From positions 12,639 to 76,638 of the forward strand of contig JAJYBV010000001.1 in assembly GCA_021778805.1 (NCBI GenBank): a stretch of DNA of 64,000 nucleotides, read 5' to 3'. Below the pieces are notes generated by a model. That model was given only the letters and a program-made list of their open reading frames with translations, did no database searches and was not told where the DNA came from. Below are positions 1-64,000 of this stretch, in pieces (positions within the stretch are counted from its first letter, which is position 1; each line of letters opens with the position of its first letter). The position numbers were made by a program, and so were the translations under genes. Source of the stretch: Chloroflexota bacterium (lineage in GTDB: Bacteria; Chloroflexota; Ktedonobacteria; Ktedonobacterales; JACDGC01).

Positions 1-416
1 TTCATAGTGAGCGCCAGCAGCGCGCGAGCAGATTCGCCTAAATCGATGAGCGCCGGCGGCGTTGCCGCAACAGTAGAAAATTGTGTGACCAGATCGTTCG
101 CCAGCCTTGCAGCGCCAATAGCTCCGTGGCTAACTCGCTGCATGCGCTGATTAATTACTAAAAGAGCAACAATAAAACGCAGATCCCTGCCCACTATTGG
201 CTGTTGCAGCGTCATAATATCAACTAATTTTTCTTCAATAGATTCAGCAGATTTTTCCAGGTCATCCTCGCGTTGCATAACAATTTTAGCGTCATAGGGG
301 TCTAGTGTTTTCAGTGTCGCAATAACCCTTTCAAATAATTCATCGACAACGCCGGCGTATTGAGACAGTTCGTTTTGAACAACAGAAATTTGGCGATCTA
401 AATCATTTCTTGGCAT
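1..416 (-). CDS. phoU: PhoU-family phosphate-signalling regulator, partial (C-terminal end lies beyond position 1)
   Basis: My own minus-strand translation from the ATG (complement of 414-416) reads MPRNDLDRQISVVQNELSQYAGVVDELFERVIATLKTLDPYDAKIVMQREDDLEKSAESIEEKLVDIMTLQQPIVGRDLRFIVALLVINQRMQRVSHGA.... It stays open to position 1. The LQQPxxxDLRF motif and helical-repeat layout are PhoU-like. It is absent from the ORF track because there is no stop in the window. Confidence 0.7.
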   Translation of the reverse strand, partial: MPRNDLDRQISVVQNELSQYAGVVDELFERVIATLKTLDPYDAKIVMQREDDLEKSAESIEEKLVDIMTLQQPIVGRDLRFIVALLVINQRMQRVSHGAIGAARLANDLVTQFSTVAATPPALIDLGESARALLALTM

Positions 417-611
417 TTGCGATTCCTCTCAAATATGGCCTGAAATATGCTTAAACAGAGAGCAGAATAAATTTTTTCAGCTAAAAACACCATACTCGGA
501 TATATATCCCAAATAGTAGGGCAGAAAGTATTTAAGATCTTTCCGCAAAGTACATATCCTGCAACACATAATACTACTAGTATTATCGCATAAAAGGGTG
601 TTTTCGCAAAT

Positions 612-974
612 ATGAGTATTCCTATGATTCAATTTCCTGTTCTTGTTTTAGCTTCCGGTGAACAGATACATCTCGATGGCCGGAATACTTGGATTATTGG
701 GCGGCACACAAAACACACTAAAACAGCGGATATTGATTTAGAGCCATTTGGCGCTAAACAATTTGGTGTTTCACGCACACATATCCGCATCCAATTAGCT
801 GCCAATAACGAATATGTTTTGGAGGATCTGTACAGCCGCAGCGCTACATTGCTGAATTTCAGCCGGTTAGCGCCTGGGCAGCAATATGCCCTAAAAGATG
901 GTGACAGTTTGTCTTTAGGCATGCTACAGTGTGTTTTTGTTTTAAAAGTATACCGGAATGGGGATATGAGTTGA
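612..974 (+). CDS. FHA-domain protein (120 aa)
   Basis: The FHA signature is present: WIIGRH...DIDL...GVSRTHIRI...YVLEDLYSRSATLLN...LKDGDSLSLG. The TGA stop overlaps the next ATG (TGATG at 972-976). Confidence 0.75.
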   Translation: MSIPMIQFPVLVLASGEQIHLDGRNTWIIGRHTKHTKTADIDLEPFGAKQFGVSRTHIRIQLAANNEYVLEDLYSRSATLLNFSRLAPGQQYALKDGDSLSLGMLQCVFVLKVYRNGDMS

Positions 975-1210
975 TGAGTTATGTAATTATCCATAGTGAT
1001 AACGGCCAAACAATTAAAGGTGAAATTGATGAACTTCCCTCTCAAGGGCAAGTATTTATCCGTATTAGAAATCCAATGCAAGTAAGTGAAAGAAACTTGG
1101 ATTGGATCGACCAGCATATGCGTGAACTGTATATTCAAATTGCGCATATTACTTTTCTGGAAATCCTTTCGGATAGAAACCACAATAGAATCCCAAGATA
1201 TCCCGAGTAA
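974..1210 (+). CDS. Small hypothetical protein (78 aa), translationally coupled to the FHA gene
   Basis: Internal ATG of ORF 929..1210, overlapping the FHA stop by 1 nt. Sequence starts MSYVIIHSDNGQTIKGEIDELPSQGQVFIRIRNP.... I recognise no family. Confidence 0.4.
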   Translation: MSYVIIHSDNGQTIKGEIDELPSQGQVFIRIRNPMQVSERNLDWIDQHMRELYIQIAHITFLEILSDRNHNRIPRYPE

Positions 1211-1237
1211 TTGCTGCTCAGATATACCTGCGTAACC

Positions 1238-1390
1238 CAGGGGTACCGCGCGGTGTGTTGTTTATAATATGATATTTTGGGGACACCCCAAACCCCGCGC
1301 AAGGGGCTTCCGCCCCTTACGTATCCCTGGTTTGTGTAGCCGTGAAGTAGTTGGAATAGCCATTGCTGTCCTTATATTCTGAATAGTTAC
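1238..1390. repeat. Repeat locus I: inverted copy of the ~89-bp module-A unit (1238-1328) plus module G ending CTGAATAGTTAC (1337-1390)
   Basis: 1275-1328 is the reverse complement of the gggatacgtaaggggcgg..gccccttgcgcggggtttggggtgtccccaaaa element seen at 2389-2632. The ggaatagcc...agttac part recurs at 17262-17315 and at 36880-36935 (inverted). Confidence 0.85.
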
Positions 1391-1495
1391 AAACGGCGCA
1401 AACAAAAAGTTAATTATAATTGAAGATTACCTTGCCTCTGTGCTATTATTGAAAAGCAAACATGAAACAATAATACAATATTCAGGAGGAAGGTC

Positions 1496-2338
1496 ATGGA
1501 TTTACAATTATTGATTATTTTGGGCTTAGCAGCTTTTATTGTAATTTATTTGCTGTTTTCCGGCTTTCGCGTTATCAATCAATACGAACGCGCTGTTGTA
1601 TTCGTATTAGGGCGTTATGCCGGTGTTCGCGGCCCGGGACTTTTTTATATTATTCCGTTCATCAGCAAAATTCGAGTCGTAGATCTGCGAATTTTATCGT
1701 TGGAAGTGCCTGCGCAAGAGGTCATTACTCGCGATAATGTTACCATTAAAGTAAACGCAGTGCTATATTTTCGGGTAGTGGAACCTAATAAATCGATTAT
1801 TAATATTTTGGACTATCAAAGAGCAACGGTGCAAATTGCGCAAACTACACTGCGCAATGTTTTAGGCCAATCGGAATTAGATGAAATTTTAAGCGAACGC
1901 GAAGTTATTAACGGCCGTCTGCAACAAATCATTGATCAGCATACCGAACCTTGGGGCGTAAAAGTATCGGCCGTTGAATTAAAAGATCTTGAACTGCCCA
2001 TCGGAATGCAGCGCGCTATGGCTAAACAAGCTGAAGCAGAACGCGAAAAACGCGCCAAAATTATTGCCGCCGAAGGAGAGTTTCAGGCTTCGCGGCAATT
2101 AGCTGAAGCAGCAAATGTAATTTCACAGCAGCCGGCAGCTATTCAGCTGCGTTATATGCAAACATTGGTGGAAATTGCTGTTGAGAAAAATTCCACCATC
2201 ATTTTCCCTGTCCCTATCGATTTGCTTTCTTCTCTCAAAGATATTGCTCAGCAATTGCAATCCGGCTCTGCTTCCACCAACCAGCCGCCGCCGGCAGCGC
2301 CGCAAAACCCGCCCAATGCTCCAACTTCGCAGCAATAA
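1496..2338 (+). CDS. SPFH/band-7 (stomatin/HflKC-like, slipin) membrane protein
   Basis: N-terminal TM helix, then the core [33 protein letters not shown] coiled-coil [17 protein letters not shown] and a Pro/Gln-rich tail follow. RBS aggagga at 1484-1490. Confidence 0.85.
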
Positions 2339-2361
2339 TGTTAATGAACTTTAATTATTAA

Positions 2362-2945
2362 AGAGGGACAAGATATACCAGCATAACCGGGGATTCATAA
2401 GGGCGGTAGCCCCTTGCGCGGGGTTTGGGGTGTCCCCAAAAGCTCTTTTTTATAAACAACCACCGCACGGCACACATGGGGATACGTAAGGGGCGGTAGC
2501 CCCTTGCGCGGGGTTTGGGGTGTCCCCAAAAGCTCTTTTTTATAAACAACCACCGCACGGTACACATGGGGATTCATAAGGGCGGTAGCCCCTTGCGCGG
2601 GGGATTGGGGTGTCCCCAAAAGCTCTTTTATTTTAAAATTTCCCCAAAGAAATATTGGTGGCTAGTCAGCAAGGGCGACCGCAAGGGTCGCCCCTACCGG
2701 ATTGCATTGCCTCAGGTGTACCGTGCAGTATTTGTTCAACAACAGGCACTATAAAGCACTCAATGTACTCTGCTCTGTTGATCTTCATCCCGATTAAAAT
2801 ATCAAAGCCCATAATTGTGTGGCTTGTTTCCCCACCTCCACCCATGGGTACCGCGCGGTGGTTGTTCAACAACAGGCACGATGGGGTACTCAATGTACTC
2901 TGCTCTGTTGATCTTCATCCTGATGAAAATATCAAAGACCATCAA
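2362..2945 (+). repeat. Repeat locus II: composite array (left boundary GGGACAAGATATA, 2.7 x 89-90-bp module A, module B hairpin, two ~130-bp right-end units)
   Basis: Module-A units start at 2389, 2478 and 2568. Module B is at 2655-2728. ttgttcaacaacaggcac...actcaatgtactctgctctgttgatcttcatcc.gat.aaaatatcaaag.ccat occurs at 2732-2812 and 2862-2942. Confidence 0.9.
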
Positions 2946-2946
2946 C

Positions 2947-2979
2947 AAAAAAACAGGGGGGAATGTACATTCCCCCCTG
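2947..2979 (-). terminator. Rho-independent terminator of the DoxX gene
   Basis: caggggggaat-gtac-attcccccctg (2954-2979), with an A7 run on the plus strand (2947-2953), which is a U-tract in minus sense. Confidence 0.8.
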
Positions 2980-3020
2980 CGCTGATAGAAATCGCTTTCT
3001 TTTAAACGTTAGTTAAATCG

Positions 3021-3641
3021 TTAAGCGGCTTTAGCGTGTTCCTCTTTTTTCGCCAAAGAACCTGTCCACGGAACACCTAAAAGCGGCAGCAAATAGCGGT
3101 CTCCACCCCAATATCCGGCAGTTCTCCAAGCCAGCAGAAGGAAGAGCGCCAAGAAACCAAGTACCGGATTTGTGCTAACTGCGCCGGCCAGCACATAGTT
3201 GAAATTCATCATTAAGCCAAAGAATGAAGCGATACCGGTAAGCACACCAAAGATTAAACCTAACCCAACCAATAATTCACCGAAGGTGATTAAGTATGCC
3301 CACAAACCGGCATAAGGAACCACAAAATCTTTTAAGAATGAAGCATACCACCCTTGTACGGTAGGATATGGGCCATTTGCTTTGGCGATTGCGCCTTGGG
3401 CAAATCCCTTAATCGCGGCGCCAACGTTACTGGTCATAATCCAGCTTTTTTCAGGCGATTCCAGCGGCAACGCTGCGCCGGTCAATTTGGCAAATCCGGC
3501 TCCCAGCCATTGATATCCAACATATAAACGCACAATAAGCCATAACCATGCCATTCGTGTATCCGCAAAAAAGAAGCGGGCGATTGGAGCTTCAGGAATT
3601 TCAGAAGCTGCTTTGGGCTGTAATTTAGCGAATATGCTCAT
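3021..3641 (-). CDS. DoxX-family integral membrane protein
   Basis: 206 aa with several hydrophobic helices. The motif LWLIVRLYVGYQWLGAGFAKL is typical of DoxX/DoxD. Confidence 0.55.
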   Translation of the reverse strand: MSIFAKLQPKAASEIPEAPIARFFFADTRMAWLWLIVRLYVGYQWLGAGFAKLTGAALPLESPEKSWIMTSNVGAAIKGFAQGAIAKANGPYPTVQGWYASFLKDFVVPYAGLWAYLITFGELLVGLGLIFGVLTGIASFFGLMMNFNYVLAGAVSTNPVLGFLALFLLLAWRTAGYWGGDRYLLPLLGVPWTGSLAKKEEHAKAA

Positions 3642-3959
3642 AAATCATTTCTCCTCAAGAAAACTGATTGGTAAATTTGCGCCGCTTTGTGTGGCGCCTT
3701 CAGTTTTTCTTGACACTTCAATAATATGATGAAAAACTCAAAAATAAATCTCAAAATACCTCCTATCTCTCACGAATACATCAATGTTTTTTTCTGTTTT
3801 AGTTGGCTGAATCATATTTCCGTCACGATAAACGCTTTTATTTTCTGTTTGCTTTTAAGCCTCTGCCGGTCCGTGGCCGGCAATGAATTTGACGCAATTG
3901 CTCGCCACAAAAAAACGCCGCCGAAATTATCGGCGGCGCTAGAATACAATGAAAAATTG

Positions 3960-6329
3960 TTATTTTATAACATACGTGAAGTCTTGCAGCATCGGCGCAT
4001 TATTCGCGTAAAGTTGTTTAGCTTTTTCAATTCCGGCAGGGATAATGGTAACAGAATAATCAACGATGGCGCCGCTTTGCCGCTGAATTGTAAAGGTATA
4101 GGGCTGCGCTTTGCCGCCGCTGATTTTATAGGCGTTAGGCGTATACCAATCTAACTCTATATTTGCTGTGCAAAAAGCAGGAACAACTACCATCCCGCCA
4201 AACATCGCCCGGCCTTGCTCATCGCTGGTCAGATTATCCGGCGCGCCGATATCATCGATGTGTGTATTATCCGAGCCATTTAATCGCGGAAATGAGCTGC
4301 TGCCTTGCCCCGGATTAAATATACCCGATTGGCACGTTGGCGCTTCCGTTGGCTGGCAAGGATTATTTACCGGCGCATATGGTATAAGCTGCCCCGTTTT
4401 AGGATCTTTTACCGGTGGCGGCAATTTTCCTCCCGGACCGGGCGTAGCTAAATAACATAAAGGCGGACTGATTTCTTGATCGAAGCCAGAGCCATACGTT
4501 AAATAAGACTGCGGCGGCGCATACACCCGTATATAATCCCTGTATGTTAATAAACCATACGTTGGGCCGGTCGGCTGATAATCAATAGTTATCATATAAT
4601 TATGAAACGCGCCGCCGCTGTTATCTAATGTTATCGTTTCGTGTACAGTTACATGCGCATATAAGCTGCCTTTTTCTACACCGATGTTTGCTTGCACCAT
4701 ATATGTTGAGTCTTGAGTGGAACCGCGTATCATTGCCGCCGAAAGCCCATTTTGTGAAAGCAGCGATTCAACTTGGGGATTCTCAATATAAATTTCTAAA
4801 TCCTTTGAAATAAGGTCGGCGCGCAAACTTTTCATAATCAATATCAATTTGGAAACCGAAGCGGTACGCGCTTTTTCTTCAAGAGCATTGGCCAAAGTTG
4901 CAGTAAATCTTTTGCGCAAAGATGTTCCCGTTATGTTTGAAGAACAGGCGTTTTGTTGGTTTACCCCGGCGCCAAGCTGGTAATAGTGCAATTCATTTTC
5001 CAAATTGGTGTCGGTAATCGTAACGTTATAACAAGGAATATAAATTGGACCTAATACGGCGGGATTCAGCAGATGTTCTATCATCAGCGGCGAAAACGCT
5101 ATAGCGCCGCCGGTTATTTGCTGTCCGCTTTCTTTTTGAAAAGTTCCAATGGCCAGCTGCGAGGTTGTCGCAAAATCACCCGACAAATTAGAGTCGCGCA
5201 ATCCCCAGTTTGCAAATGGCCACCAAGATTTATATGCTGCCGGAACTTGCTGCCCCATAACCGGATTATGCAGATTATAATCCAAGTATTCGACCGCAAT
5301 TAATGAAATTGGACCGGCGCGGCCGCCATTCATTGAAAGCACTCCCCAATCTCCGGTAAATCCGCCGCCGGGGCGCAGTTCGGTGCGATCCATTGTTTGA
5401 ATTAAATACGTGCGCGGTGTGCCTACGCCAAGCAGCCAACCTGCAAGCGGCACATAGGGATTATATTTTTGAATATCACTTATTGCTGTTGGAATAAGTT
5501 GCGTATATTTTTTTATTGAAGCTAGCTGTTTTGCGTTTACAGGCAATTGATCCAAATTCACAAAACTTAGCTGCGTCTGAATTGTTTGCAGAGCTGCTAA
5601 GGTATCGCTTAATCCCGTTTGCAAATCTGCAAAACTTTTATCGGTTAAAAGCGGCGGACCTTGTGTGGCAAACGGTGATGTTTGAAACGTCGTGGTAAAA
5701 TCTCTGCCAACCGCAACGAGTTTATCACATAATTGCGTGGCCGTAATTGCAATACTTGCCAGCTGCCCGGTGGCCGTAATTTTTGTGGAATACGGCGTTA
5801 ATCCTGCTAACCCAATTACTCCGCTTTTTTGTGATATCGCCGAATAGATATTTGAAAAATCGGTTTGCGCAGTATCACAACTTTTTTGCACCGCATTCAG
5901 CGTCGCCGGTGAAAAAATCGTCTGCAATTTGCCAACTGTGCCGCCGCCGGATGAACTGCCGGCGCTTGAGCCATTTACATTACCTAAAATCGTTTTGATA
6001 GATTCCAGCTGAGCGACTCCATCTGCTCCCCAATTCTTCAGCGACTCATATTGCACTAAAGCGGTAGATCCAACCGCTAAAAGCGGAGCAATTGCGGCAA
6101 ACAATAAAATGCCGGCCATAATCATACGCCAATGTTTTACGCGACTAAGTATACGGCCATATTTTGTTTCGGTAAAACGCCGCGCAAATTTCTCAAAATA
6201 TAGGGTATAAAACCGTACTGATTTCTGAAATGTTTCGATCTTTTCGTAAGGTTCATGAATATTTCCCTCGGGCGGGGCTTCCTGTTCAACAGACATAATA
6301 ATTGCTCCATAAAGTCCAATATATACCAA
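3960..6329 (-). CDS. DUF4012-like large extracytoplasmic protein with an N-terminal membrane anchor
   Basis: 789 aa. A TM segment (MIMAGILLFAAIAPLLAV) is followed by the TELRPGGGFTGDWGVLSMNGGR motif characteristic of DUF4012. The start could instead be the M at 6296. Confidence 0.5.
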   Translation of the reverse strand: MVYIGLYGAIIMSVEQEAPPEGNIHEPYEKIETFQKSVRFYTLYFEKFARRFTETKYGRILSRVKHWRMIMAGILLFAAIAPLLAVGSTALVQYESLKNWGADGVAQLESIKTILGNVNGSSAGSSSGGGTVGKLQTIFSPATLNAVQKSCDTAQTDFSNIYSAISQKSGVIGLAGLTPYSTKITATGQLASIAITATQLCDKLVAVGRDFTTTFQTSPFATQGPPLLTDKSFADLQTGLSDTLAALQTIQTQLSFVNLDQLPVNAKQLASIKKYTQLIPTAISDIQKYNPYVPLAGWLLGVGTPRTYLIQTMDRTELRPGGGFTGDWGVLSMNGGRAGPISLIAVEYLDYNLHNPVMGQQVPAAYKSWWPFANWGLRDSNLSGDFATTSQLAIGTFQKESGQQITGGAIAFSPLMIEHLLNPAVLGPIYIPCYNVTITDTNLENELHYYQLGAGVNQQNACSSNITGTSLRKRFTATLANALEEKARTASVSKLILIMKSLRADLISKDLEIYIENPQVESLLSQNGLSAAMIRGSTQDSTYMVQANIGVEKGSLYAHVTVHETITLDNSGGAFHNYMITIDYQPTGPTYGLLTYRDYIRVYAPPQSYLTYGSGFDQEISPPLCYLATPGPGGKLPPPVKDPKTGQLIPYAPVNNPCQPTEAPTCQSGIFNPGQGSSSFPRLNGSDNTHIDDIGAPDNLTSDEQGRAMFGGMVVVPAFCTANIELDWYTPNAYKISGGKAQPYTFTIQRQSGAIVDYSVTIIPAGIEKAKQLYANNAPMLQDFTYVIK

Positions 6330-6445
6330 TATAAATGACGTATAAACTAAGCCATAGTAGACGATGTGTGACTATTTTCGCGGCAATACACGACGAAGCG
6401 CCAAACATGGCGCCCAAAATGACAATATGACTTTGCCGCGCAAAG

Positions 6446-9400
6446 CTATATTCCTTGAATAATAAATCCCGACCAATAAATAGGATGCGCGAATGGAGCC
6501 GCATTGGCCGGTGTCATATCCGATAAATTCATATCCGGGTCTCGCGATAAATCATCGGCATAGGTTCGCATCATTTCATCCAGGGTAAGGCTGCGCAGCC
6601 AACGTTGAGCGTTGCGCAGCGCCTGCGCCGGCCGGTGGCCGTCGTTCAGATAAAATTGCGCAAAGCGGCGCATCAGCAGCAGCGTCGCTAAATCACTGGC
6701 TGGCCATAAACTGCCTGCTACCGCGGCAGCCCCGCCTACTTGCAGTGTGGCGGCTAAACTAACGCTTTCGTCGATAGAGCTTGCGTTTGAAAGCGCCGAT
6801 TGTCCGGCAGAGAGCACCGCCAGCCGAACGCCAAGAAACGCGGCGTCGCCATGAAGGACATCTTTGGCCACAATTTTTTCCGCGCCGGATAATTGAATGA
6901 AGGATTGCGCAGGCCGTTCGGGGAAAAAGCCGCAGGGGCAGGCAAAGTGGGCGTATGCGCGTTCTTTTAACGCTTTTAACGCGGCAGATCTGCTAATTCT
7001 GCGACGAATAAGCAATGTATTTGGCTGGCCTACAGCCGAAACAACCTGAGCTATTGCTTCTGCCTCGTGTTCAGACCACATTAGGTTAATTTCCGCAGGC
7101 TGAGGATTGCCGAATATTGCAGCCCCATTGCGCAAATTCATCATGGCGCGCGTTTCAGAGCGCAGCAGCTGTTGCGCTGAAGAGATATAAGAGACCTCAA
7201 CATAGTCTAAAAATCGCGGATTTTCAAAGATTTTATCGCTTTCAACGCCATCGTCATCTAATTGCGGTATATGAGCGCGCACCGGCGCGGCGTGCAACGG
7301 CGCGGCGGCTATTGCCCCCAGCGAGCAGATGACTGCTTTGGCAGTCCCACTGCTGCGCAAGTGCTCTGCCAGTGGTGTTATTAAATCTTTACCCAACACG
7401 CCAAGAATTTTCTCTAACGCATTTGGCGCCGGCAAAGCGCCAAGTTCAGTTTGCACGTGCATCTGCGGGTGTTGCGAAACTTCAGCGATACCCGCAAGTT
7501 CCGCTTCGGTAACATTCTCGGCCCAGAAAGCTTTCAGCGCGCCGGCAGTTTCTTTGGCAGATATGCACAGCGCAAATGAACCGCTTTCGGTAGAAACGAT
7601 GTACACCATTGGCCGATCCGGCTTCACCGCTTTGGTAATGTTTTGGAACGTGATAGTTTGAAGCAGAAAATCCGGATCTTGCTTTTGAATTTGCGTAATT
7701 GCCGCAAGCAGCGCATCTTGCGCTGACCGTAGCGCCGCGCTGAATTCATCGGATCTTTGCGACGCATACACCATAGTTACAGATCCGGTATGAAACGGCA
7801 GTTCTGCAGAAACGGGTTTGGTGTTTGCCGCAATATCTTTTTGCAGCGCGGAATAAGCATTCCAAAGCTGCGCCTGCGCGTTATGAAATTTTATGCGCAA
7901 TTCGGTGGAAACTTTTTGCAAAGCCGATTCATCGCGTTCCAATGCTTCGTTGGTAATGCGAATATGGCCTTTTTCCAGCCTGATAGCGGCGTCGCGCGGG
8001 CGGTTCATCCGCGCCAAGCAATAGGCGTCTAGGGCAACCAATTCTGCGTGGTCGCGCACACGCTGCCCCGGTTTGCTGGTACCAAGCTGCATAGCATAAA
8101 GCGTATCCGAAGCGGCAAGCGCGCCGGTTAAAACGGAATGAGCTTCTTCCCATTTGCCTTGTTCGAACAGCAGCGAACCCAAGTTGCGCGCCGTGCGGCG
8201 ATGCTCCAGGGGAAAAGCGTCGCGGCGGCGAATACTCAGGGATTCGCGATACGCAGAAACGGCGCGTTTAATATTATCTTCGCGGCTGCCATATTTTCTT
8301 TCGCGCAGCGCGTTACCCAAATTATTGAGCGTATTAGCCCAATCTACGGGATTTTTATTGAGGGTTTCCAGCGCCAATTCTTGTTCGTAATGTTCAATAG
8401 CGCGTTCAATATTTTCCGCGCGCGCGCCTTCAATGCGGTCCATATACGCCACACCAAGGTTATGGTGGGCCAGCGCCCAGCGGTCACCGTCTTTTTGGCG
8501 TGTCAGCGCGGTAAGGGCAGTTTCAAACGAAGCGATGGAATGCTCCAAGTTTTTATTGCGGTCGCCCGATGTTCGCTGCCCCCAAATATTGCCGAGAAAA
8601 ATATAATCATTAGCCCATTCCGCCGGAGAAGTTTTGGCGTCACGGACAGTCAGCGCCAATTCATAGGCGGCAATGCCGGCGTCTGCTGCGTTTTCATTGC
8701 CCAACAAAAATTGCTGATAATACGCCGCGCCTAATGTCTCTTGCGCAGCCGCCCATTCTTTTGCAGAATGCTGCCGGGTGCGCACACGCAGCGCAGCGGT
8801 AAGCGCTTCAATAGATTGTTCTAAATCTGCCTTGCGGTCATCACTTTCGCGATACAGATATGCTTGCCCAAGATAATATTGAGCGGCGCCCCAATCGTAG
8901 GGATATTCAGCAAATGTAAATATTTGCAGCGCGGCAAACAACGATTCTATGGCGTGTTCCAGCAATTGCTGGCCGTCTGGGGCGTTTCGCAGCCGCACAG
9001 CCGTCATACCAATTTCGCTTTGCAGCGCAGCCCACAACTCATCCAACTGGTCGCGCGATGCTAAATTCAGCGCTTCTTCTAAATAGCGCAATTTAAGTCT
9101 TGGCTGCGCCGCAGCTTCCGGAGATTCGATATCTTGCAGCAGTTCATCTAAATCGGGGGTAAACAGTTCCTCCGGTTCGTCTTTAAACGCCTTATCTATC
9201 CCTTCGCGCTGAGCAATTTGCAGGGCGCGCTGATAACGCTCCAAATATTTTGCGGCGGAAGGCCCAACTTGTTCGTACACGCGATTAATATTTGACGTAA
9301 GCAGCATCATAGCGGTATTGGAAAGCAGTTCCGGATGTTTTTTCAGCGCCTCGCGGGAATCGGATACTTTAGGCGCATTAATAAATTCCTCCAGCGCTAA

Positions 9401-9670
9401 AGCTACCGCTTCCGGTTCAATAATAATGGTAGGGGGATCTTCTTTTTTAGTGCTTTCCGGCCGAACACCGGATTTCACAACGGTATTATCGGCAGAGAAA
9501 TGATTGATTGGCTCCCTTACCGCTTTTAATGGAGCTGTTTGGGTAATTTCATTTTCATCTCCTTGCTCATCATCCCAGTATTGTTCTGGTGAAGGCAGCA
9601 TATGCGAATCTTCAGGGAGATTTTGCCCGTTGGAATTTTTATCTTTTTTGCGGCGAAAACGGCGAAACAT
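6446..9670 (-). CDS. TPR-repeat / CHAT-domain protein; catalytic dyad apparently substituted
   Basis: About six roughly 42-aa TPR-like repeats (W..A...LG.AY...). The C-terminal CHAT-like region runs AHFACPCGFF ... LAVLSAGQSAL ... GAAAVAGSLWPASD ... HPIYWSGFIIQG. I chose the start MFRRFRRKK at 9670; the ORF is open to 9739. Confidence 0.75.
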   Translation of the reverse strand: MFRRFRRKKDKNSNGQNLPEDSHMLPSPEQYWDDEQGDENEITQTAPLKAVREPINHFSADNTVVKSGVRPESTKKEDPPTIIIEPEAVALALEEFINAPKVSDSREALKKHPELLSNTAMMLLTSNINRVYEQVGPSAAKYLERYQRALQIAQREGIDKAFKDEPEELFTPDLDELLQDIESPEAAAQPRLKLRYLEEALNLASRDQLDELWAALQSEIGMTAVRLRNAPDGQQLLEHAIESLFAALQIFTFAEYPYDWGAAQYYLGQAYLYRESDDRKADLEQSIEALTAALRVRTRQHSAKEWAAAQETLGAAYYQQFLLGNENAADAGIAAYELALTVRDAKTSPAEWANDYIFLGNIWGQRTSGDRNKNLEHSIASFETALTALTRQKDGDRWALAHHNLGVAYMDRIEGARAENIERAIEHYEQELALETLNKNPVDWANTLNNLGNALRERKYGSREDNIKRAVSAYRESLSIRRRDAFPLEHRRTARNLGSLLFEQGKWEEAHSVLTGALAASDTLYAMQLGTSKPGQRVRDHAELVALDAYCLARMNRPRDAAIRLEKGHIRITNEALERDESALQKVSTELRIKFHNAQAQLWNAYSALQKDIAANTKPVSAELPFHTGSVTMVYASQRSDEFSAALRSAQDALLAAITQIQKQDPDFLLQTITFQNITKAVKPDRPMVYIVSTESGSFALCISAKETAGALKAFWAENVTEAELAGIAEVSQHPQMHVQTELGALPAPNALEKILGVLGKDLITPLAEHLRSSGTAKAVICSLGAIAAAPLHAAPVRAHIPQLDDDGVESDKIFENPRFLDYVEVSYISSAQQLLRSETRAMMNLRNGAAIFGNPQPAEINLMWSEHEAEAIAQVVSAVGQPNTLLIRRRISRSAALKALKERAYAHFACPCGFFPERPAQSFIQLSGAEKIVAKDVLHGDAAFLGVRLAVLSAGQSALSNASSIDESVSLAATLQVGGAAAVAGSLWPASDLATLLLMRRFAQFYLNDGHRPAQALRNAQRWLRSLTLDEMMRTYADDLSRDPDMNLSDMTPANAAPFAHPIYWSGFIIQGI

Positions 9671-10016
9671 ATGGCAGCAGATGTCCTTTTTTTTACCAAA
9701 CAGCGCAATGTTTAAAATGGCTATATGCGTTATACGCATACAGGCAATAGGTGTTTACACCAAACCTCACATCCGGTACAGCCGGCGGCGCAGCGGCAAA
9801 TAAGCCAAAGAATGCTTGAAATAATCTGCGGTTATGCGGCGTCAGCGCCAATTTGCAGGGCGTTTCAGCGGCGTTGGATTGTTTTAAGCAATCATTTCAA
9901 TCTTCAATTGCATACCTTGAAGCGTTAACCGGCGAAAAATAACACTATTGCAAGCCCATTGTACCATGAAATAGCGGAATCATGACGAAAATGGTAACTG
10001 TGGTTTACCGCTTGTA

Positions 10017-10709
10017 TCAGCGCCGATTTTCACCGCCGGATTCACTGGGAAACCCCAATCCGGCTTCGCGCATGCTTAAACATCTGCCCTGCCCAATGAC
10101 GATGTGATCGAGCAAAGCAATATCCAGCAGTTTGGCCGCGTTATATATTTGTTCGGTAATGCGTTTATCTTCTTGCGACGGTGTTGGGTCTCCGCTGGGG
10201 TGATTATGCGTAATAATAATAGATGGGCAATTGCGGGTAACTGCCGGACGCAGCGCTTCAGCAACACGCACCAGCGAGGCGTTAACCGTTCCCTGATAGA
10301 TTGTTTGGATATGCGCCACCATATTTTTGGTGTCCAGCAGCAACACGCGCAATTGTTCTTGCGGCAACGCGGCCATTTCAATGCCAATCAGCCGCATAAC
10401 ATCTTCGGGGCCTTTAATTTGGGGTCTGTCGCCGGGCATCGTTACCGCCAGCCTTCTGCCTATCTCTAACGCGGCTTTAATTTGCGCGGTTTTAGCCTCT
10501 GCCATGCCATGGTATGAACACAAATCAGCAAAATCGGCTCGTAACAGGCCGGTGAGTCCGCCATACACTTGTAACAGCTGCTGCGCCAGTTCAACAGCGT
10601 TGCAATTTTTTACGCCAACCCGCAAGATAACCGCCAGCAATTCTGCCGTTTGCAATGTTGGAGCGCCGAAGCGCGCCAAACGTTCCCGCGGGCGATCATC
10701 CGCGGGCAT
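10017..10709 (-). CDS. radC: RadC-family JAB/MPN-domain protein
   Basis: Starts MPADDRPRERLARFGAPTLQTAELLAVILRVG and contains the HNHPSGDPTPSQED (JAMM) motif. The ORF track extends 72 codons further upstream (to 10925), which is probably not translated. Confidence 0.85.
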   Translation of the reverse strand: MPADDRPRERLARFGAPTLQTAELLAVILRVGVKNCNAVELAQQLLQVYGGLTGLLRADFADLCSYHGMAEAKTAQIKAALEIGRRLAVTMPGDRPQIKGPEDVMRLIGIEMAALPQEQLRVLLLDTKNMVAHIQTIYQGTVNASLVRVAEALRPAVTRNCPSIIITHNHPSGDPTPSQEDKRITEQIYNAAKLLDIALLDHIVIGQGRCLSMREAGLGFPSESGGENRR

Positions 10710-11008
10710 ATCATGAATACTGTGCCGAAACGGTGAAATGGTGTAATTTTGATAGGTATTTAGCTGTTCCAAAGTATTATTACTTCCTTTTTTGCGGCGG
10801 TTTACTATGTGCGCTTTGAACCCGCAATCTATGCAGAAACGGCGCCATTGGCAGGGATATTGCGAGAATATTGCTGGGATATTGTGAATATCCAAAAGTA
10901 CCGGTAAAAAATGTGAAAAATTCACTTTTTTCTGTGACTATATGCTTCCAATCGCCTAAAATTCCGGTAAAACACTTTGAAATAGAAAATATGTTCATTT
11001 ATAGATTA

Positions 11009-11037
11009 TTGTAAATTCATCATTTTTATGATATAAT
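11009..11037 (+). promoter_or_regulatory. Near-consensus sigma70-type promoter (TTGTAA-N17-TATAAT) upstream of the receiver gene
   Basis: ttgtaa at 11009-11014, a 17-nt spacer and tataat at 11032-11037, preceded by tga. It lies about 65 nt upstream of the ATG at 11103. Confidence 0.55.
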
Positions 11038-11102
11038 CGTAGTTGTGCGTAAAGTTAGTTATGGTAAAAACTAAACTGTAGTTACCTACAAGGAGGTTCT
11101 AT

Positions 11103-11546
11103 ATGTCTCGCATGCCAGCGTCATTGCAAACATCCACAAAACCAATTTCCATTGTCATCCTTGATGATGATAAGGCGTTATTGGATTCGTTAACTTACTG
11201 CGTATCGGAAATAGGATATAAGATTGTGCCTTTTGATGAAAACGATATGCTATTCGAGTTTTTTGAACGACACAACACTGCCGATGTCTTAATTTTAGAT
11301 ATCGTTGGCGATCCTTCGCAAAACGGATTGAATGTTTTAGAGGAACTTGAAGAAAAATATGGGGAAAATATTCCCAGAATCCTCATTTCATCCGGTTTGC
11401 CTTACAAAAATTACAGCGGGCATCCCGCATTAAAGAAAGCGCCATTCGTGCATTTCTTGCAAAAACCTTATAATATCGAGCAATTTGTAAACGCTATCGA
11501 TATACTAACACTTCAAAAAAAATCGCATAAACGATCATTTTATTAA
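11103..11546 (+). CDS. Stand-alone response-regulator receiver (REC) protein
   Basis: 147 aa. The acidic pocket is IVILDDD and the phospho-acceptor context is VLILDI. ILISSG and QKPY supply the conserved S/T and K. RBS aaggagg at 11090-11096. Confidence 0.75.
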   Translation: MSRMPASLQTSTKPISIVILDDDKALLDSLTYCVSEIGYKIVPFDENDMLFEFFERHNTADVLILDIVGDPSQNGLNVLEELEEKYGENIPRILISSGLPYKNYSGHPALKKAPFVHFLQKPYNIEQFVNAIDILTLQKKSHKRSFY

Positions 11547-11562
11547 TGCCTTAAACAAACGT

Positions 11563-11596
11563 ATTCCCGCTGCGGCGCGCGGCGGGAATTTTTTTT
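11563..11596 (+). terminator. Rho-independent terminator after the receiver gene
   Basis: The stem attcccgc (11563-11570) pairs with gcgggaat (11582-11589) and is followed by a T-run to 11596. Confidence 0.75.
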
Positions 11597-11711
11597 GCTC
11601 TACACCATACATTACCTGCCGGAAAAATCGGTTTTTTTTATTGGCGCAGATATGTTCGGCATAGAAAACGCAGCACAAACTGCATAGTTCTAATGGTATT
11701 TCCTATTTAAA

Positions 11712-12521
11712 CAGGGACAAGATATATTTCGTAATCAGGGATACGTAAGGGGCGGATGCCCCTTACGCGGGGTTTGGGGTGTCCCCAAAATCTCTTTTAT
11801 GAAAATCTTTCACAGGGCAATATTGATTGCCGAGTGGCAAGGGCGACCGCAAGGGTCGCCCCTACCGGATTGCATGGCTTCATGTGTGACAGCGCGGCGT
11901 ATGCTCTAAAACAAACGATATGTGGCGGCGCTTGGGCTTCGGAGCGATGTAGTCGCCAAGGTGGCCACAAAACGAACACCACACGATGATGAACTTTCAT
12001 TATTAAAGAGGGACAAGATATATTTCGTAATCAGGGATACGTAAGGGGCGGATGCCCATTACGCGGGGTTTGGGGTGTCCCCAAAATATTTTTTTTATTT
12101 TTCCGATGGGAAATATTGGTAGCCGAGCAGCAAGGGCGACCGCAAGGGTCGCCCCTACCGGATTGCATTGCCTCAATGTGTACCGTGCAGTGTATGCTCT
12201 AAAACAAACGATATGTGGCGGCGCTTGTGCTTCGGAGCGATGTAGTCGCCAAGGTAGCCCCAAAACGAACACCACACGATGAATCGTGTGGCTTGTTTCC
12301 CCACCTCCACCCATGGGTACCGTGCGGTGATTGTTCAATAACAGGAACTATGGGATACTCAATGTACTCTGCTCTGTTGGTCTTCATCCTGATGAAAATA
12401 TCAAAGACCATAAACATGAGGAGTTCGTTTTTGTGGTCGCCCTTGCCGCCATCCAGCCACTTGCTTGGCGCCGTTTCTCCGGCGTTATGCGGACATTGTC
12501 AAAACTCACCTGAGTAGTTAC
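11712..12521 (+). repeat. Repeat locus III: ~296-bp composite unit duplicated in tandem, the second copy extended to right-end modules and the CTGAGTAGTTAC terminus
   Basis: gggacaagatatatttcgtaatcagggatacgtaagggg starts at 11714 and 12010. Modules A, B and C follow in the same order in both copies. The E module is at 12331-12412 and the terminus at 12510-12521. Confidence 0.9.
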
Positions 12522-12604
12522 ATGCAGCTTAAGATCTTGCTATATTGCTATTTAACGCGCTACCATGTGAATAATACAATCTGTGAAAGCTGGATAAACA
12601 AAAT

Positions 12605-13312
12605 ATGGCAAACGGCATAGCTGCGTTAGTCGGCGCAGGGGAGTTTTTAAGTGTAAGTGATCCAATTGATATTGAGTTGCTGCAGCATATTGCCGGAACC
12701 GCGCGTGTGGCTATTGTTCCGGCTGCGGCCGCGCCCGATGGCGGTGATTCTCCGCAGCGCTGGGCAAAGATGGGGGTAGATCATTTTACACGGCTTGGCG
12801 CCACTGCGTTTCCTGTTATGGCGTTAACCCGCGCCGATATGCAAAATGAATCGTTTGTGCAACAAATCCGCTCCGCAGATTTTGTTTATTTTTCCGGAGG
12901 CAAACCGCGCTATTTGCTGGAAATACTCGCCGAATCACCTTTTTGGGCAGCAGTAAAAGATATTTTTACTGCCGGTGGCGTTATTGCCGGTTGTTCCGCC
13001 GGAGCCATGGTTATGGCCGAATATATGGCCGATTTTCCCCAAGTATGGAAAACATTGCCCGCACTGGGTCTCGCTAAAAATTTAACAGTAATACCGCATT
13101 TTGATGAACTGCCTCAAGCCATAAAAAGTCCCATCGGCGCTATGCGGCATAAAGGATATATTGCCGGCATTGACGGCTCAACGGCGCTCATCGGTCCCTT
13201 TGAACAAAACGCATGGCGTGTTGTTGGGCGCGGCGCGGTAACTATTTATTCAGCTTCGGGGAAAAATAAGTATGCATCCGGATCTGTTATTCAATTGGAT
13301 GACAAGGAATAA
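12605..13312 (+). CDS. Peptidase S51 / cyanophycinase-like (class I glutamine-amidotransferase-like fold) protein
   Basis: 235 aa. FVYFSGGKPRYLLEIL and GGVIAGCSAGAMVM (nucleophile-elbow Ser) are typical of the S51 family. Confidence 0.55.
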   Translation: MANGIAALVGAGEFLSVSDPIDIELLQHIAGTARVAIVPAAAAPDGGDSPQRWAKMGVDHFTRLGATAFPVMALTRADMQNESFVQQIRSADFVYFSGGKPRYLLEILAESPFWAAVKDIFTAGGVIAGCSAGAMVMAEYMADFPQVWKTLPALGLAKNLTVIPHFDELPQAIKSPIGAMRHKGYIAGIDGSTALIGPFEQNAWRVVGRGAVTIYSASGKNKYASGSVIQLDDKE

Positions 13313-13317
13313 CCCAC

Positions 13318-14427
13318 ATGATACACCGGAACGGTTTCCTTGCGCCGGCTAAAAGGGCCGCAATTTCCATAGCTGCCGCCGCGCTGTTTCTTATTATTGC
13401 CGCCGCCGGAACAATTATGCAGCCGCTGCGCGCCGCTTCTTCAAAAGCAGGTTCCTGCAATATGCAGGCGTATACGCTTTCCGCGCAGGCTTCGCAGAAA
13501 CTTATTGAATATGCCATGCCGCAGCCAAACAGTGATTTAATGTCTACACTTGTCGGATCCGACGGAAACATTTGGTTGGGAGAGATGGGACAAAATCTGC
13601 TTGGCAGATTTAACCCGGCCACGCATATATTGGATGAATGGCCTGTGCCTAACGGCCATAACGGGGTTATGGATATGGCGGCCGGCGCTGCAGGTGATAT
13701 TTGGTTCGCCGAAGAGGCCGGTGGTTTTATCGGCCATTTTCAGCCGCAAACATGCGCGTTTACCGAATATCCCCTTACCGCACAATCCGGCGCGCGGCCT
13801 TCGCCGGTTGGTTTAACTATTGCGCCGGATGGCAAAGTTTGGTTTACCGATATTTCAACCGGTTTATTCGGTTATGTTGACCCGGTCAGCCAAAGTGTCC
13901 GGACCTATTTTCTGCCGGAATTAGATACTCCCGGCACGCCGATTCCCTATGATATTGCGGCAGACTCTGCCGGCAATGTGTGGATTGCGTTAATCAGCTC
14001 TCCGCAGATTGTGCGGTTTCATCCCGCAACCAGCGAGTTTTACACCTATACCGTTCCCATAGCGCAAGCGCAAATTAACGCAATTACAGTTGCGCCAAAC
14101 GGAGCCGTTTGGTTTGCGGTGATGTCTGGCGCATTAGGAGAAATAACACCGGGAGCATCTGCGCCAAAAATATTTACACCGCCAGCGGCGTTTGGTAATG
14201 TAGAGCAGCTTTACAGTTTACTGTATGACATTCACGGTAATATTTGGGTCACCAGCAGCAACGCCAATGCGCTTATCCGCTTTAATCCTGCGCAAGGCGA
14301 ATGGAGCCTTGCAAAACTTCCGGCGCCGGAAAGCGCGCCATATGGAATATCCGAATCACCTTCAGGCTCCATTTGGTTTACGGAAGGCGCGCAGGGAGCA
14401 AATAGATTTGGTGTATTAACGCCATAA
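13318..14427 (+). CDS. Secreted Vgb-like (streptogramin-lyase family) seven-bladed beta-propeller protein
   Basis: N-terminal hydrophobic signal/anchor. There are seven repeats of the form G(N/D/K/A/S)(I/V)W(F/L/I/V)...G....(F/V).P, for example GNIWLGEMGQNLLGRFNP, GDIWFAEEAGGFIGHFQP and GKVWFTDISTGLFGYVDP. Confidence 0.55.
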   Translation: MIHRNGFLAPAKRAAISIAAAALFLIIAAAGTIMQPLRAASSKAGSCNMQAYTLSAQASQKLIEYAMPQPNSDLMSTLVGSDGNIWLGEMGQNLLGRFNPATHILDEWPVPNGHNGVMDMAAGAAGDIWFAEEAGGFIGHFQPQTCAFTEYPLTAQSGARPSPVGLTIAPDGKVWFTDISTGLFGYVDPVSQSVRTYFLPELDTPGTPIPYDIAADSAGNVWIALISSPQIVRFHPATSEFYTYTVPIAQAQINAITVAPNGAVWFAVMSGALGEITPGASAPKIFTPPAAFGNVEQLYSLLYDIHGNIWVTSSNANALIRFNPAQGEWSLAKLPAPESAPYGISESPSGSIWFTEGAQGANRFGVLTP

Positions 14428-14581
14428 TCCTTTTTTTGATAATTGTATGATAAATATCTTATAGTCTTAAATAGAAAAGCGCCGGTGTATTGCTTATATG
14501 CGCCGAAGCTTCAGCGCTATTGTTCGTAAATTCTTTGTTTGCGACAAAAACTGCGCACACATCATCTTTAGGAGAATATCA

Positions 14582-15541
14582 ATGGAATACCGTCGTCTGG
14601 GTTCAGCAGGAATGAAAGTTAGTGTTATTTCTTTCGGCGGCTGGCTGAATTTTGGAGAAGGTGTAATGGCTGAAGAATTAGCCGGCCAATTAATAACTGC
14701 CGCTTATGATCAGGGAATCAATTTTTTCGATATCGCTGATATTTATCGCAAAGGCGAAGCCGAAACACAAATGGGTAAGGTTTTGAAGCAGTTCCCACGC
14801 CACAATCTTGTTATCTCATCCAAAGTGTTTTGGCCCATGAGCGATAACGTGAATGATCGCGGTCTTTCACGCAAACATATTATGGAAAGCATCGACGCTT
14901 CGTTGAAACGCATCGGCACAGATTATCTCGATATCTATTTCTGCCACCGGCACGATCCCGAAACGACTGCGCTGGAAGTTGCCCGCGCTATGACCGATCT
15001 TATTCAACAAGGCAAGATACTGTATTGGGGAACCTCGGAATGGACCGGGCAGGAAGTTCAGGAAGTGTGTGATGTTTGTGAAAAATATAATCTTTATAAA
15101 CCGCAAACAGATCAGCCGCAATATTCATTAGTGCACCGCAAACGTGTGGAACATACATTGCTGCCGGTAACGAAAAAAGAAGGTATGGGGCTAGTTGTCT
15201 GGTCTCCGCTGGGGCAAGGCTTTTTAACCGGCAAATATGACGGCGGCATTCCGGAAAATACTCGGTTAGGCCGGGAGAAATGGGCGCAAGAACGTTTCTT
15301 TCAAGGCGACCTTGCGGAACGATCTCGCAAACTGCAGCCAATTGCTGATGCGCTCGGCATAACTCGCGGGCAGTTGGCGCTGGCGTGGATTTTACATGAG
15401 CCGGGAGTATCCAGCGCAATTACTGGAGCAACTCAAAAAGAGCAGTTGCTGGAAAATGTGAAAGCGGCGCATATTACGTTATCAGATCAAACAATTGCGC
15501 AATTGAACGATTTATTTAACCCTGCGCTGGAAAGCGAATAA
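14582..15541 (+). CDS. Aldo/keto reductase (Kv-beta/YajO-like)
   Basis: Starts MEYRRLGSAGMKVSVISFG and contains INFFDIADIY, DIYFCHRHD and GAT(Q)KEQL. RBS aggaga lies just upstream. The ORF track start at 14498 is probably an upstream extension. Confidence 0.85.
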   Translation: MEYRRLGSAGMKVSVISFGGWLNFGEGVMAEELAGQLITAAYDQGINFFDIADIYRKGEAETQMGKVLKQFPRHNLVISSKVFWPMSDNVNDRGLSRKHIMESIDASLKRIGTDYLDIYFCHRHDPETTALEVARAMTDLIQQGKILYWGTSEWTGQEVQEVCDVCEKYNLYKPQTDQPQYSLVHRKRVEHTLLPVTKKEGMGLVVWSPLGQGFLTGKYDGGIPENTRLGREKWAQERFFQGDLAERSRKLQPIADALGITRGQLALAWILHEPGVSSAITGATQKEQLLENVKAAHITLSDQTIAQLNDLFNPALESE

Positions 15542-15605
15542 TCGTTCAGCAAGAAACAGCAAATACTCACTAAACCGCAGAGATTTTCAAAGTCTCATCA
15601 AAAAA

Positions 15606-15646
15606 AGCAGGCAGAGGAATTTTTCCTCCCGCCTGCTTTACTTTTT
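15606..15646. terminator. Hairpin between convergent genes (AKR / rplL), probably a bidirectional terminator
   Basis: aaaaaa-gcaggcagagg...cctcccgcctgc-tttactttttg. The GC-rich stem is flanked by an A-run and a T-rich run. Confidence 0.6.
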
Positions 15647-15674
15647 GCAATGCAAGAACTTAAGCCAGATTTAT

Positions 15675-16076
15675 TTACGCCGGCTTTACTTCAGCGGTAG
15701 CTCCGCCTTCAACCAGTTTCTTCATCATAGCTTCGGCGTCTTCTTTTGAAAGAACTGCTGCATTAACGGTTTTGGGCGCGCCTTCAACTACGGCTTTCGC
15801 TTCGCCTAAACCTAAGGAAGTTAATTCGCGGACCACTTTAATCACATTTACTTTTTTGGAAGCATCGGCAAGGCCGGTTAAAATAACGTTGAATTCGGTG
15901 GGAGCTTCTTCAACCGGGGCAGCGCCAGCGCCGCCAACGGGGGCAGCCATAACCATTGCCGGCATAGCGGCGGCGGCGGAAACACCCCATTTTTCCTGAA
16001 GTTCTTTGGTTAATTTTACCAAATCGAGAACGCTCAATTTTTCAATCTGTTCAATAATTTCATCTACTGTAGCCAT
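15675..16076 (-). CDS. rplL: 50S ribosomal protein L7/L12
   Basis: Starts [32 protein letters not shown], followed by an Ala-rich hinge, and ends [27 protein letters not shown]... Confidence 0.97.
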
Positions 16077-16172
16077 TGAAAGAACCTTTCTGACGAATGT
16101 ATCGTATTGTTGTTTTGTGTTTTGGCGGACATTTTGCTCATATGCAAACCATACGGCAAAAGGACCGGGCGG

Positions 16173-16697
16173 TTAAAATGCGCCGCCTTGTTTTTCCGCG
16201 TAGTTACGCAGAACCCCTACCAGATCGCGAATGGGAGCCGACAATAAACCATGGGTTTCCTGTAAAGGGCCAATGATAGAGCCGACAACCTGACCGCGTA
16301 ATTCTTGTTTGCCGGGAATTTTAGCAAGCTCTTCAACATCTTGCGCTGAAAGCTGGGTAGATTTCATAGCGCCGGATTTGATGGAAATTGTTTTTACTGT
16401 TTTCATCAAATCAACCAATGTTTTAGCCGGGCCTGTTTCATCCCCATAACCGATGATTATTGCAGTTGGCCGATTCAGCGAATTTGCGTCGAGCGCAACA
16501 CCGGCTTTTTTGCCGGCAATGCGAAGCAGTGTATTTTTAACAACCTGAATATCCAGCCCTTCCGAACGAAATTTCTTTCGTATATTGATTTGTTCTTTCA
16601 TATTCATGGCTTGTGTTTCAATTAACACAACTGCGGTAGATTTGCTCAGCTTTTCGCTCAGCTCATTAATAACGCCCTCTTTTTGTTTTGTTGGCAT
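16173..16697 (-). CDS. rplJ: 50S ribosomal protein L10
   Basis: The internal start MPTKQKEGVINELSEKLSKSTAVVLIETQAMNMKEQINIRKKFRSEGLDIQVVKNTLLRIA is preceded by aggagga. The ORF track extension to 16916 crosses the leader region. Confidence 0.93.
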   Translation of the reverse strand: MPTKQKEGVINELSEKLSKSTAVVLIETQAMNMKEQINIRKKFRSEGLDIQVVKNTLLRIAGKKAGVALDANSLNRPTAIIIGYGDETGPAKTLVDLMKTVKTISIKSGAMKSTQLSAQDVEELAKIPGKQELRGQVVGSIIGPLQETHGLLSAPIRDLVGVLRNYAEKQGGAF

Positions 16698-16830
16698 TGC
16701 TGGTCTCCTCCTTTCTGACTGATGATGTTCGTTTTCGGAACAATGTTCCCCAATATGACAGCGCAAAAAAATACCCCTGCGCACAGCGCAAGGGCAGATT
16801 ATATATTTAGAATCGTTCCGCATAGAGTGC
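16698..16830 (-). promoter_or_regulatory. Candidate rplJ (L10) leader with a terminator-like attenuator hairpin
   Basis: In minus sense, cccttgcgc-tgt-gcgcagggg (16774-16794) is followed by a T7 run (16765-16771), about 70 nt upstream of the rplJ ATG. A second hairpin, aatcgtccgca...tgcggaacgatt, lies upstream. L10 leaders are known autoregulatory elements, but I cannot confirm homology by eye. Confidence 0.3.
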
Positions 16831-17009
16831 GGACGATTTATGTACATAAACAAACTGCGCCTCGACAGGCAACTCCATGTCATTAAGCTGATAACAGCGC
16901 CTGTGGTCACTGGCATATATTCCGCATTTAGTATATGGCCCAGCGGATATGTTTGTCAAATTTCTGTACAGAAGGTTGCTATTCAGAGGATATTTACAAG
17001 AGCCGCAAA

Positions 17010-17315
17010 GAGGGACAAGATATATTTGCGTATCCCCAAGTTTCGTGGCGCTTTTGCTCCGGCGCGGAATTATTGGTCGTGCGGCCATAAAACGAACACC
17101 ACACGATAAATCATGTGGCTTGTTTCCCCATTTTCACCACCCGAGTTGCCATGGGTAATACTTTAACTTCGGGTAAATTGCAATAAAATCTCAAAATCCG
17201 CGCCGGAACATTGAGGTCATGCAATATTTTTAATAAAATGTATCTGGCAGGCGCCACAATCCCTGCGTAGTGGTTGGAATAGCCGCGAATGGCTGTACCA
17301 ACCACGAGTAGTTAC
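17010..17315 (+). repeat. Repeat locus IV: short variant (left boundary GGGACAAGATATA, module C hairpin, module G, terminus GAGTAGTTAC)
   Basis: gggacaagatata at 17012. aaaacgaacaccacacgataaatcatgtggcttgtttcccca at 17088-17130. gtggttggaatagccgcgaatggctgtaccaaccacgagtagttac at 17269-17315. Confidence 0.85.
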
Positions 17316-17329
17316 GACAGAAGTTTATA

Positions 17330-18607
17330 TTATAAAAAATTCAGCAGCGGGTAGTTTCCTCCCAGCAGCGATGTGGTGTTGGCCTGCGCCCATTTAGTTA
17401 GCACTGTAGCGTACACCGAGCGAAAATCGGTTGAATATACTAAATTGCCGTTGGTGTCTAAGGTACTTAAATCGGGATCAGGGCCATATAATCCGCCTTT
17501 TACCTTAGGGCCAAACACAAACAACGGCGCCGCAGTTCCATGATCTGTTCCCATACCACCATTTTCTTTCACGCGGCGGCCAAATTCGGACCACGTCATC
17601 ATCAACACATTGTTATCCGCGCTGTGCGCATGCAAATCTTGCCAAAAAGCTGCAATTGCGGCCGCTAATTCGGGGTATAACTGCTGCAGTGTTTCTTTGG
17701 CGTTTACATGTGTGTCAAATCCGCCTACAATCACATAGGCCACTTTTACGCCGACGTTTTGTGTAATTGCTCCGGCGACGATTTGCAGCTGCGAGGCAAG
17801 CGCAGATTTCGGATAGGTGATTGCAGGTTTATAAGATGCGTATGCTTTATCAAAATCCGCGGCGGCGCTAACTGTTGTTGCGGAAACCGAGGAAAGAAGA
17901 CCTGAAAGGGTATTTTGCGCGTTCGCTTGCGCAAACGACGTATACAATTGCAATAATAGCGATGTTCGGGTTTGATCTATCGCAGCGCTGGTCTGCGCCG
18001 CAGATTGCAGCTTAAAATTAGCGGCGCTGGCAATCGCCGGAACAGAAAGATTTGGCGCCAGCAGCGCATATGGCAGTTGGGTGCTTGTTTCTATTCCATT
18101 AAGCGGCTGAGACTGCGCGTTCGGCAATGTTGATAAATATTTACCAAGCCAGCCATATTCAGATGAACCTTGCTGCCCCGTCATATCTAACGATTCCCAA
18201 ATATACATCGATTGAAAATGCGATAAAATTGGATCGGGATACCCAACACCCTGCATCACCGCCATATTGCCCGATTCCCATAACGGCTGCAGCGCGCCTA
18301 ATTCTTTATTCAACCCCATCGCGCTGCTGAGCGGAATAACATCTTGCGCTGAAAGCGCTAATGTCGGCCGATTTTGCGCCAGCAAAGGATCGGTGTATGG
18401 CGCCACTGCATATAACCCATCATTTCCTCCTGCCATCTGCACAATAACCAAAATATTGTTGCTTTGCTGTGTTTGCGCCAGTGTTTCCGCCAATACACCC
18501 GCTGGGTACGCGGTATTCAGCATATCTAAGCCCAAGGCGCTTGCCCCAAGCATAAGCAGGCCATTTTTAAAAAATCCCCGACGTGAAGATATCATGCTGT
18601 GCGCCAT
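17330..18607 (-). CDS. DUF1501-family (sulfatase-like) protein with a Tat signal
   Basis: MAHSMISSRRGFFKNGLLMLGASALG is a twin-arginine signal. GGFDTH and TWSEFGRR..NGGMGTDHG are typical of DUF1501. I chose the start at 18607, just after the upstream gene's stop. Confidence 0.8.
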   Translation of the reverse strand: MAHSMISSRRGFFKNGLLMLGASALGLDMLNTAYPAGVLAETLAQTQQSNNILVIVQMAGGNDGLYAVAPYTDPLLAQNRPTLALSAQDVIPLSSAMGLNKELGALQPLWESGNMAVMQGVGYPDPILSHFQSMYIWESLDMTGQQGSSEYGWLGKYLSTLPNAQSQPLNGIETSTQLPYALLAPNLSVPAIASAANFKLQSAAQTSAAIDQTRTSLLLQLYTSFAQANAQNTLSGLLSSVSATTVSAAADFDKAYASYKPAITYPKSALASQLQIVAGAITQNVGVKVAYVIVGGFDTHVNAKETLQQLYPELAAAIAAFWQDLHAHSADNNVLMMTWSEFGRRVKENGGMGTDHGTAAPLFVFGPKVKGGLYGPDPDLSTLDTNGNLVYSTDFRSVYATVLTKWAQANTTSLLGGNYPLLNFL

Positions 18608-18611
18608 CCTT

Positions 18612-20261
18612 TTAGTTAAGTTGATATTCCGGACCGGATAACAAAATATAGATCGTGTTGCGAGCGGTTTCCCAAGATGTTTTGGTTCCGTCGGCAAATG
18701 TTATGTTTTGCTGCAAACTGGGGTACGGGTTGCTTTGCAAAAATTGCGTAAGCAACGCTAAACGATCGCTGGAAAGCGGGCTGTCTATAAAATTTTGCGC
18801 ATAGTAATTGATAAAATCACCGGATGACTTCATATTGTGTTTGGCAATATCATTGGTCATGTTTTCATAAGCAAGTATATTTCCCGAATCAGTCGACAAA
18901 AATTCGGGAACATTTGCCGCGGTGTTTAATAAATTAACACGCGCCATCCACGTAGCAGTATTCATCCATGCGTCGCTTTCGATATCGCCCGGCCATCCAG
19001 CTACATTAACAGGGGCAAACAGCGATTGCCCCATCTCCGTCATTACACCTCCGATGCCTTGCCCTTGTGTTTGCAATTCAAGCTGTCGAATGGCGCCAAT
19101 AACAAATTCTGCCGGACTTTTTATACGGGCGCGATAGGACGCCGCCGAGAAAAACGCGGATGAATTTAGCATGGCTTGTATCACTGCTTTCACGCTATGT
19201 CCGGAGCTATAATAAGCGTCTACCATCGGTTTTATTTCATCCGCAGAGGGATTGGGGTGAACAAAAAAGCTGAACAGCCGTGTAGCTAAGTGCGGCCCGG
19301 CAGCGGGATGCGCAGTAATAATGCGAATAATATCATGGTAATCGAAACTGCCGGTTTGCCCTAAAAAAGTTTGTGTTGCTGTATTATGCTGGGCGGGCAA
19401 ATATGTTGAAACTCCATTGCGCAGCATCCAACCGGTTAAGGCAAAAGCTGCAGCGCGCACATCATCTTGCGTATAACCACTGGAAACTCCAAGGGTAAAT
19501 AATTCCATTAATTCGCGGGCGTAATTTTCATTGGGATTGTTTTTACGGCTTAACCGCAGATCCAGCCACCACATCATGGCAGGGTCTTGCGTAATTCCAA
19601 GTAAAATATTATCGAAAGTATCCAGCGCATGCGCTCGAAAAAATTGATTTTGCTTAATAAGCAGCGGTAAATTTTGCGGTCCGCCAATTTTTTGAGCGCT
19701 GCTGGTTAATAAGCCATGCCAAAATAAAGTCATTTTTTCTTGCAGCGGCCGCTTGGTATATAACATGCGCAAAATCCACCAGCGCTGCAAATCTGCAAAC
19801 TTCGTAAAGTCAAAGCTCATAGAGTTCAGTTGCGCTTCAATCGGGTCGGTTACAGATTCGTAGTTCACCAACTGATTGATAGCGCCGGTTACACCCAATG
19901 CCCCATAATATTGAATATCCGCTTGTGTTCCGCCAAACCCTACCCTGCGCAGCAAATGAGCAATATTGGCTTCTACCGTCGGAGAAATGCTGGCGCCAGG
20001 CGCAATGATCGATTGATCATGCGCAATCATTGTTCCGCCGGCAATTCCTGCAACCGTTAAACCGGCGACACTCGCGCCGATAAGCAGCGCTCTTCGGGAA
20101 ATTTTTCTGCCGCCAAATTGCAATTCTTTTTTCTGTGGCTTTATGGCGGTATTTTCAGAAACAACGGTGGAATTTTCGGTAATAGCCGTCGGCGTATCAT
20201 CAGTAGAAAGTGTCGGCTGGGTTAAAGGCTCAAAAGCGTTATCGTTTTCATTTTCGTTCAT
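18612..20261 (-). CDS. DUF1800-family protein (usual partner of DUF1501)
   Basis: Contains HLLRRVGFGGT, MTLFWHGLLTS and NENYARELMELFTLGV, which are DUF1800 hallmarks. The start MNENEND at 20261 is preferred over 20303. Confidence 0.8.
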   Translation of the reverse strand: MNENENDNAFEPLTQPTLSTDDTPTAITENSTVVSENTAIKPQKKELQFGGRKISRRALLIGASVAGLTVAGIAGGTMIAHDQSIIAPGASISPTVEANIAHLLRRVGFGGTQADIQYYGALGVTGAINQLVNYESVTDPIEAQLNSMSFDFTKFADLQRWWILRMLYTKRPLQEKMTLFWHGLLTSSAQKIGGPQNLPLLIKQNQFFRAHALDTFDNILLGITQDPAMMWWLDLRLSRKNNPNENYARELMELFTLGVSSGYTQDDVRAAAFALTGWMLRNGVSTYLPAQHNTATQTFLGQTGSFDYHDIIRIITAHPAAGPHLATRLFSFFVHPNPSADEIKPMVDAYYSSGHSVKAVIQAMLNSSAFFSAASYRARIKSPAEFVIGAIRQLELQTQGQGIGGVMTEMGQSLFAPVNVAGWPGDIESDAWMNTATWMARVNLLNTAANVPEFLSTDSGNILAYENMTNDIAKHNMKSSGDFINYYAQNFIDSPLSSDRLALLTQFLQSNPYPSLQQNITFADGTKTSWETARNTIYILLSGPEYQLN

Positions 20262-20585
20262 ACATATATCTCCGAAATACAGCCGCATACCTGCGGCGCA
20301 CATCCGCTCTATTTTTTGACAGGATCGATGGCTGCTGAAAAATTTGCCGCAGAAAATGCCGGCAAACTCATGTTTTCTGCATCACTGCCAAGATTCATTG
20401 GCGCCAAGCGCAAAGAAACAGATGAAAACACATCTTGCAATACTATACGTTTCTCAAATTAAAATCCGCTGAAAATAATCATGTGGCTTATCCCCATCCG
20501 CGATCCGATAGATTGGCGGAAATCTCCGAATTGTGACTGAACCATCACATTTTTCAAAATCATCACAAATATGTTACCAGAGATA

Positions 20586-20614
20586 TTGTAATTACGCTGA
20601 TGATTATGTATAAT
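20586..20614 (+). promoter_or_regulatory. Near-consensus sigma70-type promoter (TTGTAA-N17-TATAAT) about 710 nt upstream of aceA
   Basis: ttgtaa at 20586-20591, a 17-nt spacer and tataat at 20609-20614. No convincing CDS lies between it and aceA. Confidence 0.5.
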
Positions 20615-21326
20615 ACTTTTATGATTGCATCCGTACATTCTTCATTTGCGGTAACACTGTGAATATCGCAAGAGAATGGGCGCAGTCCGATTCCGGCGTT
20701 GACGCCGGCAAGTCTCTTATTCGGTCACGGCTTTGCCCGAGAAAGGGAGCGAACTTGTGCGCTTGCTGCAAATACAAAATCATACTCTGATGACTGATAT
20801 CAGAACAAATCTTCATGGCGAATGGTCTACTACAGATCTTCGTTCGCCAATAGATCTTCACGCTTTTGATGATCTTACTCCCCTGATATTTGGCGTTTGG
20901 AAAACAAAGAACAAGTTGGTTTCTGTTTTCTTGCAGCTTTTTAACCAGTCTGCCTTAGCATTGCTTCATAAACATACCATCCTATATTTGCGCCGGCCTC
21001 AATATTCTGCCAATTCCGTTATTTTTCCGCGTATCGGCAGTTATTGCGCCGCACAAATACTGGATGTGGCGCCACAGCGCTAGAAACATGCAGGCGGCTG
21101 TTTCAGTTTCAACTTGCAGTTATCCTATCAATTAGCAAACTAAATCCAAGTTATCCGCGCCATGCGCATATCACCGTTTACACCGAAACGCTATTCGCAT
21201 CTCTGTGTACGCACAAACCGGGTTATGGCATGCGCACATCAGGTTATCGACGCGCCATATGCAGATTTGGCGCTGGCGGAAAAGCTGCTATGCCTTCCGC
21301 AATTATTACAACAGGAGTATATCATT

Positions 21327-22610
21327 ATGGATTCCATGACGACCCACGAAGAAGCTTTGAACCTGCGCCGCGAATGGAGCGAAAATCCTCGGTGGCATAA
21401 TATCAAACGGCCATATACGGCGGAAGATGTGCTGAAACTGCGCGGATCGGTGCGCATTGAGCATACCCTTGCTAAAATGGGCGCAGATCGCTTATGGAAT
21501 TTGCTGCACAGCGAACCATATGTGCCCGCGCTCGGCGCATTGACGGGAAACCAAGCTGTACAAATGGTAAAAGCAGGCTTAAAAGCAATTTACCTTAGCG
21601 GATGGCAAGTTGCCGCAGACGCAAATTTAGCGGGGCACATGTATCCCGACCAAAGCTTATATCCGGCAAACAGTGTTCCAAATGTTGTAAAACGCATCAA
21701 TCAAGCGCTGCAGCGCGCCGATCAAATTCAGCATTCCGAAGGCACAGGTGACACATATTGGTTTGCCCCAATTGTCGCCGACGCGGAAGCCGGATTCGGC
21801 GGCCCATTAAATGTTTTTGAATTGGTGAAAGCGATGATTGAGGCCGGAGCCGCCGGTGTACACTTGGAAGATCAGCTATCTTCTGAAAAAAAATGCGGGC
21901 ACATGGGCGGCAAAGTATTAATTCCCACACAATCTGCCATTAAACATCTTATTGCCGCGCGGTTAGCCGCGGATGTTATGGATGTTCCCACATTAATTGT
22001 CGGCCGAACCGACGCCGACGCTGCAGCATTAATCACCAGCGATATCGACACATATGATCACCAATTTATGACCGGTGAAAGAACTTCAGAGGGATTTTAT
22101 CGGGTAAAATCCGGTGTAGAAGCAGCAATTGCGCGCGGTATTGCATATGCGCCATATGCCGATTTGGTGTGGTGCGAAACCTCCGAGCCAAGTTTGGAAG
22201 ACGCAGAAAAATTTGCCGCTGCTTTACATGAAAAATTCCCCGGAAAATTGCTGGCCTATAATTGTTCGCCGTCATTCAATTGGCGCAAAAAACTTTCTGA
22301 AGAAGAAATCGCTTCATTCCAGCAGCGCATCGGTACAATGGGATATGCGTTTCAATTTGTAACACTTGCGGGATTCCATGCATTAAATTATAGTATGTTT
22401 AATCTTGCTTATGAATATAAACGCCATGGCATGGCAGCGTATTCCACACTGCAACAGCAGGAATTTGCGCGGGAAGCCGATGGGTACACCGCAACAAAAC
22501 ACCAGCGCGAGGTTGGCGCCGGCTATTTTGATGAAGTTGCCATGGTCATCAGCGAAGGGGAATCTTCTACCACTGCGCTGACAGGTTCTACCGAGGAGGC
22601 TCAATTTTAA
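21327..22610 (+). CDS. aceA: Isocitrate lyase
   Basis: Starts [41 protein letters not shown] and contains the active-site motif [14 protein letters not shown] aggag at 21313-21317. The ORF track start at 21162 is an upstream extension. Confidence 0.95.
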
Positions 22611-24199
22611 TGAGATTGCCAGAAGGCGTTGAAATACACGCACAGGTAAGCGCAAAACAACAGGAAATTTTAACATTTGAAGCGCTGCAATTTGTTGCTG
22701 AACTTGCGCGGGAATTTAGTGACCGGCGCAGTCATTTGCTGCATTTGCGCGCGCAGCGCCAAGCCGAACTAGACCAAGGAAAACAATATAATTTTCTGCC
22801 GGAAACAGCTTCTATTCGCGCCGGAAATTGGAAAATTGCGCCGGAACCACCGGCGCTGCAAGATCGCCGTGTGGAAATTACCGGACCCACCGACCGAAAA
22901 ATGGTTATTAACGCCTTAAATTCCGGAGCTTCGGTGTTTATGGCCGATTTTGAAGACGCCAATGCGCCTTCTTGGGACAATTTGGTCGACGGCCAGATGA
23001 ATCTGCGCGACGCTATCCGCCGAACCATAACATTCGACAGTACGGAAGGCAAGCACTATCAGTTAAACGAAAAACCGGCAACATTGTTTTGCCGGCCGCG
23101 CGGATGGCATCTTCCCGAAAAACATGTGCTGGTAGATGGCAGCGAAATTTCCGGCGGATTATTCGACTTCGCCCTCTATTTCTACCATAACGCGCAAGCA
23201 CTGCTGGATATCGGCGCAGGACCATACTTTTACCTTCCAAAACTGGAAAGTCATTTAGAGGCGCGGCTGTGGAACGAAATTTTTATTCGCGCGCAAAGCA
23301 AACTCGGATTGCCCTTAGGCGCCATCAAAGCAACCGTGCTGATAGAAACACTGCCGGCGGCGTTTCAAATGGATGAAATTTTATTTGAGCTGCGCGATCA
23401 TTCCGCTGGATTAAATTGCGGCCGGTGGGACTATATTTTCAGCAGCATCAAAAAACGCCGCAAAGATCCGCAATTTGTGCTGCCCGATAGAGCGCTGGTA
23501 ACGATGACAACGCACTTTATGCGATCTTATTCCCTGCTGCTTATTCACACCTGCCATCGGCGCGGCGCGCACGCAATGGGAGGCATGGCAGCGCAGATTC
23601 CAATTAAGAATGATCCTGAAGCAAACGAAAAAGCGTTGGCGCTTGTGCGCGCCGATAAAGAGCGCGAGGCACATGACGGACACGATGGCACATGGGTTGC
23701 TCATCCGGGGTTAGTGCCCATTGCCTTAGAGATTTTTAATCGGGTGATGCCGCAGCCTAATCAGTTAGATCGTTTGAGAGATGATGTACACGTTACCGCA
23801 GAAGATTTATTAAAAATTCCGGAAGGGGCAATTACGGAAAAAGGTTTGCGGGTAAATGTTAGCGTTGGTGTGCAATACCTGGAGGCGTGGATTAACGGCA
23901 ACGGCTGCGTGCCTATCAATAATTTGATGGAAGACGCCGCTACAGCCGAGATTTCGCGCGCGCAGGTGTGGCAATGGCTGCATCATTCCAAGGGAGTATT
24001 AGAAGACGGCCGAAAAATTACGCAGGAACTTTTCAGACAAATAGTACAAGAAGAAATTGCGTCTATTACGGCTGCTATTCCTGCCGATCAGCTATCCAAT
24101 CGGAAATTTGCCGAAGCCGGTGAATTGTTTGACCAAATTTCCACCAGCGATACTTTTGTAGACTTTTTAACACTTCCGGGTTATCGCCTGTTGGATTAA
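22610..24199 (+). CDS. aceB: Malate synthase A
   Basis: 529 aa. Contains [30 protein letters not shown] and [16 protein letters not shown]. The start overlaps the aceA stop (TAATG). Confidence 0.93.
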
Positions 24200-24226
24200 A
24201 TTTTCCTCGACTCCTTTTACCTGTTT

Positions 24227-24260
24227 GCGGTGTGCTCTGGTGAAAACACACCGCATTTTT
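24227..24260 (+). terminator. Rho-independent terminator after aceB
   Basis: gcggtgtg (24227-24234) pairs with cacaccgc (24247-24254) and is followed by attttt. Confidence 0.65.
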
Positions 24261-24282
24261 GTGAAGCAATTGCCCAGCAACG

Positions 24283-24681
24283 CTATGACACGCGCGCCTT
24301 ACTGCCTCCTATTTGTCCTAAAATGACGACGGATAACGCAAGCAAAGCGGTTGGCGCAATAAACACGCCAATGGTCATCATTCCCAAAAGGCTGTACAGT
24401 AAAATAAAGCCTGCACAAAGCCACATCCAGCGCAGCGCCTTGCATTGATAGGCAAATGACTGCCAGCCATACCATACTACCAGCGCTGCAATTGCGCCAT
24501 ATATAGCAAGTAAAACAGCGCCTTGCGGCGTTATTCCGGCTTGAAACAAGGTTTCGTGTTTCATAAACTGGCCATTTCCTGTTTCATAAAGAGGAAGCGA
24601 CGCAAACAAATAGAACATTACTGCATTCCATACCAATATGAATAAAGCAAGCGTTTGCTGTATTCGGTGAAGCATTACCAT
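24283..24681 (-). CDS. Hypothetical four-helix membrane protein
   Basis: 132 aa with four hydrophobic segments. I recognise no family. Confidence 0.45.
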   Translation of the reverse strand: MVMLHRIQQTLALFILVWNAVMFYLFASLPLYETGNGQFMKHETLFQAGITPQGAVLLAIYGAIAALVVWYGWQSFAYQCKALRWMWLCAGFILLYSLLGMMTIGVFIAPTALLALSVVILGQIGGSKARVS

Positions 24682-24965
24682 ACATTCTTCCTTCCATAAT
24701 TCATTATTTTTAAATTATACCATATTTCTCATTAAATATGGTTTCGTACCTAAGCAATTTAACAAAATTTGCAACAAAGACTGCATCATTTTGCATTGCG
24801 AAGTATACACAGGTTTCAAAGAAATATATGTAACGCACATTTTGGCAAGAAACATGCTACATTACCATAAAGTTATTTGTGAATAACCGAGTGTCAAATA
24901 GCGCAAATTGGGGATATTGCAAGAAATATTTGTCAACATGCGTACAATAAGATAGAGAAATAACA

Positions 24966-25700
24966 ATGGTGTTGTTTCAATTTGTTCTGCGTAAGAATTG
25001 TGAGGAAATTGTGATAATCATTCCAAATCAATCAGACACGTATGATTCACCTTCCGCGGCGCGCAAAGATTTAACCCGTCACCTTCGCAGGGAGCAGGTT
25101 TCTGCCATGAATATCCGCGAAAGGCTGATGGGGCTGGTCCAAATTTTAGAGCAGCGCGATACGGTAACCTATTGGCACGCTATGCGCGTTGCCAACTACG
25201 CTTTGCGATTTGCGCGTTCGCTGCAAACACCGGCGCGCACGGCGCGAACCTATTATATGGCTGGTTTACTGCACGATATTGGTAAAATTTGGCTGGCAGA
25301 TGCTATATTAAATAAACAAGCGGCGCTTTCACCAGATGAAACTATCGCCGTGCGCGAACACACCGTTTATGGCGCGCATATTCTTGCCGGCTACGACGCC
25401 CCAGAGGTATACATCCAAACAGCGCGCAGCCATCACGAACGCATAGACGGCGGCGGATACCCCGATGGATTAAGCGGCCCCGAAATTCCTTTTGCCGCAA
25501 AATTAATCGCCGTTATCGATATGTTTGATGTTATAACGACCGAAAGGCCTTATAAAGCCGCACAATCAACAGAAGCCGCGCTGCGCATCATGAGTGAAGA
25601 AACAGGCAGAGCGCTAGACCCAGATATCGTACAATCTTTCAGTCAATGGGTTCAGGAAAATTTTATTTTACATTTGCCGGCTGATGCATCGGCTTCATAA
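24966..25700 (+). CDS. HD-GYP domain protein (putative c-di-GMP phosphodiesterase)
   Basis: Contains HAMRVANYA, GLLHDIGKI and HHERIDGGGYPDGL. The true start may be the M at 25107 (MNIRERL). Confidence 0.8.
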   Translation: MVLFQFVLRKNCEEIVIIIPNQSDTYDSPSAARKDLTRHLRREQVSAMNIRERLMGLVQILEQRDTVTYWHAMRVANYALRFARSLQTPARTARTYYMAGLLHDIGKIWLADAILNKQAALSPDETIAVREHTVYGAHILAGYDAPEVYIQTARSHHERIDGGGYPDGLSGPEIPFAAKLIAVIDMFDVITTERPYKAAQSTEAALRIMSEETGRALDPDIVQSFSQWVQENFILHLPADASAS

Positions 25701-25802
25701 TAATTAATACTGCATAGCATTGCACAATAAGACATAATCTTTGACATCTGCGTATGTGGGGATTATACTTAATAGTGGAAGCATTTTAATTCAGGCAAAT
25801 CG

Positions 25803-26264
25803 ATGGCGTCTCTGTCTGTAGATCGCCTGATGGCAAACTGGCATTTCCTCCCCATTCATGTACGAAGGGAGTTTCCATGCCTGAATTTTGATGAATATAT
25901 ATGGAGGGTCCCTAAACTGGAAAGCTCAGAAGCCGCGCGTTTAGTTGTAGATGCGGCCGCGAACAAAAAGGCGGCAAACATAGTTTTACTGGATATTCAC
26001 GAATTAACCATTATTGCCGATTATTTCGTCATTTGTACCGGGTCTAACCCCAAACAGCTTTCAGCTATTGCTGACGCTGTTGATGAAGAAATGCATAAAA
26101 TCGGCCGAAGCTATATCCGCCGAGAAGGTTCGGAAGAAAGCGGCTGGATTTTACTGGATATTGAAGGTGAAATCTGCTGCCACATTTTTAATCCCGAACA
26201 ACGAGAATTTTATCAGCTGGAACGGCTTTGGAAAGTTGCTCCACGTCTGCTCTACGTTGATTAA
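25803..26264 (+). CDS. rsfS: Ribosomal silencing factor RsfS (iojap)
   Basis: Contains KKAANIVLLDIHELTIIADYFVICTGSNPKQLSAIADAVDEEM...GWILLDIEGEICCHIFNPEQREFYQLERLW. The roughly 40-aa N-terminal extension is uncertain. Confidence 0.8.
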   Translation: MASLSVDRLMANWHFLPIHVRREFPCLNFDEYIWRVPKLESSEAARLVVDAAANKKAANIVLLDIHELTIIADYFVICTGSNPKQLSAIADAVDEEMHKIGRSYIRREGSEESGWILLDIEGEICCHIFNPEQREFYQLERLWKVAPRLLYVD

Positions 26265-26304
26265 TCATCATTAGAATCTATTAGAGATAAGAAGGCATAA
26301 TCAT

Positions 26305-26499
26305 ATGAATGCGATAACGAAGATGCTGCGCAATGGCAATTTTTTGCGAGGTGTTTCAATCGGAGCTGCAGCAGGCCTGCTTGTAGGGTCCTTCGTTGCT
26401 TTTCAGGTTGGAGCAAATAAAACCGATATCCAAACCAGTGTTGTAAAAATGACACGCCGCAAGAAATCACCCATCGACTATACAAAATTGTTTGTATAA
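26305..26499 (+). CDS. Small single-TM hypothetical protein (64 aa)
   Basis: Has a Gly/Ala-rich TM segment (GVSIGAAAGLLVGSFVAF) and is followed directly by a terminator. Confidence 0.4.
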   Translation: MNAITKMLRNGNFLRGVSIGAAAGLLVGSFVAFQVGANKTDIQTSVVKMTRRKKSPIDYTKLFV

Positions 26500-26508
26500 A
26501 TATTTTTT

Positions 26509-26531
26509 GCGCATTGGATGCGCTTTTTTTT
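26509..26531 (+). terminator. Rho-independent terminator
   Basis: gcgcat-tgg-atgcgc followed by T8. Confidence 0.7.
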
Positions 26532-26714
26532 ATGCAGTAAAAAAACCCCACGGCAACCATCCATTCATTGCTGGCAATAATCTATGCGGCGCAGATTATG
26601 TTTTTGCGCCGCATTTTTCGAGTTTCGCCGGTTGAAAAAAGGCGCATGCGTTGCAGTCTTTGCAAACAAAGCTATCAAATCGCGGGGACATTGCTTATAT
26701 TGCGCCGTTCAAAA

Positions 26715-29048
26715 CTATGCGGCGCGCGGCCATAATCCGGTATCTTTTGTTTGGGCAGCAGAAGTGCTTTTTAAATATTGAATGAACATGCGCACTAAAT
26801 CAGAATCCAATTTACCTTGCGTTGTTTCATCAAGAAGCAATTGAATCCCCTCATCCTGTGTTCTGCCGGGATGATATGGTCTTTCGGCAGTAAACGCTTC
26901 AAAAATATCCACTATCGTTAAAATACGCACTAATAACGGTATCTCATCACCGGCAAGTCCATCCGGATATCCCGAGCCGTCTAGTTTTTCATGGTGCCAA
27001 CGCACAAGCGGCAGCAAATGCCGCATCGATTTTATGGAATGCAGAATTTCCTCGCCCAAAACAGTATGACTTTTCATTAATATCCACTCTTGAGCGTCCA
27101 ATTTACCGGGCTTCAGCAACACTTTATCTGAAATACCAATTTTTCCAACATCATGAATTAATCCGCCAATGCGCAGTGTTTCAATATGCTCCATCGGTAA
27201 ATGCAAGCATTCACCTAAACTTACTGCATACAAAGAAACATTTGTAGAATGACTGCCGGTATAGCCATCTCGCAAATCTACAGCGCGCACCAGCGCATGG
27301 ATGGAATCGAGATCTTCACCGGTAGGCAGCATAATACTGCAATCTTCGCCTTGTTTCAGAGGCATATATGCAATACCACCGCTGATTAATTCCGGGCCAT
27401 AAATTTTACACTGATTGCGCCCCATATGTTTAGCGGTGTGCAAAGCTATTCCCGCTGCGCGCATCAGCGATTCGGTTTCGGTAGTGTGCGCCGGAAATGC
27501 AGCTACACCAATAGAAATGGTACACCGAACCACACCGTTATCTGCACGCATAGACACATTTTCCACGTCAGCCCGCATTTCTTCACAGATTTTTGCTGCG
27601 TCTTCGGCGTTATAATCAGGAAGCGCGATGGCAAATTCTTCAGCATTATTTCGCGCGGCAATACCTTGACAGGGTATTTGTTTCGTAATAATTCTGCCAA
27701 TATTATGGATAATTTTGTCACCAACTTCAACGCCAAATTGCTCATTTATCTGACGGAAATGATCGATATTGGCCAAAATCAGCGAAAATGGTTTATTATT
27801 TTCTCTGCACGCTGCCGCAATAGTATTCAGTTTCATTAAAAATACCCGATGCGTAAACAAATGTGATACAACATCGTGATCTTCGGCGTTGCGAATACGC
27901 AATAAAAACCTTCCGCGCAGCAAATGATCGGCTAATTTATCTCCTAATTCATGCAAATAGGTTGGCGTCAGCATACTGCCGGCAGACACGAAAGAATGGG
28001 ACAGACCAATGACAGCGACGCCAATCAATTCATCGTGTATGAATAGCGGTTCACCTAAAATCTTCCGAATATTTGGCGCAATCATCGGGAATGATTGCAA
28101 AGCTGCGCCTTCATACTGCGCCGCTTTTTTGGTGTTTACGATGATTCCCCACGGTGAACCGGCAAATGTGTTAGCAGAAAATTCCTGCTGGATATATTGG
28201 GTTTCACCGTCATGATCAACAAAAACAATATGCGCATACGTATGTGGATCATCACATTGTTTCACCTGAAAACAAACCAAGGCAACTAAAGGCAATTCAA
28301 AATGAGCGGCAAGGAGTTTTGCGGCGGTTGCTGTAATTGTTTGTTCCGTAAAATTTCCTTTAGCCTCTTCAGCTAAAGCATGTAAGATAATACTTTCTTT
28401 TACGGCAATAGTTTGGTCGGTAACATCCGTAATTTTCATCAAAATACGCTGCTGTAACGTAGTATCACTTTTATCAAAGAACATAGAATGAATAGATAAC
28501 GTAATAGCGTGGGTTGCATGAGCGTCATCAGTATAGGTATATTCTGCCGGCTCATGCGCACAGCCGGTCAAAAAATCTGCGCCATGTTTTATGGTATTGT
28601 CGGTTATCGTGTATATTTGGCGCATTTGGTGAATATGAGAAGGGCAATTATTTTGAAATAATTTTCCGGCGTTTTTAGAGCAGCGCAAAACAGATCCGGA
28701 AGTGTCAAACAAAATAAGCGTTTCATCAGAAACCTGGAACAACTCATTTATTGTCGATTCAATGATTGTATACTCATATTTCAAATTATTTATTTCATGT
28801 TGAATGGTATTTTTCTGACTCATTTTCTGTTGGAAAGACTGCATAGCAGAAATTAATTCTTGCTCTGTGTCACTTGCTTTGCGGGCAATTTCAGAATTTA
28901 ATTCCTGAAATTGCTGCTTTTCTTGCTGAATATTTTGTATCTCAGTTTTATACTTAACATAAATGCGCCATAAAAAAATAAACGCTGATATAGCAAAGAT
29001 GATAACAAACACAGATACTATGTATGAAAGTATAATAAACTCATGCAT
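26715..29048 (-). CDS. Membrane-anchored sensor protein with a degenerate GGDEF domain fused to an HD-GYP domain
   Basis: 777 aa. It has an N-terminal TM helix, a coiled coil and a sensor region. The GGDEF-like domain carries RNNAEEF in place of RxGG(D/E)EF. The C-terminal part has GGLIHDVGKIG and HHEKLDGSGYPDGL. Confidence 0.8.
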   Translation of the reverse strand: MHEFIILSYIVSVFVIIFAISAFIFLWRIYVKYKTEIQNIQQEKQQFQELNSEIARKASDTEQELISAMQSFQQKMSQKNTIQHEINNLKYEYTIIESTINELFQVSDETLILFDTSGSVLRCSKNAGKLFQNNCPSHIHQMRQIYTITDNTIKHGADFLTGCAHEPAEYTYTDDAHATHAITLSIHSMFFDKSDTTLQQRILMKITDVTDQTIAVKESIILHALAEEAKGNFTEQTITATAAKLLAAHFELPLVALVCFQVKQCDDPHTYAHIVFVDHDGETQYIQQEFSANTFAGSPWGIIVNTKKAAQYEGAALQSFPMIAPNIRKILGEPLFIHDELIGVAVIGLSHSFVSAGSMLTPTYLHELGDKLADHLLRGRFLLRIRNAEDHDVVSHLFTHRVFLMKLNTIAAACRENNKPFSLILANIDHFRQINEQFGVEVGDKIIHNIGRIITKQIPCQGIAARNNAEEFAIALPDYNAEDAAKICEEMRADVENVSMRADNGVVRCTISIGVAAFPAHTTETESLMRAAGIALHTAKHMGRNQCKIYGPELISGGIAYMPLKQGEDCSIMLPTGEDLDSIHALVRAVDLRDGYTGSHSTNVSLYAVSLGECLHLPMEHIETLRIGGLIHDVGKIGISDKVLLKPGKLDAQEWILMKSHTVLGEEILHSIKSMRHLLPLVRWHHEKLDGSGYPDGLAGDEIPLLVRILTIVDIFEAFTAERPYHPGRTQDEGIQLLLDETTQGKLDSDLVRMFIQYLKSTSAAQTKDTGLWPRAA

Positions 29049-29249
29049 ATACTATTTCCTTTGAACAACAAGGATATCTGGCGCTAAATTTTGAATTTTG
29101 CTTATTCAGAGCAAAAATATCGCTGCGGTGAAAAAAATATTGCTGAATATATTTCAGATCGCTCAAAATAGCAGCGGTGACCATAAAACACTCCCCTATA
29201 TAAACCAGCAGAACCTAAAAATATCTGTCCATAATATACTATCGGCGCT

Positions 29250-30563
29250 TTATGCGGCTTCCGCAGAATTAATATGATTATTAACAGCCAATCTAACTTG
29301 GTTGCGGCCATTTCGTTTTGCAGTGTACATAGCGCTATCAGCATTTTGAATAATTGCTTCTAAGGAATTTCCGTCATAGGGATAAATAGCCACGCCAATG
29401 CTAACGGTAATTTTCAGGGTAATAACTTCTTCATCATTTTGCCGTCTGCCAACAATAACTGTTTCTTCTTTTTCGACATCTGTGCGTATTTTTTCGGCAA
29501 ATTGCGCCGCTTGCGTCATATCTTCAATACGGCGCAGCGCTGTAACAAGCGATGACACATCTGCGGTTTGCCATTTTTTATGTGTCAGCAGCGGGTACAC
29601 TGCCAAAAATTCCTCACCGCCATATCTGGCGGCAAAACCTGTAATTCCAATATTATTTTGTAAAATTTTTGCCAGTTTTACCAGAACCACATCTCCGGCT
29701 TTATGTCCATAGGTATCATTCACCTCTTTAAAATGATCGATATCACAAAATAATACAACAAAATGCAAATCATCAATTTGCGCCTTCTCAATCCATTCTT
29801 GTAAATATTGCAGCATCGTACCATGGTTAGCAATATGGGTTAGCGAATCAATCGAAGAAAGTTCCTCTACTTTAGCATAGGCTTCAGCTAGCTGCGCATG
29901 CGCTTTCTCAAGCTCTTTGTGCGCATATTCAACTTCTTTCATTTTATCTGCGTCGGATACTGCATGTTCAAACATATATGCGTATAAAGCTCCAATAATG
30001 GTAAGCGCAATAATAACAACAGTGGTAATTTCAAATAAAGATAACAAATCAGAGCTATACAACAGTTTATTGTGTATCAGCATGCCAGATTGTGAAACAA
30101 ATGCGAGAATAACGATCCCGATTTCGATACCGCCAAATATAAAGCTCGACCACCAAGGTAAAAATAATCCGGCAAATACCGGTGGCAATAACGCTTCGCT
30201 CCACACCCACAACAGCGCATGACCATTTTGCGTCCAAAAATTTAATGCGGTTAATATTACATATCCGCTTAAATAGATCACCGTTGACCACGCAAGTCTG
30301 CCTGTACGGTTCGTATATATTGCGGCCGCCATACATAATTCATATAAAAATAAAATAATCAATGAAGATATATTTCCGGTAAGAATTACTTCGATAAACA
30401 AAAGAAGACTTAATGCCATAGCCGCCATTAAGCCTATGCTTAATAAAAGATGTCTGCGCTTGCGCTCAATATAGCGGCGAGTTAGCTTTGTTTTTTCATC
30501 TGCTTCTAATACCGGGTTCGTCGCTTTAATAACATATGCGCTAATCGAAGCAATATATTTCAT
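29250..30563 (-). CDS. Polytopic membrane diguanylate cyclase (GGDEF)
   Basis: About six TM helices, then FCDIDHFKEVNDTYGHKAGD and an intact ARYGGEEFLAVY motif. Confidence 0.85.
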   Translation of the reverse strand: MKYIASISAYVIKATNPVLEADEKTKLTRRYIERKRRHLLLSIGLMAAMALSLLLFIEVILTGNISSLIILFLYELCMAAAIYTNRTGRLAWSTVIYLSGYVILTALNFWTQNGHALLWVWSEALLPPVFAGLFLPWWSSFIFGGIEIGIVILAFVSQSGMLIHNKLLYSSDLLSLFEITTVVIIALTIIGALYAYMFEHAVSDADKMKEVEYAHKELEKAHAQLAEAYAKVEELSSIDSLTHIANHGTMLQYLQEWIEKAQIDDLHFVVLFCDIDHFKEVNDTYGHKAGDVVLVKLAKILQNNIGITGFAARYGGEEFLAVYPLLTHKKWQTADVSSLVTALRRIEDMTQAAQFAEKIRTDVEKEETVIVGRRQNDEEVITLKITVSIGVAIYPYDGNSLEAIIQNADSAMYTAKRNGRNQVRLAVNNHINSAEAA

Positions 30564-30684
30564 AAAATTTCTCTATATTTTTCCATGTATCCATTACAAC
30601 AATCGGATAAAATATAGATTAAAAAAAGGCCTGTTTACCTGTTTGTGTTATCTCTGCGCACTTCTCAAATAATTCACAAAACAG

Positions 30685-31062
30685 TTACATTTGCGGCAAG
30701 GCTGTTGGCCCACAATAAGCAACCACAGTAGCAACACAAAATTCTTTTGATGATGATATGCTTACATCAGCATAAACCCAGCCCTGAGCGCGCGCAAGAG
30801 AATCGGCAGCGCCGCGCAGCACTAAATAGGGTTTTCCGGCAGGGCTGCGCAAGCATTCAATATCAATCCACTGCAAACCATCTATTCCCGTTCCCAACGC
30901 TTTTGAACAGGCCTCTTTTACAGCAAATCTGCCGGCGAGACTAATAATTTTATTCTGAAACTCCACCTTTTCATTCTCTGTATAAATACGATCTAAAAAA
31001 CGTGGCCCATAGCGCATCAGCGCTGTTTGAATACGGGCAATTTCAATCATATCAATACCCAC
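30685..31062 (-). CDS. acpS: Holo-[acyl-carrier-protein] synthase
   Basis: Starts (V)GIDMIEIARI and contains FAVKEACSKALGTG. The start is uncertain: GTG 31062, TTG 31068 or ATG 31050. The ORF track extension to 31218 overlaps ugd. Confidence 0.8.
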   Translation of the reverse strand: MGIDMIEIARIQTALMRYGPRFLDRIYTENEKVEFQNKIISLAGRFAVKEACSKALGTGIDGLQWIDIECLRSPAGKPYLVLRGAADSLARAQGWVYADVSISSSKEFCVATVVAYCGPTALPQM

Positions 31063-31111
31063 ACGCAAGGGAATGGGAATATTCGGCTGGTTAGAATATT
31101 GAAAGGAAGTT

Positions 31112-32485
31112 TCACTCACCGGAGTTATCCAACTGCGGAATCGGAGTCTGTAACACCGCAGCGTTTTCCATGCGCTGCAACGTGCCGCGGCCAACCCCGC
31201 GATAGATAAAACCGGCATTAATCATCCGCTTTGGCTCATAAATATTGCGGCCGTCAATAAGGATGGGCTGACGCATAACACTTTTTAAGGTTTCCGGCTG
31301 CAATGACCGAAACTCATTCCAATGCGTTACCAAAATTAAAGCGTCGCAGCCTTGCGCAGTTTCATAAGCGTTATCACAGTAAACCACCCGGTCATCTTGA
31401 ATGGCGGCGCGCGCTTTTTCTTTAGCGGCAGGGTCACAGGCGCGCACTTCGGCTCCCTGAGCCAATAAACTGTGAATAATATCGATAGATGGAGCGTCGC
31501 GCATATCATCGGTATTGGGCTTAAAAGCCAGTCCTAATATTCCGATAACGGCGCCGCGCAGCGAGCCAAGCAATACAGCGACCTTGTCGACAATTTCATT
31601 GCGCTGATCATAATTAATATCCAGCACGGCGTTTAACAATTGCGGGTGCAATCCCGCTCCGGCGGCCATATGCGCCAGCGCCATAACATCTTTGCCAAAG
31701 CAGCTGCCGCCAAACCCAACACCGGCGGCTAAATGGCGCTTCCCGATGCGTTGATCATATCCCATACCTACGGCAACTTCTTTTACATCGGCGCCTAATC
31801 GGTCGCAGATGCGCGCAATTTCATTGATAAAGGATATTTTAGTGGCTAAAAATGCGTTAGAGGCATATTTAATCATTTCCGCAGTATAAAGATCGGTAAT
31901 CATAATCGGCGCGCGCAACGGTAAATATAAATCTGCCACGCGCTGCGCCGCCTCGGGGCTATATGACCCCAACACAATACGGTCCGGCAGCTGAAAATCA
32001 TGTACTGCGGTGCCTTGCGCTAAAAATTCCGGATTCGCAACAATATCAAAATGAATATCGGGATGTTTGAGGTTCGCCTTGATAATTTCAGACACTACAT
32101 CACCGCTGCCAACCGGCATCGTTGATTTATTGACAACAATGACATCGTGATCGATATTTTTGGCGATCTGCTCTGCCGCCGCACGCACATATTGCATATC
32201 TGCGCTCCAATCACCGGTGGCGGGTGTGTTCACCGCAATAAAAATCATTTCTGCGTTAACCAAAGCGTCGGCGTAATCTGTAGTAAACCGAATTCGGCCT
32301 GCGTCCGCGCCGCGGCCTATCAATTCACCAAGGCCAGGCTCAAAAATGGGAACCACACCGCGCTGCAAACCGGCAATTTTCTGTTCATCAATATCCAAAC
32401 AAGTTACCGAATTGCCTAAATCTGCCAAACAGGCTCCGGTTACAAGGCCAACATAACCGGCTCCAACTATTGTTATTGTTTTCAT
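31112..32485 (-). CDS. ugd: UDP-glucose 6-dehydrogenase
   Basis: Starts MKTITIVGAGYVGLVTGACLADLG and contains the catalytic-Cys motif GFGGSCFGKDV and LAFKPNTDDMRDAP. Confidence 0.92.
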   Translation of the reverse strand: MKTITIVGAGYVGLVTGACLADLGNSVTCLDIDEQKIAGLQRGVVPIFEPGLGELIGRGADAGRIRFTTDYADALVNAEMIFIAVNTPATGDWSADMQYVRAAAEQIAKNIDHDVIVVNKSTMPVGSGDVVSEIIKANLKHPDIHFDIVANPEFLAQGTAVHDFQLPDRIVLGSYSPEAAQRVADLYLPLRAPIMITDLYTAEMIKYASNAFLATKISFINEIARICDRLGADVKEVAVGMGYDQRIGKRHLAAGVGFGGSCFGKDVMALAHMAAGAGLHPQLLNAVLDINYDQRNEIVDKVAVLLGSLRGAVIGILGLAFKPNTDDMRDAPSIDIIHSLLAQGAEVRACDPAAKEKARAAIQDDRVVYCDNAYETAQGCDALILVTHWNEFRSLQPETLKSVMRQPILIDGRNIYEPKRMINAGFIYRGVGRGTLQRMENAAVLQTPIPQLDNSGE

Positions 32486-32802
32486 ATTTTTACTCTTTAA
32501 TCAGTATCGTTTCCGTTAGGTTAACAGAAATTCACAGGAATTTCCAATGAAACATATTCTGCCAAAGACCGGCAAATATATTCAAATGTATTGTAATGTA
32601 TATTATAACGAATAAAGCGCATGATTCGTGGCAATTTGCCGATAGGCAGCGCAGTTTTCTTTTTTCTTCTTATCGGCTTGACGATGATTGGAAATACATA
32701 CATAATTAATAATGACACATTGAAACATTTGGCAGTTTTGCCTAAGAAATCTAGCGTATTTCCATATGATTTGAAACATGCTGTCAGGAGGCGTTTGGAA
32801 CA

Positions 32803-34782
32803 TTGCAAAGATATTCTCTGCGTGACGCCCTGCGCCGCGCTGAATCTGCCTTAGAAGCAAAGAAAACCGATGAAGCGCTGGCATATTGTGAACAAATTTT
32901 AGCCATAAAACCAAATTGGTTTGAAGCGCTAAGAGTAAAGGCCGATTGCTATGCCGCGCTGCAAAAATACGCCGAAGCAGAAACATTGCTTACCGGCTCG
33001 TTAAGCATGGATCCGGAATATGTGCAGGCATATCTTTCTCGCGAATATGTAGCGCGTTTGCAAAGCGATTGGGGTGTGGCTGCGTTTTGTTTGCGCCGCG
33101 CCTGTGAATTGACACCGCAAAATGGGCAAATTCGCAAATCATATAATCAATTGGCTGCCCGATTAGGCCGCCAGCCATTTACACCATCGCATAGCGGGCT
33201 TGCAAGATTATATATGCGATCCGGCTTATTTGAATATGCCCTGCGTGAATGGAATATTGCGCTGGATATGAACCCGAAATTGCTCGAAGCTCAGCTGGGC
33301 GCCGCGGAAACGCATTGGCGCATGGGCAATATGCGCCGCGCACAAGAAATTTGCCGCTATGCCGCCCAAAATAACGCCCAATGTGTAAAAGCTATCTCGC
33401 TGTTGGCGCATATGGAGTTTTTATCCGGACACGAAACCGACTCCATCTACTTATTTACCCAAGCGTCTCAGTTTGATCCTGAATTATTGATTGCCCATAA
33501 ATTGCTGGATGATTATACTGTCGCCGAGGGATCACATCTGCGCAGTTTATTAAAACATGTCACATTAAAAGCAGTCGATTCAATTATATTAACGGCGCCG
33601 GCTCCAACAAATTCACGATTAGCCACCGATTCCGCCGTAGGTAATCTATTTGTTCCACACCCCAAAACCGCGCCGCTGCCAAACGGAAAACTGGATACAG
33701 GGCCGCTGTTCAACAGTTCAACAACCACCGACGCAGAGCCGCTGCAACCGCAAGAAAACCAAAACGCCGCGGAAGATTACTTCAGCCGGTCTAACGCTTC
33801 CATTAAAATGCCGATGACCAACGCAGAAATTTTTAAACAAACTGAAATAATGCTATGGGGTAAAGAATCCGCGGATGACTCCACCGAAGATATTGAAGCA
33901 ATTATCGATGAAAAAACGCAAAGCGCAGAACCGGCAGGGGATGCGGAAGACGCAAAATTCATTGATTGGCTGATTGCCCAAGGCGCAAAAACATTCGGCC
34001 AAACCGATCCTGCCGCAGTACATACACCTGCGCAAATGCCCGCAGCAAATTCTGCAGAAACACTGAGTGAAACGGTTGCGCCACCGCCATTTTTGCTGAA
34101 CGCATTGCAGCAAGGCGATGAGCACCATAATGCGGCAAATTCTTCAACGCTGCCAGAGCCAGATCGCGCTGATATTCCAGCGGCGCAAAGCGCTGAGAAG
34201 CCTATAGATGAACATGTTACTTCTATTGAAGACGCAGTTCCATATCAAAATACCACGGAAGATACGGCCGGCTCACAAAATTTTACGGCAAAGCCAACTG
34301 AATCGGCAACCGAAATTTTACCCTTAGTAACCGACAGCAGCGCCAATATACATAGCGAATTGGTTAAGCCAGAGCCGCAGGAGCAGAATCGGCAGCAAAA
34401 CACCGCCATTACTATTGAGCAGATAGACCAGCAGCTGCAATCTGTTGGCTATGCGCCGCTAAAAACCGGCCATTTAGCTGAATTTTCTGCGCCGGATGCT
34501 GAAGAAGATACATCTGCAACACAAGACCAGCGTTTGCATGCAGCGCGCGCATACCGCAAAGACGGCCGCAGCAGCGACGCCATTACAGAATATGGCATTC
34601 TTATGAAAACGAACGCCGATTCACAAATACTTATCAGCGACTTAAAAGACGCTGCGCTGGAATTCCCGGCTGAACCGGATATTTTCCGGCTTTTAGGCGA
34701 CGCGCATATTCGGGCAGGCAACTATATCGAAGCGCTGGAAGCATACAACCGCAGCAGTTCATTACGCCAGCAGCGGAGATGA
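32803..34782 (+). CDS. TPR-repeat protein with a long acidic/Gln-rich low-complexity linker
   Basis: TTG start 11 nt after aggagg (32786-32791). TPR repeats are at both ends (ALAYCEQILAIKPNWFEALRVKADCY..., IFRLLGDAHIRAGNYIEALEAYNRS). Residues about 270-560 are low complexity. Confidence 0.6.
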   Translation: MQRYSLRDALRRAESALEAKKTDEALAYCEQILAIKPNWFEALRVKADCYAALQKYAEAETLLTGSLSMDPEYVQAYLSREYVARLQSDWGVAAFCLRRACELTPQNGQIRKSYNQLAARLGRQPFTPSHSGLARLYMRSGLFEYALREWNIALDMNPKLLEAQLGAAETHWRMGNMRRAQEICRYAAQNNAQCVKAISLLAHMEFLSGHETDSIYLFTQASQFDPELLIAHKLLDDYTVAEGSHLRSLLKHVTLKAVDSIILTAPAPTNSRLATDSAVGNLFVPHPKTAPLPNGKLDTGPLFNSSTTTDAEPLQPQENQNAAEDYFSRSNASIKMPMTNAEIFKQTEIMLWGKESADDSTEDIEAIIDEKTQSAEPAGDAEDAKFIDWLIAQGAKTFGQTDPAAVHTPAQMPAANSAETLSETVAPPPFLLNALQQGDEHHNAANSSTLPEPDRADIPAAQSAEKPIDEHVTSIEDAVPYQNTTEDTAGSQNFTAKPTESATEILPLVTDSSANIHSELVKPEPQEQNRQQNTAITIEQIDQQLQSVGYAPLKTGHLAEFSAPDAEEDTSATQDQRLHAARAYRKDGRSSDAITEYGILMKTNADSQILISDLKDAALEFPAEPDIFRLLGDAHIRAGNYIEALEAYNRSSSLRQQRR

Positions 34783-34791
34783 TGATTCGAT

Positions 34792-35130
34792 ATGGAAGAA
34801 ATACTTCAGGCGCTTTTAGCGATAGATTCGGTTACGTGCGCCGTTTTAGCCAGCCGCGATGGATTGATTATTGCCAGCGCCGCGGAAGATTCTGCGCACA
34901 TGCCACGGGCAGCCATTGCGGCGGCGCTGATGGAAAACGCCGAAAAATATTGCCGCGATATGCGGTTAGGCGGTGTACAGCAAACAGTAATTACAGCGGG
35001 AAACGGGATTATGGTACTCACCGAGGTAGGGCGTATGCTTTTAATTACTGAATCTTCCCGGCTGAACGCCGCGGGATTGGTTATGGCGGAATCGCGCCGC
35101 GCATCCAGAGCATTGCAAAGACAGCAATAA
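34792..35130 (+). CDS. Roadblock/LC7 (MglB-like) domain protein
   Basis: 112 aa. ILQALLAIDSVTCAVLASRDGLIIASA...TAGNGIMVLTEVGRMLLITES matches the Robl/LC7 pattern. It starts 10 nt after the TPR gene. Confidence 0.65.
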   Translation: MEEILQALLAIDSVTCAVLASRDGLIIASAAEDSAHMPRAAIAAALMENAEKYCRDMRLGGVQQTVITAGNGIMVLTEVGRMLLITESSRLNAAGLVMAESRRASRALQRQQ

Positions 35131-35164
35131 TTAAGCTTTAAGCAAAGCATAAAGCAAGATGCCC

Positions 35165-35225
35165 GGAGACAGCATGCCTCCTAATGGGGACGATTCCTCT
35201 TATTCCTTTTTAGGCGTTGGTCTCT
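35165..35225. repeat. T-family element copy 1 (gcatgcctcct.a.g...tattcctt...gtctc) between convergent genes
   Basis: It shares gcatgcct(c/t)ct(g/a)a(c/t)g ... t(c/t)ttattcctt ... gtctc with 36791-36857 and 55024-55106. Confidence 0.7.
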
Positions 35226-36174
35226 ATAATTTTTGTATGATATATTCTGCTAAGCGAACACTGTCTTCTTCATTGCGCATCACCGTATCCGCAACAATCA
35301 CACGCATGCCGGTTTCCTGTTCTACGGCCGATTGCAGCGCTGCATCTTCTGAATCCAGCACAAAGATATCTAAAATGTCTCGATAATATCGCGCAACCCC
35401 CAGCGCGCTAGATTCCGCGCCTAACTCCGTCATCATGCGGTCTGCCGGACCCTTTAAAGCTTTTCCGCCGATAATAGGGCTAACGCCAACCCGCGGGATA
35501 TTTTTTTTAGCAGTCAGCAGCGCGCGCATAGCGCCGGTTGCTAAAATTGGCTCAATACTTACCAGCGGATTCGATGGGCAAAAAAACAGTATCTCGGCGG
35601 CGGCAACAGCGGCTGACACTTCCGCGGTTATTTGTGCAGATTCAATTCCTTGAAAGCGAACAGCGCTAATGGGAACATCATGCCGTAGCTTCACAAAATA
35701 TTCCTGAAAAGCCAGCCAAGCGCCATTTGAAAGTAATTCGGTCGCTACAGGATCGTTTGTCATCGGCAAAATCTGCGCATGGTTCGGAACACCTAAGCGC
35801 TGCGCCAAATATGAAGTTACTTGGGTGAGTGTGCGGCCTGCGCGCAGGAGTTGTGTGCGCATAATATGCGTCGCCAAATCGCGATCTCCCAGCCAGAACC
35901 ACGATTCACCGCCAAGCTTTGCTAATTGGTTATGCGCGGCGAACGTATCTTCGGCAATGCCCCAGCCGGTATCGGGATTAGCGGCGCCGCTTAATGTATA
36001 CAGCATTGTGTCAATATCCGGTGAAATTGCCAATCCATGCATGGAAAAATCATCTCCGGTATTGACAATGATATGAAGCGTTTGCTGCTGCTGCTGCGCA
36101 ATTTTTACTAAACCGCGCGCAAATTTAGCGCCGCCAACACCGCCGGCCAGGGCTACCCAAGACATATTTGCCAC
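35224..36174 (-). CDS. cofD: 2-phospho-L-lactate transferase (F420 biosynthesis)
   Basis: Contains VALAGGVGGAKFARGL, IIVNTGDDF, ISPDIDTMLYTLSG and WFWLGDRDLATH. Confidence 0.85.
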   Translation of the reverse strand: MANMSWVALAGGVGGAKFARGLVKIAQQQQQTLHIIVNTGDDFSMHGLAISPDIDTMLYTLSGAANPDTGWGIAEDTFAAHNQLAKLGGESWFWLGDRDLATHIMRTQLLRAGRTLTQVTSYLAQRLGVPNHAQILPMTNDPVATELLSNGAWLAFQEYFVKLRHDVPISAVRFQGIESAQITAEVSAAVAAAEILFFCPSNPLVSIEPILATGAMRALLTAKKNIPRVGVSPIIGGKALKGPADRMMTELGAESSALGVARYYRDILDIFVLDSEDAALQSAVEQETGMRVIVADTVMRNEEDSVRLAEYIIQKL

Positions 36175-36181
36175 CTATTTC

Positions 36182-36583
36182 CTAGTCTAAATTTGCAAAA
36201 ACACGATCGATATGCATATGGATCGATACGCGCTGCTCTTTCATAAAAGCTTCTACTTGGCTTTGCGCCGCTTCGGGGCCATTATAGCGAATAGCCAGCC
36301 GTTTAATATCTTCTTGCGCAACCGCTTGGTTGTCAATTAATTCTGCCTTGCCAACTAAGGTAACAAATCGATACCCTTCTTCTACGCAAAGAGAAATAAC
36401 CGGATTTTTTCGCATATTTTTTTCTTTAACGCGACCAGCCGCAGTATTCATAAGAACCAAGCCATCTGCAATATCGTACCACATAACCGTTTGCTGTGGA
36501 ATATTTGAAGAGCCTATTGTAGCTAAAACACCAAAACGGCGCTCCTGAAGGAACGCCAGAGTTTTTTCATCAAGCAATGCCAT
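36182..36583 (-). CDS. PPOX-class (pyridoxamine-5'-phosphate-oxidase fold), probably F420-dependent oxidoreductase
   Basis: MALLDEKTLAFLQERRFGVLATIGSSNIPQQTVMWY...NPVISLCVEE. It lies immediately upstream of cofD on the same strand. The ORF track start at 36643 is an extension. Confidence 0.7.
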   Translation of the reverse strand: MALLDEKTLAFLQERRFGVLATIGSSNIPQQTVMWYDIADGLVLMNTAAGRVKEKNMRKNPVISLCVEEGYRFVTLVGKAELIDNQAVAQEDIKRLAIRYNGPEAAQSQVEAFMKEQRVSIHMHIDRVFANLD

Positions 36584-36790
36584 GCATGTTACCTGCCGTT
36601 TTATTCGAATAAATGGGAATCTCCCATGTATATCATAGGGCAACGCTGAAAATCATGGCAAATAATGCATGGAGTGCAAGAACGAGTTGTTGCTAGATTG
36701 GAATATTGCTTAAAATAGCGTTTACGGCAACTACCGGAGCCATATAAGAGTTAAAGTATATAGGACTTGAGCATAGAAAGCAGAAGGCGC

Positions 36791-36857
36791 GGAGGCGGCA
36801 TGCCTCCTGACGAAGCCAGAGGTGTCCCCAGATACTGTTTATTCCTTTCCAGTCTCA
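36791..36857. repeat. T-family element copy 2
   Basis: ggaggcggcatgcctcctgacgaagccagaggtgtccccagatactgtttattcctttccagtctcag. It contains the ggaggc/gcctcc hairpin and a GGTGTCCCC core related to module A. Confidence 0.7.
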
Positions 36858-36879
36858 GATTTCTAGTATAAGCAAAATT

Positions 36880-37153
36880 GTAACTACTCAGAAGATAAAG
36901 CCAGGAATGGCTATTCTAACGACAGCGCAGCTGCAACAATCTGAGATTCGTAAGGGGCGGCGCCTGCCCACTGCGCGGGGATTGGGGTATCCCTAAATAC
37001 CTATTTTATATCCAAAGGAACCCTGCACGGTACACCTGAGGCCATGCAATCCGGTAGGGGCGACCCTTGCGGTCGCCCTTGCTGCTTGACTATCAATCCC
37101 GCGCTGTATCTTTTGCTTTATGGAGACCTTGTCAAAATCCCCTGAGTAGTTAT
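36880..37153. mobile_element. MITE-like non-autonomous element (~274 bp) bounded by 11/12-bp terminal inverted repeats
   Basis: The left end is gtaactactcag (36880-36891) and the right end is ctgagtagttat (37142-37153), an inverted match at 11 of 12 positions. The interior holds module G (inverted), a degenerate module A (36944-36998) and module B (inverted, 37023-37085). It has no coding capacity. Confidence 0.55.
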
Positions 37154-37175
37154 GAAAAACTTTATATGTACCTTT

Positions 37176-37251
37176 GCTACGGAATATTCAAAGAACCAAT
37201 TATGGCGTTCCCGCAGGAACGCCAGAGGATTTTTTCATCAAGCAATGCCAT
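37176..37251 (-). pseudogene. Decayed 5' fragment paralogous to the PPOX gene at 36182-36583
   Basis: In minus sense, atggcattgcttgatgaaaaaa(t)cctctggcgttcc... matches the first ~35 nt of the intact gene almost exactly. An indel and an internal deletion follow. Homology ends where the repeat cluster begins (37153). Confidence 0.6.
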
Positions 37252-37327
37252 AGATAAAAACTGCCATTTTACGATATACATGAAAGATTTCCATCTATAT
37301 GGAAAAGAGTCGCAAAAATTATGGCAA

Positions 37328-37924
37328 TTAATGGGCGCTATGCAATAACGCAACGTAAAACGCTGCAAAAACTATTGAAACGATGGCGCCAATAACAAAC
37401 ACAATTACCGCAGGTATAACTACTGTTAAAATTGCCTTTCCTTGCGACAGTTTATGAACCGATTGCGTTGCTAAAACAGCCATATATCCGGCAAATAAGG
37501 CAATTAATAAAGCCGCAAATGTTCCCAAAACAGGAATGATACCTAAAATAGCATCTACAGCAACTACCGGCGCCATAATAAGCGATAAAGTGTACATATA
37601 TGGCAAAAACTGGCCTGTTCCTTTAAAAGCATACACAGCAATAGCCCATAAAATACCAACTCCAATAAAGGCGCCGATAAATTCACCAATAAATGTACTG
37701 AATAATACAGAAACAAAACTAAAAGGGTGAAAAACGGCTGATATAACAGCTGCAACTGCAGCGCCTGCCCCAATAGTAAACAATGCTTCAGTCCAATTAG
37801 CGTTGGCTTGTACAGCATCGAAAGCGGCAACACTGCGTTGGGTATAAACATTGCGGCTGTTGTTCAGCAACACCTGTAACGATTGCTGAAAATTAAATGA
37901 TGTAGTTGGTTGTGGTGTACTCAT
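37328..37924 (-). CDS. Yip1-like polytopic membrane protein
   Basis: 199 aa from MSTPQPT. It has a soluble N-terminus and then about five TM helices. The family assignment is tentative. Confidence 0.4.
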   Translation of the reverse strand: MSTPQPTTSFNFQQSLQVLLNNSRNVYTQRSVAAFDAVQANANWTEALFTIGAGAAVAAVISAVFHPFSFVSVLFSTFIGEFIGAFIGVGILWAIAVYAFKGTGQFLPYMYTLSLIMAPVVAVDAILGIIPVLGTFAALLIALFAGYMAVLATQSVHKLSQGKAILTVVIPAVIVFVIGAIVSIVFAAFYVALLHSAH

Positions 37925-38102
37925 CTGAATTTTTCCTGCGGGCGGCAATACGTCCGCGGTCCTTTCTTAAACATGTTCCGCTCAAAGTAAAATATTTGGC
38001 GATATTTTACCTCTTGGTTTCAGTATATACCCCCAAATAACCAAATAACAGTAAATAATTCATTAAAAAAACGGTTATTTTGCAATCGATGAATAATCCC
38101 TC

Positions 38103-38129
38103 TAAATTATTGAAAAAAAGGTCCGATAA
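38103..38129 (+). promoter_or_regulatory. Sigma28 (FliA/SigD)-type promoter match upstream of cheW
   Basis: TAAA (38103-38106), N15, tCCGATAA (38122-38129), compared with the consensus TAAA-N15-GCCGATAA. It is 24 nt upstream of the cheW ATG region, which has the RBS ggaagggaggg. Confidence 0.55.
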
Positions 38130-38152
38130 CAGATAAGGAAGGGAGGGCTACC

Positions 38153-38656
38153 ATGAGCCAAACAGCAACACAAACTTCACAACAAGCCCAAACAGGACTC
38201 GATGACGAACAAGTCGTCGTTTTTGATGTAGCCAATGAATTTTATGCGGTAAATATTGCGCGAGTACACGAAATTATTCGCCTGCAGCAAATTACCGTTA
38301 TTCCCGGCGCGCCTGAATTCGTTGAGGGCGTAATCAACTTGCGCGGAAAAGTTATTCCGGTTCTTGATTTACGCAAGCGATTTCACTTAAATGTATCGGA
38401 ACATACCCGTTCCAGCCGAATTGTAGTAGTGGAATTATCCAACCAAACAATAGGGTTGATTGTAGACGGCGTTTCTGAAGTATTAAGAATTCCTGCTGAT
38501 CAGGTTGATCCGCCATCTCCGCTGGTTGCCGGCATCGACAGCCGCTATTTGCGGGGCATTGCGAAGCTGGAAAACCGGCTTATCGTGCTGCTGGATATTG
38601 ATAAGGTGCTGTCTATCTTAGAACAGCAGCAAATCGAAGCCAGTTCGCTTAATTAA
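38153..38656 (+). CDS. cheW: Chemotaxis coupling protein CheW
   Basis: VVFDVANEFYAVNIARVHEIIRLQQITVIPGAPEFVEGVINLRGKVIPVLDLRKRF. Confidence 0.93.
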   Translation: MSQTATQTSQQAQTGLDDEQVVVFDVANEFYAVNIARVHEIIRLQQITVIPGAPEFVEGVINLRGKVIPVLDLRKRFHLNVSEHTRSSRIVVVELSNQTIGLIVDGVSEVLRIPADQVDPPSPLVAGIDSRYLRGIAKLENRLIVLLDIDKVLSILEQQQIEASSLN

Positions 38657-38719
38657 CCTTTAACCATTACCTGTTGTCTTGATTTTCCAAGCGCAGGATA
38701 CCTTATGAAGGGAAAGAAT

Positions 38720-41176
38720 ATGGCAGGAAAACAATTAACTTTCGACGCGACTCCCGAAGAACTGAATCTATTTATCAGTGAAGGTGAGGAACAGCTCGAA
38801 ATACTAAATCAAGATATTCTGCGCCTAGAGCAGGAAGGTGATTCCAACAGCGAACTGCTCCAGGAAATATTTCGCGCTGCGCATACACTAAAAGGTTCAT
38901 CCGGAGCAATCGGCCATCAACGAATGGCTAAATTAACTCACTCTGCAGAAACCGTTTTAGACCATGTGCGGCGCCATACATTGGCGGTTTCAACAAAACT
39001 TATCGATCTGTTATTGCAAAGCTTAGATGTGCTGCGTACACTTTTGGATGAAGTAACAACCGGCATAGAAAGTGAAATTACCATCGATAAACTGTGCGAT
39101 GACCTGAATGGTTTAGTAATTCAAAATAATAAAACCGAGCCGGAACAGCAAGCCGCAGCGCCTAAAGAACAGCCGGAAAAATCTGTAAAAGAAGCGAAAC
39201 TTACATTGGAAGACTTTATCAGCGGTTCGCATATTTGGGAAATTGACTGCGCTATAGACGAAAACTGCTTAATGCCGGCAGGAAGAGCATTGCAGGCTTA
39301 TATTGCCGTTCAACAATTCGGCAAAATTATACAGTCTTCTCCACCCGCAGATATTATTGAATTCGGCAAAGATCTTACTGTTAAAAATCTGCATTTTGAA
39401 TTAGATTTAGCTGCTCAGATGGATGGAATAGAGCAGGCGCTTAAAAGCGTATTAGAGAAAATACCGGAAATTAAAGTGGTTTCTTGCAAAACTGCCGGCG
39501 CTGGTTCGCCTGCAAATAATGCTGAAAACCAGAATACGGTTTCATGCAGCGCTACTATCGACGCAACATGCCCGATGCCTGCGGTGCGCGCTTTACAAGC
39601 AATTATTGCCGCCGGTAAGTTTGGGACTGTTGTTTCCTCTACGCCCAGCGCAGAAGATATCGACCAAAGCAAAGTAACAGCCGGCACGCTTGTACAGATG
39701 CAAGTTACGCCAAATATGCCACTCAGTGAATTTATTGATTCTTTAAGAAACGCTATTAACCATATTCCTGAATTGGCGTATGTAGAATCGGCGCAAACGC
39801 AGCCTGAACATACAGCCGCTACAGCCGCTGAAGGGAAAAATATTACGCCTGCCGCTGAAAAAACCGTAACAGAAAACACGGTAAAATCGGCAGCAGAACC
39901 AAAAAATTCCACCGCAACAGATGCAGAAACGCAATCAAAAACCGGGGCCACCGCCAGCCATGCGCCGCGAATGGTTCGTATTGATGTGGAACGGCTAGAT
40001 GCGCTGATGAACTTAGTCGGCGAATTAGTCATCGACCGCACACGGCTTGCCAGAATAGCTTCGCAATTAAATGGGCACACCGATAACCCGGCAATTGTAG
40101 AAGATTTAACCGAAACAAGCCGCCGTTTAACCAGATTAAGCGACGACCTTCAGGTTGAAGTTATGCGTTCACGCATGCTGCCTATTGAATCGGTATTCAG
40201 CAAATTCCCGCGGCTGGTGCGCGATTTAGCGCAAAAAGTTTCCAAACACATAGACTTTATTGTTGAAGGAAAAGATACAGAATTGGACCGCAGTGTTGCG
40301 GAACAAATCAGTGATCCCATCATTCACTTGCTGCGAAACTCTATTGACCATGGAATAGAAACAGAAGAAGAACGCACCGCGATAGGCAAAAATCCCGTTG
40401 GACAAATACGGCTTTCGGCGCGACATGAAGAAAACCAGATTGTTATTGATGTCGAAGATGATGGTCATGGTATTGATTCAGAGAAATTAAAGGCAAAAGC
40501 ATTAAGTAAAGGACTAATTACCAGTGAAACCGCTTCCCATATGGGAACTCGTGAAGCGCTGGAATTGATATTTCTTTCGGGATTTTCTACCGCTGAAAAA
40601 ATCAGTGATATCTCCGGCCGCGGCGTTGGAATGGATATTGTTCGCACCAATATCGAAAAACTAAATGGTTCTGTTACCTTAGAAACTGAAATTGGCCAAG
40701 GAACTCGATTTACCGTGCGGCTTCCGCTTACATTGGCAATTATTCGCGCGCTGCTGATAAATGTTGGCAGCCAGGTATATGCCCTGCCGCTTAATTCGGT
40801 TATTGAAGCTTTGCGCATCGAAGCAAAAGAAATTCGCTCTATTAACAACCACGAAGCGATTGAACTGCGCGGCGAAGTGCTTCCGCTCATTCGGTTAGCG
40901 GAATTTTTTGACGGTAAAGTTGAACGAAACACAAGCGCTGATGCGCGTGAATTTATTGTTGCCGTGCGTTGGGGTAACCGACGCGGCGGATTAATAGTAG
41001 ATTCGCTGATTGGCGAACAAGAAATCGTTATTAAGTCTTTAGGCAATGTATTCCGCGCTTCAAACGGTGTTTCGGGCGGCGCAGTACTCGGAGACGGTCA
41101 GGTTGCTCCAATTTTGGACATTCCTGCAATTATAAAACAAATTATCAGTGCAGAACGTGACCGCGTTCCGGCATAG
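38720..41176 (+). CDS. cheA: Chemotaxis histidine kinase CheA with two tandem P2-like domains
   Basis: HPt domain (FRAAHTLKGSSGAIG), a dimerisation region (RIDVERLDALMNLVGELVI), an HATPase (N-box HLLRNSIDHGIE, DDGHGID, GRGVGMD) and a C-terminal CheW-like domain. The ATG at 38720 has a better RBS (aaggga) than the one at 38705. Confidence 0.93.
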   Translation: MAGKQLTFDATPEELNLFISEGEEQLEILNQDILRLEQEGDSNSELLQEIFRAAHTLKGSSGAIGHQRMAKLTHSAETVLDHVRRHTLAVSTKLIDLLLQSLDVLRTLLDEVTTGIESEITIDKLCDDLNGLVIQNNKTEPEQQAAAPKEQPEKSVKEAKLTLEDFISGSHIWEIDCAIDENCLMPAGRALQAYIAVQQFGKIIQSSPPADIIEFGKDLTVKNLHFELDLAAQMDGIEQALKSVLEKIPEIKVVSCKTAGAGSPANNAENQNTVSCSATIDATCPMPAVRALQAIIAAGKFGTVVSSTPSAEDIDQSKVTAGTLVQMQVTPNMPLSEFIDSLRNAINHIPELAYVESAQTQPEHTAATAAEGKNITPAAEKTVTENTVKSAAEPKNSTATDAETQSKTGATASHAPRMVRIDVERLDALMNLVGELVIDRTRLARIASQLNGHTDNPAIVEDLTETSRRLTRLSDDLQVEVMRSRMLPIESVFSKFPRLVRDLAQKVSKHIDFIVEGKDTELDRSVAEQISDPIIHLLRNSIDHGIETEEERTAIGKNPVGQIRLSARHEENQIVIDVEDDGHGIDSEKLKAKALSKGLITSETASHMGTREALELIFLSGFSTAEKISDISGRGVGMDIVRTNIEKLNGSVTLETEIGQGTRFTVRLPLTLAIIRALLINVGSQVYALPLNSVIEALRIEAKEIRSINNHEAIELRGEVLPLIRLAEFFDGKVERNTSADAREFIVAVRWGNRRGGLIVDSLIGEQEIVIKSLGNVFRASNGVSGGAVLGDGQVAPILDIPAIIKQIISAERDRVPA

Positions 41177-41182
41177 GAGATA

Positions 41183-41875
41183 ATGATGGCACTTGAAGAG
41201 CCGGGAGAATCTAGATTTCTCCTAACCAAAAAACATGCACGTGAATTGGAATTAGCGCATAAATATATCAGCGCAGGATTGCTTAAAGCCGGCAAACAGC
41301 TATCGCAATTCGTTGGGCGCGAAATAGTAGTGCAGGCGCCCAGATTGGACCTGTGCCCGATAGACCAGCTGATAGAAGTTGCGCTCGGCTCTGCAGTAGA
41401 AGATGCGCAATATTCGGAATCCGAACGTGTACAAACAGGGATATATCTGGGGATGGAAGGCGATATTGAAGGACATTTCCTTCTGATGCTGGATCCTGCA
41501 GACGCAATTTCCTTGGTAGAGCCTTTAGTAAACGAATTAGGTGTTTCTCCCGATATACATGAAGAAATTATTCAATCTGCGTTAGGTGAGTTGGGTAATA
41601 TTACCGCAAGCGGCATATTTAACGCCATGGCGGATATATCGGGTTTGCGAATAGGACCATCTTGTCCGGCAGTAGTTACTGATATGGCCGGCGCAATTTT
41701 GGAAACACCCATGCTGGATATTGCGCAATTTGCCGAGGAAAGTATCTATATTGATACTCGTATGGAAATGGATAAACTGGCAGCGCGCTGCACATTAGCA
41801 ATAATTCCGCGGCCGGAAGGGTTACAGCGATTTATCAATGCGCTTACTCCCAGAATAGTGGGAGGGCATAGGTAA
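41183..41875 (+). CDS. cheC: CheC-family CheY-P phosphatase
   Basis: The ALGELGNITASGIFNAMADISGLRIGPSCP motif (E-x2-N-x22-P) is present. The first repeat has H in place of the N (ELAHKYISAG...). Confidence 0.7.
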   Translation: MMALEEPGESRFLLTKKHARELELAHKYISAGLLKAGKQLSQFVGREIVVQAPRLDLCPIDQLIEVALGSAVEDAQYSESERVQTGIYLGMEGDIEGHFLLMLDPADAISLVEPLVNELGVSPDIHEEIIQSALGELGNITASGIFNAMADISGLRIGPSCPAVVTDMAGAILETPMLDIAQFAEESIYIDTRMEMDKLAARCTLAIIPRPEGLQRFINALTPRIVGGHR

Positions 41876-42402
41876 TGGTAGCTTTAAGCTCTTCATTTGA
41901 TGAGCTGCCAAGCAGTTCTGCGGTTCCGGTAGGTATCGCGCAAATGGTTATCAGTCGAGATCCGCGGGAAACTTTGGCAGCTTATGGTTTAGGCTCTTGT
42001 GTAGGGATTGCAGTGTACGACCCAACAGCGCATGTTGCCGGAATGCTGCATATTTTACTGCCCGAGCCAGCAGGCGCAATAACCGAAGCAAACAAACTCC
42101 GTTTTGCCAAAACCGGTATACCATTATTTATTAAAGCAGTGGAAAACAACGGAGGAATGCGCAGCAGAATGCGTATCGTGGCCGCCGGAGGAGCCTTAAC
42201 TCTTGGCAAACTATCGGTCATGGGGCCAGCCGGACCAATCGGCAAACGTAACAGTGATGCGGTTACTCTTGCTTTGCAAGAAGAAGGTTTAAAACTAGAC
42301 ACTTTTGATTTTGGCGGATCTGCAGGAAGAACGCTGACATTGGCAACGGCAACCGGGAAAGTGTTTTGCCGCTCGGTGGGATCTGTGCCCAAAGAGCTGT
42401 AA
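41875..42402 (+). CDS. cheD: Chemoreceptor glutamine deamidase CheD
   Basis: AYGLGSCVGIAVYDPTAHVAGMLHILLP. The ATG overlaps the cheC stop. Confidence 0.88.
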   Translation: MVALSSSFDELPSSSAVPVGIAQMVISRDPRETLAAYGLGSCVGIAVYDPTAHVAGMLHILLPEPAGAITEANKLRFAKTGIPLFIKAVENNGGMRSRMRIVAAGGALTLGKLSVMGPAGPIGKRNSDAVTLALQEEGLKLDTFDFGGSAGRTLTLATATGKVFCRSVGSVPKEL

Positions 42403-42458
42403 AATTTCCGAATAGCGCCCGGAACATTTATTAAATATACATTTAGGAGACAACACTC

Positions 42459-42815
42459 ATGGCAAAAGTTTTACTTGTAGACGATGCGGCGTTTATGCGC
42501 ATGCGCTGCGCTAAAGTAATTACCAAAATGGGGCATTCGGTAATTGAAGCAGAAAACGGCGCTCAGGCCGTTGATTCATTCGACCGCGAACAGCCCGACC
42601 TCGTTTTGTTGGATATTACTATGCCCGAAATGGATGGAATTACTGCACTAAAAATCATCCGGCAACATGCGCCGGCAGCAAAAGTTGCGATGGTTTCGGC
42701 CATGGGGCAGCAAGATATGGTGCTGGAAGCTATTAAATCTGGCGCTGCAGATTTTGTTTTAAAGCCGTTTGATGAATCTCGTTTAGTTTCGGCAATTGAA
42801 AAACTTTTGGGATAA
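42459..42815 (+). CDS. cheY: Chemotaxis response regulator CheY
   Basis: 118 aa. Contains KVLLVDDAAFMR, DLVLLDITMPEMDG and DFVLKPF. Confidence 0.9.
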   Translation: MAKVLLVDDAAFMRMRCAKVITKMGHSVIEAENGAQAVDSFDREQPDLVLLDITMPEMDGITALKIIRQHAPAAKVAMVSAMGQQDMVLEAIKSGAADFVLKPFDESRLVSAIEKLLG

Positions 42816-42845
42816 TTCCGTGAAAAACAGAACAGGAGTGGCACA

Positions 42846-43994
42846 ATGACATACCAACGGCCAGGTTCTTTTAACAATGGAAAATCTTCAAACGGCGGCG
42901 ATACAATTAAGGTTTTGATTGTTGATGACAGCGCGTTTATGCGGCATGTCATCTCTCGCGAGCTGACAGCAGACCCATCTATTTCTATTGTTGGAACCGC
43001 AAATAATGGCTTAGAAGCAATTGAACAGGCAGTTTCATTACATCCGGATGTTATTACACTGGATATTGAAATGCCTCGGATGGGCGGATTAGAAGCGCTG
43101 CCAAAGATTTTGGAAAAAAGCAAGGCGCGCGTAGTTATGCTGAGTAGTGTAGATGGGCCAAACAAAGCAAATACGGTAAAAGCTCTCGAATTAGGCGCCG
43201 TAGACTTTATTTTAAAGCCCTCCGGTTCAATTTCGCCAAATTTATCCAGTATTCACGATACACTCATCAACGCAGTAAAACGCGCTTATGCGGCGCAGGT
43301 TCGCAAACCGTTTGCGCAAATCCAGCAATCGGGCGGAAAAACTTTTACCGCAAATACATCAGCGGCGGCTAAATCAAAACAAGTTGGGGCGCCAGCGCGC
43401 AAAATAGTTATCATCGGCAGCTCTACCGGCGGCCCGCAAGCGCTGACCGTGCTGGTTCCACAACTACAAATAGAGCAAGATATTGGTTTCGTTATTGTGC
43501 AGCATATGCCCGCAGGATTTACCGCGTCATTATCCGCAAGGTTGAATGATATGTCTGCGCTGCAGGTGCGCGAAGCTGCCGCCGGCGATATTGTGCATAC
43601 CGGTGAAGCGTTAGTTGCCCCCGGAGATTACCATTTGCGTTTTGCGCCGGATACTTCCGGTATCAAAATAGAGTTAGATCAGGCGCCAAGAGTACATGGT
43701 GTGCGTCCATCCGTAGATGTAGCCTTCTTTTCCGCCGCCGAAACTCTTGCCGGCAGAGTCTATGGGGTGGTATTAACCGGTATGGGCAGTGATGGCGCCA
43801 GCGGCGCCGGCGCAATTCTCGCTGCGCAAGGGTGGGTGCTGACCCAAAATGAATCTTCGTGTGTGATTTACGGCATGCCCAGAAGTGTAGTAGAGGCCGG
43901 ATTTTCCACCGCAGTTTATTCTATTCAGGATATGGCGGGCGCCATTGCTTCACATTTGCATGGCGTTTCAACTTACTCGCGCAAAGGAGCTTAA
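42846..43994 (+). CDS. cheB: Protein-glutamate methylesterase CheB (REC + esterase)
   Basis: Contains IKVLIVDDSAFMR, VVIIGSSTGGPQAL, VQHMPAGFT and LTGMGSDGA. Confidence 0.92.
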   Translation: MTYQRPGSFNNGKSSNGGDTIKVLIVDDSAFMRHVISRELTADPSISIVGTANNGLEAIEQAVSLHPDVITLDIEMPRMGGLEALPKILEKSKARVVMLSSVDGPNKANTVKALELGAVDFILKPSGSISPNLSSIHDTLINAVKRAYAAQVRKPFAQIQQSGGKTFTANTSAAAKSKQVGAPARKIVIIGSSTGGPQALTVLVPQLQIEQDIGFVIVQHMPAGFTASLSARLNDMSALQVREAAAGDIVHTGEALVAPGDYHLRFAPDTSGIKIELDQAPRVHGVRPSVDVAFFSAAETLAGRVYGVVLTGMGSDGASGAGAILAAQGWVLTQNESSCVIYGMPRSVVEAGFSTAVYSIQDMAGAIASHLHGVSTYSRKGA

Positions 43995-43999
43995 CATAT

Positions 44000-44821
44000 A
44001 TGCCTATTGATTTTCCGCAGCCAATGAAACCGTCACAAAATGATGACGCCGGCTACAATGCGGTCCACAAACGAGTGTTAGAGCTTACCGGCATCGATCT
44101 CGATTCTTATAAGCGTCCGCAGATGCTGCGTCGTTTAGACGCGATTATATCTCGCAGACAGTTAAACGGATTGGCGCAGCTGGCAAGTGAACTAAAACCA
44201 GGCTCTGAATTATTGCAAGAGTTTATGGAACGGTTTACCATTAACGTTTCGGAATGTTTTCGAGATAAGCCGCGCTTTGAAATTTTAGCAAATCAAATTA
44301 TTCCCGAAGCGTTGAAACACACACCACGGGTGCGCGTGTGGAGCGCCGGATGCTCTTATGGCGCCGAGCCATATTCCATCTCGCTTATTTTTCAAGAATT
44401 GCATACAGCTGGCTGTACCATCACCGCAACAGATATCGATCCTAAAATTTTGGCGGCGGCGCGCGCCGGAGAAAGCTTTACTTCCAATGATTTGAAAAAT
44501 CTGCCGGCAAATCTTGCTTCAAAATATTTTACCCATTTGCCAAACGGCAATTATCGTGTGAGCGATTCTTTAAAACCTGCAATCACGTTTAAGCAGCATA
44601 ATCTGCTTTCTCCACCACCAGATTCAAATTTCGATATAGTGGTTTGCAGAAATGTGACGATTTATTTTACCGAAGAGGCAAAAGATCGCGTTACACAATA
44701 TTTGGTCAACGCTTTAAAACCCGGTGGCGTTTTGTTTATTGGAGAAACCGAAACAATTCACAGACCAAACAGATTTGGGTTATCACTGCGATCGACATCA
44801 TTCTATGAACGGGCAGCCTAA
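44000..44821 (+). CDS. cheR: Chemotaxis protein methyltransferase CheR
   Basis: Starts MPIDFPQ and contains TGIDLDSYKRPQMLRRL, FFRD-like ECFRD, VWSAGCSYGAEPYS and IVVCRNVTIYF. RBS aaaggag. The ORF track start at 43859 overlaps cheB. Confidence 0.9.
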   Translation: MPIDFPQPMKPSQNDDAGYNAVHKRVLELTGIDLDSYKRPQMLRRLDAIISRRQLNGLAQLASELKPGSELLQEFMERFTINVSECFRDKPRFEILANQIIPEALKHTPRVRVWSAGCSYGAEPYSISLIFQELHTAGCTITATDIDPKILAAARAGESFTSNDLKNLPANLASKYFTHLPNGNYRVSDSLKPAITFKQHNLLSPPPDSNFDIVVCRNVTIYFTEEAKDRVTQYLVNALKPGGVLFIGETETIHRPNRFGLSLRSTSFYERAA

Positions 44822-44879
44822 TATTAAAAAGGAGATGGCGCGGAATTCTATGCGGCGCAACCGCGCGCAGCCGCGCTGA

Positions 44880-45362
44880 GTGAACATGAAAGTTGAATTT
44901 ATTAATCCGTTTGTAAAAGCGGCCATCGACGTTTTGCGCTCGGAAATTAAGTCCGATGTGGAACGCGGAAAGCTTCGCTTGGAAACATCCTCGGCGGCGT
45001 CGCACGATGTTTCGGTTATGATCGGCTTAACCGGAGACGCTCAAGGGGTGGTTTTATATGGCATGCAGGTAGAAACCGCTGTTCAAATTGTCAGCCGGAT
45101 GCTCGACCAAGAATGTGACGAGCTAGACGCCATGGCGCAAAGCGGTATTGCTGAAATGGGCAATGTTATTACCGGGTTAGCCAGTCGTGGTTTATCTGAA
45201 GCGGGGTTTCAGTGCAATATTACACCGCCAACACTCATTGTTGGAAAAAATACCCAAATCGGCACCCTTGATATACCGCGAATTGCGCTTCCTTTAAAAA
45301 CCGAGTGCGGCGAAATTGAAATTAATCTTGCTTTGCGTGAATTGAAGTCGCAGGCGGCATAA
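44880..45362 (+). CDS. cheX: CheX/CheC-like chemotaxis phosphatase
   Basis: Contains FINPFVKAAIDVL, HDVSVMIGLTGDAQGVVLYGM and GIAEMGNVITG. The start is GTG 44880 or ATG 44886. Confidence 0.6.
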   Translation: MNMKVEFINPFVKAAIDVLRSEIKSDVERGKLRLETSSAASHDVSVMIGLTGDAQGVVLYGMQVETAVQIVSRMLDQECDELDAMAQSGIAEMGNVITGLASRGLSEAGFQCNITPPTLIVGKNTQIGTLDIPRIALPLKTECGEIEINLALRELKSQAA

Positions 45363-45423
45363 CATTAGATTCTATTCTGCAATATTGAGCGACGGCGCAA
45401 TATATTATTCAATAGTACATAAA

Positions 45424-45462
45424 AATCGGGATGATTTTGAGATCACCCCGATTTATTTTTTT
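45424..45462. terminator. Hairpin with flanking A and T runs between convergent cheX and the TM2 gene
   Basis: aaaaatcgggatgat-tttga-gatcaccccgatttattttttt. Confidence 0.65.
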
Positions 45463-45499
45463 ATCGGCGCTCACTTGATGGTTCGGCGCGCAATACTCG

Positions 45500-47167
45500 C
45501 TATTCGGCTATTGGCCCGCCTAAATGGCCATGGCCGCTTGAATCAACCGGCGTGGGATTTGGATCTTCACCGCTTGTAGATCCGGTAGATGAGCCGACTC
45601 CGCCGCTCGGTGTATTATTTCCCGATGAGCCGACTCCGCCCCCAGGAGTGTTATCTCCCGATGAGCCAACTCCGCCCCCAGGACCGTTTTCCGATCCGGC
45701 GCCATTACCTACTGAAACAGCCGGAGGCAAATCACTCGGTGGCAGCGCAATTGCCCTATCTGTATGCAAAGATGAAATATCTTTCCACACTTCGTGATTA
45801 AGGCTTGGTGTTTGCGCTGTTGCTTCAGCAGTGGTTAACAATGGACGGGTGTCTTCGATGATATTGTGAGGATTGGCTGTAAAAATATTTTCCTCTGCCG
45901 TATGTGATGCGCTGGAAACTATATTTGCTGCGGCAGCTTCCACATGCGGCGCAGAACTTGCCGGAACGGCTTCGGGTTTATCCGCCGGTTGCGGCGCTTG
46001 CGGCTCTTCAGCCGGTACATGCGCGGCAGCTTCCTGATGCGCCGCAACTTCAGCCGTCACCGCGGATCCTGCTCCAATGATCGCTGTTGCCTCTGCGGCG
46101 CGCTGCAAATCAGATGAAGGATTTTCCGCCGCAGTTTTTTCAGCGCCGCCATATACTTGGTCTACAGTTGCGCTGGTAAACAAACCAGATTCCGCAGCGG
46201 TTTCGGGTTTATCCGCTGGTTGCGGCGCTTGCGGCTCTTCAGCCGGTACATGCGCGGCAGCTTCCTGATGCGCATCAACCTCAGCCGTCATCGCGGCTCC
46301 CGCGCCAATCATTGCTGCTGATTCTGCGGCGCGCTGCAAGTCAGATGAAGGATTTTTCGCCGCAGTTTCTTCAGCGCCGCCATATATTTGGTCTACAGTT
46401 GCGCTGGTAAATAAACCAGATTCCGCAGTGACTTCAGGTTTATCCGCTGAATTTTCTGATTCCGGCATGGCGGCCGGCGTATGAAGCACATCTGAATCCT
46501 GAGTTTGCACAGCAGAAACCGAAGCTATATTTTCCATCGTCAAGGGTTCGTCGTCTTCATAAAACACTAATACGCCTTCATCTCCTTGCTCTGGAGTTTC
46601 AATGAAATCGGCCGTATTACTTTCTGCCGCTGCAGTTTCAAGCGCCACTTCATCAGTAGATTCGGTGGGCGCAGGAGTTGATTGTGGTGTCAACTCTGCT
46701 GTGGATTCATTTGCAGGCATATCGGTTGTATGCACCGGCAATTCAATTAAATTGGGATTAACCGCCGAACTATCAAATGCTTCATTAGCCATAGCCGCTG
46801 CAGCTGCAATATCGGCAGCAGTAATCACACCTTGTTCAGCAGGTGGGGGTTCATGCTGCAATGTGTTAATAATTCGCTGCGCAATGGCCTCATTTTTCTC
46901 CAAAACCAGGTTATGCAAATCACCGCTTATAAGTTCATATAAAGCATAAAATGTTGGAATAAAAGTCCAGCTAAACAGAACACTCAGTATGCCATATTCA
47001 AAATTTCCCAGATAAAACTGCTGTAAGCCGAATGTGCCCAGCAAAGGCAGTGACAATATACGCGCGGTAGTTTCATTCTTTTTTTGCCGAACATACCGGC
47101 TATGAAATTCATTTTTTTGGTCGAAATTCAAAGAAAATAGCATAGACTCTATAGAATCTTCTATCAT
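45500..47167 (-). CDS. TM2-domain membrane protein with a long low-complexity, internally repeated C-terminal region
   Basis: The N-terminal part, ILSLPLLGTFGLQQFYLGNFEYGILSVLFSWTFIP, is TM2-like. It is followed by an Ala/Glu/Pro-rich region with two 77-aa repeats and a Gly/Ser-rich 12-aa x3 tail. Confidence 0.65.
   Translation of the reverse strand: MIEDSIESMLFSLNFDQKNEFHSRYVRQKKNETTARILSLPLLGTFGLQQFYLGNFEYGILSVLFSWTFIPTFYALYELISGDLHNLVLEKNEAIAQRIINTLQHEPPPAEQGVITAADIAAAAAMANEAFDSSAVNPNLIELPVHTTDMPANESTAELTPQSTPAPTESTDEVALETAAAESNTADFIETPEQGDEGVLVFYEDDEPLTMENIASVSAVQTQDSDVLHTPAAMPESENSADKPEVTAESGLFTSATVDQIYGGAEETAAKNPSSDLQRAAESAAMIGAGAAMTAEVDAHQEAAAHVPAEEPQAPQPADKPETAAESGLFTSATVDQVYGGAEKTAAENPSSDLQRAAEATAIIGAGSAVTAEVAAHQEAAAHVPAEEPQAPQPADKPEAVPASSAPHVEAAAANIVSSASHTAEENIFTANPHNIIEDTRPLLTTAEATAQTPSLNHEVWKDISSLHTDRAIALPPSDLPPAVSVGNGAGSENGPGGGVGSSGDNTPGGGVGSSGNNTPSGGVGSSTGSTSGEDPNPTPVDSSGHGHLGGPIAE
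45588..45695. repeat. Intragenic 36-bp x3 tandem repeat (encodes GGVGSSG(D/N)NTP(G/S))
   Basis: gatgagccgactc starts at 45588 and 45624, with the variant gatgagccaactc at 45660. Confidence 0.85.
45973..46434. repeat. Intragenic 231-bp x2 tandem repeat (77 aa units)
   Basis: cgggtttatccgc recurs at 45973 and 46204, and a third partial start (caggtttatccgc) is at 46435. The units are roughly 85-90% identical by eye. Confidence 0.9.
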
Positions 47168-47339
47168 AGCGCTGTAACCTCCTTCAAGTTTGTTGTTTTA
47201 TTAAAAATTACCAAATCTACAATAGCATGGATTGAGGAAAGCCGCAACAACATAGCAGTGTTATCTATGCACTATTGTACTTTTCAAAGCGCCATTTTCT
47301 TGTTCATACGGCTGCATGCAATTCAGCGCACAAACAAGT

Positions 47340-47366
47340 TAACGTTTTTGCGGCGCCTGCCGATAT
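47340..47366 (+). promoter_or_regulatory. Sigma28-type promoter match upstream of the LysM-SLT gene
   Basis: TAAc (47340-47343), N15, GCCGATAt (47359-47366). It is about 70 nt upstream of the ATG at 47438. Confidence 0.45.
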
Positions 47367-47437
47367 ATAGTATAAAGCATATCATTTTGAAGAGCAAATG
47401 CTTTATTGTGTTTTATCATAAGGGAGTAGCAGATATT

Positions 47438-48328
47438 ATGTTACCAATGCATCTACTGTGGGATATATTGCGCCGCAAAACTATACCATTAGCGCTTTTT
47501 GCCGCAATTTGCAGCAGCGGATTAGCATATTCCGCTTATTCGGCGCTGCAATCGGCGGCAAGTTGCCCCACATACACCATACACGCCGGTGACACATTAA
47601 ATAATATTGCGAACCGCTATCACACCACATCAAATTATCTGGCGCAGTTAAACCATATCCGCAATATTAATATCATATTTATAGGCCAAACTATTTGTGT
47701 CGGCGCGCCATATATTGGTTCAGCTCCGGCGCCGCAGCCAAGTCAAGGCGTATGTTTAGTGGGCATAACGGTTGTTCGCGGAGAAACATTATTTCAACTG
47801 GCGCAGCAATACCACACATCGGTATCATATTTAGCGCAAATTAATAATTTGCGCAACATCAACACAATTTATGTGGGTGAGTGGCTGTGCATGGCGCGTT
47901 CTGGAGGATATTCATCTGTATATGGCGATTTACAGTGGGCTACTCAGCCGCAAGTTCGCCAAACATTGCTGGCTGCCGCAGATCGCAACGGGCTGCCGCG
48001 CAATTTAGTATTGGCAATAGCTTGGGCGGAAAGCAATTGGACCCAACATGTTATTTCGTGGGATGGTGGAATCGGCGCAATGCAACTGATGCCATATACT
48101 GCAAATTGGCTGAACAATGCAATGCACACCAATTATAATCCCTACTATCTTTATGACAATGTACAGTTAGGCACTTCATATTTGCGTTTTTTATGGAATA
48201 CATTTAACGGAAATTTAACCGATATTATCAGCGCTTATAATGAAGGCGCTTATAATGTAAAAACACGCGGCATATTTAATTGGTTCTATGTCAATCGGGT
48301 AGAAAACTATATCCGGCTATTTTCCTAA
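47438..48328 (+). CDS. Secreted 2x LysM + lytic transglycosylase (SLT) protein
   Basis: Signal/anchor sequence, two LysM repeats (YTIHAGDTLNNIANRY..., VVRGETLFQLAQQY...) and an SLT core, LAIAWAESNW...GAMQLMP. RBS aagggag. The ORF track start at 47258 is an extension. Confidence 0.8.
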   Translation: MLPMHLLWDILRRKTIPLALFAAICSSGLAYSAYSALQSAASCPTYTIHAGDTLNNIANRYHTTSNYLAQLNHIRNINIIFIGQTICVGAPYIGSAPAPQPSQGVCLVGITVVRGETLFQLAQQYHTSVSYLAQINNLRNINTIYVGEWLCMARSGGYSSVYGDLQWATQPQVRQTLLAAADRNGLPRNLVLAIAWAESNWTQHVISWDGGIGAMQLMPYTANWLNNAMHTNYNPYYLYDNVQLGTSYLRFLWNTFNGNLTDIISAYNEGAYNVKTRGIFNWFYVNRVENYIRLFS

Positions 48329-48340
48329 TCAATAGCAATA

Positions 48341-48434
48341 GTCGCACTACCGGATTGCGTACCGCGCCGGCAAAACCTCAAGGGATTCGTAAGGGGCAGC
48401 AGCCCCTTGCGCGGGGCTTGGGGTGTCCCCAAAA
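48341..48434 (+). repeat. Repeat locus VI: module-B fragment plus module A downstream of the LysM-SLT gene
   Basis: gtcgcactaccggattgcgtaccgcgc (48341-48367), then gggattcgtaaggggcagcagccccttgcgcggggcttggggtgtccccaaaa (48382-48434). Confidence 0.85.
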
Positions 48435-48538
48435 TATCTTTTATTAAAAAAACTCCGCGCGTCTGCAAAAGCAGCATGATAGCAGCAATATGATACAATT
48501 GGGTTGAAAGCATATTACGCAAAGGAGCGATTTTACAT

Positions 48539-49684
48539 ATGTCTACCGACACCAATACAGATGAAGCGCGAATGATTTTAGAGATGGTGCGTGATTTAGC
48601 CCGCACACGTATACAACCGCGCGCCGCGGAAATAGATGAAAAAGGCGAATTTCCGTGGGATATGAAACAACTACTGGCGGAGCAAGGCATTTTAGGCTTG
48701 CCATTTGCCGAAGAATATGGCGGATCCGGCGCAAGTGAACTGACTATTTTACAGGTAATTGAAGAAATTTCCAAAAGCTGCGCAACTACTGCCCTGATGC
48801 TGTGTGTACAGCAACTGGGATCACTGCCTATTGAATTAGCCGGTACACCGGAGCAGAAAAAAAGATATTTTCCCGGTTTGGCCAGCGGCGAATGGCTGGC
48901 GGCTTATGGGCTAACCGAACCCGGTTCCGGATCTGACGCCGGAGCAATGACTACCCGCGCCGAAAAACGCGGCAATGAATATGTATTGAACGGCATGAAA
49001 CATTTTATTACCAACGCCGGATTAGCCCATGTAAATGTAATATTTGCCAAAACAGATATGGAGGCTTCCGGAACTCGCGGCGTAAGCGCCTTTGTGGTTG
49101 AAGGAGATCGTCCGGGCTTCCGTTTAGGGCATGTGGAACATAAAATGGGTATTCGCGGCTCACAAACCGGCGAATTAATTATGGAAGATTGTATTATCCC
49201 TGCGGAAAACTTATTGGGACGTGAAGGAGACGGTTTCAAAATCGCCATGGCAACCCTGGACCGCACTCGTCCCGGCGTCGGCGCACAAGCGCTGGGCATC
49301 GCCCAAGGCGCATTGGATTTTGCCGTGCAATATTCTAAAACACGAAAACAATTCGGCAAACCAATAGCCGATAACCAAGGCATTCAATTTATGTTTGCCG
49401 ATATGGAAGCAAGCGTAGAAGCAGCAAGGCAATTGATATATAACGTTGGCCGTATGATCGATTCCGGCAGCAAAAATTTTGGCAGACAATCTGCCATTGC
49501 TAAATTGTTTGCCTCTGATATGGCTATTCAAGTAACGAGTGACGCCATTCAAATATTAGGCGGATATGGGTATATGCGAGAGTTTCCGGTAGAACGCATG
49601 ATGCGTGACGCGAAAATCTGCCAAATTTATGAAGGCACAAACCAAATTCAACGAATGGTTATCGCTCGCGATCTGTTAAAATAA
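48539..49684 (+). CDS. Acyl-CoA dehydrogenase (short/butyryl-chain-like)
   Basis: 381 aa. Contains YGLTEPGSGSDAG, GIRGSQTGEL and QILGGYGYMREFPVERMMRDAKICQIYEGTNQIQ. Confidence 0.92.
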   Translation: MSTDTNTDEARMILEMVRDLARTRIQPRAAEIDEKGEFPWDMKQLLAEQGILGLPFAEEYGGSGASELTILQVIEEISKSCATTALMLCVQQLGSLPIELAGTPEQKKRYFPGLASGEWLAAYGLTEPGSGSDAGAMTTRAEKRGNEYVLNGMKHFITNAGLAHVNVIFAKTDMEASGTRGVSAFVVEGDRPGFRLGHVEHKMGIRGSQTGELIMEDCIIPAENLLGREGDGFKIAMATLDRTRPGVGAQALGIAQGALDFAVQYSKTRKQFGKPIADNQGIQFMFADMEASVEAARQLIYNVGRMIDSGSKNFGRQSAIAKLFASDMAIQVTSDAIQILGGYGYMREFPVERMMRDAKICQIYEGTNQIQRMVIARDLLK

Positions 49685-49715
49685 TCTGAGGCTGCTTTCT
49701 TGGCAATATAAAAAA

Positions 49716-49750
49716 GGCCGGCGCACAAATATTTGTTGCGCCGGTTTTTC
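49716..49750 (+). terminator. Rho-independent terminator after the acyl-CoA dehydrogenase gene
   Basis: ggccggcgcacaaatatttgttgcgccgg followed by ttttt. Confidence 0.75.
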
Positions 49751-49854
49751 TGTACTAAAAAAAATAAGCTTTTCCGCAGGAAATTGCCCTTTCACATCTA
49801 TTGACAATTCAACCAATCAGTTTTGTGGATGTTGATTGCAAGTTGCCCAAATTG

Positions 49855-50334
49855 CTAGCGCCGCAATGTAATTCCAAGTATAAACAGCAATAAAATAACC
49901 GCAGCAACGGCAAAAAAGGCGCCATAGCACCCCATATTCGCCACACGTTTATTGTATAGCGCCTGCTGCAGTTGTTCTTCCATATTTTCAGGATCAAATA
50001 GGATATGCGGCGCAATGACGCGAATACGCGAAACCATCTGAATAAAATCACGAACATTCGTCATGCCTTCAGCGGCAATAATAGTTGTATCGTCAGTGAA
50101 TTGCAGCAGCAGCAGTAATTTACTGGGTAAATGTTCCCCCGGTGTCAGGGAAATTTTTTGAATTGCGCTTAGCTCAAAATTATCTGAATTGCCTTCTTCA
50201 CGCGCTAAAAACTCAATAGAGCTTGGGTATAAAATAATCTCTTTCGCTAAACCATACCGCACAACACATAAAACATCATTCGGTCCATTACCAGCGCCGT
50301 TGATTTCGGCAATTTTTTCATCCATGAAATACAC
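49855..50334 (-). CDS. Hypothetical protein with a C-terminal TM anchor (possible bacterial PH-like fold)
   Basis: 159 aa. The GTG start overlaps the upstream TAG by 1 nt, with an alternative ATG at 50325. The C-terminal segment is GCYGAFFAVAAVILLLFILGI. The family assignment is tentative. Confidence 0.4.
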   Translation of the reverse strand: MYFMDEKIAEINGAGNGPNDVLCVVRYGLAKEIILYPSSIEFLAREEGNSDNFELSAIQKISLTPGEHLPSKLLLLLQFTDDTTIIAAEGMTNVRDFIQMVSRIRVIAPHILFDPENMEEQLQQALYNKRVANMGCYGAFFAVAAVILLLFILGITLRR

Positions 50335-50840
50335 TAACCAGCGTGCACTGATATATTATTAGACTTATTTGCGCACATCGTCTTTTTCGTGCCGCGCAGC
50401 AACAACACACGAATGTCGGTATTGCGCATAATATAAAGCGCAGTATCATCGATTTCGTTTTGGGAATTTTGATAGGTTTCGCCGATAATAATATCTGTAC
50501 ACCTATAAGTTTTACTCAATTCAATAACCGCGTCACCCACTTTGTATGAAAACAAATTACTATCTTCAACAGGGACAAAATAATTTTCAAGAATTGTCGC
50601 TAACTCTTTGAAGTGCTGCTTCTTTTCCTGAATAGTTTTCTCAGATGGGCGTATCCCTTCATCTCTGGGTAAAGGAACCGCATAATGAATAACAACTTTA
50701 GATTTTAATTGCTTGGCCAATCCACAGGCCATACGCAAAACTTCTTTGTTTAAATCATCATCTTGATTAATAACAGCGAGTACAGCTGATTTCTGTTCGC
50801 CATTTGGAGGCAATGAGTCATTCTTTGCGTCGATAGCCAA
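50334..50840 (-). CDS. Universal-stress-protein-like (adenine-nucleotide alpha-hydrolase fold) protein
   Basis: 168 aa. The VLAVINQDDD...VVIHYAV...DIIIGE...VLLL layout resembles USP. The match is weak. Confidence 0.35.
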   Translation of the reverse strand: MAIDAKNDSLPPNGEQKSAVLAVINQDDDLNKEVLRMACGLAKQLKSKVVIHYAVPLPRDEGIRPSEKTIQEKKQHFKELATILENYFVPVEDSNLFSYKVGDAVIELSKTYRCTDIIIGETYQNSQNEIDDTALYIMRNTDIRVLLLRGTKKTMCANKSNNISVHAG

Positions 50841-51194
50841 GATAACACCTCAATAACATTTCAAAACATAGCGGAAACAAATAACAGCATATCAACCTCG
50901 ATTTGCCGTTGTATCTTTTTGCTGCTCGCGCCGCAGCTTTATTTCCGTCGCAAATTTTTTGCCAATTTTTTTACAAATGAACGCCAAACGTTCGGAAAAA
51001 TCTATTCTTTAAAGCCAATAGCTATTATAACAGGTATTATTTGTAATTTCAAGCCCTTGGCGCCTTTATTCTTCGGAAATTTCGGTTTATTATTCCTGAA
51101 TTACACAAATATTCCCAACGCCGCCGAAGCATTTGCGCATAATGATCTGCAGCGCTCAAATATCTCGAAATAGCAACAATAATGTTGTATAGTA

Positions 51195-52838
51195 TTGGCA
51201 GACTTAATTTTTGAGATATGTGTCATGAGTTTTTTTCTCGGCGCGCTGCGGATTATTGGGTATAGCCCAAATCAAAATTATTCGCGCTCCGCTATGTTAT
51301 CACAAACATGGCTATTCCCATTATCAGCCACCGATACAACAATCGGAAGCAGCATTAGCAGCGCTATTATCATACAAGATCCTGCTGTGCCGGCTGAATT
51401 TGCAACGATACAATTTCGCGATCCAAGCTGGTTTATAGAAGGCGCTGCTGAGGTTGAAGAAATTTCTGTTAACGATCAAAATGTTCAAGTCAGCTCTGCT
51501 GCGCCACTTGCTCCGGGTGATATTTTTCAAGCTGGCAGCGTGCTCTTGCAATTAGTTGCTCCACAATATCGCGGCGAAACTGCTGCGGCAACCACACCTG
51601 CGCTGCAATCTTATTTACCACTGCTGCAACGCACGCCATTACAAGATTTTCTGAAAAATCGCCGCTGGCTGCTGATGGTTCTTGGGTTTAGCGCGCTTAG
51701 CATTTTTTTATCCGCAATTGTGGATGTTATTGGGGTAATACTATATCCCAGTTCACTCATCTTTAATATCAATATTATTGTGGCGCTTACTGCGCCTTTA
51801 GCGCCGGTTTTTGGCGTATTGGGGCTAATCGGCTATATTGATAGGCACGAACGGCATTCATGGCGCCTGCAAGTCATTATTTTTTTATGGGGATTAATTG
51901 TTGCCCCACTTATCTCCGATTTTATTGAACAAAAAATCCGCGACGCCATTTTTATGCTGCCGCTGGATAATTTGCCACGAATTTGGATGACATTGCTGCA
52001 AAATATTTTATTAAGTTTTAACGCCGGTTTTTTTGAAGAATGCGCAAAAGGCATTATTCTTCTTATTATTATGTTTTGGATTAAATCCCATATCCGGAAC
52101 GCCGCCGACGGCATTTTATATGGCGTTATCGTTGGCGCCGGCTTTGGTTTGATTGAAAATATTATGTATATTGCCAGCGCCGATTCGTTGCCGCAACTGC
52201 TTACCCTTATTGTCGGCAGAGTTATTCTTGGCTGGCTGGGACACTCTACATTTACCGCCTGTTTTGGCGCATATATTGGAATGGAACAGGAAAATCCCGA
52301 TATTTTCCGTCCCTGGCTTAAACCATTGATTGGCTTTTCAGCGGCGTGCGGCATTCATACGCTCTTCGACTTTTTTTTGTTTGAGGCAAACTCTGCGCAG
52401 AATTATTTTAATACTCCGGCCTTCGATCTCCTTGCAGGGATTTTTTTTGTTGCGCTGGCCTATTTACTGCTTTTTAGTGTGCAAATTTATTTACTGCGTA
52501 TTATTTTCCTGTCTCTATCTCAGCAAAACGCTGTATTGCGCGAATATTTATGGAAAGATGTTGTACGCGGTATAATTACCCCTGAAGAATATGTTATAGT
52601 GCAACATGTAACATTGCGCCAAAGACTCGATCGCTCTTTGCTGCTTGCGTATAATTTTACCATCTGGCGCGCAGTAAAAAATACTTTAAATGATATTGTT
52701 TCTTTGGCTTTCGTGCTGCAGCGCATACATAGCGGCGCCCACAATTCAGACGATATTGCGTTAAGTGAGAATTTACGCAGCCGAATTATGCGCAGTCATG
52801 AACTGCTTGCCATATGGGAACAATTTGTACACTTTTAA
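51195..52838 (+). CDS. FHA-like N-terminal domain fused to a PrsW-family intramembrane metalloprotease
   Basis: PrsW motifs are FFEECAKG, GAGFGLIENIMYI and LGHSTFTACFG, across about eight TM helices. The N-terminal part, TIGSS...IIIQDPAVPAEFATIQF...ISVNDQNV...LAPGDIFQAGSVLLQLV, is FHA-like. The start is uncertain (51195, 51225 or later). Confidence 0.7.
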   Translation: MADLIFEICVMSFFLGALRIIGYSPNQNYSRSAMLSQTWLFPLSATDTTIGSSISSAIIIQDPAVPAEFATIQFRDPSWFIEGAAEVEEISVNDQNVQVSSAAPLAPGDIFQAGSVLLQLVAPQYRGETAAATTPALQSYLPLLQRTPLQDFLKNRRWLLMVLGFSALSIFLSAIVDVIGVILYPSSLIFNINIIVALTAPLAPVFGVLGLIGYIDRHERHSWRLQVIIFLWGLIVAPLISDFIEQKIRDAIFMLPLDNLPRIWMTLLQNILLSFNAGFFEECAKGIILLIIMFWIKSHIRNAADGILYGVIVGAGFGLIENIMYIASADSLPQLLTLIVGRVILGWLGHSTFTACFGAYIGMEQENPDIFRPWLKPLIGFSAACGIHTLFDFFLFEANSAQNYFNTPAFDLLAGIFFVALAYLLLFSVQIYLLRIIFLSLSQQNAVLREYLWKDVVRGIITPEEYVIVQHVTLRQRLDRSLLLAYNFTIWRAVKNTLNDIVSLAFVLQRIHSGAHNSDDIALSENLRSRIMRSHELLAIWEQFVHF

Positions 52839-52849
52839 TGAGAGAAGAT

Positions 52850-53200
52850 ATGACAGAACAAGAACTTGAAACATACAAAAGCAAACTTCAGCAGTTATCA
52901 CAGGAATATCTTGCACAGATACAAGATCTTGAAGATATAAACCGGGAAGAAACAGCAGATTTATTGGAAGAATCCGGTGATTCCGGCGATGAAGCGGCTG
53001 TGCTGTATTCGGAAAATACCTATGCTAGCCAAATTCAAACGCTGCATGAACTGCGGATTTTAGTTGAAGCTGCCTTGCAGCGCATTAACGCCGGCGCGTA
53101 TGGGCAATGTTTGGATTGCGGCCATGCTATCGACTTGCGCCGGCTTGCCGCCATACCGTATGCGCAATATTGTTTGCAGGATCAGGCAAAGCATGAGTAA
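52850..53200 (+). CDS. DksA/TraR-family C4 zinc-finger protein
   Basis: A coiled-coil N-terminus, then CLDCGHAIDLRRLAAIPYAQYCLQDQ (CxxC...C). Confidence 0.7.
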   Translation: MTEQELETYKSKLQQLSQEYLAQIQDLEDINREETADLLEESGDSGDEAAVLYSENTYASQIQTLHELRILVEAALQRINAGAYGQCLDCGHAIDLRRLAAIPYAQYCLQDQAKHE

Positions 53201-53281
53201 ATAGTGAAAGAAACAGCAAAATAACCTTGGCGGTTAATAAAACCGCCTAAATCAACAGATATTGAAGAAAGATGTCTATAT

Positions 53282-54037
53282 ATGAAAAATGCGCCTTTTA
53301 CTTCCGGCAATTCTACTCCCGATCTTTCTGCCGAATGGCAGCGCCGATGGGATGTATTAGTACTCGCCATAGCTATCGCCGTTATTGCCATTGATCAATT
53401 GTCAAAATCTATGATTGTCAACTATTTTCATACATGCGATTCCGGCAGTTATATTCCTGTAATCGGCAATATTCTCACTTTTACTTATGTGTGCAATACC
53501 GGAACTGCTTTCAGCATAGCAGCCGGATCCTCGGTGGTATATTTACTCATCGCAGTGGCAGTTGTTGTTATTGCCTGGTTATATCTTTCTAACCGGCCAA
53601 TCAATAATCCCACGTTAAAAATTACCTTTGGGCTTATTTTTGGCGGCGCCACAGGAAATATTATAGACCGCTATAACAGAGGCAGCGTTGTAGATTTCAT
53701 TCATTTTACGGTTCCTCATTTCGATTTTTATGTTTTTAATTTTGCCGACTCCTGCATTGTAGTTGGAATGGTGATTTTAGCCTATATGCTGCTGGTTTCA
53801 TCCCGCAGCAGCCGCGCGGATACAGCCACAAGCGACCTTATTGTTGACCACGCGGCGGAAACACAAGCGCCTGCGGAAATATCCGTTGAGGCTGCGCAGC
53901 CGCAAAAAAATACGGTTTCGGCCGCCGCAACAACTGCCACAGCCGTAAAATCACCGCAAAAACCCGCCGTATCGCCAATAAAAAAGTCTTCCGGCGCCAA
54001 ATCAGCCGCAAAATCAAAAACCAAACACAGGTCGTAA
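53282..54037 (+). CDS. lspA: Lipoprotein signal peptidase (signal peptidase II) with a C-terminal Ala/Lys-rich tail
   Basis: Contains DQLSK, NTGTAFSI, GGATGNIIDR, VVDFIHF and FNFADSCIVVG. Confidence 0.9.
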   Translation: MKNAPFTSGNSTPDLSAEWQRRWDVLVLAIAIAVIAIDQLSKSMIVNYFHTCDSGSYIPVIGNILTFTYVCNTGTAFSIAAGSSVVYLLIAVAVVVIAWLYLSNRPINNPTLKITFGLIFGGATGNIIDRYNRGSVVDFIHFTVPHFDFYVFNFADSCIVVGMVILAYMLLVSSRSSRADTATSDLIVDHAAETQAPAEISVEAAQPQKNTVSAAATTATAVKSPQKPAVSPIKKSSGAKSAAKSKTKHRS

Positions 54038-54044
54038 ACTAAAT

Positions 54045-55013
54045 ATGTCACCGGATAGCCTTGAACCAAATTTTACCTTTACCGTAATTGCCGACGCTGA
54101 AGACGCTGATACACGCATTGATGTGTTTCTAGCTCAGCACAGCGCCGTACTTTCGCGCGCACAAGCACAGCGTTTTATTCGCGAAGGCGCAGTTTTTGTA
54201 AACGGTAAATCGGTTAAACCTGGTTATACGCTGGATGAAGACGACATTATTCAAGCGGCCCTCAGCGCGCCGGATCTTTCAGCCAAACTGCCCGAACCGG
54301 AACATATACCCATTGATGTTGTTTATGAAGATGAATTTTTATTGATTGTAAATAAACCTGCCGGTATGGTCACCCACGCCGGGCCTGGTCATGAACACGG
54401 CACGTTGGTTAATGCGCTGCTGGGCCGCGGCCATGCCTTGGCAGAAACCGGAGTTTCATTTCGGCCCGGTATAGCGCACCGGCTGGATAAAGATACATCG
54501 GGGCTGCTAATCGTCGCTAAAACCGATGAAACGCTGCTGCTGTTAGGGCAAATGATGCGAGATCATACAATAGTAAAAGAATATATTGCCCTTGTTGCGG
54601 GCTATTTTACCCCAGCTGAAGGTGCAATTGATGCCCCCATTGGCAGAGATCCCCGCTTTCGGCAGCGCATGGCAATAGATTCTCAGCATGGCCGCAGCGC
54701 AATTACCCTTTATAAAACTGTGCAAATTCTGCGGGGAGCGTCGCTCCTTCGGCTAACATTGCAAACAGGGCGTACCCACCAAATTCGTGTGCATTGCGCG
54801 GCGGCAGGGCATCCGATTATCGGAGATTTGGTATATGGGCGGCCATATAAGCCGGAAGCTCCTCGCCAATTTCTGCATGCAGCCCATATAACCTTCCGGC
54901 ACCCCATAACCGGCGCGGAAATACTTGCTGAATGTCCTTTGCCGGATGATTTGGCCAATTATTTACATAATGCAAAAAAATCAAGCATGAACTATAGGCC
55001 TGAGTATACATAA
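54045..55013 (+). CDS. rluD: 23S rRNA pseudouridine synthase, RluA family (RluD-like)
   Basis: An S4 domain (RIDVFLAQH...SRAQAQRFIREGAVFVNG), plus HRLDKDTSGLLIVAKT and GRTHQIRVH. Confidence 0.88.
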   Translation: MSPDSLEPNFTFTVIADAEDADTRIDVFLAQHSAVLSRAQAQRFIREGAVFVNGKSVKPGYTLDEDDIIQAALSAPDLSAKLPEPEHIPIDVVYEDEFLLIVNKPAGMVTHAGPGHEHGTLVNALLGRGHALAETGVSFRPGIAHRLDKDTSGLLIVAKTDETLLLLGQMMRDHTIVKEYIALVAGYFTPAEGAIDAPIGRDPRFRQRMAIDSQHGRSAITLYKTVQILRGASLLRLTLQTGRTHQIRVHCAAAGHPIIGDLVYGRPYKPEAPRQFLHAAHITFRHPITGAEILAECPLPDDLANYLHNAKKSSMNYRPEYT

Positions 55014-55023
55014 CTCATTCAGC

Positions 55024-55106
55024 AGGAGGCGCAAAAAGCAGCATGCCTTCTGACGGGGCGGGGATGTCCCCCGATTCCTTTTATTCCTTGTTTAGGCTGA
55101 GGTCTC
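55024..55106. repeat. T-family element copy 3, downstream of rluD
   Basis: aggaggcgcaaaaagcagcatgccttctgacggggcggggatgtcccccgattccttttattccttgtttaggctgaggtctc. Confidence 0.7.
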
Positions 55107-55141
55107 TAATTTCATCAAATCCATTGTGAGGAATTTGATTC

Positions 55142-56146
55142 GTGAATATACACAGAGCGCGCGAAATACTAAACCATTTCAGCACATTGAAGATGCTTGT
55201 GGTCGGAGATATTATTGCAGATGAATACCTTGAAGGTGTTTCCACACGTTTATCGCGGGAAGCGCCGATACCCATTATCAACCAAACAAAAAAATATCTT
55301 GTTCCCGGAGGAGCCGCAAATCCAGCCGTAAATGCTCGTTCTCTTGGAGCGTCTGTTGCGCTGGCCGGTGTTATGGGGCAAGATGAATCCGGATCCATGC
55401 TGAAACATATTCTACTGCAATATGGCATTGATATTTCCTCAGCGCATATGGACGCCAAAAGACCAACCAGCTCGAAATTGCGTGTACTGGCAAGCAATAA
55501 CCAAGGAGTTATTCAACAAGTGGCGCGTATCGATAATATTGATACAACCCCGATCGATAGTTTGCTGGCTGAACGCATGCTGGCAGATCTTTTACCTAAA
55601 ATTGCCCAATTTAACTGCGTCATTTTATCGGATTACGATAATGGTTTTATGGGCTTACCTATTATAGATGGTGTGCTGGAAGCTGCCAGAAAACAACATT
55701 GTATTCTTACTGCCGACGCCCATGGCGGATTTGCGCGGTTTCAGTATGCTTCGGCCATTACACCTAATGAGCCGGAAGCTGAGATTGCCTCCGGAACACG
55801 AATATTTGATGAAAACAGTTTAAACACCGCCGGCGCAAAACTGCTCGAAATAACTCACGCCGAATCCGCGCTTATTACCCGCGGCAGTTCCGGCATGGCG
55901 CTGTTTCAACAATCGGGGAAAATAACCCACATCCCCGCCAGAAATATTACTGCCGCCGATACAACCGGCGCCGGAGACACCGTTGCAGCCGTATTTACCC
56001 TGGCCTTAGCCGCTGGGGCAGATCCTTTAGAATCCGCCGAATTGGCAAACGCTGCCGGCGCAATAGTGGTGCAGCGTCCGGGATGTTCTACCACAACGCA
56101 AGAAGAATTATTACATTTTATTGAAATTTCCGAAAGTGAAAACTAA
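55142..56146 (+). CDS. hldA: D-glycero-beta-D-manno-heptose-7-phosphate kinase (RfaE domain I, PfkB family)
   Basis: GTG start. Contains MLVVGDIIADEYLEGVSTRLSREAPIPI, GGAANPAVNARSLGA, TTGAGDT and the typical QQVARIDN. Confidence 0.8.
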   Translation: MNIHRAREILNHFSTLKMLVVGDIIADEYLEGVSTRLSREAPIPIINQTKKYLVPGGAANPAVNARSLGASVALAGVMGQDESGSMLKHILLQYGIDISSAHMDAKRPTSSKLRVLASNNQGVIQQVARIDNIDTTPIDSLLAERMLADLLPKIAQFNCVILSDYDNGFMGLPIIDGVLEAARKQHCILTADAHGGFARFQYASAITPNEPEAEIASGTRIFDENSLNTAGAKLLEITHAESALITRGSSGMALFQQSGKITHIPARNITAADTTGAGDTVAAVFTLALAAGADPLESAELANAAGAIVVQRPGCSTTTQEELLHFIEISESEN

Positions 56147-56148
56147 CT

Positions 56149-56676
56149 ATGGCATTGCCCCAATCAAAAATTATTGCTTATTCGGATATTCGCAGTCTTG
56201 CGGATGAATTGCGCGGACAAAGGCGCAGCATAGCGCTGACCAACGGTGTGTTTGATATTGTGCACATCGGGCATTTACGATATTTGCAGCAAGCCAAAAC
56301 CTTGGCAGATATTTTAATTGTGGGTATCAACTCCGATACATCTACGCAAGCGCTAAAAGGCACGTTGCGGCCATACATTCCCGAAATGGAACGCGCCGAA
56401 CTGCTGGCCGGATTTTCATGTGTAGATTATACCGTCGTTTTTCCCGAAACAACCGCAGTAGAACTGCTTTGGGCGTGCCGGCCCAATGTATATATAAAGG
56501 GGGGAGATTACATCATTGCGCCAACCGCATCGCCATCTCAAAAAATATTGCCCGAAGCTGAAATTGCCCGAACATTAGGCGCGCGGGTCGAGCTTATTCC
56601 CTATATCGGAGGGCATTCCACCAGTGAAATTATTCAAAAGATACTAGCGGCGCAAGGGAATCCTAACGAAAACTAG
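56149..56676 (+). CDS. hldC: D-glycero-beta-D-manno-heptose-1-phosphate adenylyltransferase (RfaE domain II)
   Basis: ALTNGVFDIVHIGHLRYLQQAK...ILIVGINSD is a cytidylyltransferase-fold HxGH motif. Confidence 0.8.
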   Translation: MALPQSKIIAYSDIRSLADELRGQRRSIALTNGVFDIVHIGHLRYLQQAKTLADILIVGINSDTSTQALKGTLRPYIPEMERAELLAGFSCVDYTVVFPETTAVELLWACRPNVYIKGGDYIIAPTASPSQKILPEAEIARTLGARVELIPYIGGHSTSEIIQKILAAQGNPNEN

Positions 56677-56682
56677 CTGCGT

Positions 56683-57318
56683 TTAATGCGGCAAGAATCC
56701 ATGGACATATGAACCAATGCCATTTAGAATAAATTGCACTGCCAAAGCTGCCAATAGCATACCTAATATGCGAGAAAAAACCATAATGCCGGTTGAACCG
56801 ATACGGTCCTGAATATATCCACTAATTTGCATAGTAAACCACGCCAGCAGCAAGGTTATCAGGCCGGTTATAGCAATAGCCGCCAGCTGCATTGGGTTGC
56901 CGTTTGCCTCAGAAACCAATAAAATTACGCTGGCAATAGCGCCGGGACCGGCAATCATTGGTATCGCAAGGGGAAACACACTAATATCGTCCCGAAACAA
57001 CGCTTCTTCTTCCTCTCGCGTTGTTTCACGCGCGCCGGATGGCCGGCCAAAAAGCATATCGATTGCCATTAAAAACAGCAGCGCGCCGCCGGCGATACTA
57101 AATGCATCCATGCTAATGCCAAGACTGTTGAAAATAAACTTGCCAAATACACCGAAAACTGCGATTACTGCGCCGGAAATCATGACGGCTTTAAAAATAA
57201 TCTGTGTTTTTTGCCTTCGGGGATAATGCCCCATCATACCGATAACAAACGGCGCCAATCCAACAGGATCGATAACCGTAAAGAATGTGACAAACACTTT
57301 GAGCGAAAACTCTTGCAT
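56683..57318 (-). CDS. MarC-family (UPF0056) integral membrane protein
   Basis: MQEFSLKVFVTFFTVIDPVGLAPFVIG... with six TM helices. The ORF track extension to 57525 overlaps the lepB start. Confidence 0.75.
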   Translation of the reverse strand: MQEFSLKVFVTFFTVIDPVGLAPFVIGMMGHYPRRQKTQIIFKAVMISGAVIAVFGVFGKFIFNSLGISMDAFSIAGGALLFLMAIDMLFGRPSGARETTREEEEALFRDDISVFPLAIPMIAGPGAIASVILLVSEANGNPMQLAAIAITGLITLLLAWFTMQISGYIQDRIGSTGIMVFSRILGMLLAALAVQFILNGIGSYVHGFLPH

Positions 57319-57471
57319 ACGGCGCATCCTTTGAAATTGGCATAAGATTCGGAAAGTGGTTAAAATTGTGCTAGAATAATAATACTCAGTTATTGTATCA
57401 CATCGAACAATTTTAATAGGTTTTTCGCCGCCGATGAATCTATTTGCCAATATTAAGGAGACTCTTTTATT

Positions 57472-58107
57472 ATGACACCTGCGCAGCAGCAAATGAGCCA
57501 TCAGGCGCGGATATATCGTATGCATATCGCCCGTGAAATTGCTGAAGTTATCATTTTGGTTGCGGTTATTATTGTTTCTGTGCGGTTAAGTATTGATACA
57601 CGCACCATTAACGAGGAAAGCATGATGCCGTCGCTGCACAATAATGATATTGTTATGGTTAATAAATTAGCCTATTTATTTGGTTCTCCGCAGCGAGGTG
57701 ATGTTATCATCTTCTATTATCCATTTAACACATCTGTTGTTTTTATCAAACGCATCATCGGCGTTCCCGGAGACACGATAGTAGTTACCCCAAATTCTGT
57801 CAGTATCAACGGTGTAAAATTAAATGAACCCTACGTATCTTCCGAAACCAGTTATCAAGTGGGCACATGGGTGTTAGGCGCAAATCAATATTTTGTCATG
57901 GGCGACAATCGCGGCCCAAGCTGTGATTCACGTATGTGGGGTGTTTTAGATAAAAAATTTATTATCGGCAAAGTTGTTATTATGTATTGGCCGCTGAACC
58001 ATGCGCATTTTATCGATGAATATCATCAAATATTTGCCTCGGTTCCTTCACAATCGCCACCGGCAAAAACTATTGAGCCGCCTACCATAACCTGTCCCGG
58101 ATTGTAG
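57472..58107 (+). CDS. lepB: Signal peptidase I
   Basis: Contains SMMPSL (catalytic Ser), RGDVIIF, FIKRIIGVPGD (catalytic Lys) and GDNRGPSCDSR. RBS aaggag. Confidence 0.9.
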   Translation: MTPAQQQMSHQARIYRMHIAREIAEVIILVAVIIVSVRLSIDTRTINEESMMPSLHNNDIVMVNKLAYLFGSPQRGDVIIFYYPFNTSVVFIKRIIGVPGDTIVVTPNSVSINGVKLNEPYVSSETSYQVGTWVLGANQYFVMGDNRGPSCDSRMWGVLDKKFIIGKVVIMYWPLNHAHFIDEYHQIFASVPSQSPPAKTIEPPTITCPGL

Positions 58108-58433
58108 CCGAATAAACGGTATTCATCAAAAATAGCGTTTGTTTTTAAGATATATTTGCTAAAATATTGTACAAGGCAGCCACCATGGCTGTCTTGTTGT
58201 ATTTGTGAGTTCACGCAAGGCTTCAAAACAAGGAATTGCAGTCATTATCTCTCCCCATTCCATATATAAGCTGTTCTTTAGACCATTCAAAGTGGCCAAG
58301 CATTATTGAATCTTCAGTAATATCTTATTTTGTCGATTAACATGAATGTACTACCTGTCCGGCAGTTTCATATTGAGCAGGTATGCCGTTTGACAGCAAA
58401 TTTACATAATTTCACAGCAAGGCAGAAAACATT

Positions 58434-60122
58434 ATGCGACCAGACAGCAAAAAAGGAAACATATTTTCACTACAAAATGCTTCTCTTAGAACAAAAGCTT
58501 TGGCTCCACTTATCGTCAGTTTATTATTGACATTAGTGATTAGTGGTTATGGTCTTTGGGAATTTAACCAACTAAACGCTTCAGTGCAAAATATCAACAA
58601 CCGTTCTTTAAAAGGAACCAGTGATATCTATCAGGCTGAAGTGTATTTATCGCATTCACTCTTGGATATTGGCGGAACAATCTTAACTACAGATCCGTCT
58701 ACTATTGCCGCAGGAATATTAAGTATTCAGAATGATATGGCAACAGTAACATCCGCGACCCAGGATTATGCAAAATTAAATTTAACATCCCAGGAATCTA
58801 CCGATCTTTCAGCGTTTAATACGAGTTTTTCTGCATGGAATAGCGTGGTTACAAGCTCCATTCAATCACTGCAATCGCCAGATCCTAAAGTACACCTAGC
58901 GTTAGCGCAGCAATTGCCAACAACTATTTCATCTTCGTATAACGCTGCAGTTACACCATTACAATCTTTAGCAAAATTGCAAGATGCCCAAGCAGCTTCA
59001 ATCAGCAGTGGGGCAACTTCACAACTGCAAACAGCGCAGATTGTATTTCTTATAATCATTCTCATGAGTATTGTATTAAACATACTCTTAGGAACGATGT
59101 TTGCAAACAGCATTGTCAAACCACTGCAACGATTAACCTCAACATTAAATTCTGCTGCATCAGGTCAATTAAATGACCAGAGTGAATTAATACAAAAATA
59201 TCCCCCAACCAATGAAATTGGGGTTATGGCGCAAAGTTTATATAATCTTATCAACGCAATGCGCACGCTGGTTACCAAACTGAAATCGATGAGCCAAACC
59301 ATGAAAGATTCGGCGAGGCAAGTTATCGCTTCATCGGAGCAAACCGGGCAGGCAATTTCGCAGGTTTCCCAAACCATTCAGCAAGTTTCTCTTGGCGCGC
59401 AAGATCAAACAACAAAACTTTCCGGCGCAGCCCACGATGTAGAACAGCTTTTTGAACAAAGTGAAGTATTGCAAAAGTTTTCACTTGACACAAAAGATGT
59501 TATGGCGCAACTTAAAAACACCATTAGCGAAACATCGGGTCGGGTACAAAGTTTAGGCGCAAGATCGGAACAAATCGGCACCATTATTGAAACAATTAAT
59601 GAAATTGCCGAACAAACCAACTTGTTGGCGCTGAATGCCGCTATTGAAGCCGCACGCGCAGGTGAACACGGCCGCGGATTTGCAGTTGTAGCAGATGAAG
59701 TGCGGAAACTGGCAGAACGCTCCAGTTCATCTACCAAAGAGATTGGCGCAATCATCAACGAAACCCAAAAAGAAACTTCTTTAGCGGTAAAAACCATGCG
59801 CGAAAATGTTGTGCATGTGGAAGACGGCGTCGACAAAGTCACGCAAAACAGCTCTATCATTAATGAGATTAAAGATAATGCGCAGCGTGTAAATGATACA
59901 CTAGCCAGTGTCGCAAGTGTAAGTGAGGAAAACAGCTCTGCCGCCGAACAAGTTTCTTCAGCTTCTGAAGAAATGGGTGCACAAGCCGAAGAAGTGCTTG
60001 CCTCAATTCATATTTTTGAAGATATGGCAAACGATCTGGAGCAGTTGGTTTCCCAATTTCGGTTAGACGAAGCCGGAAATTCTGCAAAGATATCGTCTTT
60101 TACACGTAAAAAGATCGCTTAA
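58434..60122 (+). CDS. Methyl-accepting chemotaxis protein (two TM helices, helical periplasmic sensor, HAMP, MA domain)
   Basis: The conserved hairpin tip [41 protein letters not shown] is present. Confidence 0.92.
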
Positions 60123-60148
60123 TCTCGCTCTACAGTAGAATTTTCTAA

Positions 60149-60178
60149 ACGGAAAAGGAGCAGCAGCTCCTTTTCCGT
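60149..60178 (+). terminator. Strong hairpin after the first MCP gene (no clear U-tract)
   Basis: acggaaaaggagc-agc-agctccttttccgt. Confidence 0.45.
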
Positions 60179-60390
60179 GTCATCCGGCGCAAGAGGTATG
60201 CACGAAGTCAGATCTATTGCAGTTGAGCTTATCTACTAAAATTTTGTGTTTTTATCACTGCTGCACAGGGGATAAATTGATATAGCACATACTTTCTCTA
60301 AAAAATTTAGAGAAATCCAGGATGAATTTTCCAATTTTTAGTAACTATATCCAAAGGCAAATGCCCGATACATTTAAAAAAGGTGAATTT

Positions 60391-62766
60391 ATGAAAAATA
60401 CTCACTTTATCAATAAGTTTCTCGATTCCATTCAAAAATCTGCTATTCGGCAGCTTGCCAAAGTAAAAAGGAATAGAAATACAACGCCATCGGTTCAACC
60501 GGATGCGCCACAGCATCCATCTACGGCGAAATCCAACCGGAAACCGTTTTCCTTTAAACTGCCGCAGTTTGCTTTTAAGTTTCCTGCTAAAAAATCTCCG
60601 GCCGAATTATCCAGCGCGCCATCGGTTCAACCGGATGCGCCGCTGCATTCACCGGCGCCAAAACCCAACCGGAAGCCGTTTTCCCTTAAATTGCCGCAGT
60701 TTGCTTTTAAATTTCCTACTAAAAAACCATCAACGAAATTATCCAGCGCGCCATCGGTTCAACCGGATGCGCCATTGCATTCACCGACGCCAAAACCCAA
60801 CCGGCAGAAATTTTCGCTGAAACTGCCTCGGTTATCTTTTAATATCCGCGCTAAAAATACAAGTCCAAGCCCGATATGGCGTTTACTAGCACAATTTTTA
60901 ACAAAAGCTGGCGCAGTAATTACATTTCTAGCTAAAAAAACGCATCTTTCCAATGTATCTGTACGCAATACATCCATCAGGCTGCGGTCTTTTGCTCCGA
61001 TAGTCATCAGCCTTATTTTAACCATAATAATCAGTGGATACAGCATGTGGGGATTTAACGGCATGAACAGCAATGTTCAGTTAATTGAACGGCAATCATT
61101 AACAGGCACAAAGTTAAGTTTTCAATTAGAACAAGGTTTATCGCAAACCTTTCTGGATCTCGGATCTACAATTTTAGCCACAGACCCCACCCAGATATCC
61201 GGCGATATTTTACTGCTACAAAATGATCTCACCATTACTAATCAATATTTGCAGCAGTTTACCAAATTATCCTTCAACGCACTTGAAATTCAACAGCTTG
61301 GGGCCTTTACCATCCTATATAGTCAATGGACCCAAACCATACAAAGCGTTATACAAATATTGCAATGTACGACAACTTGCAATATCAGTAATATGCTGCC
61401 CGGATCGATTAATGGTTCACTAAAAACACTGCGTACCGCAGATATCTCAGTTCACGCCCAGCTTGAAGCAGAACTTACTTCATTTTTATCATCGTCATAT
61501 ACTTCGGCGTTAACGCCGCTAAACTCATTGCGCGCATCACAAAAGGTCCGCGCAAACAGCCTCAGCGCACAAACCAGCTCGCAGTTATTATGGGATAGAA
61601 TGTTCCTGATAACTTTATTTATTATCAGTATCGCGATAAACAGTGTTTTAGGAATTCTTTTAGCTAACAGTATTATCAACCCAATTAAGAAAATAACCGC
61701 AGAACTCAATGTTGCCGCCACAGGTGATTTAACCCATGCTGATTCATTACAAAAAACATTTATTGACAAAAATGAGATTGGAACGTTAGCAGCGCAGCTC
61801 AGTTTCTTCTTAACATCAATGAATGTATTGCTGTTGGAAATTTTGAAAGCAGGAAAACAAATTCGAATCTCAACCAAAGAGATTTATCTGATGTCCGAAC
61901 AAAACGACATAGCAATCGCCAGCGTAGACCAAACTATTCAGCAGGTTGCAATTGGCGCTATAGAACAATCCAACCATTTACAGCACACCGTTTCAATGGT
62001 AGATTCTTTATTTCAGCAAAGCAATACGCTGCAATTGTACTCTACCGAAACCGCGGCGATTATGGCAAATATTAAATCGCGGATTATACATTCAACAGAA
62101 ATTATTCAGCAACTTGGTAACCGTTCACAAAAAATTACCGGCATTATCGCAACGATAGACGAAATAGCAGACCAAACAAGTTTGCTCGCGCTAAACGCTG
62201 CAATAGAAGCTGCCCGCGCAGGAAAACATGGTAATGGCTTCGCGGTTGTCGCTGATGAAGTGCGGAAACTCGCTGTAAAATCTGGTATATCCACCCAAAA
62301 AATTGAAGATTTAATTCGTGAAATACAGCAAGAAACGCAAGGCGCAATTGTTGCAATTCAAGAAAATGCGCAAAAAATTGATACAGCCATTGAAAAAATC
62401 GCCCAAAATGGCGATTATATTACCGTTATTCAAGGCAGCGCACACCAAGTAAATAATAAATTGCTCGGCGTATCGCAAATTAATGACCTTAATAAAAAAT
62501 CGTCACAGCAAGTTTCCGGGGCATCCCACAGCATGGCTCAGCAGTCGCAATATGTTATCGAGTCCATCAAAGCATTTGAACAAATAGCGGAAGAATTTGA
62601 GAAAATTATCGAACAATTCCATATCATTGGCGCTGAGCAAAAATTATCCGACAATGAAATGGTAAATCTCGATAGCGCAAACGTTGCCGCAACAGAAGAA
62701 ACAGAAAGAAACGCTGAAATAGTTACTATCGAAGAAAACAGCCCATTCAACGAAAACGCTGCCTAG
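60391..62766 (+). CDS. Methyl-accepting chemotaxis protein paralog with a repeat-containing cytoplasmic N-terminal extension
   Basis: [41 protein letters not shown]. It has the same sensor/HAMP layout as the upstream MCP. I prefer the start at 60391 (RBS aaaggtga); the ORF is open from 60322. Confidence 0.9.
60487..60882. repeat. Intragenic 132-bp x3 tandem repeat (44-aa units PSVQPDAP(Q/L)H..(K)PNRKPFS(F/L)[12 protein letters not shown]...LSSA)
   Basis: ccatcggttcaaccggatgcgcc recurs at 60487, 60619 and 60751. The third unit diverges in its second half. Confidence 0.9.
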
Positions 62767-62818
62767 CTGCAATCAATTTTCAACAACACTGCACAAGAGG
62801 TGACCACCAATTATGCAA

Positions 62819-64000
62819 TTATACAGATGTCTGATCTTCCTGTATATCAGAATGTTTAGTGGTATCTTGGCGCAATTGCAGTTCCTGTGTTTGCTGGAAC
62901 AGATACATTATCTCGGCAAAAGTAATTTGCTCTATGGCGCTTAATCGCAGAAGCAATTTTTGCAGCAGCAGCAATTGAACAATAAAATTGATTAATTTAC
63001 CGATAACCGGCCAGCGTGTATATCGCAGGGTTAGCTGCTTTTGTCTGGTTTTTTCCCAATAATCTAATGCGTTAGCGTGATCATTTAAAAAATGATTGGC
63101 GGTAACAGAACGCCAATAAATTGGGTCTTCATAGTTTGGCGCAACATTTTCCGGAACGGCAATATAATGGCGAACAGGCGCGCGCTGCGTGCGCTGAGTA
63201 AATGCGGCAATGTTCTGCAATCGTTCGGATATTTTAGCGCCTATCACTTTAGGATGCAGCCGAGCCTGAATAGAGGCTGCTGCAACATTTCCTATTTCCC
63301 CAGCAGATTCTCTTTGTTGATATACATATTGCATAAAATGCGCGGCGCTGGTAATATCCGCCTCAGCTATTATCTGCCCAGGTTCATACAAAAGCTCTAA
63401 TTCAGGAAAATAGCGATAATCTTCCGCAGAAACCGCGCGCAGACTATAATCCGCTAAAAAGCTGTTATGGCGATTCATAAATTCCAAATTTCCGGAATAC
63501 GCCGTTGCAATAACCGGCTTACCGGCCGCCATTGCTTCCGCCATCCCTAAACCAAAACCCTCAGCGCGGTGCAAAGATACATAGCAATCCACACAGTGCA
63601 TGAGCATAGTTGTTTGCTTTTGCGAAAAATATCCTTTAAGAAGTATTCCACCAACTTCCGCAATAGCGGCGCTTAAATCTTGTTCAAACGCCGGAAATCT
63701 TTCAATATGCGCAGCTTTTATACACAACAGCGGAGCAGTATTATCGATTTCGGGAAACACGCGACGAAATGCGTTGATCACTCCAAAGGGATTTTTGCGT
63801 AATTCACTGGAAAGCGCAGAGAATGTATATAAATAAATATATCTATCTTGCGGTAAAGAAAGCAGCGTGCGCGCCTCTACGCGGTTCACAGATGGCTGTT
63901 CTGGTATTGGATGAGGAACAACGATAACCGGTTTTTGGGTATATTTTTGAAATATCTTTTGAGAAAACGCCGATGGGGTCCAAATTTCATCTACTCGCGC
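62819..64000 (-). CDS. Glycosyltransferase (GT4/GT1-like), N-terminal end beyond the window
   Basis: The frame stays open upstream of the track's GTG at 63889 to position 64000 (ARVDEIWTPSAFSQKIFQKYTQKPVIVVPHPIPEQPS...). The core is SLHRAEGFGLGMAEAMAAGKPVIATAYSGNLEFM. Confidence 0.75.
   Translation of the reverse strand, partial: ARVDEIWTPSAFSQKIFQKYTQKPVIVVPHPIPEQPSVNRVEARTLLSLPQDRYIYLYTFSALSSELRKNPFGVINAFRRVFPEIDNTAPLLCIKAAHIERFPAFEQDLSAAIAEVGGILLKGYFSQKQTTMLMHCVDCYVSLHRAEGFGLGMAEAMAAGKPVIATAYSGNLEFMNRHNSFLADYSLRAVSAEDYRYFPELELLYEPGQIIAEADITSAAHFMQYVYQQRESAGEIGNVAAASIQARLHPKVIGAKISERLQNIAAFTQRTQRAPVRHYIAVPENVAPNYEDPIYWRSVTANHFLNDHANALDYWEKTRQKQLTLRYTRWPVIGKLINFIVQLLLLQKLLLRLSAIEQITFAEIMYLFQQTQELQLRQDTTKHSDIQEDQTSV

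Follow-up and report, generated by a model that had tools for sequence, protein, structure and literature searches.

RUP elements of Streptococcus pneumoniae are MITEs (small gene-less transposons) related to IS630-Spn1. The Correia elements of Neisseria and the enterobacterial ERIC/IRU elements are transcribed together with adjacent genes and influence termination, processing or stability; TA duplications are a further feature of Correia elements. IS1397 uses REP sequences as insertion hot spots. In the pneumococcus, RUP, BOX and SPRITE are intergenic hairpin repeats that insert into one another (PMC10969869). REP-type hairpins, whose super-families are defined by GTAG or CGTC tags, have been proposed to serve as transcript terminators or stabilizers (PMC3733652).

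Here we analyze a 64,000-nucleotide stretch of DNA (the window) from a Ktedonobacteria-like uncultured soil bacterium, in which the repeats between ordinary genes are nested MITEs. The explanation that we favor, and consider probable, is that IS630-derived MITEs and MITEs of a GTAACTAYTCAG class, moved in trans by DDE transposases and nested within one another, share a selected core (the A-core) that may act in transcripts.

Repeat content of the window

The initial annotation had reported a mosaic, interspersed, hairpin-rich family that may be mobilized in trans, a description that we retain with the repeats now recognized as MITE-type. Its modules lie where it had placed them and, by copy counts and self-comparison, recur far above chance. 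Self-comparison returned loci 1236-1392(-), 2335-2947, 11684-12521, 17007-17315, 36878-37153 and 48341-48461. The core of module A is present in eight copies with at most three mismatches (0.01 expected), and its covariance model gave eight matches at E<=5.5e-6. There are four exact copies of the left boundary GGGACAAGATATA (0.03 expected), four copies of the right boundary CTGAGTAGTTAC with at most one mismatch (0.06 expected) plus a fifth, at 17305, that is further diverged, and three copies of the module E end (0 expected). Modules B, C and D, as well as the T family (35141-35225, 36779-36865 and 55021-55107), were found by blastn at 67-100% identity; at the module C fragment proposed for 20476-20500 we found just a 12-mer match. 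Folding of modules A, C and B (B on the reverse strand) is better than that of shuffles, with z from -3.9 to -5.4.

At least nine intergenic regions had been counted; eight are clearly occupied, and a ninth is doubtful. The T copy at 36791 and the 36880-37153 element lie in one spacer. Each locus adjoins a gene 3' end, as had been noted. The seven proposed modules all recur, yet they are not independent units but fragments of nested, decaying MITEs: one element type, an IS630-family element that has lost internal sequence, has the left boundary and module E as its two ends; the right boundary represents the terminal inverted repeat of another MITE class; module D comes from a transposase; and the T family consists of diverged copies of module A. 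An assembly artefact is ruled out by the presence of the same repeats in independent NCBI, ENA and Logan assemblies. In agreement with the earlier reading of the window, direct scanning of its ORFs revealed no transposase, and none was present among the annotated genes of syntenic contigs.

IS630-derived elements

Members of the first class appear to be IS630-family deletion derivatives, with the left end (A)TGAACTTTCATTATTAAAGAGGGACAAGATATA and a right end, modules D and E, that would comprise the final ~14-29 transposase codons and the terminal repeat. A 599-bp copy occupies 2344-2942 (+). Its left end (2344-2388) leads into three tandem A-cores (2387-2443, 2476-2533 and 2566-2623; three units with a period of 90 nt), followed by a B hairpin (2669-2707), D'E' (2713-2812), a C right arm (2813-2840) and D-E (2841-2942), the last being the right end of the element with a transposase C-terminal remnant. 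The number of 90-nt units differs between strains, two versus three.

In the third locus, unit 1 (11695-11988, +) comprises a degenerate left end of IS630-like type, followed by an A-core (11735-11792), a B hairpin (11837-11875), a pre-C segment and the left arm of a C hairpin. The loop of this hairpin is interrupted by a 423-bp IS630-derived MITE (11989-12411, +), in which a left end is followed by an A-core (12031-12088), B, a C hairpin that is intact (~12262-12300), D and finally E, whose last position is 12411. The tail of the locus (12412-12521, +) contains a diverged inverted C arm, the inverted 3' half of B and a GTAAC-class terminal repeat (12510-12521), and is 71% similar to the right-hand portion of the element at 36880-37153.

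A contig from another strain (L002), which has 99.9% identity to the window over 9.5 kb, has a minus-strand transposase gene directly after the C left arm, at the exact junction of the 423-bp MITE and in the orientation opposite to it; the contig ends within this gene, so that only the 3' part is visible. The last 140 aa of the product match Pfam DDE_3 (1.9e-17), and its database relatives all have PF13358. The presumed IS630-family partner of the MITEs is known from this 425-bp 3' part in the other strain, not from the window's genome. Module E still codes for the final ~14-29 transposase codons, and its three copies have one common C-terminus, G(I/V)LNVLCSV(G/D)LHPD, versus GSLDLLRSVGLHPD* in the L002 transposase. 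In a gapless alignment, ATGnnnTTT...T...GGA is common to the left ends and E ends of the window, the IS end of L002 and the two ends of a full-length relative (L014). The target-site duplication of this IS630-like class is T-N-A: L014 has TAA on either side, and the window copies have TGA/TAA or TAA/TCA, which are imperfect T-N-A flanks.

The GTAACTAYTCAG class and other end types

The second class would be made up of elements of the form GTAACTAYTCAG...CTGARTAGTTAC, whose insertion would generate the target duplications of 7-8 bp that are found in this class. The best preserved copy (274 bp; 36880-37153, +) is bounded by a perfect 12-bp inverted repeat, GTAACTACTCAG / CTGAGTAGTTAT, and holds module F, an A-core (36940-37000) and an inverted B hairpin (37037-37073). 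A 341-bp copy (16975-17315, +) with ends GTTGCTATTCAG and CGAGTAGTTAC lies between duplicated ACAGAAG sequences at 16968-16974 and 17317-17323; in a sister MAG (L135) the orthologous site lacks this copy, and the flanks meet on a single ACAGAAG. Part of an IS630 left end (17007-17035) lies in the interior of the 341-bp copy, together with a C hairpin (17089-17130), a degenerate copy of A in inverted orientation (17227-17267), and module F. Self-comparison, the covariance model and a terminal-repeat search also identified a remnant at 1207-1390 (-), with a terminal repeat (1379-1390) and possible degenerate partner (1207-1221), an A-core (1273-1330(-)), module F and a D-like fragment (1236-1270).

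The other copies include a B fragment followed by an A-core (48379-48436) at 48341-48461 (+), and the T family, all on the plus strand: a diverged A-type core with a pyrimidine-rich tail at 35141-35225; another diverged A-type core at 36779-36865, which the A-core model matches weakly over the full length (11.7 bits, E 0.29); and 55021-55107, which has the GTAAC-class-end-like ATAACTCATTCAG just before it and resembles variant A-cores of metagenome loci L038, L090 and L111.

In the metagenome loci, GTAAC ends bound A-core elements of 117-158 bp (L052, L057 and L088) as well as a 239-bp element with different cargo (L122), while CAGGGCTATTTAAAAGT ends, which mark a related class, are accompanied by perfect or near-perfect 9-10-bp duplications in L134, L053, L059, L099 and L101. 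Further end types of A-core MITEs are CTAG-flanked TGCAGAAAC, GTAAC, IS630-like and, in the sister species, AGGACTTTCGC. No autonomous element for the GTAAC, CAGGG or TGCAG class was found in ~1 Mb of fetched loci. At none of the four loci that could be compared do the window and the sister species agree, and one core-bearing insertion was found in the sister species only. There, an A-core MITE of another kind, with AGGACTTTCGC ends, occupies the 35141-35225 spacer, and the spacer orthologous to 48341-48461 has unrelated sequence that lacks the core.

The DDE transposases that would move both classes in trans would be encoded at other sites in the genome, and every class appears to bear the A-core as internal cargo. 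The mosaic order stems in part from insertion of one element into the C-hairpin loop of another, as in the third locus, and in part from gain and loss of the 90-nt units, as between strains; inversion or recombination between copies, and decay, may likewise have shaped order and orientation.

A two-hairpin core probably under selection

The A-core is 56 nt long and has two GC-rich hairpins linked by (G/C)CGGGG, the second of which closes on a UGU loop. The consensus 5' of the hairpins is GGGTTC or GGGGTC, and the core is usually succeeded by a pyrimidine-rich tract together with a third hairpin that is specific to the lineage (module B in the window). The repeats are not limited to the window: the A-core is present in at least 120 metagenome contigs, within MITEs of at least four unrelated end types with differing duplication lengths, and the double-hairpin core recurs in well over 100 related soil-metagenome elements. 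In all fetched sequence, 101 of 133 distinct pattern matches have the upstream hairpin. There were no matches to the A-core in 2.9 million viral contigs, and no Rfam family matched it.

Examination of the hairpins for covariation, as the initial annotation had proposed, revealed compensatory changes in both helices. In a hand-built alignment 92% of cells are paired, compared with 82% for shuffles and 46-58% for slid controls, and there are 140 double-change cells versus 48 in shuffles, a count that common ancestry inflates. Among 94 copies aligned to the model, some of them outside the search-pattern picks, 92.5% of cells are paired versus 78% in shuffles; 13 of 16 pairs are altered on both sides, in 194 cells versus 61+/-6 (none of 500 shuffles reached 194), counts that are inflated both by common ancestry and by alignment to the model. 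At several positions of helix 1, at least four types of base pair occur, distributed over subfamilies that differ in their ends. Helix 2, the invariant part of which was set by the search pattern in alignment A1, has GAGG/CCTC compensations and one pair at which GC, UA, CG and AU all occur. The joining GCGGGG and the UGU loop are constant while the stems vary. These alignments indicate that the A-core is kept by selection on base pairing.

Strand bias and a possible role in transcripts

Outside the window, between co-directional ORF pairs defined by crude longest-ORF calls, the A-core favors the sense orientation by 26:5, 20:5 and 11:0 at three stringencies (binomial p 2e-4 to 4e-3). G-U pairs number 52 versus 20 A-C mismatches, and the sense-strand core is ~1 kcal/mol more stable (p 5e-4). 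The tail is 81% pyrimidine, C/U-rich and not a U-tract, and in the window hairpin 2 and its tail were detected as terminator-like. Canonical terminators adjoin two clusters (11563-11589 and 2953-2980). Orientation within the window is mixed, with sense copies at 11735, 12031, 48379 and 55021, and antisense copies at 1273, 36940 and 36779.

From the selection on base pairing and the sense-strand bias outside the window, we infer a role for the core in the transcript, which is plausible and would most likely be that of a portable 3'-end hairpin: a weak terminator/insulator or an exonuclease block. Such a role would explain the persistence of the MITEs that bear the core. The initial annotation had suggested co-option as transcript-end or RNA-stability elements, to which the strand bias lends some support.

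It is conceivable, though we judge it unlikely, that the core has no function of its own and is neutral internal sequence derived from a single successful MITE ancestor that underwent repeated exchange of its ends, with conservation, covariation and strand bias arising from recent common descent, hairpin-favoring transposition chemistry or sampling. Many copies in a single metagenome form near-identical subfamilies, relatedness persists through the shuffle controls, and the mixed orientation in the window and the terminators already beside two clusters are in keeping with such an origin. Common descent does not readily account, however, for the variety of pair types across subfamilies with different ends and at a single pair of helix 2, for stems that change around a fixed joining sequence and loop, or for the retention of the core across MITEs that have at least four or five types of end and duplications of three lengths. 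Furthermore, we know of no case in which DDE transposition orients insertions relative to genes, so the 26:5 sense bias would be unexpected.

Mobilization of the repeats

The initial annotation had likened the family to REP/BIME mosaics and suggested a Y1 transposase of the RAYT/IS200 type. We find it very improbable that these are REP/BIME- or REPIN-like hairpins mobilized as single strands by such an enzyme encoded elsewhere, even though the repeats are hairpin-rich, intergenic, abundant, mosaic and at times tandem, the window is free of transposases, and GTAG occurs within CTGAGTAGTTAC and module F. To our knowledge Y1 transposition yields neither terminal inverted repeats nor target-site duplications, whereas the elements here have both (the duplications are 7-10 bp long, and one insertion has a clean empty site). 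This combination is indicative of DDE transposases and leaves the RAYT/REP idea unsupported. Two of the boundaries are, moreover, IS630-family ends, module E is a DDE_3 transposase remnant, and the near-identical strain L002 has the 3' part of an IS630-family transposase at the same junction. The REP/BIME analogy does not extend to the core, where no GTAG or CGTC tag precedes the hairpins, tandem cores are direct and not alternating, and no neighbor gene recurs across ~120 loci.

That the hairpins are primarily insertion targets, with loops as hot spots, clusters as junkyards and modules that are not cargo, is scarcely credible: the same C-loop position was taken by a MITE in the window and by an inverted IS630-family element in L002 (3' part seen), a third E end adjoins the C right arm at 2812/2813, and the same spacers are re-used by different elements in two species, but this accounts for nesting at module C and not for module A, and the metagenome cores sit between inverted ends, within the duplicated target, and so were carried, not hit.

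Comparison with known systems

Considered as nested, DDE-moved MITEs with a common core, the repeats of the window can be set beside several described families. The REP/BIME/REPIN sequences and RAYTs of enterobacteria, pseudomonads and cyanobacteria are similar in being abundant GC-rich extragenic hairpins, mostly 3' of genes and mosaic. However, REPs are single palindromes of 20-40 bp with a GTAG or CGTC tag, they alternate in orientation within BIMEs, and they have neither inverted ends nor target duplication; none of this applies to the family in the window. Correia and ERIC/IRU elements are, like those here, MITEs with inverted ends, of 100-160 bp, but each family has one end type and unrelated sequences, and there is no structured core across families. 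A Porphyromonas gingivalis MITE (PMC4596501) likewise contains an internal tandem array whose copy number varies by strain; its repeat unit is a 23-nt minisatellite, in contrast to the structured 56-nt core.

The RUP, BOX and SPRITE repeats of S. pneumoniae resemble the present family as short non-coding hairpin repeats that form intergenic clusters and insert into one another. RUP derives, as the first class here appears to, from an IS630-family element. BOX, with its modular boxA-boxB(n)-boxC structure, also has a variable number of tandem internal units, and SPRITE shares the terminator-like look of the A-core. The pneumococcal repeats belong to another phylum, have other sequences, and form three separate families, whereas the family in the window, known here from sequence alone, has one two-hairpin core that is common to several unrelated end types.

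Repeat loci in the window

The initial annotation described hairpin-rich interspersed repeats in at least nine intergenic regions, and comparison of the window with itself recovered such repeats at 1236-1392(-), 2335-2947, 11684-12521, 17007-17315, 36878-37153 and 48341-48461. Eight intergenic regions proved to be occupied; the fragment proposed at 20476-20500 is a 12-mer match only and is doubtful. The pieces recur well beyond expectation: the core of module A, a 56-nt unit of two hairpins, is present 8 times (0.01 expected), the left boundary GGGACAAGATATA in 4 exact copies (0.03 expected), the right boundary in 4 copies with at most one mismatch (0.06 expected; a fifth copy at 17305 is more diverged), and the end of module E in 3 copies (0 expected). 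Blastn recovered the T family in three copies as well as modules B, C and D, and hairpins A, C and B (reverse strand) fold better than shuffled sequences, with z-scores of -3.9 to -5.4. The window holds 8 canonical and 3 diverged cores, and its miniature inverted-repeat elements (MITEs) are units of 120-600 bp overlapped by spurious ORFs only.

As had been noted at the outset, no transposase gene is present in the window, either among the annotated genes of syntenic contigs or among directly scanned ORFs. The repeats are not an assembly artefact, because independent NCBI, ENA and Logan assemblies of the species carry them, nor are they confined to the window: at least 120 metagenome stretches match the second hairpin of the core. 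They also break assemblies, and contigs of several samples end in them.

An IS630-derived class

One contig (L002), from a strain 99.9% identical to the window across 2478-12006, differs in carrying a minus-strand gene that lies right after the left arm of hairpin C and runs off the contig end. The last 140 residues of the product match Pfam DDE_3, and the relatives of the gene all carry PF13358, the IS630-type transposase domain. Upon translation, all three copies of module E give the same C-terminus, G(I/V)LNVLCSV(G/D)LHPD, where the L002 transposase reads GSLDLLRSVGLHPD before its stop. The match of modules E and D' covers 14-29 residues at the transposase C-terminus, with single tblastn E-values of only 0.05-0.3, and one D'E' copy yields a 29-residue alignment. 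Furthermore, the left boundaries of the window, the reverse-complemented E ends, the IS end in L002 and both ends of a full-length but frameshifted IS630-type relative (L014, 1247 nt) align without gaps and share the motif ATGnnnTTT...T...GGA; the window version of this left end is (A)TGAACTTTCATTATTAAAGAGGGACAAGATATA. The E-end translation and the shared end motif indicate that an IS630-family element has lost its interior here and that the left boundary and module E represent its two ends. Two such MITEs are found, one of 599 bp at 2344-2942 and one of 423 bp at 11989-12411, and degenerate fragments of the left end occur at 11695 and 17007. The transposase gene with a matching right end was seen in the 99.9%-identical strain, where it lies at a contig end.

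Members of the IS630 superfamily use a TA-centred target and duplicate the TA. L014 has TAA/TAA flanks and the window copies have TGA/TAA or TAA/TCA; being either TA-centred or T-N-A, these flanks are compatible with such a target in an imperfect way.

Within the repeat cluster at 11684-12521, the 11989-12411 element is nested in an older unit, in the loop of that unit's hairpin C, and a diverged, inverted C arm forms the right flank of the element. In L002 the same position in the C loop is taken by an IS630-family element in the opposite orientation, and the third E end in the window adjoins the right arm of C at 2812/2813. Together, these insertions and this junction suggest that the IS630-family element prefers the C-hairpin loop as its target. 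We dropped a reading of hairpin C as two abutting terminal repeats in favor of this insertion-target reading after alignment of the IS630 ends.

A second class with GTAAC ends

A second MITE class, which we call GTAAC from its ends, has the right boundary as its terminal inverted repeat. The element at 36880-37153 has a 12-bp inverted repeat at its ends (GTAACTACTCAG and CTGAGTAGTTAT). The copy at 16975-17315 has the ends GTTGCTATTCAG and CGAGTAGTTAC and is flanked on either side by ACAGAAG; at the orthologous site of a sister MAG both flanks meet at one ACAGAAG, forming a clean empty site. The single copy of this motif there, against two around the element, is direct evidence of transposition with a 7-8-bp target duplication. 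The target duplications of the other window copies are degenerate or hard to discern. GTAAC ends also bound elements of 117-158 bp in metagenome loci, as well as one 239-bp metagenome element with a different interior. The initial description of the repeats as MITE-like is therefore borne out by their inverted ends, the ACAGAAG duplication with its empty site, and their small, non-coding, multi-copy nature.

No autonomous IS with GTAAC ends was found in the fetched loci. One full-length candidate, a 1.7-kb pair of GTAAC-like ends in locus L122, was set aside as a chance pairing because TetR and GntR regulators lie between the ends. ORFs of 392 aa in three contexts were considered as a transposase and proved to be two unrelated proteins of equal length.

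The 341-bp element at 16975-17315 is inserted approximately 16 bp upstream of the -35 box of a promoter-like site at 16930-16959 (-) that is near consensus (TTGACA-18-TATACT). Upstream of rplJ is also an L10 leader, 16759-16931 (-), the sole window match to Rfam at gathering score. In a strain of the sister species (L136), the spot of the 341-bp element holds an unrelated 2.1-kb insertion that has TCAAATT flanks and encodes a 392-aa secreted-looking ORF.

Mosaic structure and turnover

Tandem A units of 90 nt number three in the window and two in L002, in strains that are 99.9% identical, and another fetched locus (L008) has one extra C-D-E unit. An inverted fragment of D separates the tandem A units, and B is inverted relative to A at 36880-37153, from which we infer that inversions contributed to the mosaic. 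In the sister species ("Ktedonobacteria bacterium isolate clean5", GCA_027459525.1; approximately 84-90% nucleotide identity in genes and 91-96% protein identity) all four comparable loci differ in content between syntenic flanking genes, and one core-bearing insertion is present only there. Turnover of the repeat loci is fast; the repeats mark intergenic sites of rapid turnover and of structural variation between near-identical strains.

Two further arrangements were seen. In another MAG of the same species (L006, 5200-6320, compared with L002 1-5726 and the window from 12034 onward), two tandem A-cores join the reverse-complemented region upstream of the window, on the DUF2079 side, to the right part of the 11684-12521 cluster; either the stretch between inverted core-bearing repeats was inverted, or the genome is arranged differently. 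A direct duplication of approximately 160 bp (36525-36684 and 37190-37350, 71% identity), which includes the 5' end of a PNPOx-like gene, brackets both the T copy at 36791 and the 36880-37153 MITE. In the sister species, this spacer is instead occupied by an Mrr_cat restriction-endonuclease-like gene.

As for the genes of the window, isocitrate lyase and CheB have their named best matches in Ktedonobacterales, Ktedonobacteraceae, Ktedonosporobacter and Chloroflexota MAGs. The chemotaxis operon at 38153-45362 (CheW, CheA, CheC, CheD, CheY, CheB, CheR, CheX) is complete, syntenic with the sister species and ordinary. In-frame coding tandem repeats are found in a TM2-domain gene (45500-47167, -), with two units of 231 bp at 45961-46422 and two of 36 bp at 45588-45659, and in a methyl-accepting chemotaxis gene (60322-62766), with three units of 132 bp at 60485-60880; the latter gene and its neighbor at 58434-60122 are paralogues.

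A structured core shared among element types

The metagenome matches came from an exact-pattern scan for the second hairpin of the core. The core had no match in 2.9 million viral contigs and was also absent from a plasmid collection; a scan of a genome collection with module A gave at least one match, at a locus of the sister MAG. In all fetched sequence, the upstream hairpin accompanies 101 of 133 distinct matches, usually preceded by a conserved AGC(A/G)GGGTTC. The resulting consensus runs AGCnGGGTTC, a 9-bp stem with a 4-nt loop, GCGGGG, and then NN TGGGG TGT CCCCA NN.

In 87 copies, 92% of cells (copy-by-pair positions) are paired, compared with 82% in shuffles and 46-58% with slid partners, and 140 cells carry changes on both sides, compared with 48 in shuffles. 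In 94 model-aligned copies, both sides change in 13 of 16 pairs, with 194 double-change cells against 61+/-6 in shuffles (reached by 0 of 500). Relatedness among copies and fitting to the model both make such figures too high. The pattern of substitutions indicates that compensatory changes preserve the base pairing of the core.

A covariance model built from the 87 copies recovered the 8 window copies, approximately 40 further copies in metagenome loci that lay outside the search pattern, and, as weak full-length matches, the T copies at 55021 and 36779. The extra copies include helix-2 variants (GAGG/CCTC and CGGGGG/CCCCCG) and expanded loops. Because the T family matches variant cores in three loci (L038, L090 and L111) by blastn, we regard it as a diverged form of A. 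In four loci (L083 6971-7042, L060 727-797, L099 13216-13265 and L107 644-724) an insertion of 15-35 nt in the loop of hairpin 2 forms an extra hairpin; the UGU loop thus accommodates expansion.

Scanning the window with the Rfam 15 covariance models at gathering score revealed no relevant family (the L10 leader only), and permissive Rfam scans of the 11684-12521 cluster and nine metagenome loci returned only chance-level microRNA and folP matches. A literature search on the core sequence and on Ktedonobacter/Chloroflexi MITEs yielded nothing relevant.

In metagenome loci the core lies between short inverted ends of several kinds: CAGGGCTATTTAAAAGT... (the CAGGG class), with perfect or near-perfect 9-10-bp duplications in L134, L053, L059, L099 and L101; TGCAGAAAC..., flanked by CTAG; and GTAACTATTCAG.... 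The sister species adds AGGACTTTCGC..., and ends of the IS630 type come with the window copies. Usually, the core follows the first end and is itself followed by a pyrimidine-rich tract and a variable third GC hairpin, after which a purine-rich tract leads to the other end. This full layout is seen in 36880-37153, and module B is the form that the third hairpin takes in this genome.

ORFs within 1.5 kb of the core at approximately 120 loci revealed no partner gene, clustering only as housekeeping functions (ABC ATPases, kinases, NuoL, XseA, GDH). In one sister MAG locus (L001, DAIDIC010000058.1, 1536-2728), two direct A-cores with identical tails flank a PDDEXK_2 gene (1705-2631, "PD-(D/E)XK nuclease family transposase"). 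We rejected it as a general partner, as this is a single case and approximately 1 Mb of loci contains no second gene of this kind close to a core; the arrangement reflects either chance or a small mobile unit.

Orientation and a possible role in transcripts

Orientation was scored only between gene pairs pointing the same way, using crude ORF calls; with rising ORF stringency the sense to antisense counts of the core were 26:5, 20:5 and 11:0. G-U pairs outnumber A-C mismatches 52 to 20, and folding of the core is slightly more stable for the sense strand; the 70 nt downstream revealed no strand difference in folding energy. Cores that seemed to lie inside long ORFs were mostly at the edges of open frames, as artefacts of the crude calling.

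No preferred orientation relative to genes is expected when a DDE transposon inserts, so the sense bias speaks for selection acting on the transcript. The core may act as a portable 3'-end hairpin, whether a weak terminator or insulator or a block to exonucleases, and hairpin 2 with its tail passes a loose terminator-consensus scan in the window. We hold this reading tentatively, with rather more doubt than belief. The tail lacks a U-tract (across 126 copies it is 81% pyrimidine, C+T, but only about 46% T), orientation is mixed inside the window, the gene calls behind the sense bias are crude, and canonical terminators already stand beside two of the clusters. Four strong intrinsic terminators, with GC-rich stems of 11-12 bp followed by T7, are present at 11563-11589 (+), 2953-2980 (-), 3914-3940 (-) and 16772-16796 (-), two of them directly beside MITE clusters, and thus the organism uses ordinary terminators.

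A bolder reading, which we consider unlikely, is that the core is a self-standing functional cassette. Such a cassette, whether RNA or single-stranded DNA, would be portable and have a recognition partner of its own; it would repeatedly have been captured by, or have recruited, unrelated ends (IS630-like, GTAAC, CAGGG, CTAG/TGCAG and AGGACTTTCGC), and would be kept in sense orientation by shaping transcript 3' ends or binding a specific protein. If true, it would constitute a widespread, undescribed class of structured RNA in Ktedonobacteria-like soil bacteria, riding on several transposases.

We judge the probable overall picture to be one of nested MITEs mobilised by DDE transposases and carrying a selected, structured core. 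As MITE junkyards go, the window is a fairly ordinary one, and MITE clusters are already a known phenomenon; the part deserving follow-up is the shared, covarying, sense-biased core across several end types. Selfish spread alone is hard to accept, given one core across unrelated ends and duplication lengths, compensatory change and sense bias. It thereby becomes possible to test whether hosts select the cargo of MITEs for functions at the transcript level. This is also a first description of small mobile repeats in Ktedonobacteria-type Chloroflexota, a barely studied soil group with large genomes on whose repeats literature and Rfam searches returned nothing.

Relation to known systems

The nearest analogue is the pneumococcal set of RUP, BOX and SPRITE: RUP is IS630-related, BOX has a modular build in which the internal units vary, and SPRITE resembles a terminator. 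These three cluster and insert into one another (PMC10969869).

The resemblance to REP/BIME mosaics suggested by the initial annotation did not hold. A REP is a single 20-40-bp palindrome with a GTAG or CGTC tag (PMC3733652), whereas the core here is 56 nt long, has two hairpins joined by GCGGGG and preceded by GGGTTC or GGGGTC, and carries no such tag. REP, BIME and REPIN arrays lack inverted ends and target duplications and form alternating clusters, whereas both features are present here and tandem cores are direct. Mobilisation in trans by a Y1/RAYT transposase is likewise unsupported, given the inverted ends and target duplications, and the same two features set these elements apart from IS200/IS605-derived PATEs, whose subterminal hairpins come without either.

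Follow-up and report, generated by a model that had tools for sequence, protein, structure and literature searches.

The spacer between the SPFH gene and the convergent DoxX-like gene of this Chloroflexota bacterium raises the question of what the repeats filling it are: a small gene, a product of assembly, a series of transcription stop signals or members of a dispersed family. The array is real and recurs elsewhere in the genome, as seen in the 64-kb window (the whole stretch of 64,000 nucleotides that was analysed). Positions 2344-2947 are non-coding and quite probably consist of stacked modules of a dispersed family of structured, mosaic repeats that is REP/BIME, BOX or MITE-like and carries terminator-like hairpins.

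The first part of the array consists of A units of about 90 bp that follow the SPFH stop codon head to tail, as a sequence-only reading had described, with small adjustments. Tandem Repeats Finder places a period of 90 bp at 2389-2637 with 2.8 copies (2.7 in that reading), 93% matches, 2% indels and a score of 436, and the repeat search (family D2) puts the unit starts at 2389, 2479 (formerly 2478) and 2568. The left boundary proposed at 2365 is borne out by GGGACAAGATATA, which lies there and recurs at 11714, 12010 and 17012, with 5 matches at two or fewer mismatches against 1.1 expected. GGGGTGTCCCC occurs seven times in the window, where 0.02 occurrences would be expected, with the array copies at 2427, 2517 and 2607. 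Each unit had been said to carry a palindrome and a T-run; the motif and the T-run are there, but GGGGTGTCCCC is an inverted repeat of GGGG and CCCC around a TGT loop and not a strict palindrome. The arrangement is not that of a CRISPR array, as no spacers separate the 90-bp units, which are the dispersed repeat itself. Hairpin 1 is damaged in units 1 and 3, both of which fold like shuffled sequence (z of +0.3 for unit 1, no better than its shuffles); unit 2 folds at -34.5 kcal/mol with a z of -2.2. The derived mutations common to units 1 and 3 are absent from unit 2, giving an a-b-a pattern, and the region of unit 3 is colinear with 12034-12416 (77% over 391 nt).

The single module-B hairpin and the two right-end units of about 130 bp that had been reported beyond the A units are both present. 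Module B at 2667-2728 is 98% identical to 37084-37023 on the minus strand and 89-91% identical to 11822-11887 and 12115-12193; it occupies the position of the third GC-rich hairpin (hp3) of soil relatives and may be its equivalent. The two D copies match at 2718-2812 and 2848-2942 (87% over 95 nt) and lie in register at 2683-2817 and 2813-2947, 130 nt apart. The repeat search shows that D begins with the reverse complement of the A-unit tail. The features of the array, its neighbours and the other loci of the family are collected in Table 1.

Table 1. Features of the array, its flanking genes and related loci in the 64-kb window
Feature	Position	Strand	Observations
Solitary A element, 90-97 nt	1236-1332	-	Upstream of SPFH and opposite in orientation to the array; complementary to 2479-2570 over 92 nt (84%)
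SPFH/Band_7 gene	1496-2338	+	280-aa ORF; the identical protein of public contigs has Pfam PF01145 Band_7; array follows its stop codon
Module L (left boundary)	2344-2388	+	GGGACAAGATATA at 2365-2377; matches 11989-12033 and 11707-11737 (84%), also 17007-17032
A unit 1	2389-2478	+	Weakened hairpin 1 (TTCATAAGGGC), hairpin 2 at 2424-2440, T-run at 2445-2450, tail CCACCGCACGGCACACATG
A unit 2	2479-2567	+	Family-consensus hairpin 1 CGTAAGGGGC-GGTA-GCCCCTTGCG, hairpin 2 at 2514-2530, T-run
A unit 3 (partial)	2568-2637	+	Derived head as in unit 1; hairpin 2 at 2605-2619; module B in place of the tail
Module B	2638-2712	+	Hairpin GGGCGACC-GCAAG-GGTCGCCC at 2673-2693
Right-end unit D, copy 1	2713-2812	+	Opens with short palindrome GTGTACCGTGCAG; 87% to 2848-2942, 86% to 12317-12413
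Right-end unit D, copy 2	2813-2947	+	Module C 3' remnant GTGTGGCTTGTTTCCCCACCTCCACC, palindrome CCCATGGGTACCGCGCGGTG, end GATGAAAATATCAAAGACCAT; D3 family, 93% to 12282-12416
DoxX intrinsic-terminator-like hairpin	2953-2980	-	12-bp stem with 7 GC pairs, then T-rich tail TTTTTTTGTTG; separate from the array
DoxX-like membrane protein gene	3021-3641	-	206-aa ORF; PF07681 DoxX (weak); convergent with SPFH
Sister locus	11699-12416	+	[L-A-B-C] twice, then one D unit; Tandem Repeats Finder period 293, 2.0 copies, 89%
L and C modules without A or B	17007-17138	+	Repeat search, sequence matches
Degenerate A copies	36782-36845 and 36942-37011, within 36782-37107	+	Covariance model 13.8 and 29.5 bits; inverted module B at 37023-37097
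Single A unit	48343-48461	+	58.9 bits; downstream of LysM/SLT gene 47258-48328 (Pfam)
Diverged A-type copy	55024-55087	+	28.4 bits, E 3.5e-8; 11 nt past the stop codon of a pseudouridine synthase gene (Pfam)

The open reading frames listed across the array had been taken for translations of the repeats, and the database searches agree with this, as none of the five (2358-2567, 2395-2619, 2515-2754, 2655-3005 and 2666-2893) reaches the Pfam threshold. A real small gene somewhere in 2358-3005 is exceedingly improbable. One candidate for it would be the D unit's mini-ORF on the minus strand (MVFDIFIRMKINRAEYIEYPIVPV...), which has an ATG start and stays open in several copies, yet a search among 5.8 billion proteins yields just four short matches to it (79-121 aa) and no full-length parent, at least one copy (L197) has in-frame stop codons, and the five ORFs overlap on both strands and track the periodicity of the repeats. 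The array is non-coding. The idea that the mini-ORF is a remnant of a transposase N-terminus was rejected as well, since only the four short, repeat-derived proteins were found, two of which were not located on contigs.

If not a protein, what has been conserved? The A unit consists of a variable hairpin with compensatory changes, the segment C-GGGG-YTT, the invariant GGGG-TGT-CCCC flanked by T and A, and, in this genome, a run of T; in the family as a whole, the core is made of a covarying hairpin of 8-11 bp, C-GGGG-YTT and the invariant hairpin TTGGGGTGTCCCCAA, with a T-run after it as a rule. The core is a conserved structure. A covariance model (R1), built with a hand-annotated seed from 30 sequences that all come from other organisms and not from the window, recovers all three array units with 61.3 (E 5e-20), 60.1 and 50.3 bits. 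Over 121 distinct sequences, 95.9% of the cells are paired, compared to 83.0% in shuffles and 45-64% with slid partners; hairpin 1 shows compensatory changes at all eight of its pairs (225 cells), and the covariation score of 0.369 (vs 0.144) is reached by none of 500 shuffles. The GGGG/CCCC pairs of hairpin 2, on the other hand, are near-invariant (116-119 of the 121 sequences). Genomes of 45-69% GC share an unchanging 22-nt core next to the covarying stem, an apparent invariance that is partly built in because copies were gathered by searching for the exact core. With a plain MAFFT alignment, in which the stems did not line up, RNAalifold failed to detect hairpin 1. Rfam 15 has no match at the motif in the window, nothing meaningful at E ≤5 in 1150-3100 and no match at any of 14 loci that carry the motif. 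The pyrimidines after AAAA were considered as partners of the purine-rich 5' flank (GGRGT) in a closing helix; this was discarded, as complementarity was no better (4.30) than when partners were exchanged among sequences (4.29).

About 10 copies of the core are found in the window, every one of them between ORFs. Modules recur at 1236-1392 (minus strand), 11699-12416, 17007-17138, 36782-37107, 48343-48461 and 55024-55087, all of them intergenic, and modules L, A, B, C and D are combined differently at six loci. The sister locus is matched twice by the covariance model (11737-11803 and 12033-12099) and the solitary A copy once (1262-1328, minus strand, 57.4 bits); the termini of the latter, CCAGGGAUAC and GGUACCCCUGG at 1236-1332, pair in the predicted fold with a z of -4.4. 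The earlier picture of amplification inside one element must therefore give way to one in which modules of a dispersed family, present at about six window loci and across Chloroflexota, have been piled up. At the sister locus, the family coincides with changes in gene neighbourhood.

That copy number could vary between strains had been predicted, and two alleles of the array are found. The spacer between SPFH and DoxX measures 682 bp and holds three A units in the window as well as in ERZ27236897, ERZ27236853 and GCA_027399305.1, while it measures 592 bp and holds two in ERZ27236847 and GCA_027399375.1; the SPFH and DoxX proteins encoded by three-unit and two-unit assemblies are identical. The short allele has exactly one 90-bp unit fewer, and its first unit is a hybrid that combines the unit-1 head with the SNP in the tail of unit 2; unequal recombination or slippage would be expected to produce such a unit. 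The D unit of about 130 bp at the sister locus (12283-12416) likewise occurs once in the window and three times in GCA_027399375.1. These differences strongly suggest, at the level of short-read metagenome assemblies, that unit number differs between co-occurring strains.

As the alleles were read from such assemblies, MEGAHIT-style iterative k-mer assembly could in principle have propagated a collapsed repeat, and contigs from several assemblies do end inside the repeats; the differing right and left flanks at the sister locus could also be chimeric joins. It is nevertheless very unlikely that the tandem structure or its variation in copy number results from mis-assembly of a dispersed repeat, the error against which the sequence-only reading had cautioned. 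The identical three-unit structure is present in four independent assemblies, counting the window, and the two-unit structure in two. The hybrid unit requires k-mers that are absent from the long allele, and because the units differ at diagnostic positions, 141-mers spanning head and tail are allele-specific, which counts against an artefact. The array may have grown and shrunk through unequal homologous recombination or slippage between its 90-bp units, as the a-b-a pattern of derived mutations and the hybrid unit suggest. Replication slippage or repeated nested insertion had been put forward as the cause; the evidence fits slippage and unequal homologous recombination equally well.

The array lies on the same strand as SPFH and after its stop codon, and a consensus scan scored each A unit as terminator-like (stem TTTGGGGTGTCCCCAAA followed by AGCTCTTTTT), with all three units among the 10 terminator-like sites in 1100-3800, where 3.6 ± 2.0 would be expected. 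Each plus-strand unit is a predicted intrinsic terminator for SPFH, with the stem GGGGUUUGGGG-UGU-CCCCAAA..CUCU and then U5-6, and the repeat probably serves to stop transcription. If each of them worked in this way, three stop signals would stand in series opposite the separate terminator of the convergent DoxX gene. The stem abuts the U5-6 if the weak GGGG/CUCU extension forms; otherwise the U-run lies 5-6 nt past the GC core. Among relatives, the upstream ORF is co-oriented with the motif in 31 cases vs 14, and the downstream ORF shows no bias (23 vs 21). The T-run is present in 44 of 85 relatives only, high-GC relatives having other sequence in its place, and two window loci, 1262-1328 and 36942-37011, lie antisense to the genes on either side. 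Because of this distribution of the T-run, the antisense copies and the gap before the U-run, termination cannot account for the invariance of the 22-nt core.

One way to explain this invariance is that the core is a module of a 3'-UTR or small RNA that is bound by a conserved protein or RNase and takes part in processing, stability or factor-dependent termination; on this view, the array would be a multimerised functional RNA and more than selfish DNA. Such a role is unlikely overall. It would be in keeping with an invariant core beside a covarying stem in genomes of very different GC content, with the orientation bias towards the upstream gene, with a motif that is always intergenic and with the lack of an Rfam equivalent. 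However, part of the invariance stems from how the copies were collected, the antisense copies in the window do not fit, a partner protein did not come to light, and in one genome, that of the MAG JACPQP01, the motif behaves like a MITE.

This brings the argument back to a dispersed repeat family as the preferred reading and to the question of how it spreads. Several classes of Chloroflexota have MAGs with the motif, which also occurs in about 90-100 contigs from soil; searches of viral contigs with the core and of JGI metagenomes with the window-type 32-mer returned no copy, and the few matches of the 22-mer in low-GC gut metagenomes lack hairpin 1 and were set aside as chance or unrelated. 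In soil relatives the usual form is an inverted doublet of about 150-160 nt, [hp1 hp2 T-rich] central GC hairpin [A-rich hp2' hp1'], whereas the array consists of three direct copies. Tandem copies also occur in L153 (4 copies, 60-nt period), in L152 and as recurrent dimers of 198 bp and 193 bp in JACPQP01. In the same MAG, the core sits inside a 109-bp element with terminal inverted repeats of 17-18 nt and the ends GTAGGT...ACCTAC, and most copies compared have matching 2-bp flanks (by inspection, without a tally). The family may therefore spread as a small non-autonomous element, the 109-bp form of this one relative being a clear MITE. In the window, the solitary unit at 1236-1332 has termini that pair in the predicted fold (CCAGGGATAC/GTACCCCTGG), and the ends of L and D, compared by eye, have GATAT(A)TTTC..ATCAGG in common, inverted relative to each other; neither a target-site duplication nor an empty site could be identified in the window genome.

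A source of the mobility was looked for without success. No transposase is found among the roughly 50 ORFs of the window, nor among the 25 most frequent families of the 150 ORFs flanking relatives, and in the JACPQP01 loci that were fetched, no pair of element ends 0.5-5 kb apart encloses one. L058, the one candidate for a full-length IS with JACPQP01 element ends, turned out to be a chance match inside a gene. The 150 flanking ORFs carry 163 Pfam families, none of which occurs in more than 3 of the 150, and a tie to one gene family, of the leader, riboswitch or RAYT type, was rejected on this ground.

Alternatively, each genome could encode, at another place, a single-copy, RAYT-like HUH tyrosine transposase that recognises the hairpins as single-stranded DNA, with the invariant hairpin 2 as the protein-binding site and the tandem and inverted arrangements as products of the enzyme. 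The prevalence of inverted doublets among soil relatives speaks for this, as do the JACPQP01 element ends and the combination of a conserved stem structure with one sequence-invariant hairpin, which suits recognition by a protein better than termination alone. The spread across a phylum counts against it, since a REP family is usually restricted to one species or genus. So do the 2-bp direct duplications of most JACPQP01 copies, since such duplications are typical of DDE transposition and not of HUH enzymes. No Y1 transposase is found among the window ORFs and none is enriched among the 150 ORFs that flank relatives. A GTAG (or CGTC) tetranucleotide is conserved at one end of the REP palindrome, and GTAG-tagged repeats have been reported in Chloroflexi (PMC3733652); the latter would favour a REPIN/RAYT system, but the window units lack either tag and start with GGGGAT(A/T)C(G/A)TAAGG, the GTAGGT end being confined to the JACPQP01 MITE. 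A REPIN/RAYT origin is on balance distinctly improbable. A literature search with the core string returned unrelated papers only, and a search for papers that connect REPINs or RAYTs with Chloroflexota gave none.

The dispersed family can thus be compared with several known ones without being assigned to any. With about 10 copies per 64 kb, it resembles REPs in being made of numerous short, extragenic, imperfect palindromes, although its unit of about 65 nt with two hairpins is larger than a classical REP. As in the BIMEs (bacterial interspersed mosaic elements, composed of REP sequences) of E. coli and relatives (PMC2817692), the copies are extragenic and hairpin-forming, a few modules are combined differently at each locus, internal units are amplified in tandem to a number that varies by locus or strain, and the copies often lie between convergent genes or at 3' ends. 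The mosaic character of BIMEs and BOX elements is found here in modules recombined across loci, with three or two A units and one or three D units between strains. In contrast to BIMEs, there is no sequence relationship, the double hairpin of about 65 nt replaces a palindrome of 20-40 nt, the window copies lack the GTAG tag, the array units are direct and not alternating, and the core is common to classes of a phylum. Pneumococcal BOX elements (boxA-boxB(n)-boxC in S. pneumoniae) similarly have a left, a variably repeated middle and a right module and are non-coding, dispersed and predicted to fold stably. They differ in phylum and sequence, and here the right module is amplified too and the middle module carries a terminator-like hairpin and T-run. 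Homology to E. coli REP or pneumococcal BOX is unlikely because the phylum is different.

REPINs, which RAYT transposases mobilise (PMC3116915, PMC3337134), share with the soil Chloroflexota relatives the inverted doublets around a spacer hairpin and are likewise numerous, intergenic and structurally conserved; unlike REPIN/RAYT systems, the sequences examined hold no RAYT gene, the window array is direct and one relative has 2-bp flank duplications. Correia elements of Neisseria and other MITEs with regulatory side-effects (PMC3184786) are also small, non-autonomous elements with inverted termini that lie at gene ends and can supply terminators, and the 109-bp JACPQP01 form, with its terminal inverted repeats and short flank duplications, resembles them. 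No autonomous partner is known here, however, and clear terminal inverted repeats or target duplications have not been established for the window composite.

It is possible, though doubtful, that the invariant core (C-GGGG-YTT-GGGGTGTCCCC-AAAA beside the covarying hairpin) is the recognition element of a putative dedicated partner conserved across Chloroflexota, which might be a domesticated transposase, RAYT-like or of another kind, or else a factor that binds RNA or acts in termination. If true, this would amount to an undescribed phylum-wide REPIN-like system or to a phylum-specific 3'-end signal, with the arrays as its multimerised form. In annotation terms, the five overlapping ORFs that gene finders place here cover about 600 bp of repeat DNA. 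Several further long "empty" spacers of the window are explained by this family as well, as are contig breaks in metagenomes of this lineage. The tandem loci vary between co-occurring strains and could be used as strain markers. A compact motif supported by covariation, absent from Rfam and present in several Chloroflexota classes and many soil metagenomes is a candidate for a new curated family, and in a phylum where the stopping and processing of transcripts has been little studied, it offers an entry point.

The spacer between the convergent SPFH and DoxX genes measures 682 bp from the SPFH stop (2338) to the DoxX stop (3021, minus strand) and holds one array, which Tandem Repeats Finder places at 2389-2637 (period 90, 2.8 copies, 93% matches) and in which a repeat search of the window puts the unit starts at 2389, 2479 and 2568. 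Of the seven occurrences of GGGGTGTCCCC in the window (0.02 expected), three are inside the array, and the left-boundary word GGGACAAGATATA lies at 2365, 11714, 12010 and 17012. These searches and motif counts bear out all the coordinates that the sequence-only reading had proposed for the array. The same reading took the locus for a single element, and here the array is real but the one element is not: it is a cluster of a dispersed family, the modules of which (L, left boundary; A, 90-bp unit with hairpins 1 and 2; B, hairpin; C; D, ~130-bp right-end unit) recur at several window loci. Positions 2569-2947 align colinearly with 12034-12416 at 77%. The start of module D repeats the tail of the 90-bp unit (AACCACCGCACGGYACACATGGG) in reverse complement; within this tail lies ACCGYGCGGT, a short palindrome present at most module junctions. 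Every family copy in the window lies between ORFs. The genes are ordinary chromosomal ones (FHA, Band_7, DoxX, DUF4012, CHAT, RadC, ribosomal proteins L10/L12, isocitrate lyase, malate synthase, a chemotaxis cluster and others), no transposase was found among the window ORFs, and the G+C content of the window is 45.3%.

Repeat modules and the DoxX terminator in the window
Feature	Position	Strand	Remark
A element, inverted	1236-1392		
Hairpin GGGCGACC-GCAAG-GGTCGCCC	2673-2693		3' of the third, partial unit
~130-bp unit, two copies	2718-2812 and 2848-2942		87% identical; after the 2673-2693 hairpin
DoxX terminator, separate and strong	2980-2953	minus	terminator scan
L-A-B-C twice, then D	11699-12416		293-bp period
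L + C	17007-17138		
Degenerate A copies and inverted B	36782-37107		
Single A	48343-48461		

At the sister locus, the 293-bp L-A-B-C block is duplicated in tandem (11707-12282, 89% identity), and the junction lies within module C, in its CACACGATGA/ATCGTGTGG hairpin. The L + C fragment begins (17007) about 75 nt past a ribosomal protein L10 leader (16759-16931, minus strand; Rfam RF00557, 49.2 bits) upstream of the L10/L12 genes. The 12-mer CTGAGTAGTTAC stands beside repeat clusters at 1379, 12510, 17304, 36880 (minus strand) and 37142; with up to two mismatches it has seven matches against 1.5 expected, five of the seven beside elements, and it is a candidate element end, target or promoter piece. 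Inverted A-element copies (1236-1327 and 2479-2570; 92 nt, 84% complementary, 1151 nt apart) flank the SPFH gene (1496-2338) with their "heads" pointing toward it from both sides, which could be chance, a repeat-flanked cassette or an insulated transcription unit. Elsewhere, in-frame coding tandem repeats with 36-bp and 231-bp periods lie at 45588-45683 and 45967-46449 in a 555-aa TM2-domain ORF (45500-47167, minus strand), and a 132-bp period (2.7 copies, 60485-60842) lies inside an 814-aa methyl-accepting chemotaxis protein ORF.

A 24-mer from the core, GCGGGGNTTGGGGTGTCCCCAAAA, had exact matches in at least 67 genome contigs; among the matches listed, most fall in one 68%-GC Chloroflexi MAG, JACPQP01, the others in MAGs labelled Chloroflexia, Dehalococcoidia, Ktedonobacteria and Chloroflexota, and the window's own genome is absent from the genome contigs listed. 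A 22-mer search returned 109 metagenome contigs, mainly from soil and of 46-69% GC; about 12 low-GC matches without hairpin 1 were rejected as unrelated. The common layout of the core is GGGRNT, hairpin 1 (6-11 bp), C, GGGG, YTT, GGGG-TGT-CCCC and AAAA, usually followed in genomes of up to about 55% GC by a pyrimidine stretch and T-run and then by a third, GC-rich hairpin, for instance CTCGCCGCC-GCAG-GGCGGCGAG. Because window modules A and B follow the same order, from hairpin 1 through hairpin 2 and the T-run to a GC-rich hairpin, they can be read as the counterpart of this three-hairpin layout. No family in Rfam 15 was found for the core in the window or the motif-bearing loci. High-GC, Dehalococcoidia-type copies (loci L032, L035, L093, L126, L138, L144 and L166) carry, about 10-20 nt past the core and in place of the T-run, a conserved G-rich block, GGGCGGGTGGGTGGGA(T/C), whose four G-tracts look able to form a G-quadruplex. 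One 45%-GC contig (L078, Ga0233433_10022344) has several copies of a different, similar-looking repeat (GGGGAGACCCCAAACCCCC...) near a tRNA-like sequence, apparently a separate family with the GGGG-N3-CCCC hairpin theme in common.

A covariance model of the A-unit core, R1, built on 30 sequences of which none came from the window, scores the array units at 61.3, 60.1 and 50.3 bits, four other clear window copies at 57-59 bits and three diverged ones at 29.5, 28.4 and 13.8 bits; over 100 sources it gave 155 matches with E < 1e-5. In 121 distinct rows from these matches, an alignment fitted to the model and hence favouring structure, 95.9% of paired cells could pair, compared with 83.0% in shuffles and 45-64% with slid partners. 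Compensatory changes occur at all eight pairs of hairpin 1 (225 cells), and the covariation score of 0.369 against 0.144 was reached by none of 500 shuffles. Hairpin 1 can securely be regarded as a genuine structure despite the model-fitted alignment, because of the size of the effect and because its stems are plainly different (CGTAAGGGGC/GCCCCTTGCG, GTTAAGGGC/GCCCTTAAC, GCAGAGGAC/GTCCTTTGC and CCAGGACGGGC/GCCCGTCCTGG). The four G-C pairs of hairpin 2 are without any covariation, an invariance partly built in as the copies were gathered via exact core matches; the R1 search still picks up core variants, such as GGGGATGTCCCC at 55024, as well as GGGGCGTCCCC, GGGGAGTCCCC and others.

That the array encodes protein is excluded as far as testable. 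The ORFs across it had been taken for translations of the repeats, and indeed none of the five listed matches a Pfam family. The only gene-like frame, on the minus strand of module D (MVFDIFIRMK...), found four short proteins in the protein database and neither a parent gene nor a full-length homologue. This mini-frame, M(V/G)FDI(F/L)I(R/G)MK(I/T)NRAEYIE... with an ATG start, lies on the minus strand at 2805-2942, 2669-2812 and 12283-12411; it is open in several copies, but at least one (L197) has stop codons within it.

A leader or riboswitch serving a regulon was rejected, as neighbours are varied (163 Pfam families in 150 ORFs flanking relatives, each in three of these ORFs at most) and orientation tracks the upstream gene: the upstream ORF is co-oriented with the core in 31 cases and not in 14, compared with 23 and 21 for the downstream ORF. 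Judged from sequence, termination would be the most economical function. Every array unit passes a consensus terminator scan, which finds 10 sites in 1100-3800 against 3.6 +/- 2.0 in shuffles, and the window stem GGGGUUUGGGG-UGU-CCCCAAA..CUCU abuts a U-run; the array would thus provide three terminators in series for SPFH, facing the DoxX terminator. Against termination as the whole story, however, a T-run is present in only 44 of 85 relatives, high-GC relatives have other sequence past the core (several Dehalococcoidia-type copies the G-rich block), two window loci are antisense to neighbouring genes, and in units 1 and 3 the fold does not surpass that of shuffles. Together with the strict conservation of hairpin 2, these limits suggest that this hairpin may be recognised by a putative sequence-specific partner.

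Copy number had been predicted to vary between strains. Contigs with identical SPFH or DoxX proteins fall into two spacer lengths: 682 bp in the window, ERZ27236897, ERZ27236853 and GCA_027399305.1, and 592 bp in ERZ27236847 and GCA_027399375.1. The aligned alleles differ by exactly 90 bp, and in the short one the head of unit 1 (TTCATAAGGGC) and the tail SNP of unit 2 (CATGGCAC) are combined in the first unit. Units 1 and 3 of the long allele have two derived hairpin 1 changes in common (G-to-A, lost G) and unit 2 keeps the family consensus there, an a-b-a pattern that cannot arise without one or more block duplications; the simplest origin for the short allele is a subsequent deletion by unequal exchange. 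At the sister locus, GCA_027399375.1 has three D units to the window's one, GCA_027399295.1 carries one more A unit and differs in its left flank, and two assemblies run into different genes after the first 293-bp unit. Several assemblies' contigs end within repeats, and a collapsed repeat can persist through iterative k-mer assembly, so the evidence for the polymorphism is strong but short of proof. In three same-species contigs (L188, L196, L197), compared with window 11547-12604, the response-regulator or peptidase S51 gene is joined via repeats to other neighbours (DUF2079/ABC transporter; NTP_transferase/Oxidored_q3; a 385-aa gene), either by real rearrangement at repeats or by chimeric joins.

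The form seen most often in soil relatives spans about 150-160 nt and has two inverted, converging copies on either side of the third hairpin; it resembles a REPIN or a bidirectional terminator. The core takes a MITE form in JACPQP01, as part of a 109-bp element that has the inverted ends AGTAGGTCTCGGAAAGTT/AACTTTCTGATACCTACT and, in most cases, 2-bp flanks that match; 198-bp and 193-bp dimers recur there, with an identical internal junction. Direct arrays occur in L153 (945-1185; four copies, 60-nt period, 64%-GC soil contig) and L152 (1-149; 90-nt period). The family thus forms tandem multimers repeatedly. The array itself is ordinary repeat dynamics.

With modules combined differently from locus to locus and an internal one whose tandem copy number varies, the array locus is like enterobacterial BIMEs and pneumococcal BOX elements; the likeness to REPINs lies in the inverted doublets of soil relatives and that to MITEs in one genome, JACPQP01. 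Membership in any of these families cannot be claimed: the GTAG tag is absent from window copies, a RAYT gene was neither seen in window ORFs nor enriched among the 150 ORFs flanking relatives, and neither target duplication nor autonomous partner was found for the window-type element in the window or fetched loci. A sequence relationship to described repeat families such as REP and BOX is unlikely, as these come from other phyla. The sequence-only interpretation is supported and extended. The family behind the array can be filed under dispersed structured intergenic repeats, a known kind, and its interest lies in its unusually wide taxonomic spread; its motif, supported by covariation and apparently undescribed, is worth curating and testing.

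Follow-up and report, generated by a model that had tools for sequence, protein, structure and literature searches.

A head-to-tail repeat in a Ktedonobacteria intergenic spacer as a probable nest of IS630-derived MITEs

The 1058-bp intergenic spacer at positions 11547-12604 of the window, the whole 64-kb stretch of DNA analysed here, houses a head-to-tail repeat. Judged from sequence comparison, the region is probably a nest of IS630-derived MITEs, in which a complete copy inserted into the palindromic hot spot of an older, resident copy. The complete copy is a 427-bp MITE at 11987-12413 that appears to keep both ends of an IS630-family insertion sequence (IS) and carries, where the IS has its transposase gene, a cargo of modules A, B, C and D that is rich in hairpins. 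This MITE was presumably mobilised in trans by the transposase that a full-length IS630-family element encodes, and would have entered a resident element of which the left part is L1-A-B-C1; we infer that transposition itself took place. Insertion is the most likely history because the boundary between the two copies coincides with a palindrome loop that the family prefers as a target, and the repeat looks head-to-tail because the cargo of the inserted MITE is itself A-B-C. Recombination among the shared modules would make the locus variable between strains.

Upstream, the spacer is bordered by a response-regulator gene (11103-11546, + strand), with a strong intrinsic terminator (11563-11589) on its 3' side. 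The downstream neighbor is a peptidase S51 gene (12605-13312, + strand). Contig DAIEKT010000152.1 of the metagenome-assembled genome (MAG) GCA_027350185.1 has a sequence identical to that of the window. The nearest relative available for comparison is labelled Ktedonobacteria, and the names of protein homologues point to Ktedonobacteraceae or Ktedonobacterales. All of the sequences compared are short-read metagenome assemblies, in which chimerism is possible at repeats.

The 296-bp repeat and its modules

Positions 11691-12282 consist of two head-to-tail copies of a 296-bp block that are 89% identical, the overall difference between them being 11% of positions. Tandem Repeats Finder reports the interval 11707-12282 with a period of 293, 2.0 copies, 89% matches and a score of 943. 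Self-BLAST aligns 11699-11989 with 11995-12282 at 89.1% over 293 nt (E = 4e-105). The sequence GGGACAAG begins at 11714 and at 12010, which gives a period of 296, and the spacing is again 296 when the copies are aligned to the IS end, with starts at 11691 and 11987. These results bear out the initial annotation, which read the modules in the same order twice with this period. The order across the spacer is pre-L-A-B-C-L-A-B-C-D-E-F-post. Modules D and E (12283-12416), an inverted fragment of B (12431-12449) and CTGAGTAGTTAC (12510-12521) occur only after the second copy, and on this point too the module map agrees with the earlier description, in which the second copy alone ran on into E, the inverted B fragment and the CTGAGTAGTTAC terminus.

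The upstream MITE copy, L1-A-B-C1, occupies 11691-11986 on the + strand and is 3'-truncated. Its left end is diverged, the module map gives it no E end, and it stops at ...CACCACACGATGA, the insertion hot spot of the IS/MITE family. The complete copy, L2-A-B-C2-D-E, spans about 427 bp at 11987-12413 (+ strand), and its ends match those of the IS630-family IS. The left terminal inverted repeat, TGATGAACTTTCATTATTAAAGAGGGAC..., lies at 11987-12019 (+ strand) and corresponds to the IS end upstream of the transposase gene. The right one, ...TCTTCATCCTGATGAAAATATCAAAGACCAT, lies at 12381-12413 (+ strand) and corresponds to the opposite end of the IS, the one overlapping the stop codon of the transposase. 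The end sequences of the L...E unit are TGATGAACTTTCATTATTAAAGAGGGA and CCTGATKAAAATAKYAAAGWYCAT.

Both copies carry the same cargo hairpins. Module A, a variable hairpin followed by the invariant CGGGGTTTGGGGTGTCCCCAAAA, was placed by covariance model R1 at 11732-11803 (+ strand, 66.9 bits) and at 12028-12099 (+ strand, 63 bits). The GTAG-tagged, REP-like hairpin of module B was located from exact copies at 11841-11865 and 12134-12158, on the - strand in both. Module F (12417-12521, + strand) is composed of an inverted remnant of the C end (12417-12431) and an inverted half of module B (12431-12449), and ends in CTGAGTAGTTAC.

The modules are also dispersed elsewhere in the window, at 1262-1333, 2339-2947, 17007-17138, 36937-37153 and 48376-48447. 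When the spacer is compared with the window by BLAST, modules reappear, variously combined and oriented either way, in five further intergenic regions (1184-1495, 2339-3020, 16940-17330, 36644-37327 and 48329-48538). The cluster at 2339-2947 has the order L-A-A-A-B-E'-D-E, with three A modules and two E modules, and contig L004, from a related-strain assembly, has D-E three times. Copies of the MITE itself are located at 2339-2947, 11691-11986 and 11987-12413, and on contigs L108 and L009.

The parent insertion sequence, the element ends and the palindromic target

Contig L010, from another sample, carries the same response-regulator gene and the same pre-L1-A-B-C1 arrangement as the window. 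After ...CACCACACGATGA it continues with a 1155-bp element and then with module D (TCGTGTGGCTTGTTTCCCC). The element encodes a 350-aa protein that matches Pfam DDE_3 (E = 3e-19) and NCBIfam NF033545, 'IS630 family transposase', with 115 bits against a cut-off of 100. Homologues of the protein are labelled IS630 family transposase by their sources. A second copy of the IS is found at another locus, on contig L108, between a C module and an inverted C module, and its transposase is 99.7% identical. L010 and L108 are from the same population as the window. With a length of 1154-1155 bp and an IS630-type DDE transposase, the IS conforms to the IS630 family, whose elements are about 1.1-1.2 kb.

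Both ends of the MITE can be related to this IS. Module L is the IS end upstream of the transposase gene, with 27 of 27 nucleotides of L2 identical and divergence beginning right after GGGA. Module E corresponds to the other end, the final ~90 nt of the IS with the transposase C-terminus and stop codon, at 71-79% identity. The L...E unit reads as a deletion derivative of the IS, in which the transposase gene is replaced by the cargo A-B-C-D, and therefore as a MITE. A tblastn search of the window with the IS transposase returned a 14-aa C-terminal remnant at 12352-12393 and nothing else.

The initial annotation had proposed a MITE-like unit of roughly 400 bp that began at 12010 and had a truncated copy upstream. 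The unit and its right end near 12412 held up. The left end did not, and is placed at about 11987 instead, because a better inverted repeat sits about 20 nt further out. The proposed terminal inverted repeat, a 15-nt similarity between gatatatttcgtaatcagg and gatattttcatcagg, is present (12017-12035 versus 12389-12403) but subterminal, and its score is attained in 7.5% of cases when the two 40-nt ends are shuffled (p about 0.075). Nor does it recur in the 2339-2947 copy, whose best alignments of the L region with the two E ends score 6 and 8 and fall in other registers. The outer inverted repeat is seen in that same copy, where 2339-2374 (TGTTAATGAACTTTAAT-TATTAAAGAGGGACAAGAT) and the reverse complement of 2911-2947 agree in 25 of 37 positions, a score that 0.8% of shuffles attain. 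For the studied copy, this register (11989-12018 versus 12381-12411) scores 8, which 22% of shuffles reach and which is not significant alone, so the case for this copy is made by homology to the IS ends. The L and E ends are shared with the IS630-family IS and with the further copies.

Duplication of TA is normal for IS630 elements. Every register of the MITE ends was tried for TA or another target-site duplication and none was consistent; the dinucleotides flanking the ends vary, and the flanks are themselves palindromic, which obscures the exact termini. Likewise, TA is not present in a consistent register beside either IS copy (L010, L108), where the palindromic target hides the true ends.

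The target palindrome, CCACACGAT-GA-ATCGTGTGG, is built from the end of C and the start of D. Copy 2 retains it whole (12272-12291); at the end of C1 it is split. At the studied locus it is unoccupied in L012 and L009, which have a single L1-A-B-C1-D-E' unit, and the C1 module of L012 is 100% identical to that of the window. The palindrome holds the IS in L010, at the studied locus, and in L108, at the other locus. In the window it holds L2, and the junction at 11986/11987 is the exact nucleotide of IS insertion in L010. The inverted C-end remnant that opens module F follows the right end of the MITE, just as an inverted C module follows the IS in L108. The unoccupied alleles of L012 and L009 continue as C1-D-E' and not as C1-F; neither represents exactly what the window allele was before insertion.

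The same repeat could also have arisen within a single MITE, by tandem duplication of L-A-B-C through slippage or unequal crossing-over at ATGA and with no second insertion. The start of L and the end of C do share ATGA microhomology at the tandem junction, reiteration is common in the family (as in the 2339-2947 cluster and in L004), and the single unit in L012 and L009 resembles a copy-number polymorphism. This history is nonetheless unlikely. The terminal 27 nt of L2 are those of the IS end, whereas the first 28 nt of L1 are just 70% identical to it, against 100% for L2. Since the two copies share 96% identity over the remainder of L together with A, L2 was not simply copied from L1. Moreover, the copies are 11% apart, yet strains with identical flanking genes vary in copy number, and a duplication has to place its junction at the very nucleotide at which a full IS inserted in L010.

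The sister species provides a comparison of filled and empty sites. A homologue of the peptidase, 91% identical, is found on a 30.6-kb contig of this species (L107, GCA_027459525.1). The contig has the same gene order as window positions 1410-23788 at about 85% nucleotide identity, and the alignment breaks exactly at the repeat clusters. The MITE copy at 2339-2947 (609 bp) is absent from the orthologous site, which has 11 nt in its place, and the break points are the inverted-repeat termini. The 342 bp at 16975-17316 are also missing in the sister species; in the window they are flanked by a 7-bp direct repeat, ACAGAAG, that is single in the sister. At the studied spacer the sister has an unrelated 336 bp, and homology returns at 12521, one base past CTGAGTAGTTA. 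In this comparison the left edge of the studied cluster could not be placed, the spacer having diverged too far on that side for an alignment. For the cluster at 1184-1495 nothing aligned, and the contig edge falls there. A search for the modules in 29 kb of the sister genome found module A alone.

The spacer of the sister species has a short element of its own at about 9745-9870 of L107, with the inverted repeat AGGACTTTCGC ... GTGAAAGTCCT. The same region contains a stretch similar to the diverged L1 end (AGTTCTAACACATTTCTATCTAATTAGGAC). This suggests that an old element occupied the spacer site before the two species split.

The hairpin modules carried as cargo

Module B reads GTAG-GGGCGACC-CTTGC-GGTCGCCC on the minus strand, with the GTAG tag beside an 8-bp G+C stem. 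There are four exact copies in the 64-kb window, against 0 expected. A GTAG tetranucleotide beside a short G+C-rich stem-loop, in multiple copies, is the architecture of GTAG-tagged REPs. Such REPs are known from several phyla, including Chloroflexi, and are often clustered and reiterated with flanking DNA (PMC3733652). The exact 28-mer of module B occurs in 19 metagenome contigs with a G+C content of 0.32-0.67, often in inverted pairs with stem-covarying partners, and its framework is also found in unrelated metagenome contigs and in other Chloroflexota.

In six metagenome contigs with a G+C content of 0.32-0.43 (L090, L095, L097, L099, L100 and L102), half-sites GGGCGACCGCA form arrays with a period of ~20 nt. 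These arrays end in a full GTAG-tagged hairpin, GGGCGACCGCAAGGGTCGCCCCTAC. The organisms are unrelated to that of the window.

The features of module B raise the question of whether the locus is a BIME- or REP-type cluster, in which the hairpins of B, and perhaps those of A, were spread by a RAYT and the flanking DNA was reiterated with them. The tag and stem, 100% conserved in four copies, are in keeping with this, as are the inverted pairs in which the hairpin framework occurs in other organisms and the reiterated GTAG clusters described from Chloroflexi and elsewhere (PMC3733652). The ends of the repeated unit, however, are IS630 ends and not REPs, which leaves this explanation improbable. 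Both full B copies of the cluster have the same orientation, and the inverted one is a half copy only. A BIME/NIME-type mosaic is made of regularly spaced REPs in alternating orientation, and because the REP-like hairpins of the cluster do not alternate, the locus is not a BIME in the strict sense. Across the fetched loci, which cover only a small part of the genome, a screen for the HUH and YxxxNP motifs gave no candidate for a RAYT-like ORF.

Module A, the other cargo hairpin of the MITE, has a layout of ~70 nt: a G-rich leader, a variable hairpin, the invariant CGGGGyUUGGGG-UGU-CCCCAAAA and a pyrimidine-rich tail. Its 23-nt core, CGGGGnTTGGGGTGTCCCCAAAA, is found in more than 73 places among the matches listed, every one of these from Chloroflexota; they come from Dictyobacter isolates, from MAGs of Chloroflexia, Dehalococcoidia and Ktedonobacteria, and from groundwater MAGs. 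Viral contigs, scanned for the same core, gave 0 hits. A hairpin always precedes the core, and its sequence differs by lineage; examples of the arms are CGTAAGGGGC/GCCCCTTACG, GCAAAGGGC/GCCCTTTGC, CCAGGAAGGGC/GCCCGTCCTGG and GCAGGGG/CCCCTGC. In a covariance-model alignment of 78 copies, 7 of 7 hairpin pairs have changes on both sides, and 87% of cells are paired; swapping partners among the sequences lowers this to 73% (0 of 1000 permutations). Mismatches of the G.T type outnumber those of the A.C type by 23 to 10 in the hairpin helix and by 128 to 42 in the purine/pyrimidine flanks. Weak, diverged copies were detected with the covariance model at 55018-55088 (+ strand, 22.2 bits) and 36775-36844 (+ strand, 16.3 bits).

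Two further features of module A were considered and set aside. The outer helix P1 is paired in 72.9% of cases versus 68.6% with mismatched partners, which is mostly an effect of purine/pyrimidine composition. A role as an intrinsic terminator was rejected because the tail is not U-rich in G+C-rich genomes, though a terminator-like pattern does show up in the window. A crude count based on ORFs gave no clear bias in the orientation of module A relative to its neighbors.

Rfam returned nothing but chance matches for 11400-12800 at gathering and permissive thresholds, even at E <= 10. In five further Chloroflexota loci, module A likewise matched no Rfam family. A full-text literature search for the module sequences gave nothing useful.

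The core of module A rides in different vehicles across MAGs, and here the IS630-derived MITE carries it as cargo. Its conserved part is internal and its termini vary, which is the reverse of a plain MITE. Module A could conceivably be an undescribed functional element across Chloroflexota that acts single-stranded, either as an RNA motif or as a recognition hairpin for an HUH-type enzyme, and is carried as cargo by unrelated MITEs from different classes within the phylum, though we hold this only tentatively. It is the sole part of the region that might be new. If module A is functional, it would constitute a phylum-wide nucleic-acid motif, and any wider significance of the region could lie here, in a core and covarying hairpin that travel in different vehicles and have no Rfam match.

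Two such vehicles were seen in other MAGs (contigs L015-L087). In the groundwater Chloroflexi MAG JACPQP01, the core lies in a ~125-nt MITE with 20-nt terminal inverted repeats, TAAGTAGGTCTCGGAAAGTT / AACTTTCTGATACCTACTTA, and TA flanks. The core of JACPQP01 is often duplicated internally at a spacing of 84-89 nt. In the Chloroflexia MAG CAWFFV01, cores occur as inverted pairs around a GCGCCGCC..GGCGGCGC hairpin. Examples from these two MAGs are located at 3653-3815 of L017 and 4120-4222 of L087.

The covarying hairpin of module A, with its excess of G.U over A.C, also bears on a reading of the repeat as two tandem genes for a structured non-coding RNA. The 296-nt unit does fold far better than shuffles (z = -4.2), but the opposite strand folds equally well (z = -4.9), as is expected of DNA palindromes. 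In addition, no Rfam family matches, the modules are found either way round and variously combined, and entire clusters are missing at the orthologous sites of the sister species. Together, these observations make tandem RNA genes very improbable.

Strain assemblies, related systems and neighboring elements

The short-read MAG source, and other assemblies that give different neighbors and module counts for the same flanking genes, could point to a contig looped or misjoined at the repeat, but such an artefact is most improbable because the junction between the C module and L2 recurs in an independent assembly (L003) and the copies differ by 11%, so that no identical repeat was collapsed or looped, and the gene order agrees with that of the sister species.

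Assemblies of related strains (L002, L004 and L009) give differing module counts and neighboring genes for the same flanking genes. These differences reflect either real recombination at the MITEs or chimeric contigs. Because the number of modules differs among strain assemblies, the locus is regarded as a hypervariable transposon nest. In L002 (1-5400) and L009 (6900-12444), from near-identical strains, the differing neighbors are DUF2079, upstream of the peptidase gene, and NTP_transferase, downstream of the response-regulator gene; the break points are inside the MITE nest. A nest of MITEs would make this one intergenic spacer hypervariable among near-identical strains. It also carries a practical warning, as such nests break or scramble metagenome-assembled genomes.

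The studied unit is 427 bp long, is without a transposase gene, has terminal inverted repeats and ends shared with an IS, and is multi-copy with filled and empty sites. In most of its features it thus corresponds to a bacterial MITE of the kind that IS630-family elements mobilise. IS1397 and ISKpn1, of the IS3 family, insert into the loops of REP palindromes. In a similar manner, the IS and the MITE are found repeatedly at the center of CCACACGAT..ATCGTGTGG, in three independent cases. Unlike IS1397 and ISKpn1, the element here belongs to the IS630 family, and its target palindrome is formed by two other repeat modules.

Two described MITEs offer the closest comparison. RUP of Streptococcus pneumoniae is a 107-bp MITE with terminal inverted repeats like those of IS630-Spn1, and Nezha of cyanobacteria is a MITE proposed to be mobilised by ISNpu3-like elements (PMC3049150). 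Like both, the unit in the window is short and non-coding, with termini that match an IS of the same host (for RUP, of the IS630 family), and it is multi-copy, intergenic, strain-variable and presumably mobilised in trans. It is four times longer than RUP. In contrast to RUP and Nezha, it has a variable mosaic cargo (A, B, C, D) with internal reiteration, retains ~90 nt of the transposase 3' end and resides in an uncultured Ktedonobacteria host.

The pneumococcal BOX element has the structure boxA-boxB(n)-boxC (PMC3049150). The studied unit resembles BOX, the BIMEs of E. coli and GTAG REP clusters (PMC3733652) in that it is an intergenic mosaic of modules whose internal units vary in number, with a GTAG-tagged G+C-rich hairpin and blocks reiterated together with adjoining DNA. 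It differs from them in that its boundaries are IS630 ends and its REP-like hairpins are cargo in one orientation. The unit would be an ordinary kind of selfish DNA, though one that carries two conserved hairpin modules as cargo. The process is a known one, and the locus is a well-documented case of it, with a MITE family tied to an IS630-family parent and a preferred palindromic landing site.

A second MITE-like family, with the terminal motif GTAACTACTCAG / CTGAGTAGTTAC, is present in the window at 16975-17316, 36880-37153, about 1205-1390 and 12510-12521. In the copy at 36880-37153 both ends are present (13 of 14 positions matching), and this copy carries modules A and B. It is bracketed by a direct repeat of ~130 nt (36538-36667 / 37204-37333). 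The CTGAGTAGTTAC motif of the second family forms the right edge of the studied cluster.

Two minor features were noted in the surrounding sequence. A scan found a promoter-like site at 12517-12546, upstream of the peptidase gene, consisting of GTTACA-18-TATATT with an extended TG. The -35 hexamer of this site comes from the terminal motif of the element, GAGTAGTTACA. At 16759-16931 (- strand), upstream of the L10/L12 genes, lies a ribosomal protein L10 leader (RF00557), which scores 49.2 bits against a gathering score of 44.

Follow-up and report, generated by a model that had tools for sequence, protein, structure and literature searches.

We analyzed a window of 64,000 nucleotides from a Chloroflexota bacterium and conclude that the 274-bp segment at 36880-37153 probably belongs to a family of non-autonomous DNA transposons (MITEs) that is present in few copies. 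An earlier note had seen a MITE-like architecture here. The 274-bp unit does have the anatomy of a MITE and a sister copy in the window is a verified insertion, but the family that carries the terminal 12-mer is only a minor one. Members of the family are non-coding, with imperfect terminal inverted repeats (TIRs) of about 25-27 nt, whose outermost 12 nt are GTAACTACTCAG, one H and one G subterminal module, and a flanking target-site duplication (TSD) of 8 bp, of which at least 7 bp are certain. We infer that a transposase encoded elsewhere would recognize and bind the two ends, cut out or copy the element, and insert it at a staggered cut 7-8 bp wide. TIRs with a fixed-length target duplication are the signature of DDE-type cut-and-paste or copy-paste transposition, and an enzyme of this type is therefore assumed. 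The interior is a mosaic of an A unit and a B hairpin, common to a much more abundant repeat family of the genome, and these modules were probably acquired through nested insertion or recombination.

Structure of the 274-bp element and its ends

The left end is of the G type (36880-36906, plus strand), with the core GTAACTACTCAG at 36880-36891 and an imperfect extension to about 36906. The right end is of the H type (37127-37153, minus strand), with the core CTGAGTAGTTAT at 37142-37153. Both extensions come from an alignment of six ends, described below. The two cores had been described as inverted copies, and their read-outs (gtaactactcag and ctgagtagttat) bear this out with an inverted match of 11/12. 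Over the extended TIR, whose length is within the 15-30 bp typical of MITEs, the two ends agree at about 18/27 positions, by our own count from the end alignment, and one terminal base of this copy is mutated (ATAAC versus GTAAC). The flanking 8-mers, GCAAAATT on the left (36872-36879) and GAAAAACT on the right (37154-37161), match at 6/8 positions and form a putative decayed TSD with the same geometry as at 16975-17315. In this A-rich context, a match of 6/8 has a rough chance of 1-5% (estimate).

Between the ends, the module order is G, A, inverted B and H. Self-BLAST showed that 36878-37038 is the reverse complement of 1238-1392 (74%), which corresponds to a G module plus an A unit. The G-type subterminal module (36892-36944, minus strand) has 79% identity to 1335-1391 and about 70% to 17263-17315, and its hairpin is weak here. 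It is followed by a degenerate A unit (36945-37041, plus strand), made of a double hairpin and a tail ending in ...CCTGCACGGTACACC, with 75-78% identity to the A units at 2481-2571, 11733-11800 and 12029-12098, and 60% identity to the reference copy over the 53-nt core (family D2). The inverted B module (37020-37107, minus strand) carries the hairpin GGGGCGACC-CTTG-CGGTCGCCC at about 37057-37078 and is the reverse complement, at 82-91%, of the B copies at 2654-2728, 11812-11900 and 12115-12193. An inverted tail common to the A and B modules makes them overlap (self-BLAST). Module H forms the right 87 nt (37067-37153) and has homology in direct orientation to 12431-12520 (71%, aligned over 37067-37152); its subterminal part lies at 37098-37141 on the plus strand. 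The inverted G, degenerate A and inverted B of the earlier note were thus recovered by self-BLAST, but its statement that the segment contains only these three modules does not hold, since H is present at the right. The element has no coding capacity, as is also the case for the 341-nt copy presented below, and the small size of both fits the range used for MITEs (about 70-300 bp). Only short ORFs occur here, overlapping the repeats or running into the flank, and none of four independent assemblies has a gene call in the spacer that holds the element.

The terminal 12-mer is strongly over-represented and its position is constant. Allowing at most one mismatch, CTGAGTAGTTAC occurs at exactly 4 sites in the window, 1379(+), 12510(+), 36880(-) and 37142(+), against 0.06 expected from shuffles, and 0/100 shuffles reached 4. 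A fifth version, ACGAGTAGTTAC, lies at 17304-17315 with a match of 10/12, so that the 12-mer does bound three other repeat loci, as had been proposed. All five 12-mers mark the outer border of repeated DNA. The 12-mer had also been taken as the conserved end itself. It is terminal, but the real end in the six-end alignment is the imperfect TIR of about 25-27 nt. Likewise, it is an end of the units of types H and G that terminate in GTAAC, but not of all the elements to which it had been attributed, since the abundant A, B and LE/RE repeats end differently. An enzyme that moves the 12-mer-ended units may recognize this type of end.

Related copies and an insertion with a target-site duplication

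The window was scanned blindly for left and right ends with at least 8/12 matches each, spaced 60-1500 nt apart, and with 8-nt flanks matching at 6/8 or more. Two strong pairs were found, 16975-17315 (TSD 7/8) and 36880-37153 (TSD GCAAAATT/GAAAAACT, 6/8), whose TIR scores add up to 19 and 23, respectively, of a maximum of 24. In 100 composition-preserving block shuffles, 0.04 strong pairs of ends with a TSD were expected and no shuffle had two. Two weak pairs, 151-1214 and 35685-36568, were discarded as chance level (all pairs, 4 observed versus 3.7 expected from shuffles). Six ends can be aligned over about 25-27 nt, roughly as GTAACTACTCAG-R-GGATWTTGACAAG, and fall into two types. H-type ends are found at the right of 36880-37153, the left of 16975-17315 and the right of 11676-12521, and G-type ends at the left of 36880-37153, the right of 16975-17315 and the right of 1231-1390. 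Each of the two complete copies, of 274 bp and 341 nt, has one end of each type and they are collinear at both termini, whereas their interiors differ. Heterogeneous interiors are unusual for a recently amplified MITE and count against our preferred explanation. The small size of the family in the data at hand also speaks against it: besides the two complete copies, the window has one weak candidate and one truncated copy.

The second complete member, of 341 nt (16975-17315, plus strand), has the H-type left end GTTGCTATTCAG and the G-type right end ACGAGTAGTTAC, which are degenerate, inverted versions of the 12-mer (9/12 and 10/12). Its flanks are tACAGAAG (16967-16974) and gACAGAAG (17316-17323). 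This element is absent from L132, a 20-kb contig of a sister species that is fully syntenic and collinear with the window from 1.4 to 22 kb at about 85% nucleotide identity, where the corresponding site has a single ACAGAAG. The locus can be described to the base: the sister species reads ...TTTGTCAAATTTCAGAACAGAAGTCCACG..., while the window reads ...TTTGTCAAATTTCTGTACAGAAG followed by GTTGCTATTCAG...(341 nt)...ACGAGTAGTTAC and then by GACAGAAGTTTAT.... Removal of 16967-17315, that is, the element and one repeat, gives a gap-free alignment with the sister species. The single ACAGAAG in the sister and this alignment identify 16975-17315 as an insertion with duplication of ACAGAAG. The TSD is 7 bp with certainty and 8 bp if the diverged outermost base is counted (7/8 match). 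The possibility that no other copy has paired inverted ends is contradicted by this locus, which has paired ends, a TSD and an empty site. The flanks, for which no TSD could previously be identified, do reveal one, at 7/8 here but only 6/8 at both the 274-bp copy and the third candidate.

That candidate, of 846 nt (11676-12521, plus strand), has the H-type CTGAGTAGTTAC at its right, a weak left end CAAACTGCATAG (7/12) and the flanks ACGCAGCA and ATGCAGCT (6/8), and is filled by nested copies of the abundant LE/RE family. Homology to the sister species resumes at ATGCCGC, directly outside its 12-mer. The truncated member (1231-1390, plus strand) consists of an inverted A unit, a G module and CTGAATAGTTAC, and keeps the G end only; the scan gave no acceptable partner for it. 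The sequence GTAATTGCTGCTCAG at 1207 was considered as its left partner and rejected, with flanks matching at 2/8 only. Sister homology resumes here within about 3 nt of 1390, and across the three loci at 1231-1390, 11676-12521 and 16975-17315 it starts again 0-3 nt beyond the 12-mer. All four compound loci of the window between 1.4 and 22 kb are missing from L132, and all repeat loci between 1 and 18 kb are missing from the syntenic intergenic regions of the sister, which implies a recent, lineage-specific spread.

The surroundings of the 341-nt insertion provided further observations. A ribosomal L10 leader (RF00557) is present at 16759-16931, and directly upstream of it, on the minus strand at 16930-16959, is a promoter-like TTGACA-18-TATACT (11/12, near consensus). 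With its TSD, the element starts 8 nt upstream of this -35 box, at the place of an UP element for the rplJL operon, and insertions so placed upstream of the rplJ (L10) operon could affect expression. In addition, a second assembly of the sister species harbors a strain-specific insertion of 2.15 kb (L133 2390-4547), absent from L132, which has a 401-aa ORF without a Pfam domain and lacks both TIRs and a transposase. On both sides of it stands TCAAATT, a 7-bp duplication located 8 bp from the site of the 341-nt element.

Genomic setting and other repeat families

A PNPOx-like gene (36182-36583) and a Yip1 gene (37328-37948), both on the minus strand, border the 745-nt spacer in which the 274-bp element is located. 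The pseudogene context of the insertion is formed by what is left of a second Yip1-like paralogue at 36657-36760 (minus strand), with 71% identity to 37490-37594 in the intact Yip1 gene, and self-BLAST detected a duplicate of the PNPOx 5' end within the spacer at 37190-37350. These belong to an old tandem duplication of the Yip1 3' part and the PNPOx 5' part (36525-36760 and 37190-37594, about 71%; compare L124 8069-9419). The window keeps only this 104-nt remnant of the second paralogue, while the sister species keeps it as a 355-aa Yip1-like::Mrr_cat/NA-iREase1 fusion, with about five tandem 60-nt repeats in the linker. The intact fusion gene is at the site that corresponds to the 274-bp element, in a remodelled region, and there is thus no clean empty site for this copy. 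No repeat modules were found in 21 kb of synteny with the sister species (CofD identity 85%). Exact-protein look-ups matched the window to MAGs of an uncultured bacterium, GCA_027350185.1 among them, and the named homologues of its CofD and RadC proteins belong to Ktedonobacterales and other Chloroflexota. In all four retrievable assemblies of the same species, the element is present at 100% identity.

The 274-bp copy, placed in a decayed duplicate of a Yip1-like gene, has no evident effect on its neighbors. The mutated terminal base, the TSD of 6/8, the degenerate A module and the decayed-pseudogene site give it the look of a fossil, and it is probably old and immobile.

A mini-element of about 103 nt, K (36762-36864), abuts the insertion site and is unrelated to the 274-bp element; its TIRs are AGGACTTGAGC...GTCTCAGATTTCT. 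Four copies of the K family were detected (window 36762-36864 and 55021-55119, L126 9869-9969 and L129 10525-10626), whose TIRs span about 12 nt (AGAGACCTGAGC...GCTCAGGTCTCT) and whose interior has a GGCAGCATGCC palindrome. For one of these copies, the distance to the left TSD of the 274-bp element is 8 nt. Tandem repeats were also seen inside genes: units of 231 nt, 91% identical, in a TM2-domain gene (45961-46449), and three units of 132 nt, 66-84% identical to the reference, in a gene for a methyl-accepting chemotaxis protein (60485-60880). Two short-read contigs (L005 and L006) end inside the 274-bp element, and the contig L131 closes, at 7084-7797, with an earlier repeat flank of its own, copied in inverted orientation. 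Repeats of this kind fragment short-read assemblies, with chimeric joins as a possible consequence.

A different and abundant repeat family was traced through a long spurious ORF that runs through the repeats. Its translation, searched against a protein database, matched eight gene-caller artefacts that derive from other repeat copies, and the contigs that carry them add about 70 kb of the same species. About 12 further compound repeat loci were found in these contigs, all of the abundant family. Its ends are ATGAACTTTAACAATTAAAGAGGGATAAGATATA at the left and ...GATGAAAATATCAAAGACCAT at the right, an imperfect TIR with about 22/33 matches over about 33 nt, and its interior has 1-4 tandem A units of 90 nt, the B hairpin, and then a CCACACGAT...ATCGTGTGG hairpin with further copies nested. 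Copies are located in the window (2336-2949 and 11693-12412) and in other contigs (L126 4253-4803; L128 3869-4838 and 6460-6937; L129 4395-4838 and 8382-8816; L130 4074-4730; L131 2320-2854). None of the compound loci in the 70 kb has the 12-mer, and neither these contigs nor about 60 kb of the sister species contain copies of the 12-mer-ended family. The lack of the 12-mer at the loci of the abundant family indicates that the modular repeats do not generally end in it. The flanks of the abundant family are often TA, and an IS630/Tc1-like origin is possible.

The modules themselves are found further afield. A scan of JGI metagenomes with the A core returned 13 unrelated contigs (L137-L149), which have only the A double hairpin of about 45 nt (AAGGGGC..GCCCCTTGCGCGGGGWTTGGGGTGTCCCCAAAA) and no 12-mer, so that A predates the composite elements or is spread more widely than they are. 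The B hairpin GGGCGACC-GCAA-GGGTCGCCC (window 37043-37078) was the only part matched in a search of a plasmid collection. It occurs in at least 40 places, at about 89% over 36 nt, in NZ_AP023416.1, an 861-kb replicon of Vescimonas fastidiosa (Firmicutes). This likeness may stem from a REP-like unit common to both, or from convergence between palindromic repeats rich in GC.

The ORFs of the window that were examined gave no transposase domain, and neither the window nor any retrieved sequence yielded an autonomous element or a transposase with these ends. The pattern GAATAGCC-N10-35-GARTAGTTAC gave at least 117 loose chance matches in genome contigs of unrelated taxa, and none of those listed was from this organism. 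With a 17-nt end as query, viral contigs gave 12 unpaired matches, a number consistent with chance by a rough estimate.

Alternative explanations and known systems

The main rival to the MITE reading is an accidental juxtaposition of two half-elements, in which nested insertion, deletion or recombination in a decaying pseudogene brought together a truncated G-ended and a truncated H-ended fragment. The region is full of pseudogene remnants and mosaic modules and has a K element, single-ended fragments such as 1231-1390 do occur, and an overlap of A and B through a shared inverted tail is what recombination would be expected to produce. The TSD of 6/8, a remodelled site in the sister and occupied sites in all same-species assemblies also leave room for it. 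However, the verified insertion at 16975-17315 has an identical layout, from H end to G end, and is collinear at both termini, the strong pairs with TIRs and TSD exceed their expectation (2 versus 0.04), and the spacing of the two ends of the 274-bp segment is typical of MITEs. We therefore consider juxtaposition unlikely. It is very improbable that the element is REP/RAYT-like or derived from IS200/IS605 (PATE), in which case the G-module palindrome, tagged with GTAG, would be mobilized as single-stranded DNA by a tyrosine (HUH) transposase cutting at ...GTAG TTAC. The target of IS608 is TTAC, and HUH single-strand transposition is not known to make a target duplication. The 12-mer does contain GTAG and ends in TTAC, and the G module at 17270-17305 forms a strong hairpin, 10 nt short of the terminus (-12.6 kcal/mol, z -4.4). 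GTAG repeats are moreover on record in Chloroflexi (PMC3733652). On the other hand, the ends are inverted repeats, copies are few and hundreds of nt long against 20-40 nt for REPs, the other two G ends reach only z -0.3 and -1.2 and the H ends have no hairpin, so that this structure is not conserved, and the verified insertion has a target-site duplication. On the duplication and the non-conserved hairpin, the IS200/REP reading was rejected.

The least credible reading is that of a functional cis-regulatory or structured-RNA locus (terminator, promoter or sRNA), maintained by selection and not selfish DNA. As DNA or RNA, the fold of the element is somewhat better than those of shuffled sequences (z about -3.1), a -35-like TTGTCA is present inside the H end, and 2/5 of the 12-mers are 84-106 nt upstream of gene starts. 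But the TIRs and the B hairpin account for the fold score, and a generic promoter scan gave no support for an outward sigma-70 promoter in the H end. Rfam scans of the element found nothing at the gathering threshold, the sole match being MicX with 15.6 bits against a gathering value of 75 (E = 0.75). The sister species lacks the element and has intact flanking genes, the promoter-like site of the downstream PNPOx gene is in conserved sequence outside the element, and the orientation relative to genes is inconsistent.

Returning to the MITE reading, a broader version of it is doubtful in our view, according to which at least four mini-element families, namely the GTAAC-ended H/G units, LE/RE, solo A and K, swap internal modules during a lineage-specific burst. 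Should this swapping reflect a specific mechanism, it would provide a novel route to MITE diversity; examples would be template switching while gaps are repaired or elements transpose, or a single transposase that works on hybrid ends. On this view, the H/G family would have arisen as a chimeric side product and not as a simple deletion derivative of an IS, and the 2.15-kb insertion in L133, with its 7-bp duplication near the 341-nt site, could share the insertion machinery. For the family as described here, the gain is an annotation of several puzzling intergenic blocks in the genome of an uncultured Chloroflexota, which the sister species lacks and which are therefore recognized as recent insertions. 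A search for the responsible transposase in a complete genome may use the GTAACTAYTCAG-type end, about 25 nt long, together with the 7-8-bp TSD. The finding is real but ordinary, and leaves current knowledge of mobile DNA unchallenged.

Among known systems, the bacterial MITEs Correia/NEMIS (Neisseria), RUP (Streptococcus pneumoniae) and ERIC (PMC3733652) are similar in being non-coding and intergenic, in their size of 70-300 bp (here 274 and 341 nt), in their TIRs and fixed-length TSD, and in presence/absence differences between close relatives. Unlike them, the family described here has a very low copy number in the sequence at hand, interiors that vary and have modules in common with another repeat family, and subterminal modules (H and G) that differ between the two ends. 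The IS66 family has inverted repeats starting with GTAAGCG or GTAACCG and 8-bp direct repeats (PMC11946415, PMC12888890). The ends here start with GTAAC, and their flanks have a duplication of 7 bp, or of 8 bp if one mismatch is allowed. However, the ends begin with GTAACTA, so that the agreement stops after five bases and the TIR is otherwise unrelated, and the retrieved sequence showed no IS66-type transposase. IS66 may therefore be a lead to the source of the ends but does not provide their classification.

REP/RAYT systems resemble these repeats in the short, GC-rich, extragenic hairpin modules (A and B) and in the GTAG inside the 12-mer, but the 12-mer-ended units have TIRs and a TSD, and their subterminal hairpin is not conserved. 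REPs are GTAG-tagged palindromes of 20-40 nt in high copy, while here one of the three G ends folds significantly and copies are few. IS200/IS605 derivatives (PATE) have neither TIRs nor duplications and carry hairpins at both ends, a description that does not apply here. The E. coli BIMEs, and the nested MITEs and small dispersed repeats of cyanobacteria, are mosaic or nested small repeats. With these, the loci of the window share a compound intergenic organization, with few modules in varying order and orientation and with nested insertions. The modules here are unrelated to them in sequence and, in contrast to REP/BIME, at least two families have classical TIRs, one of them with a proven TSD.
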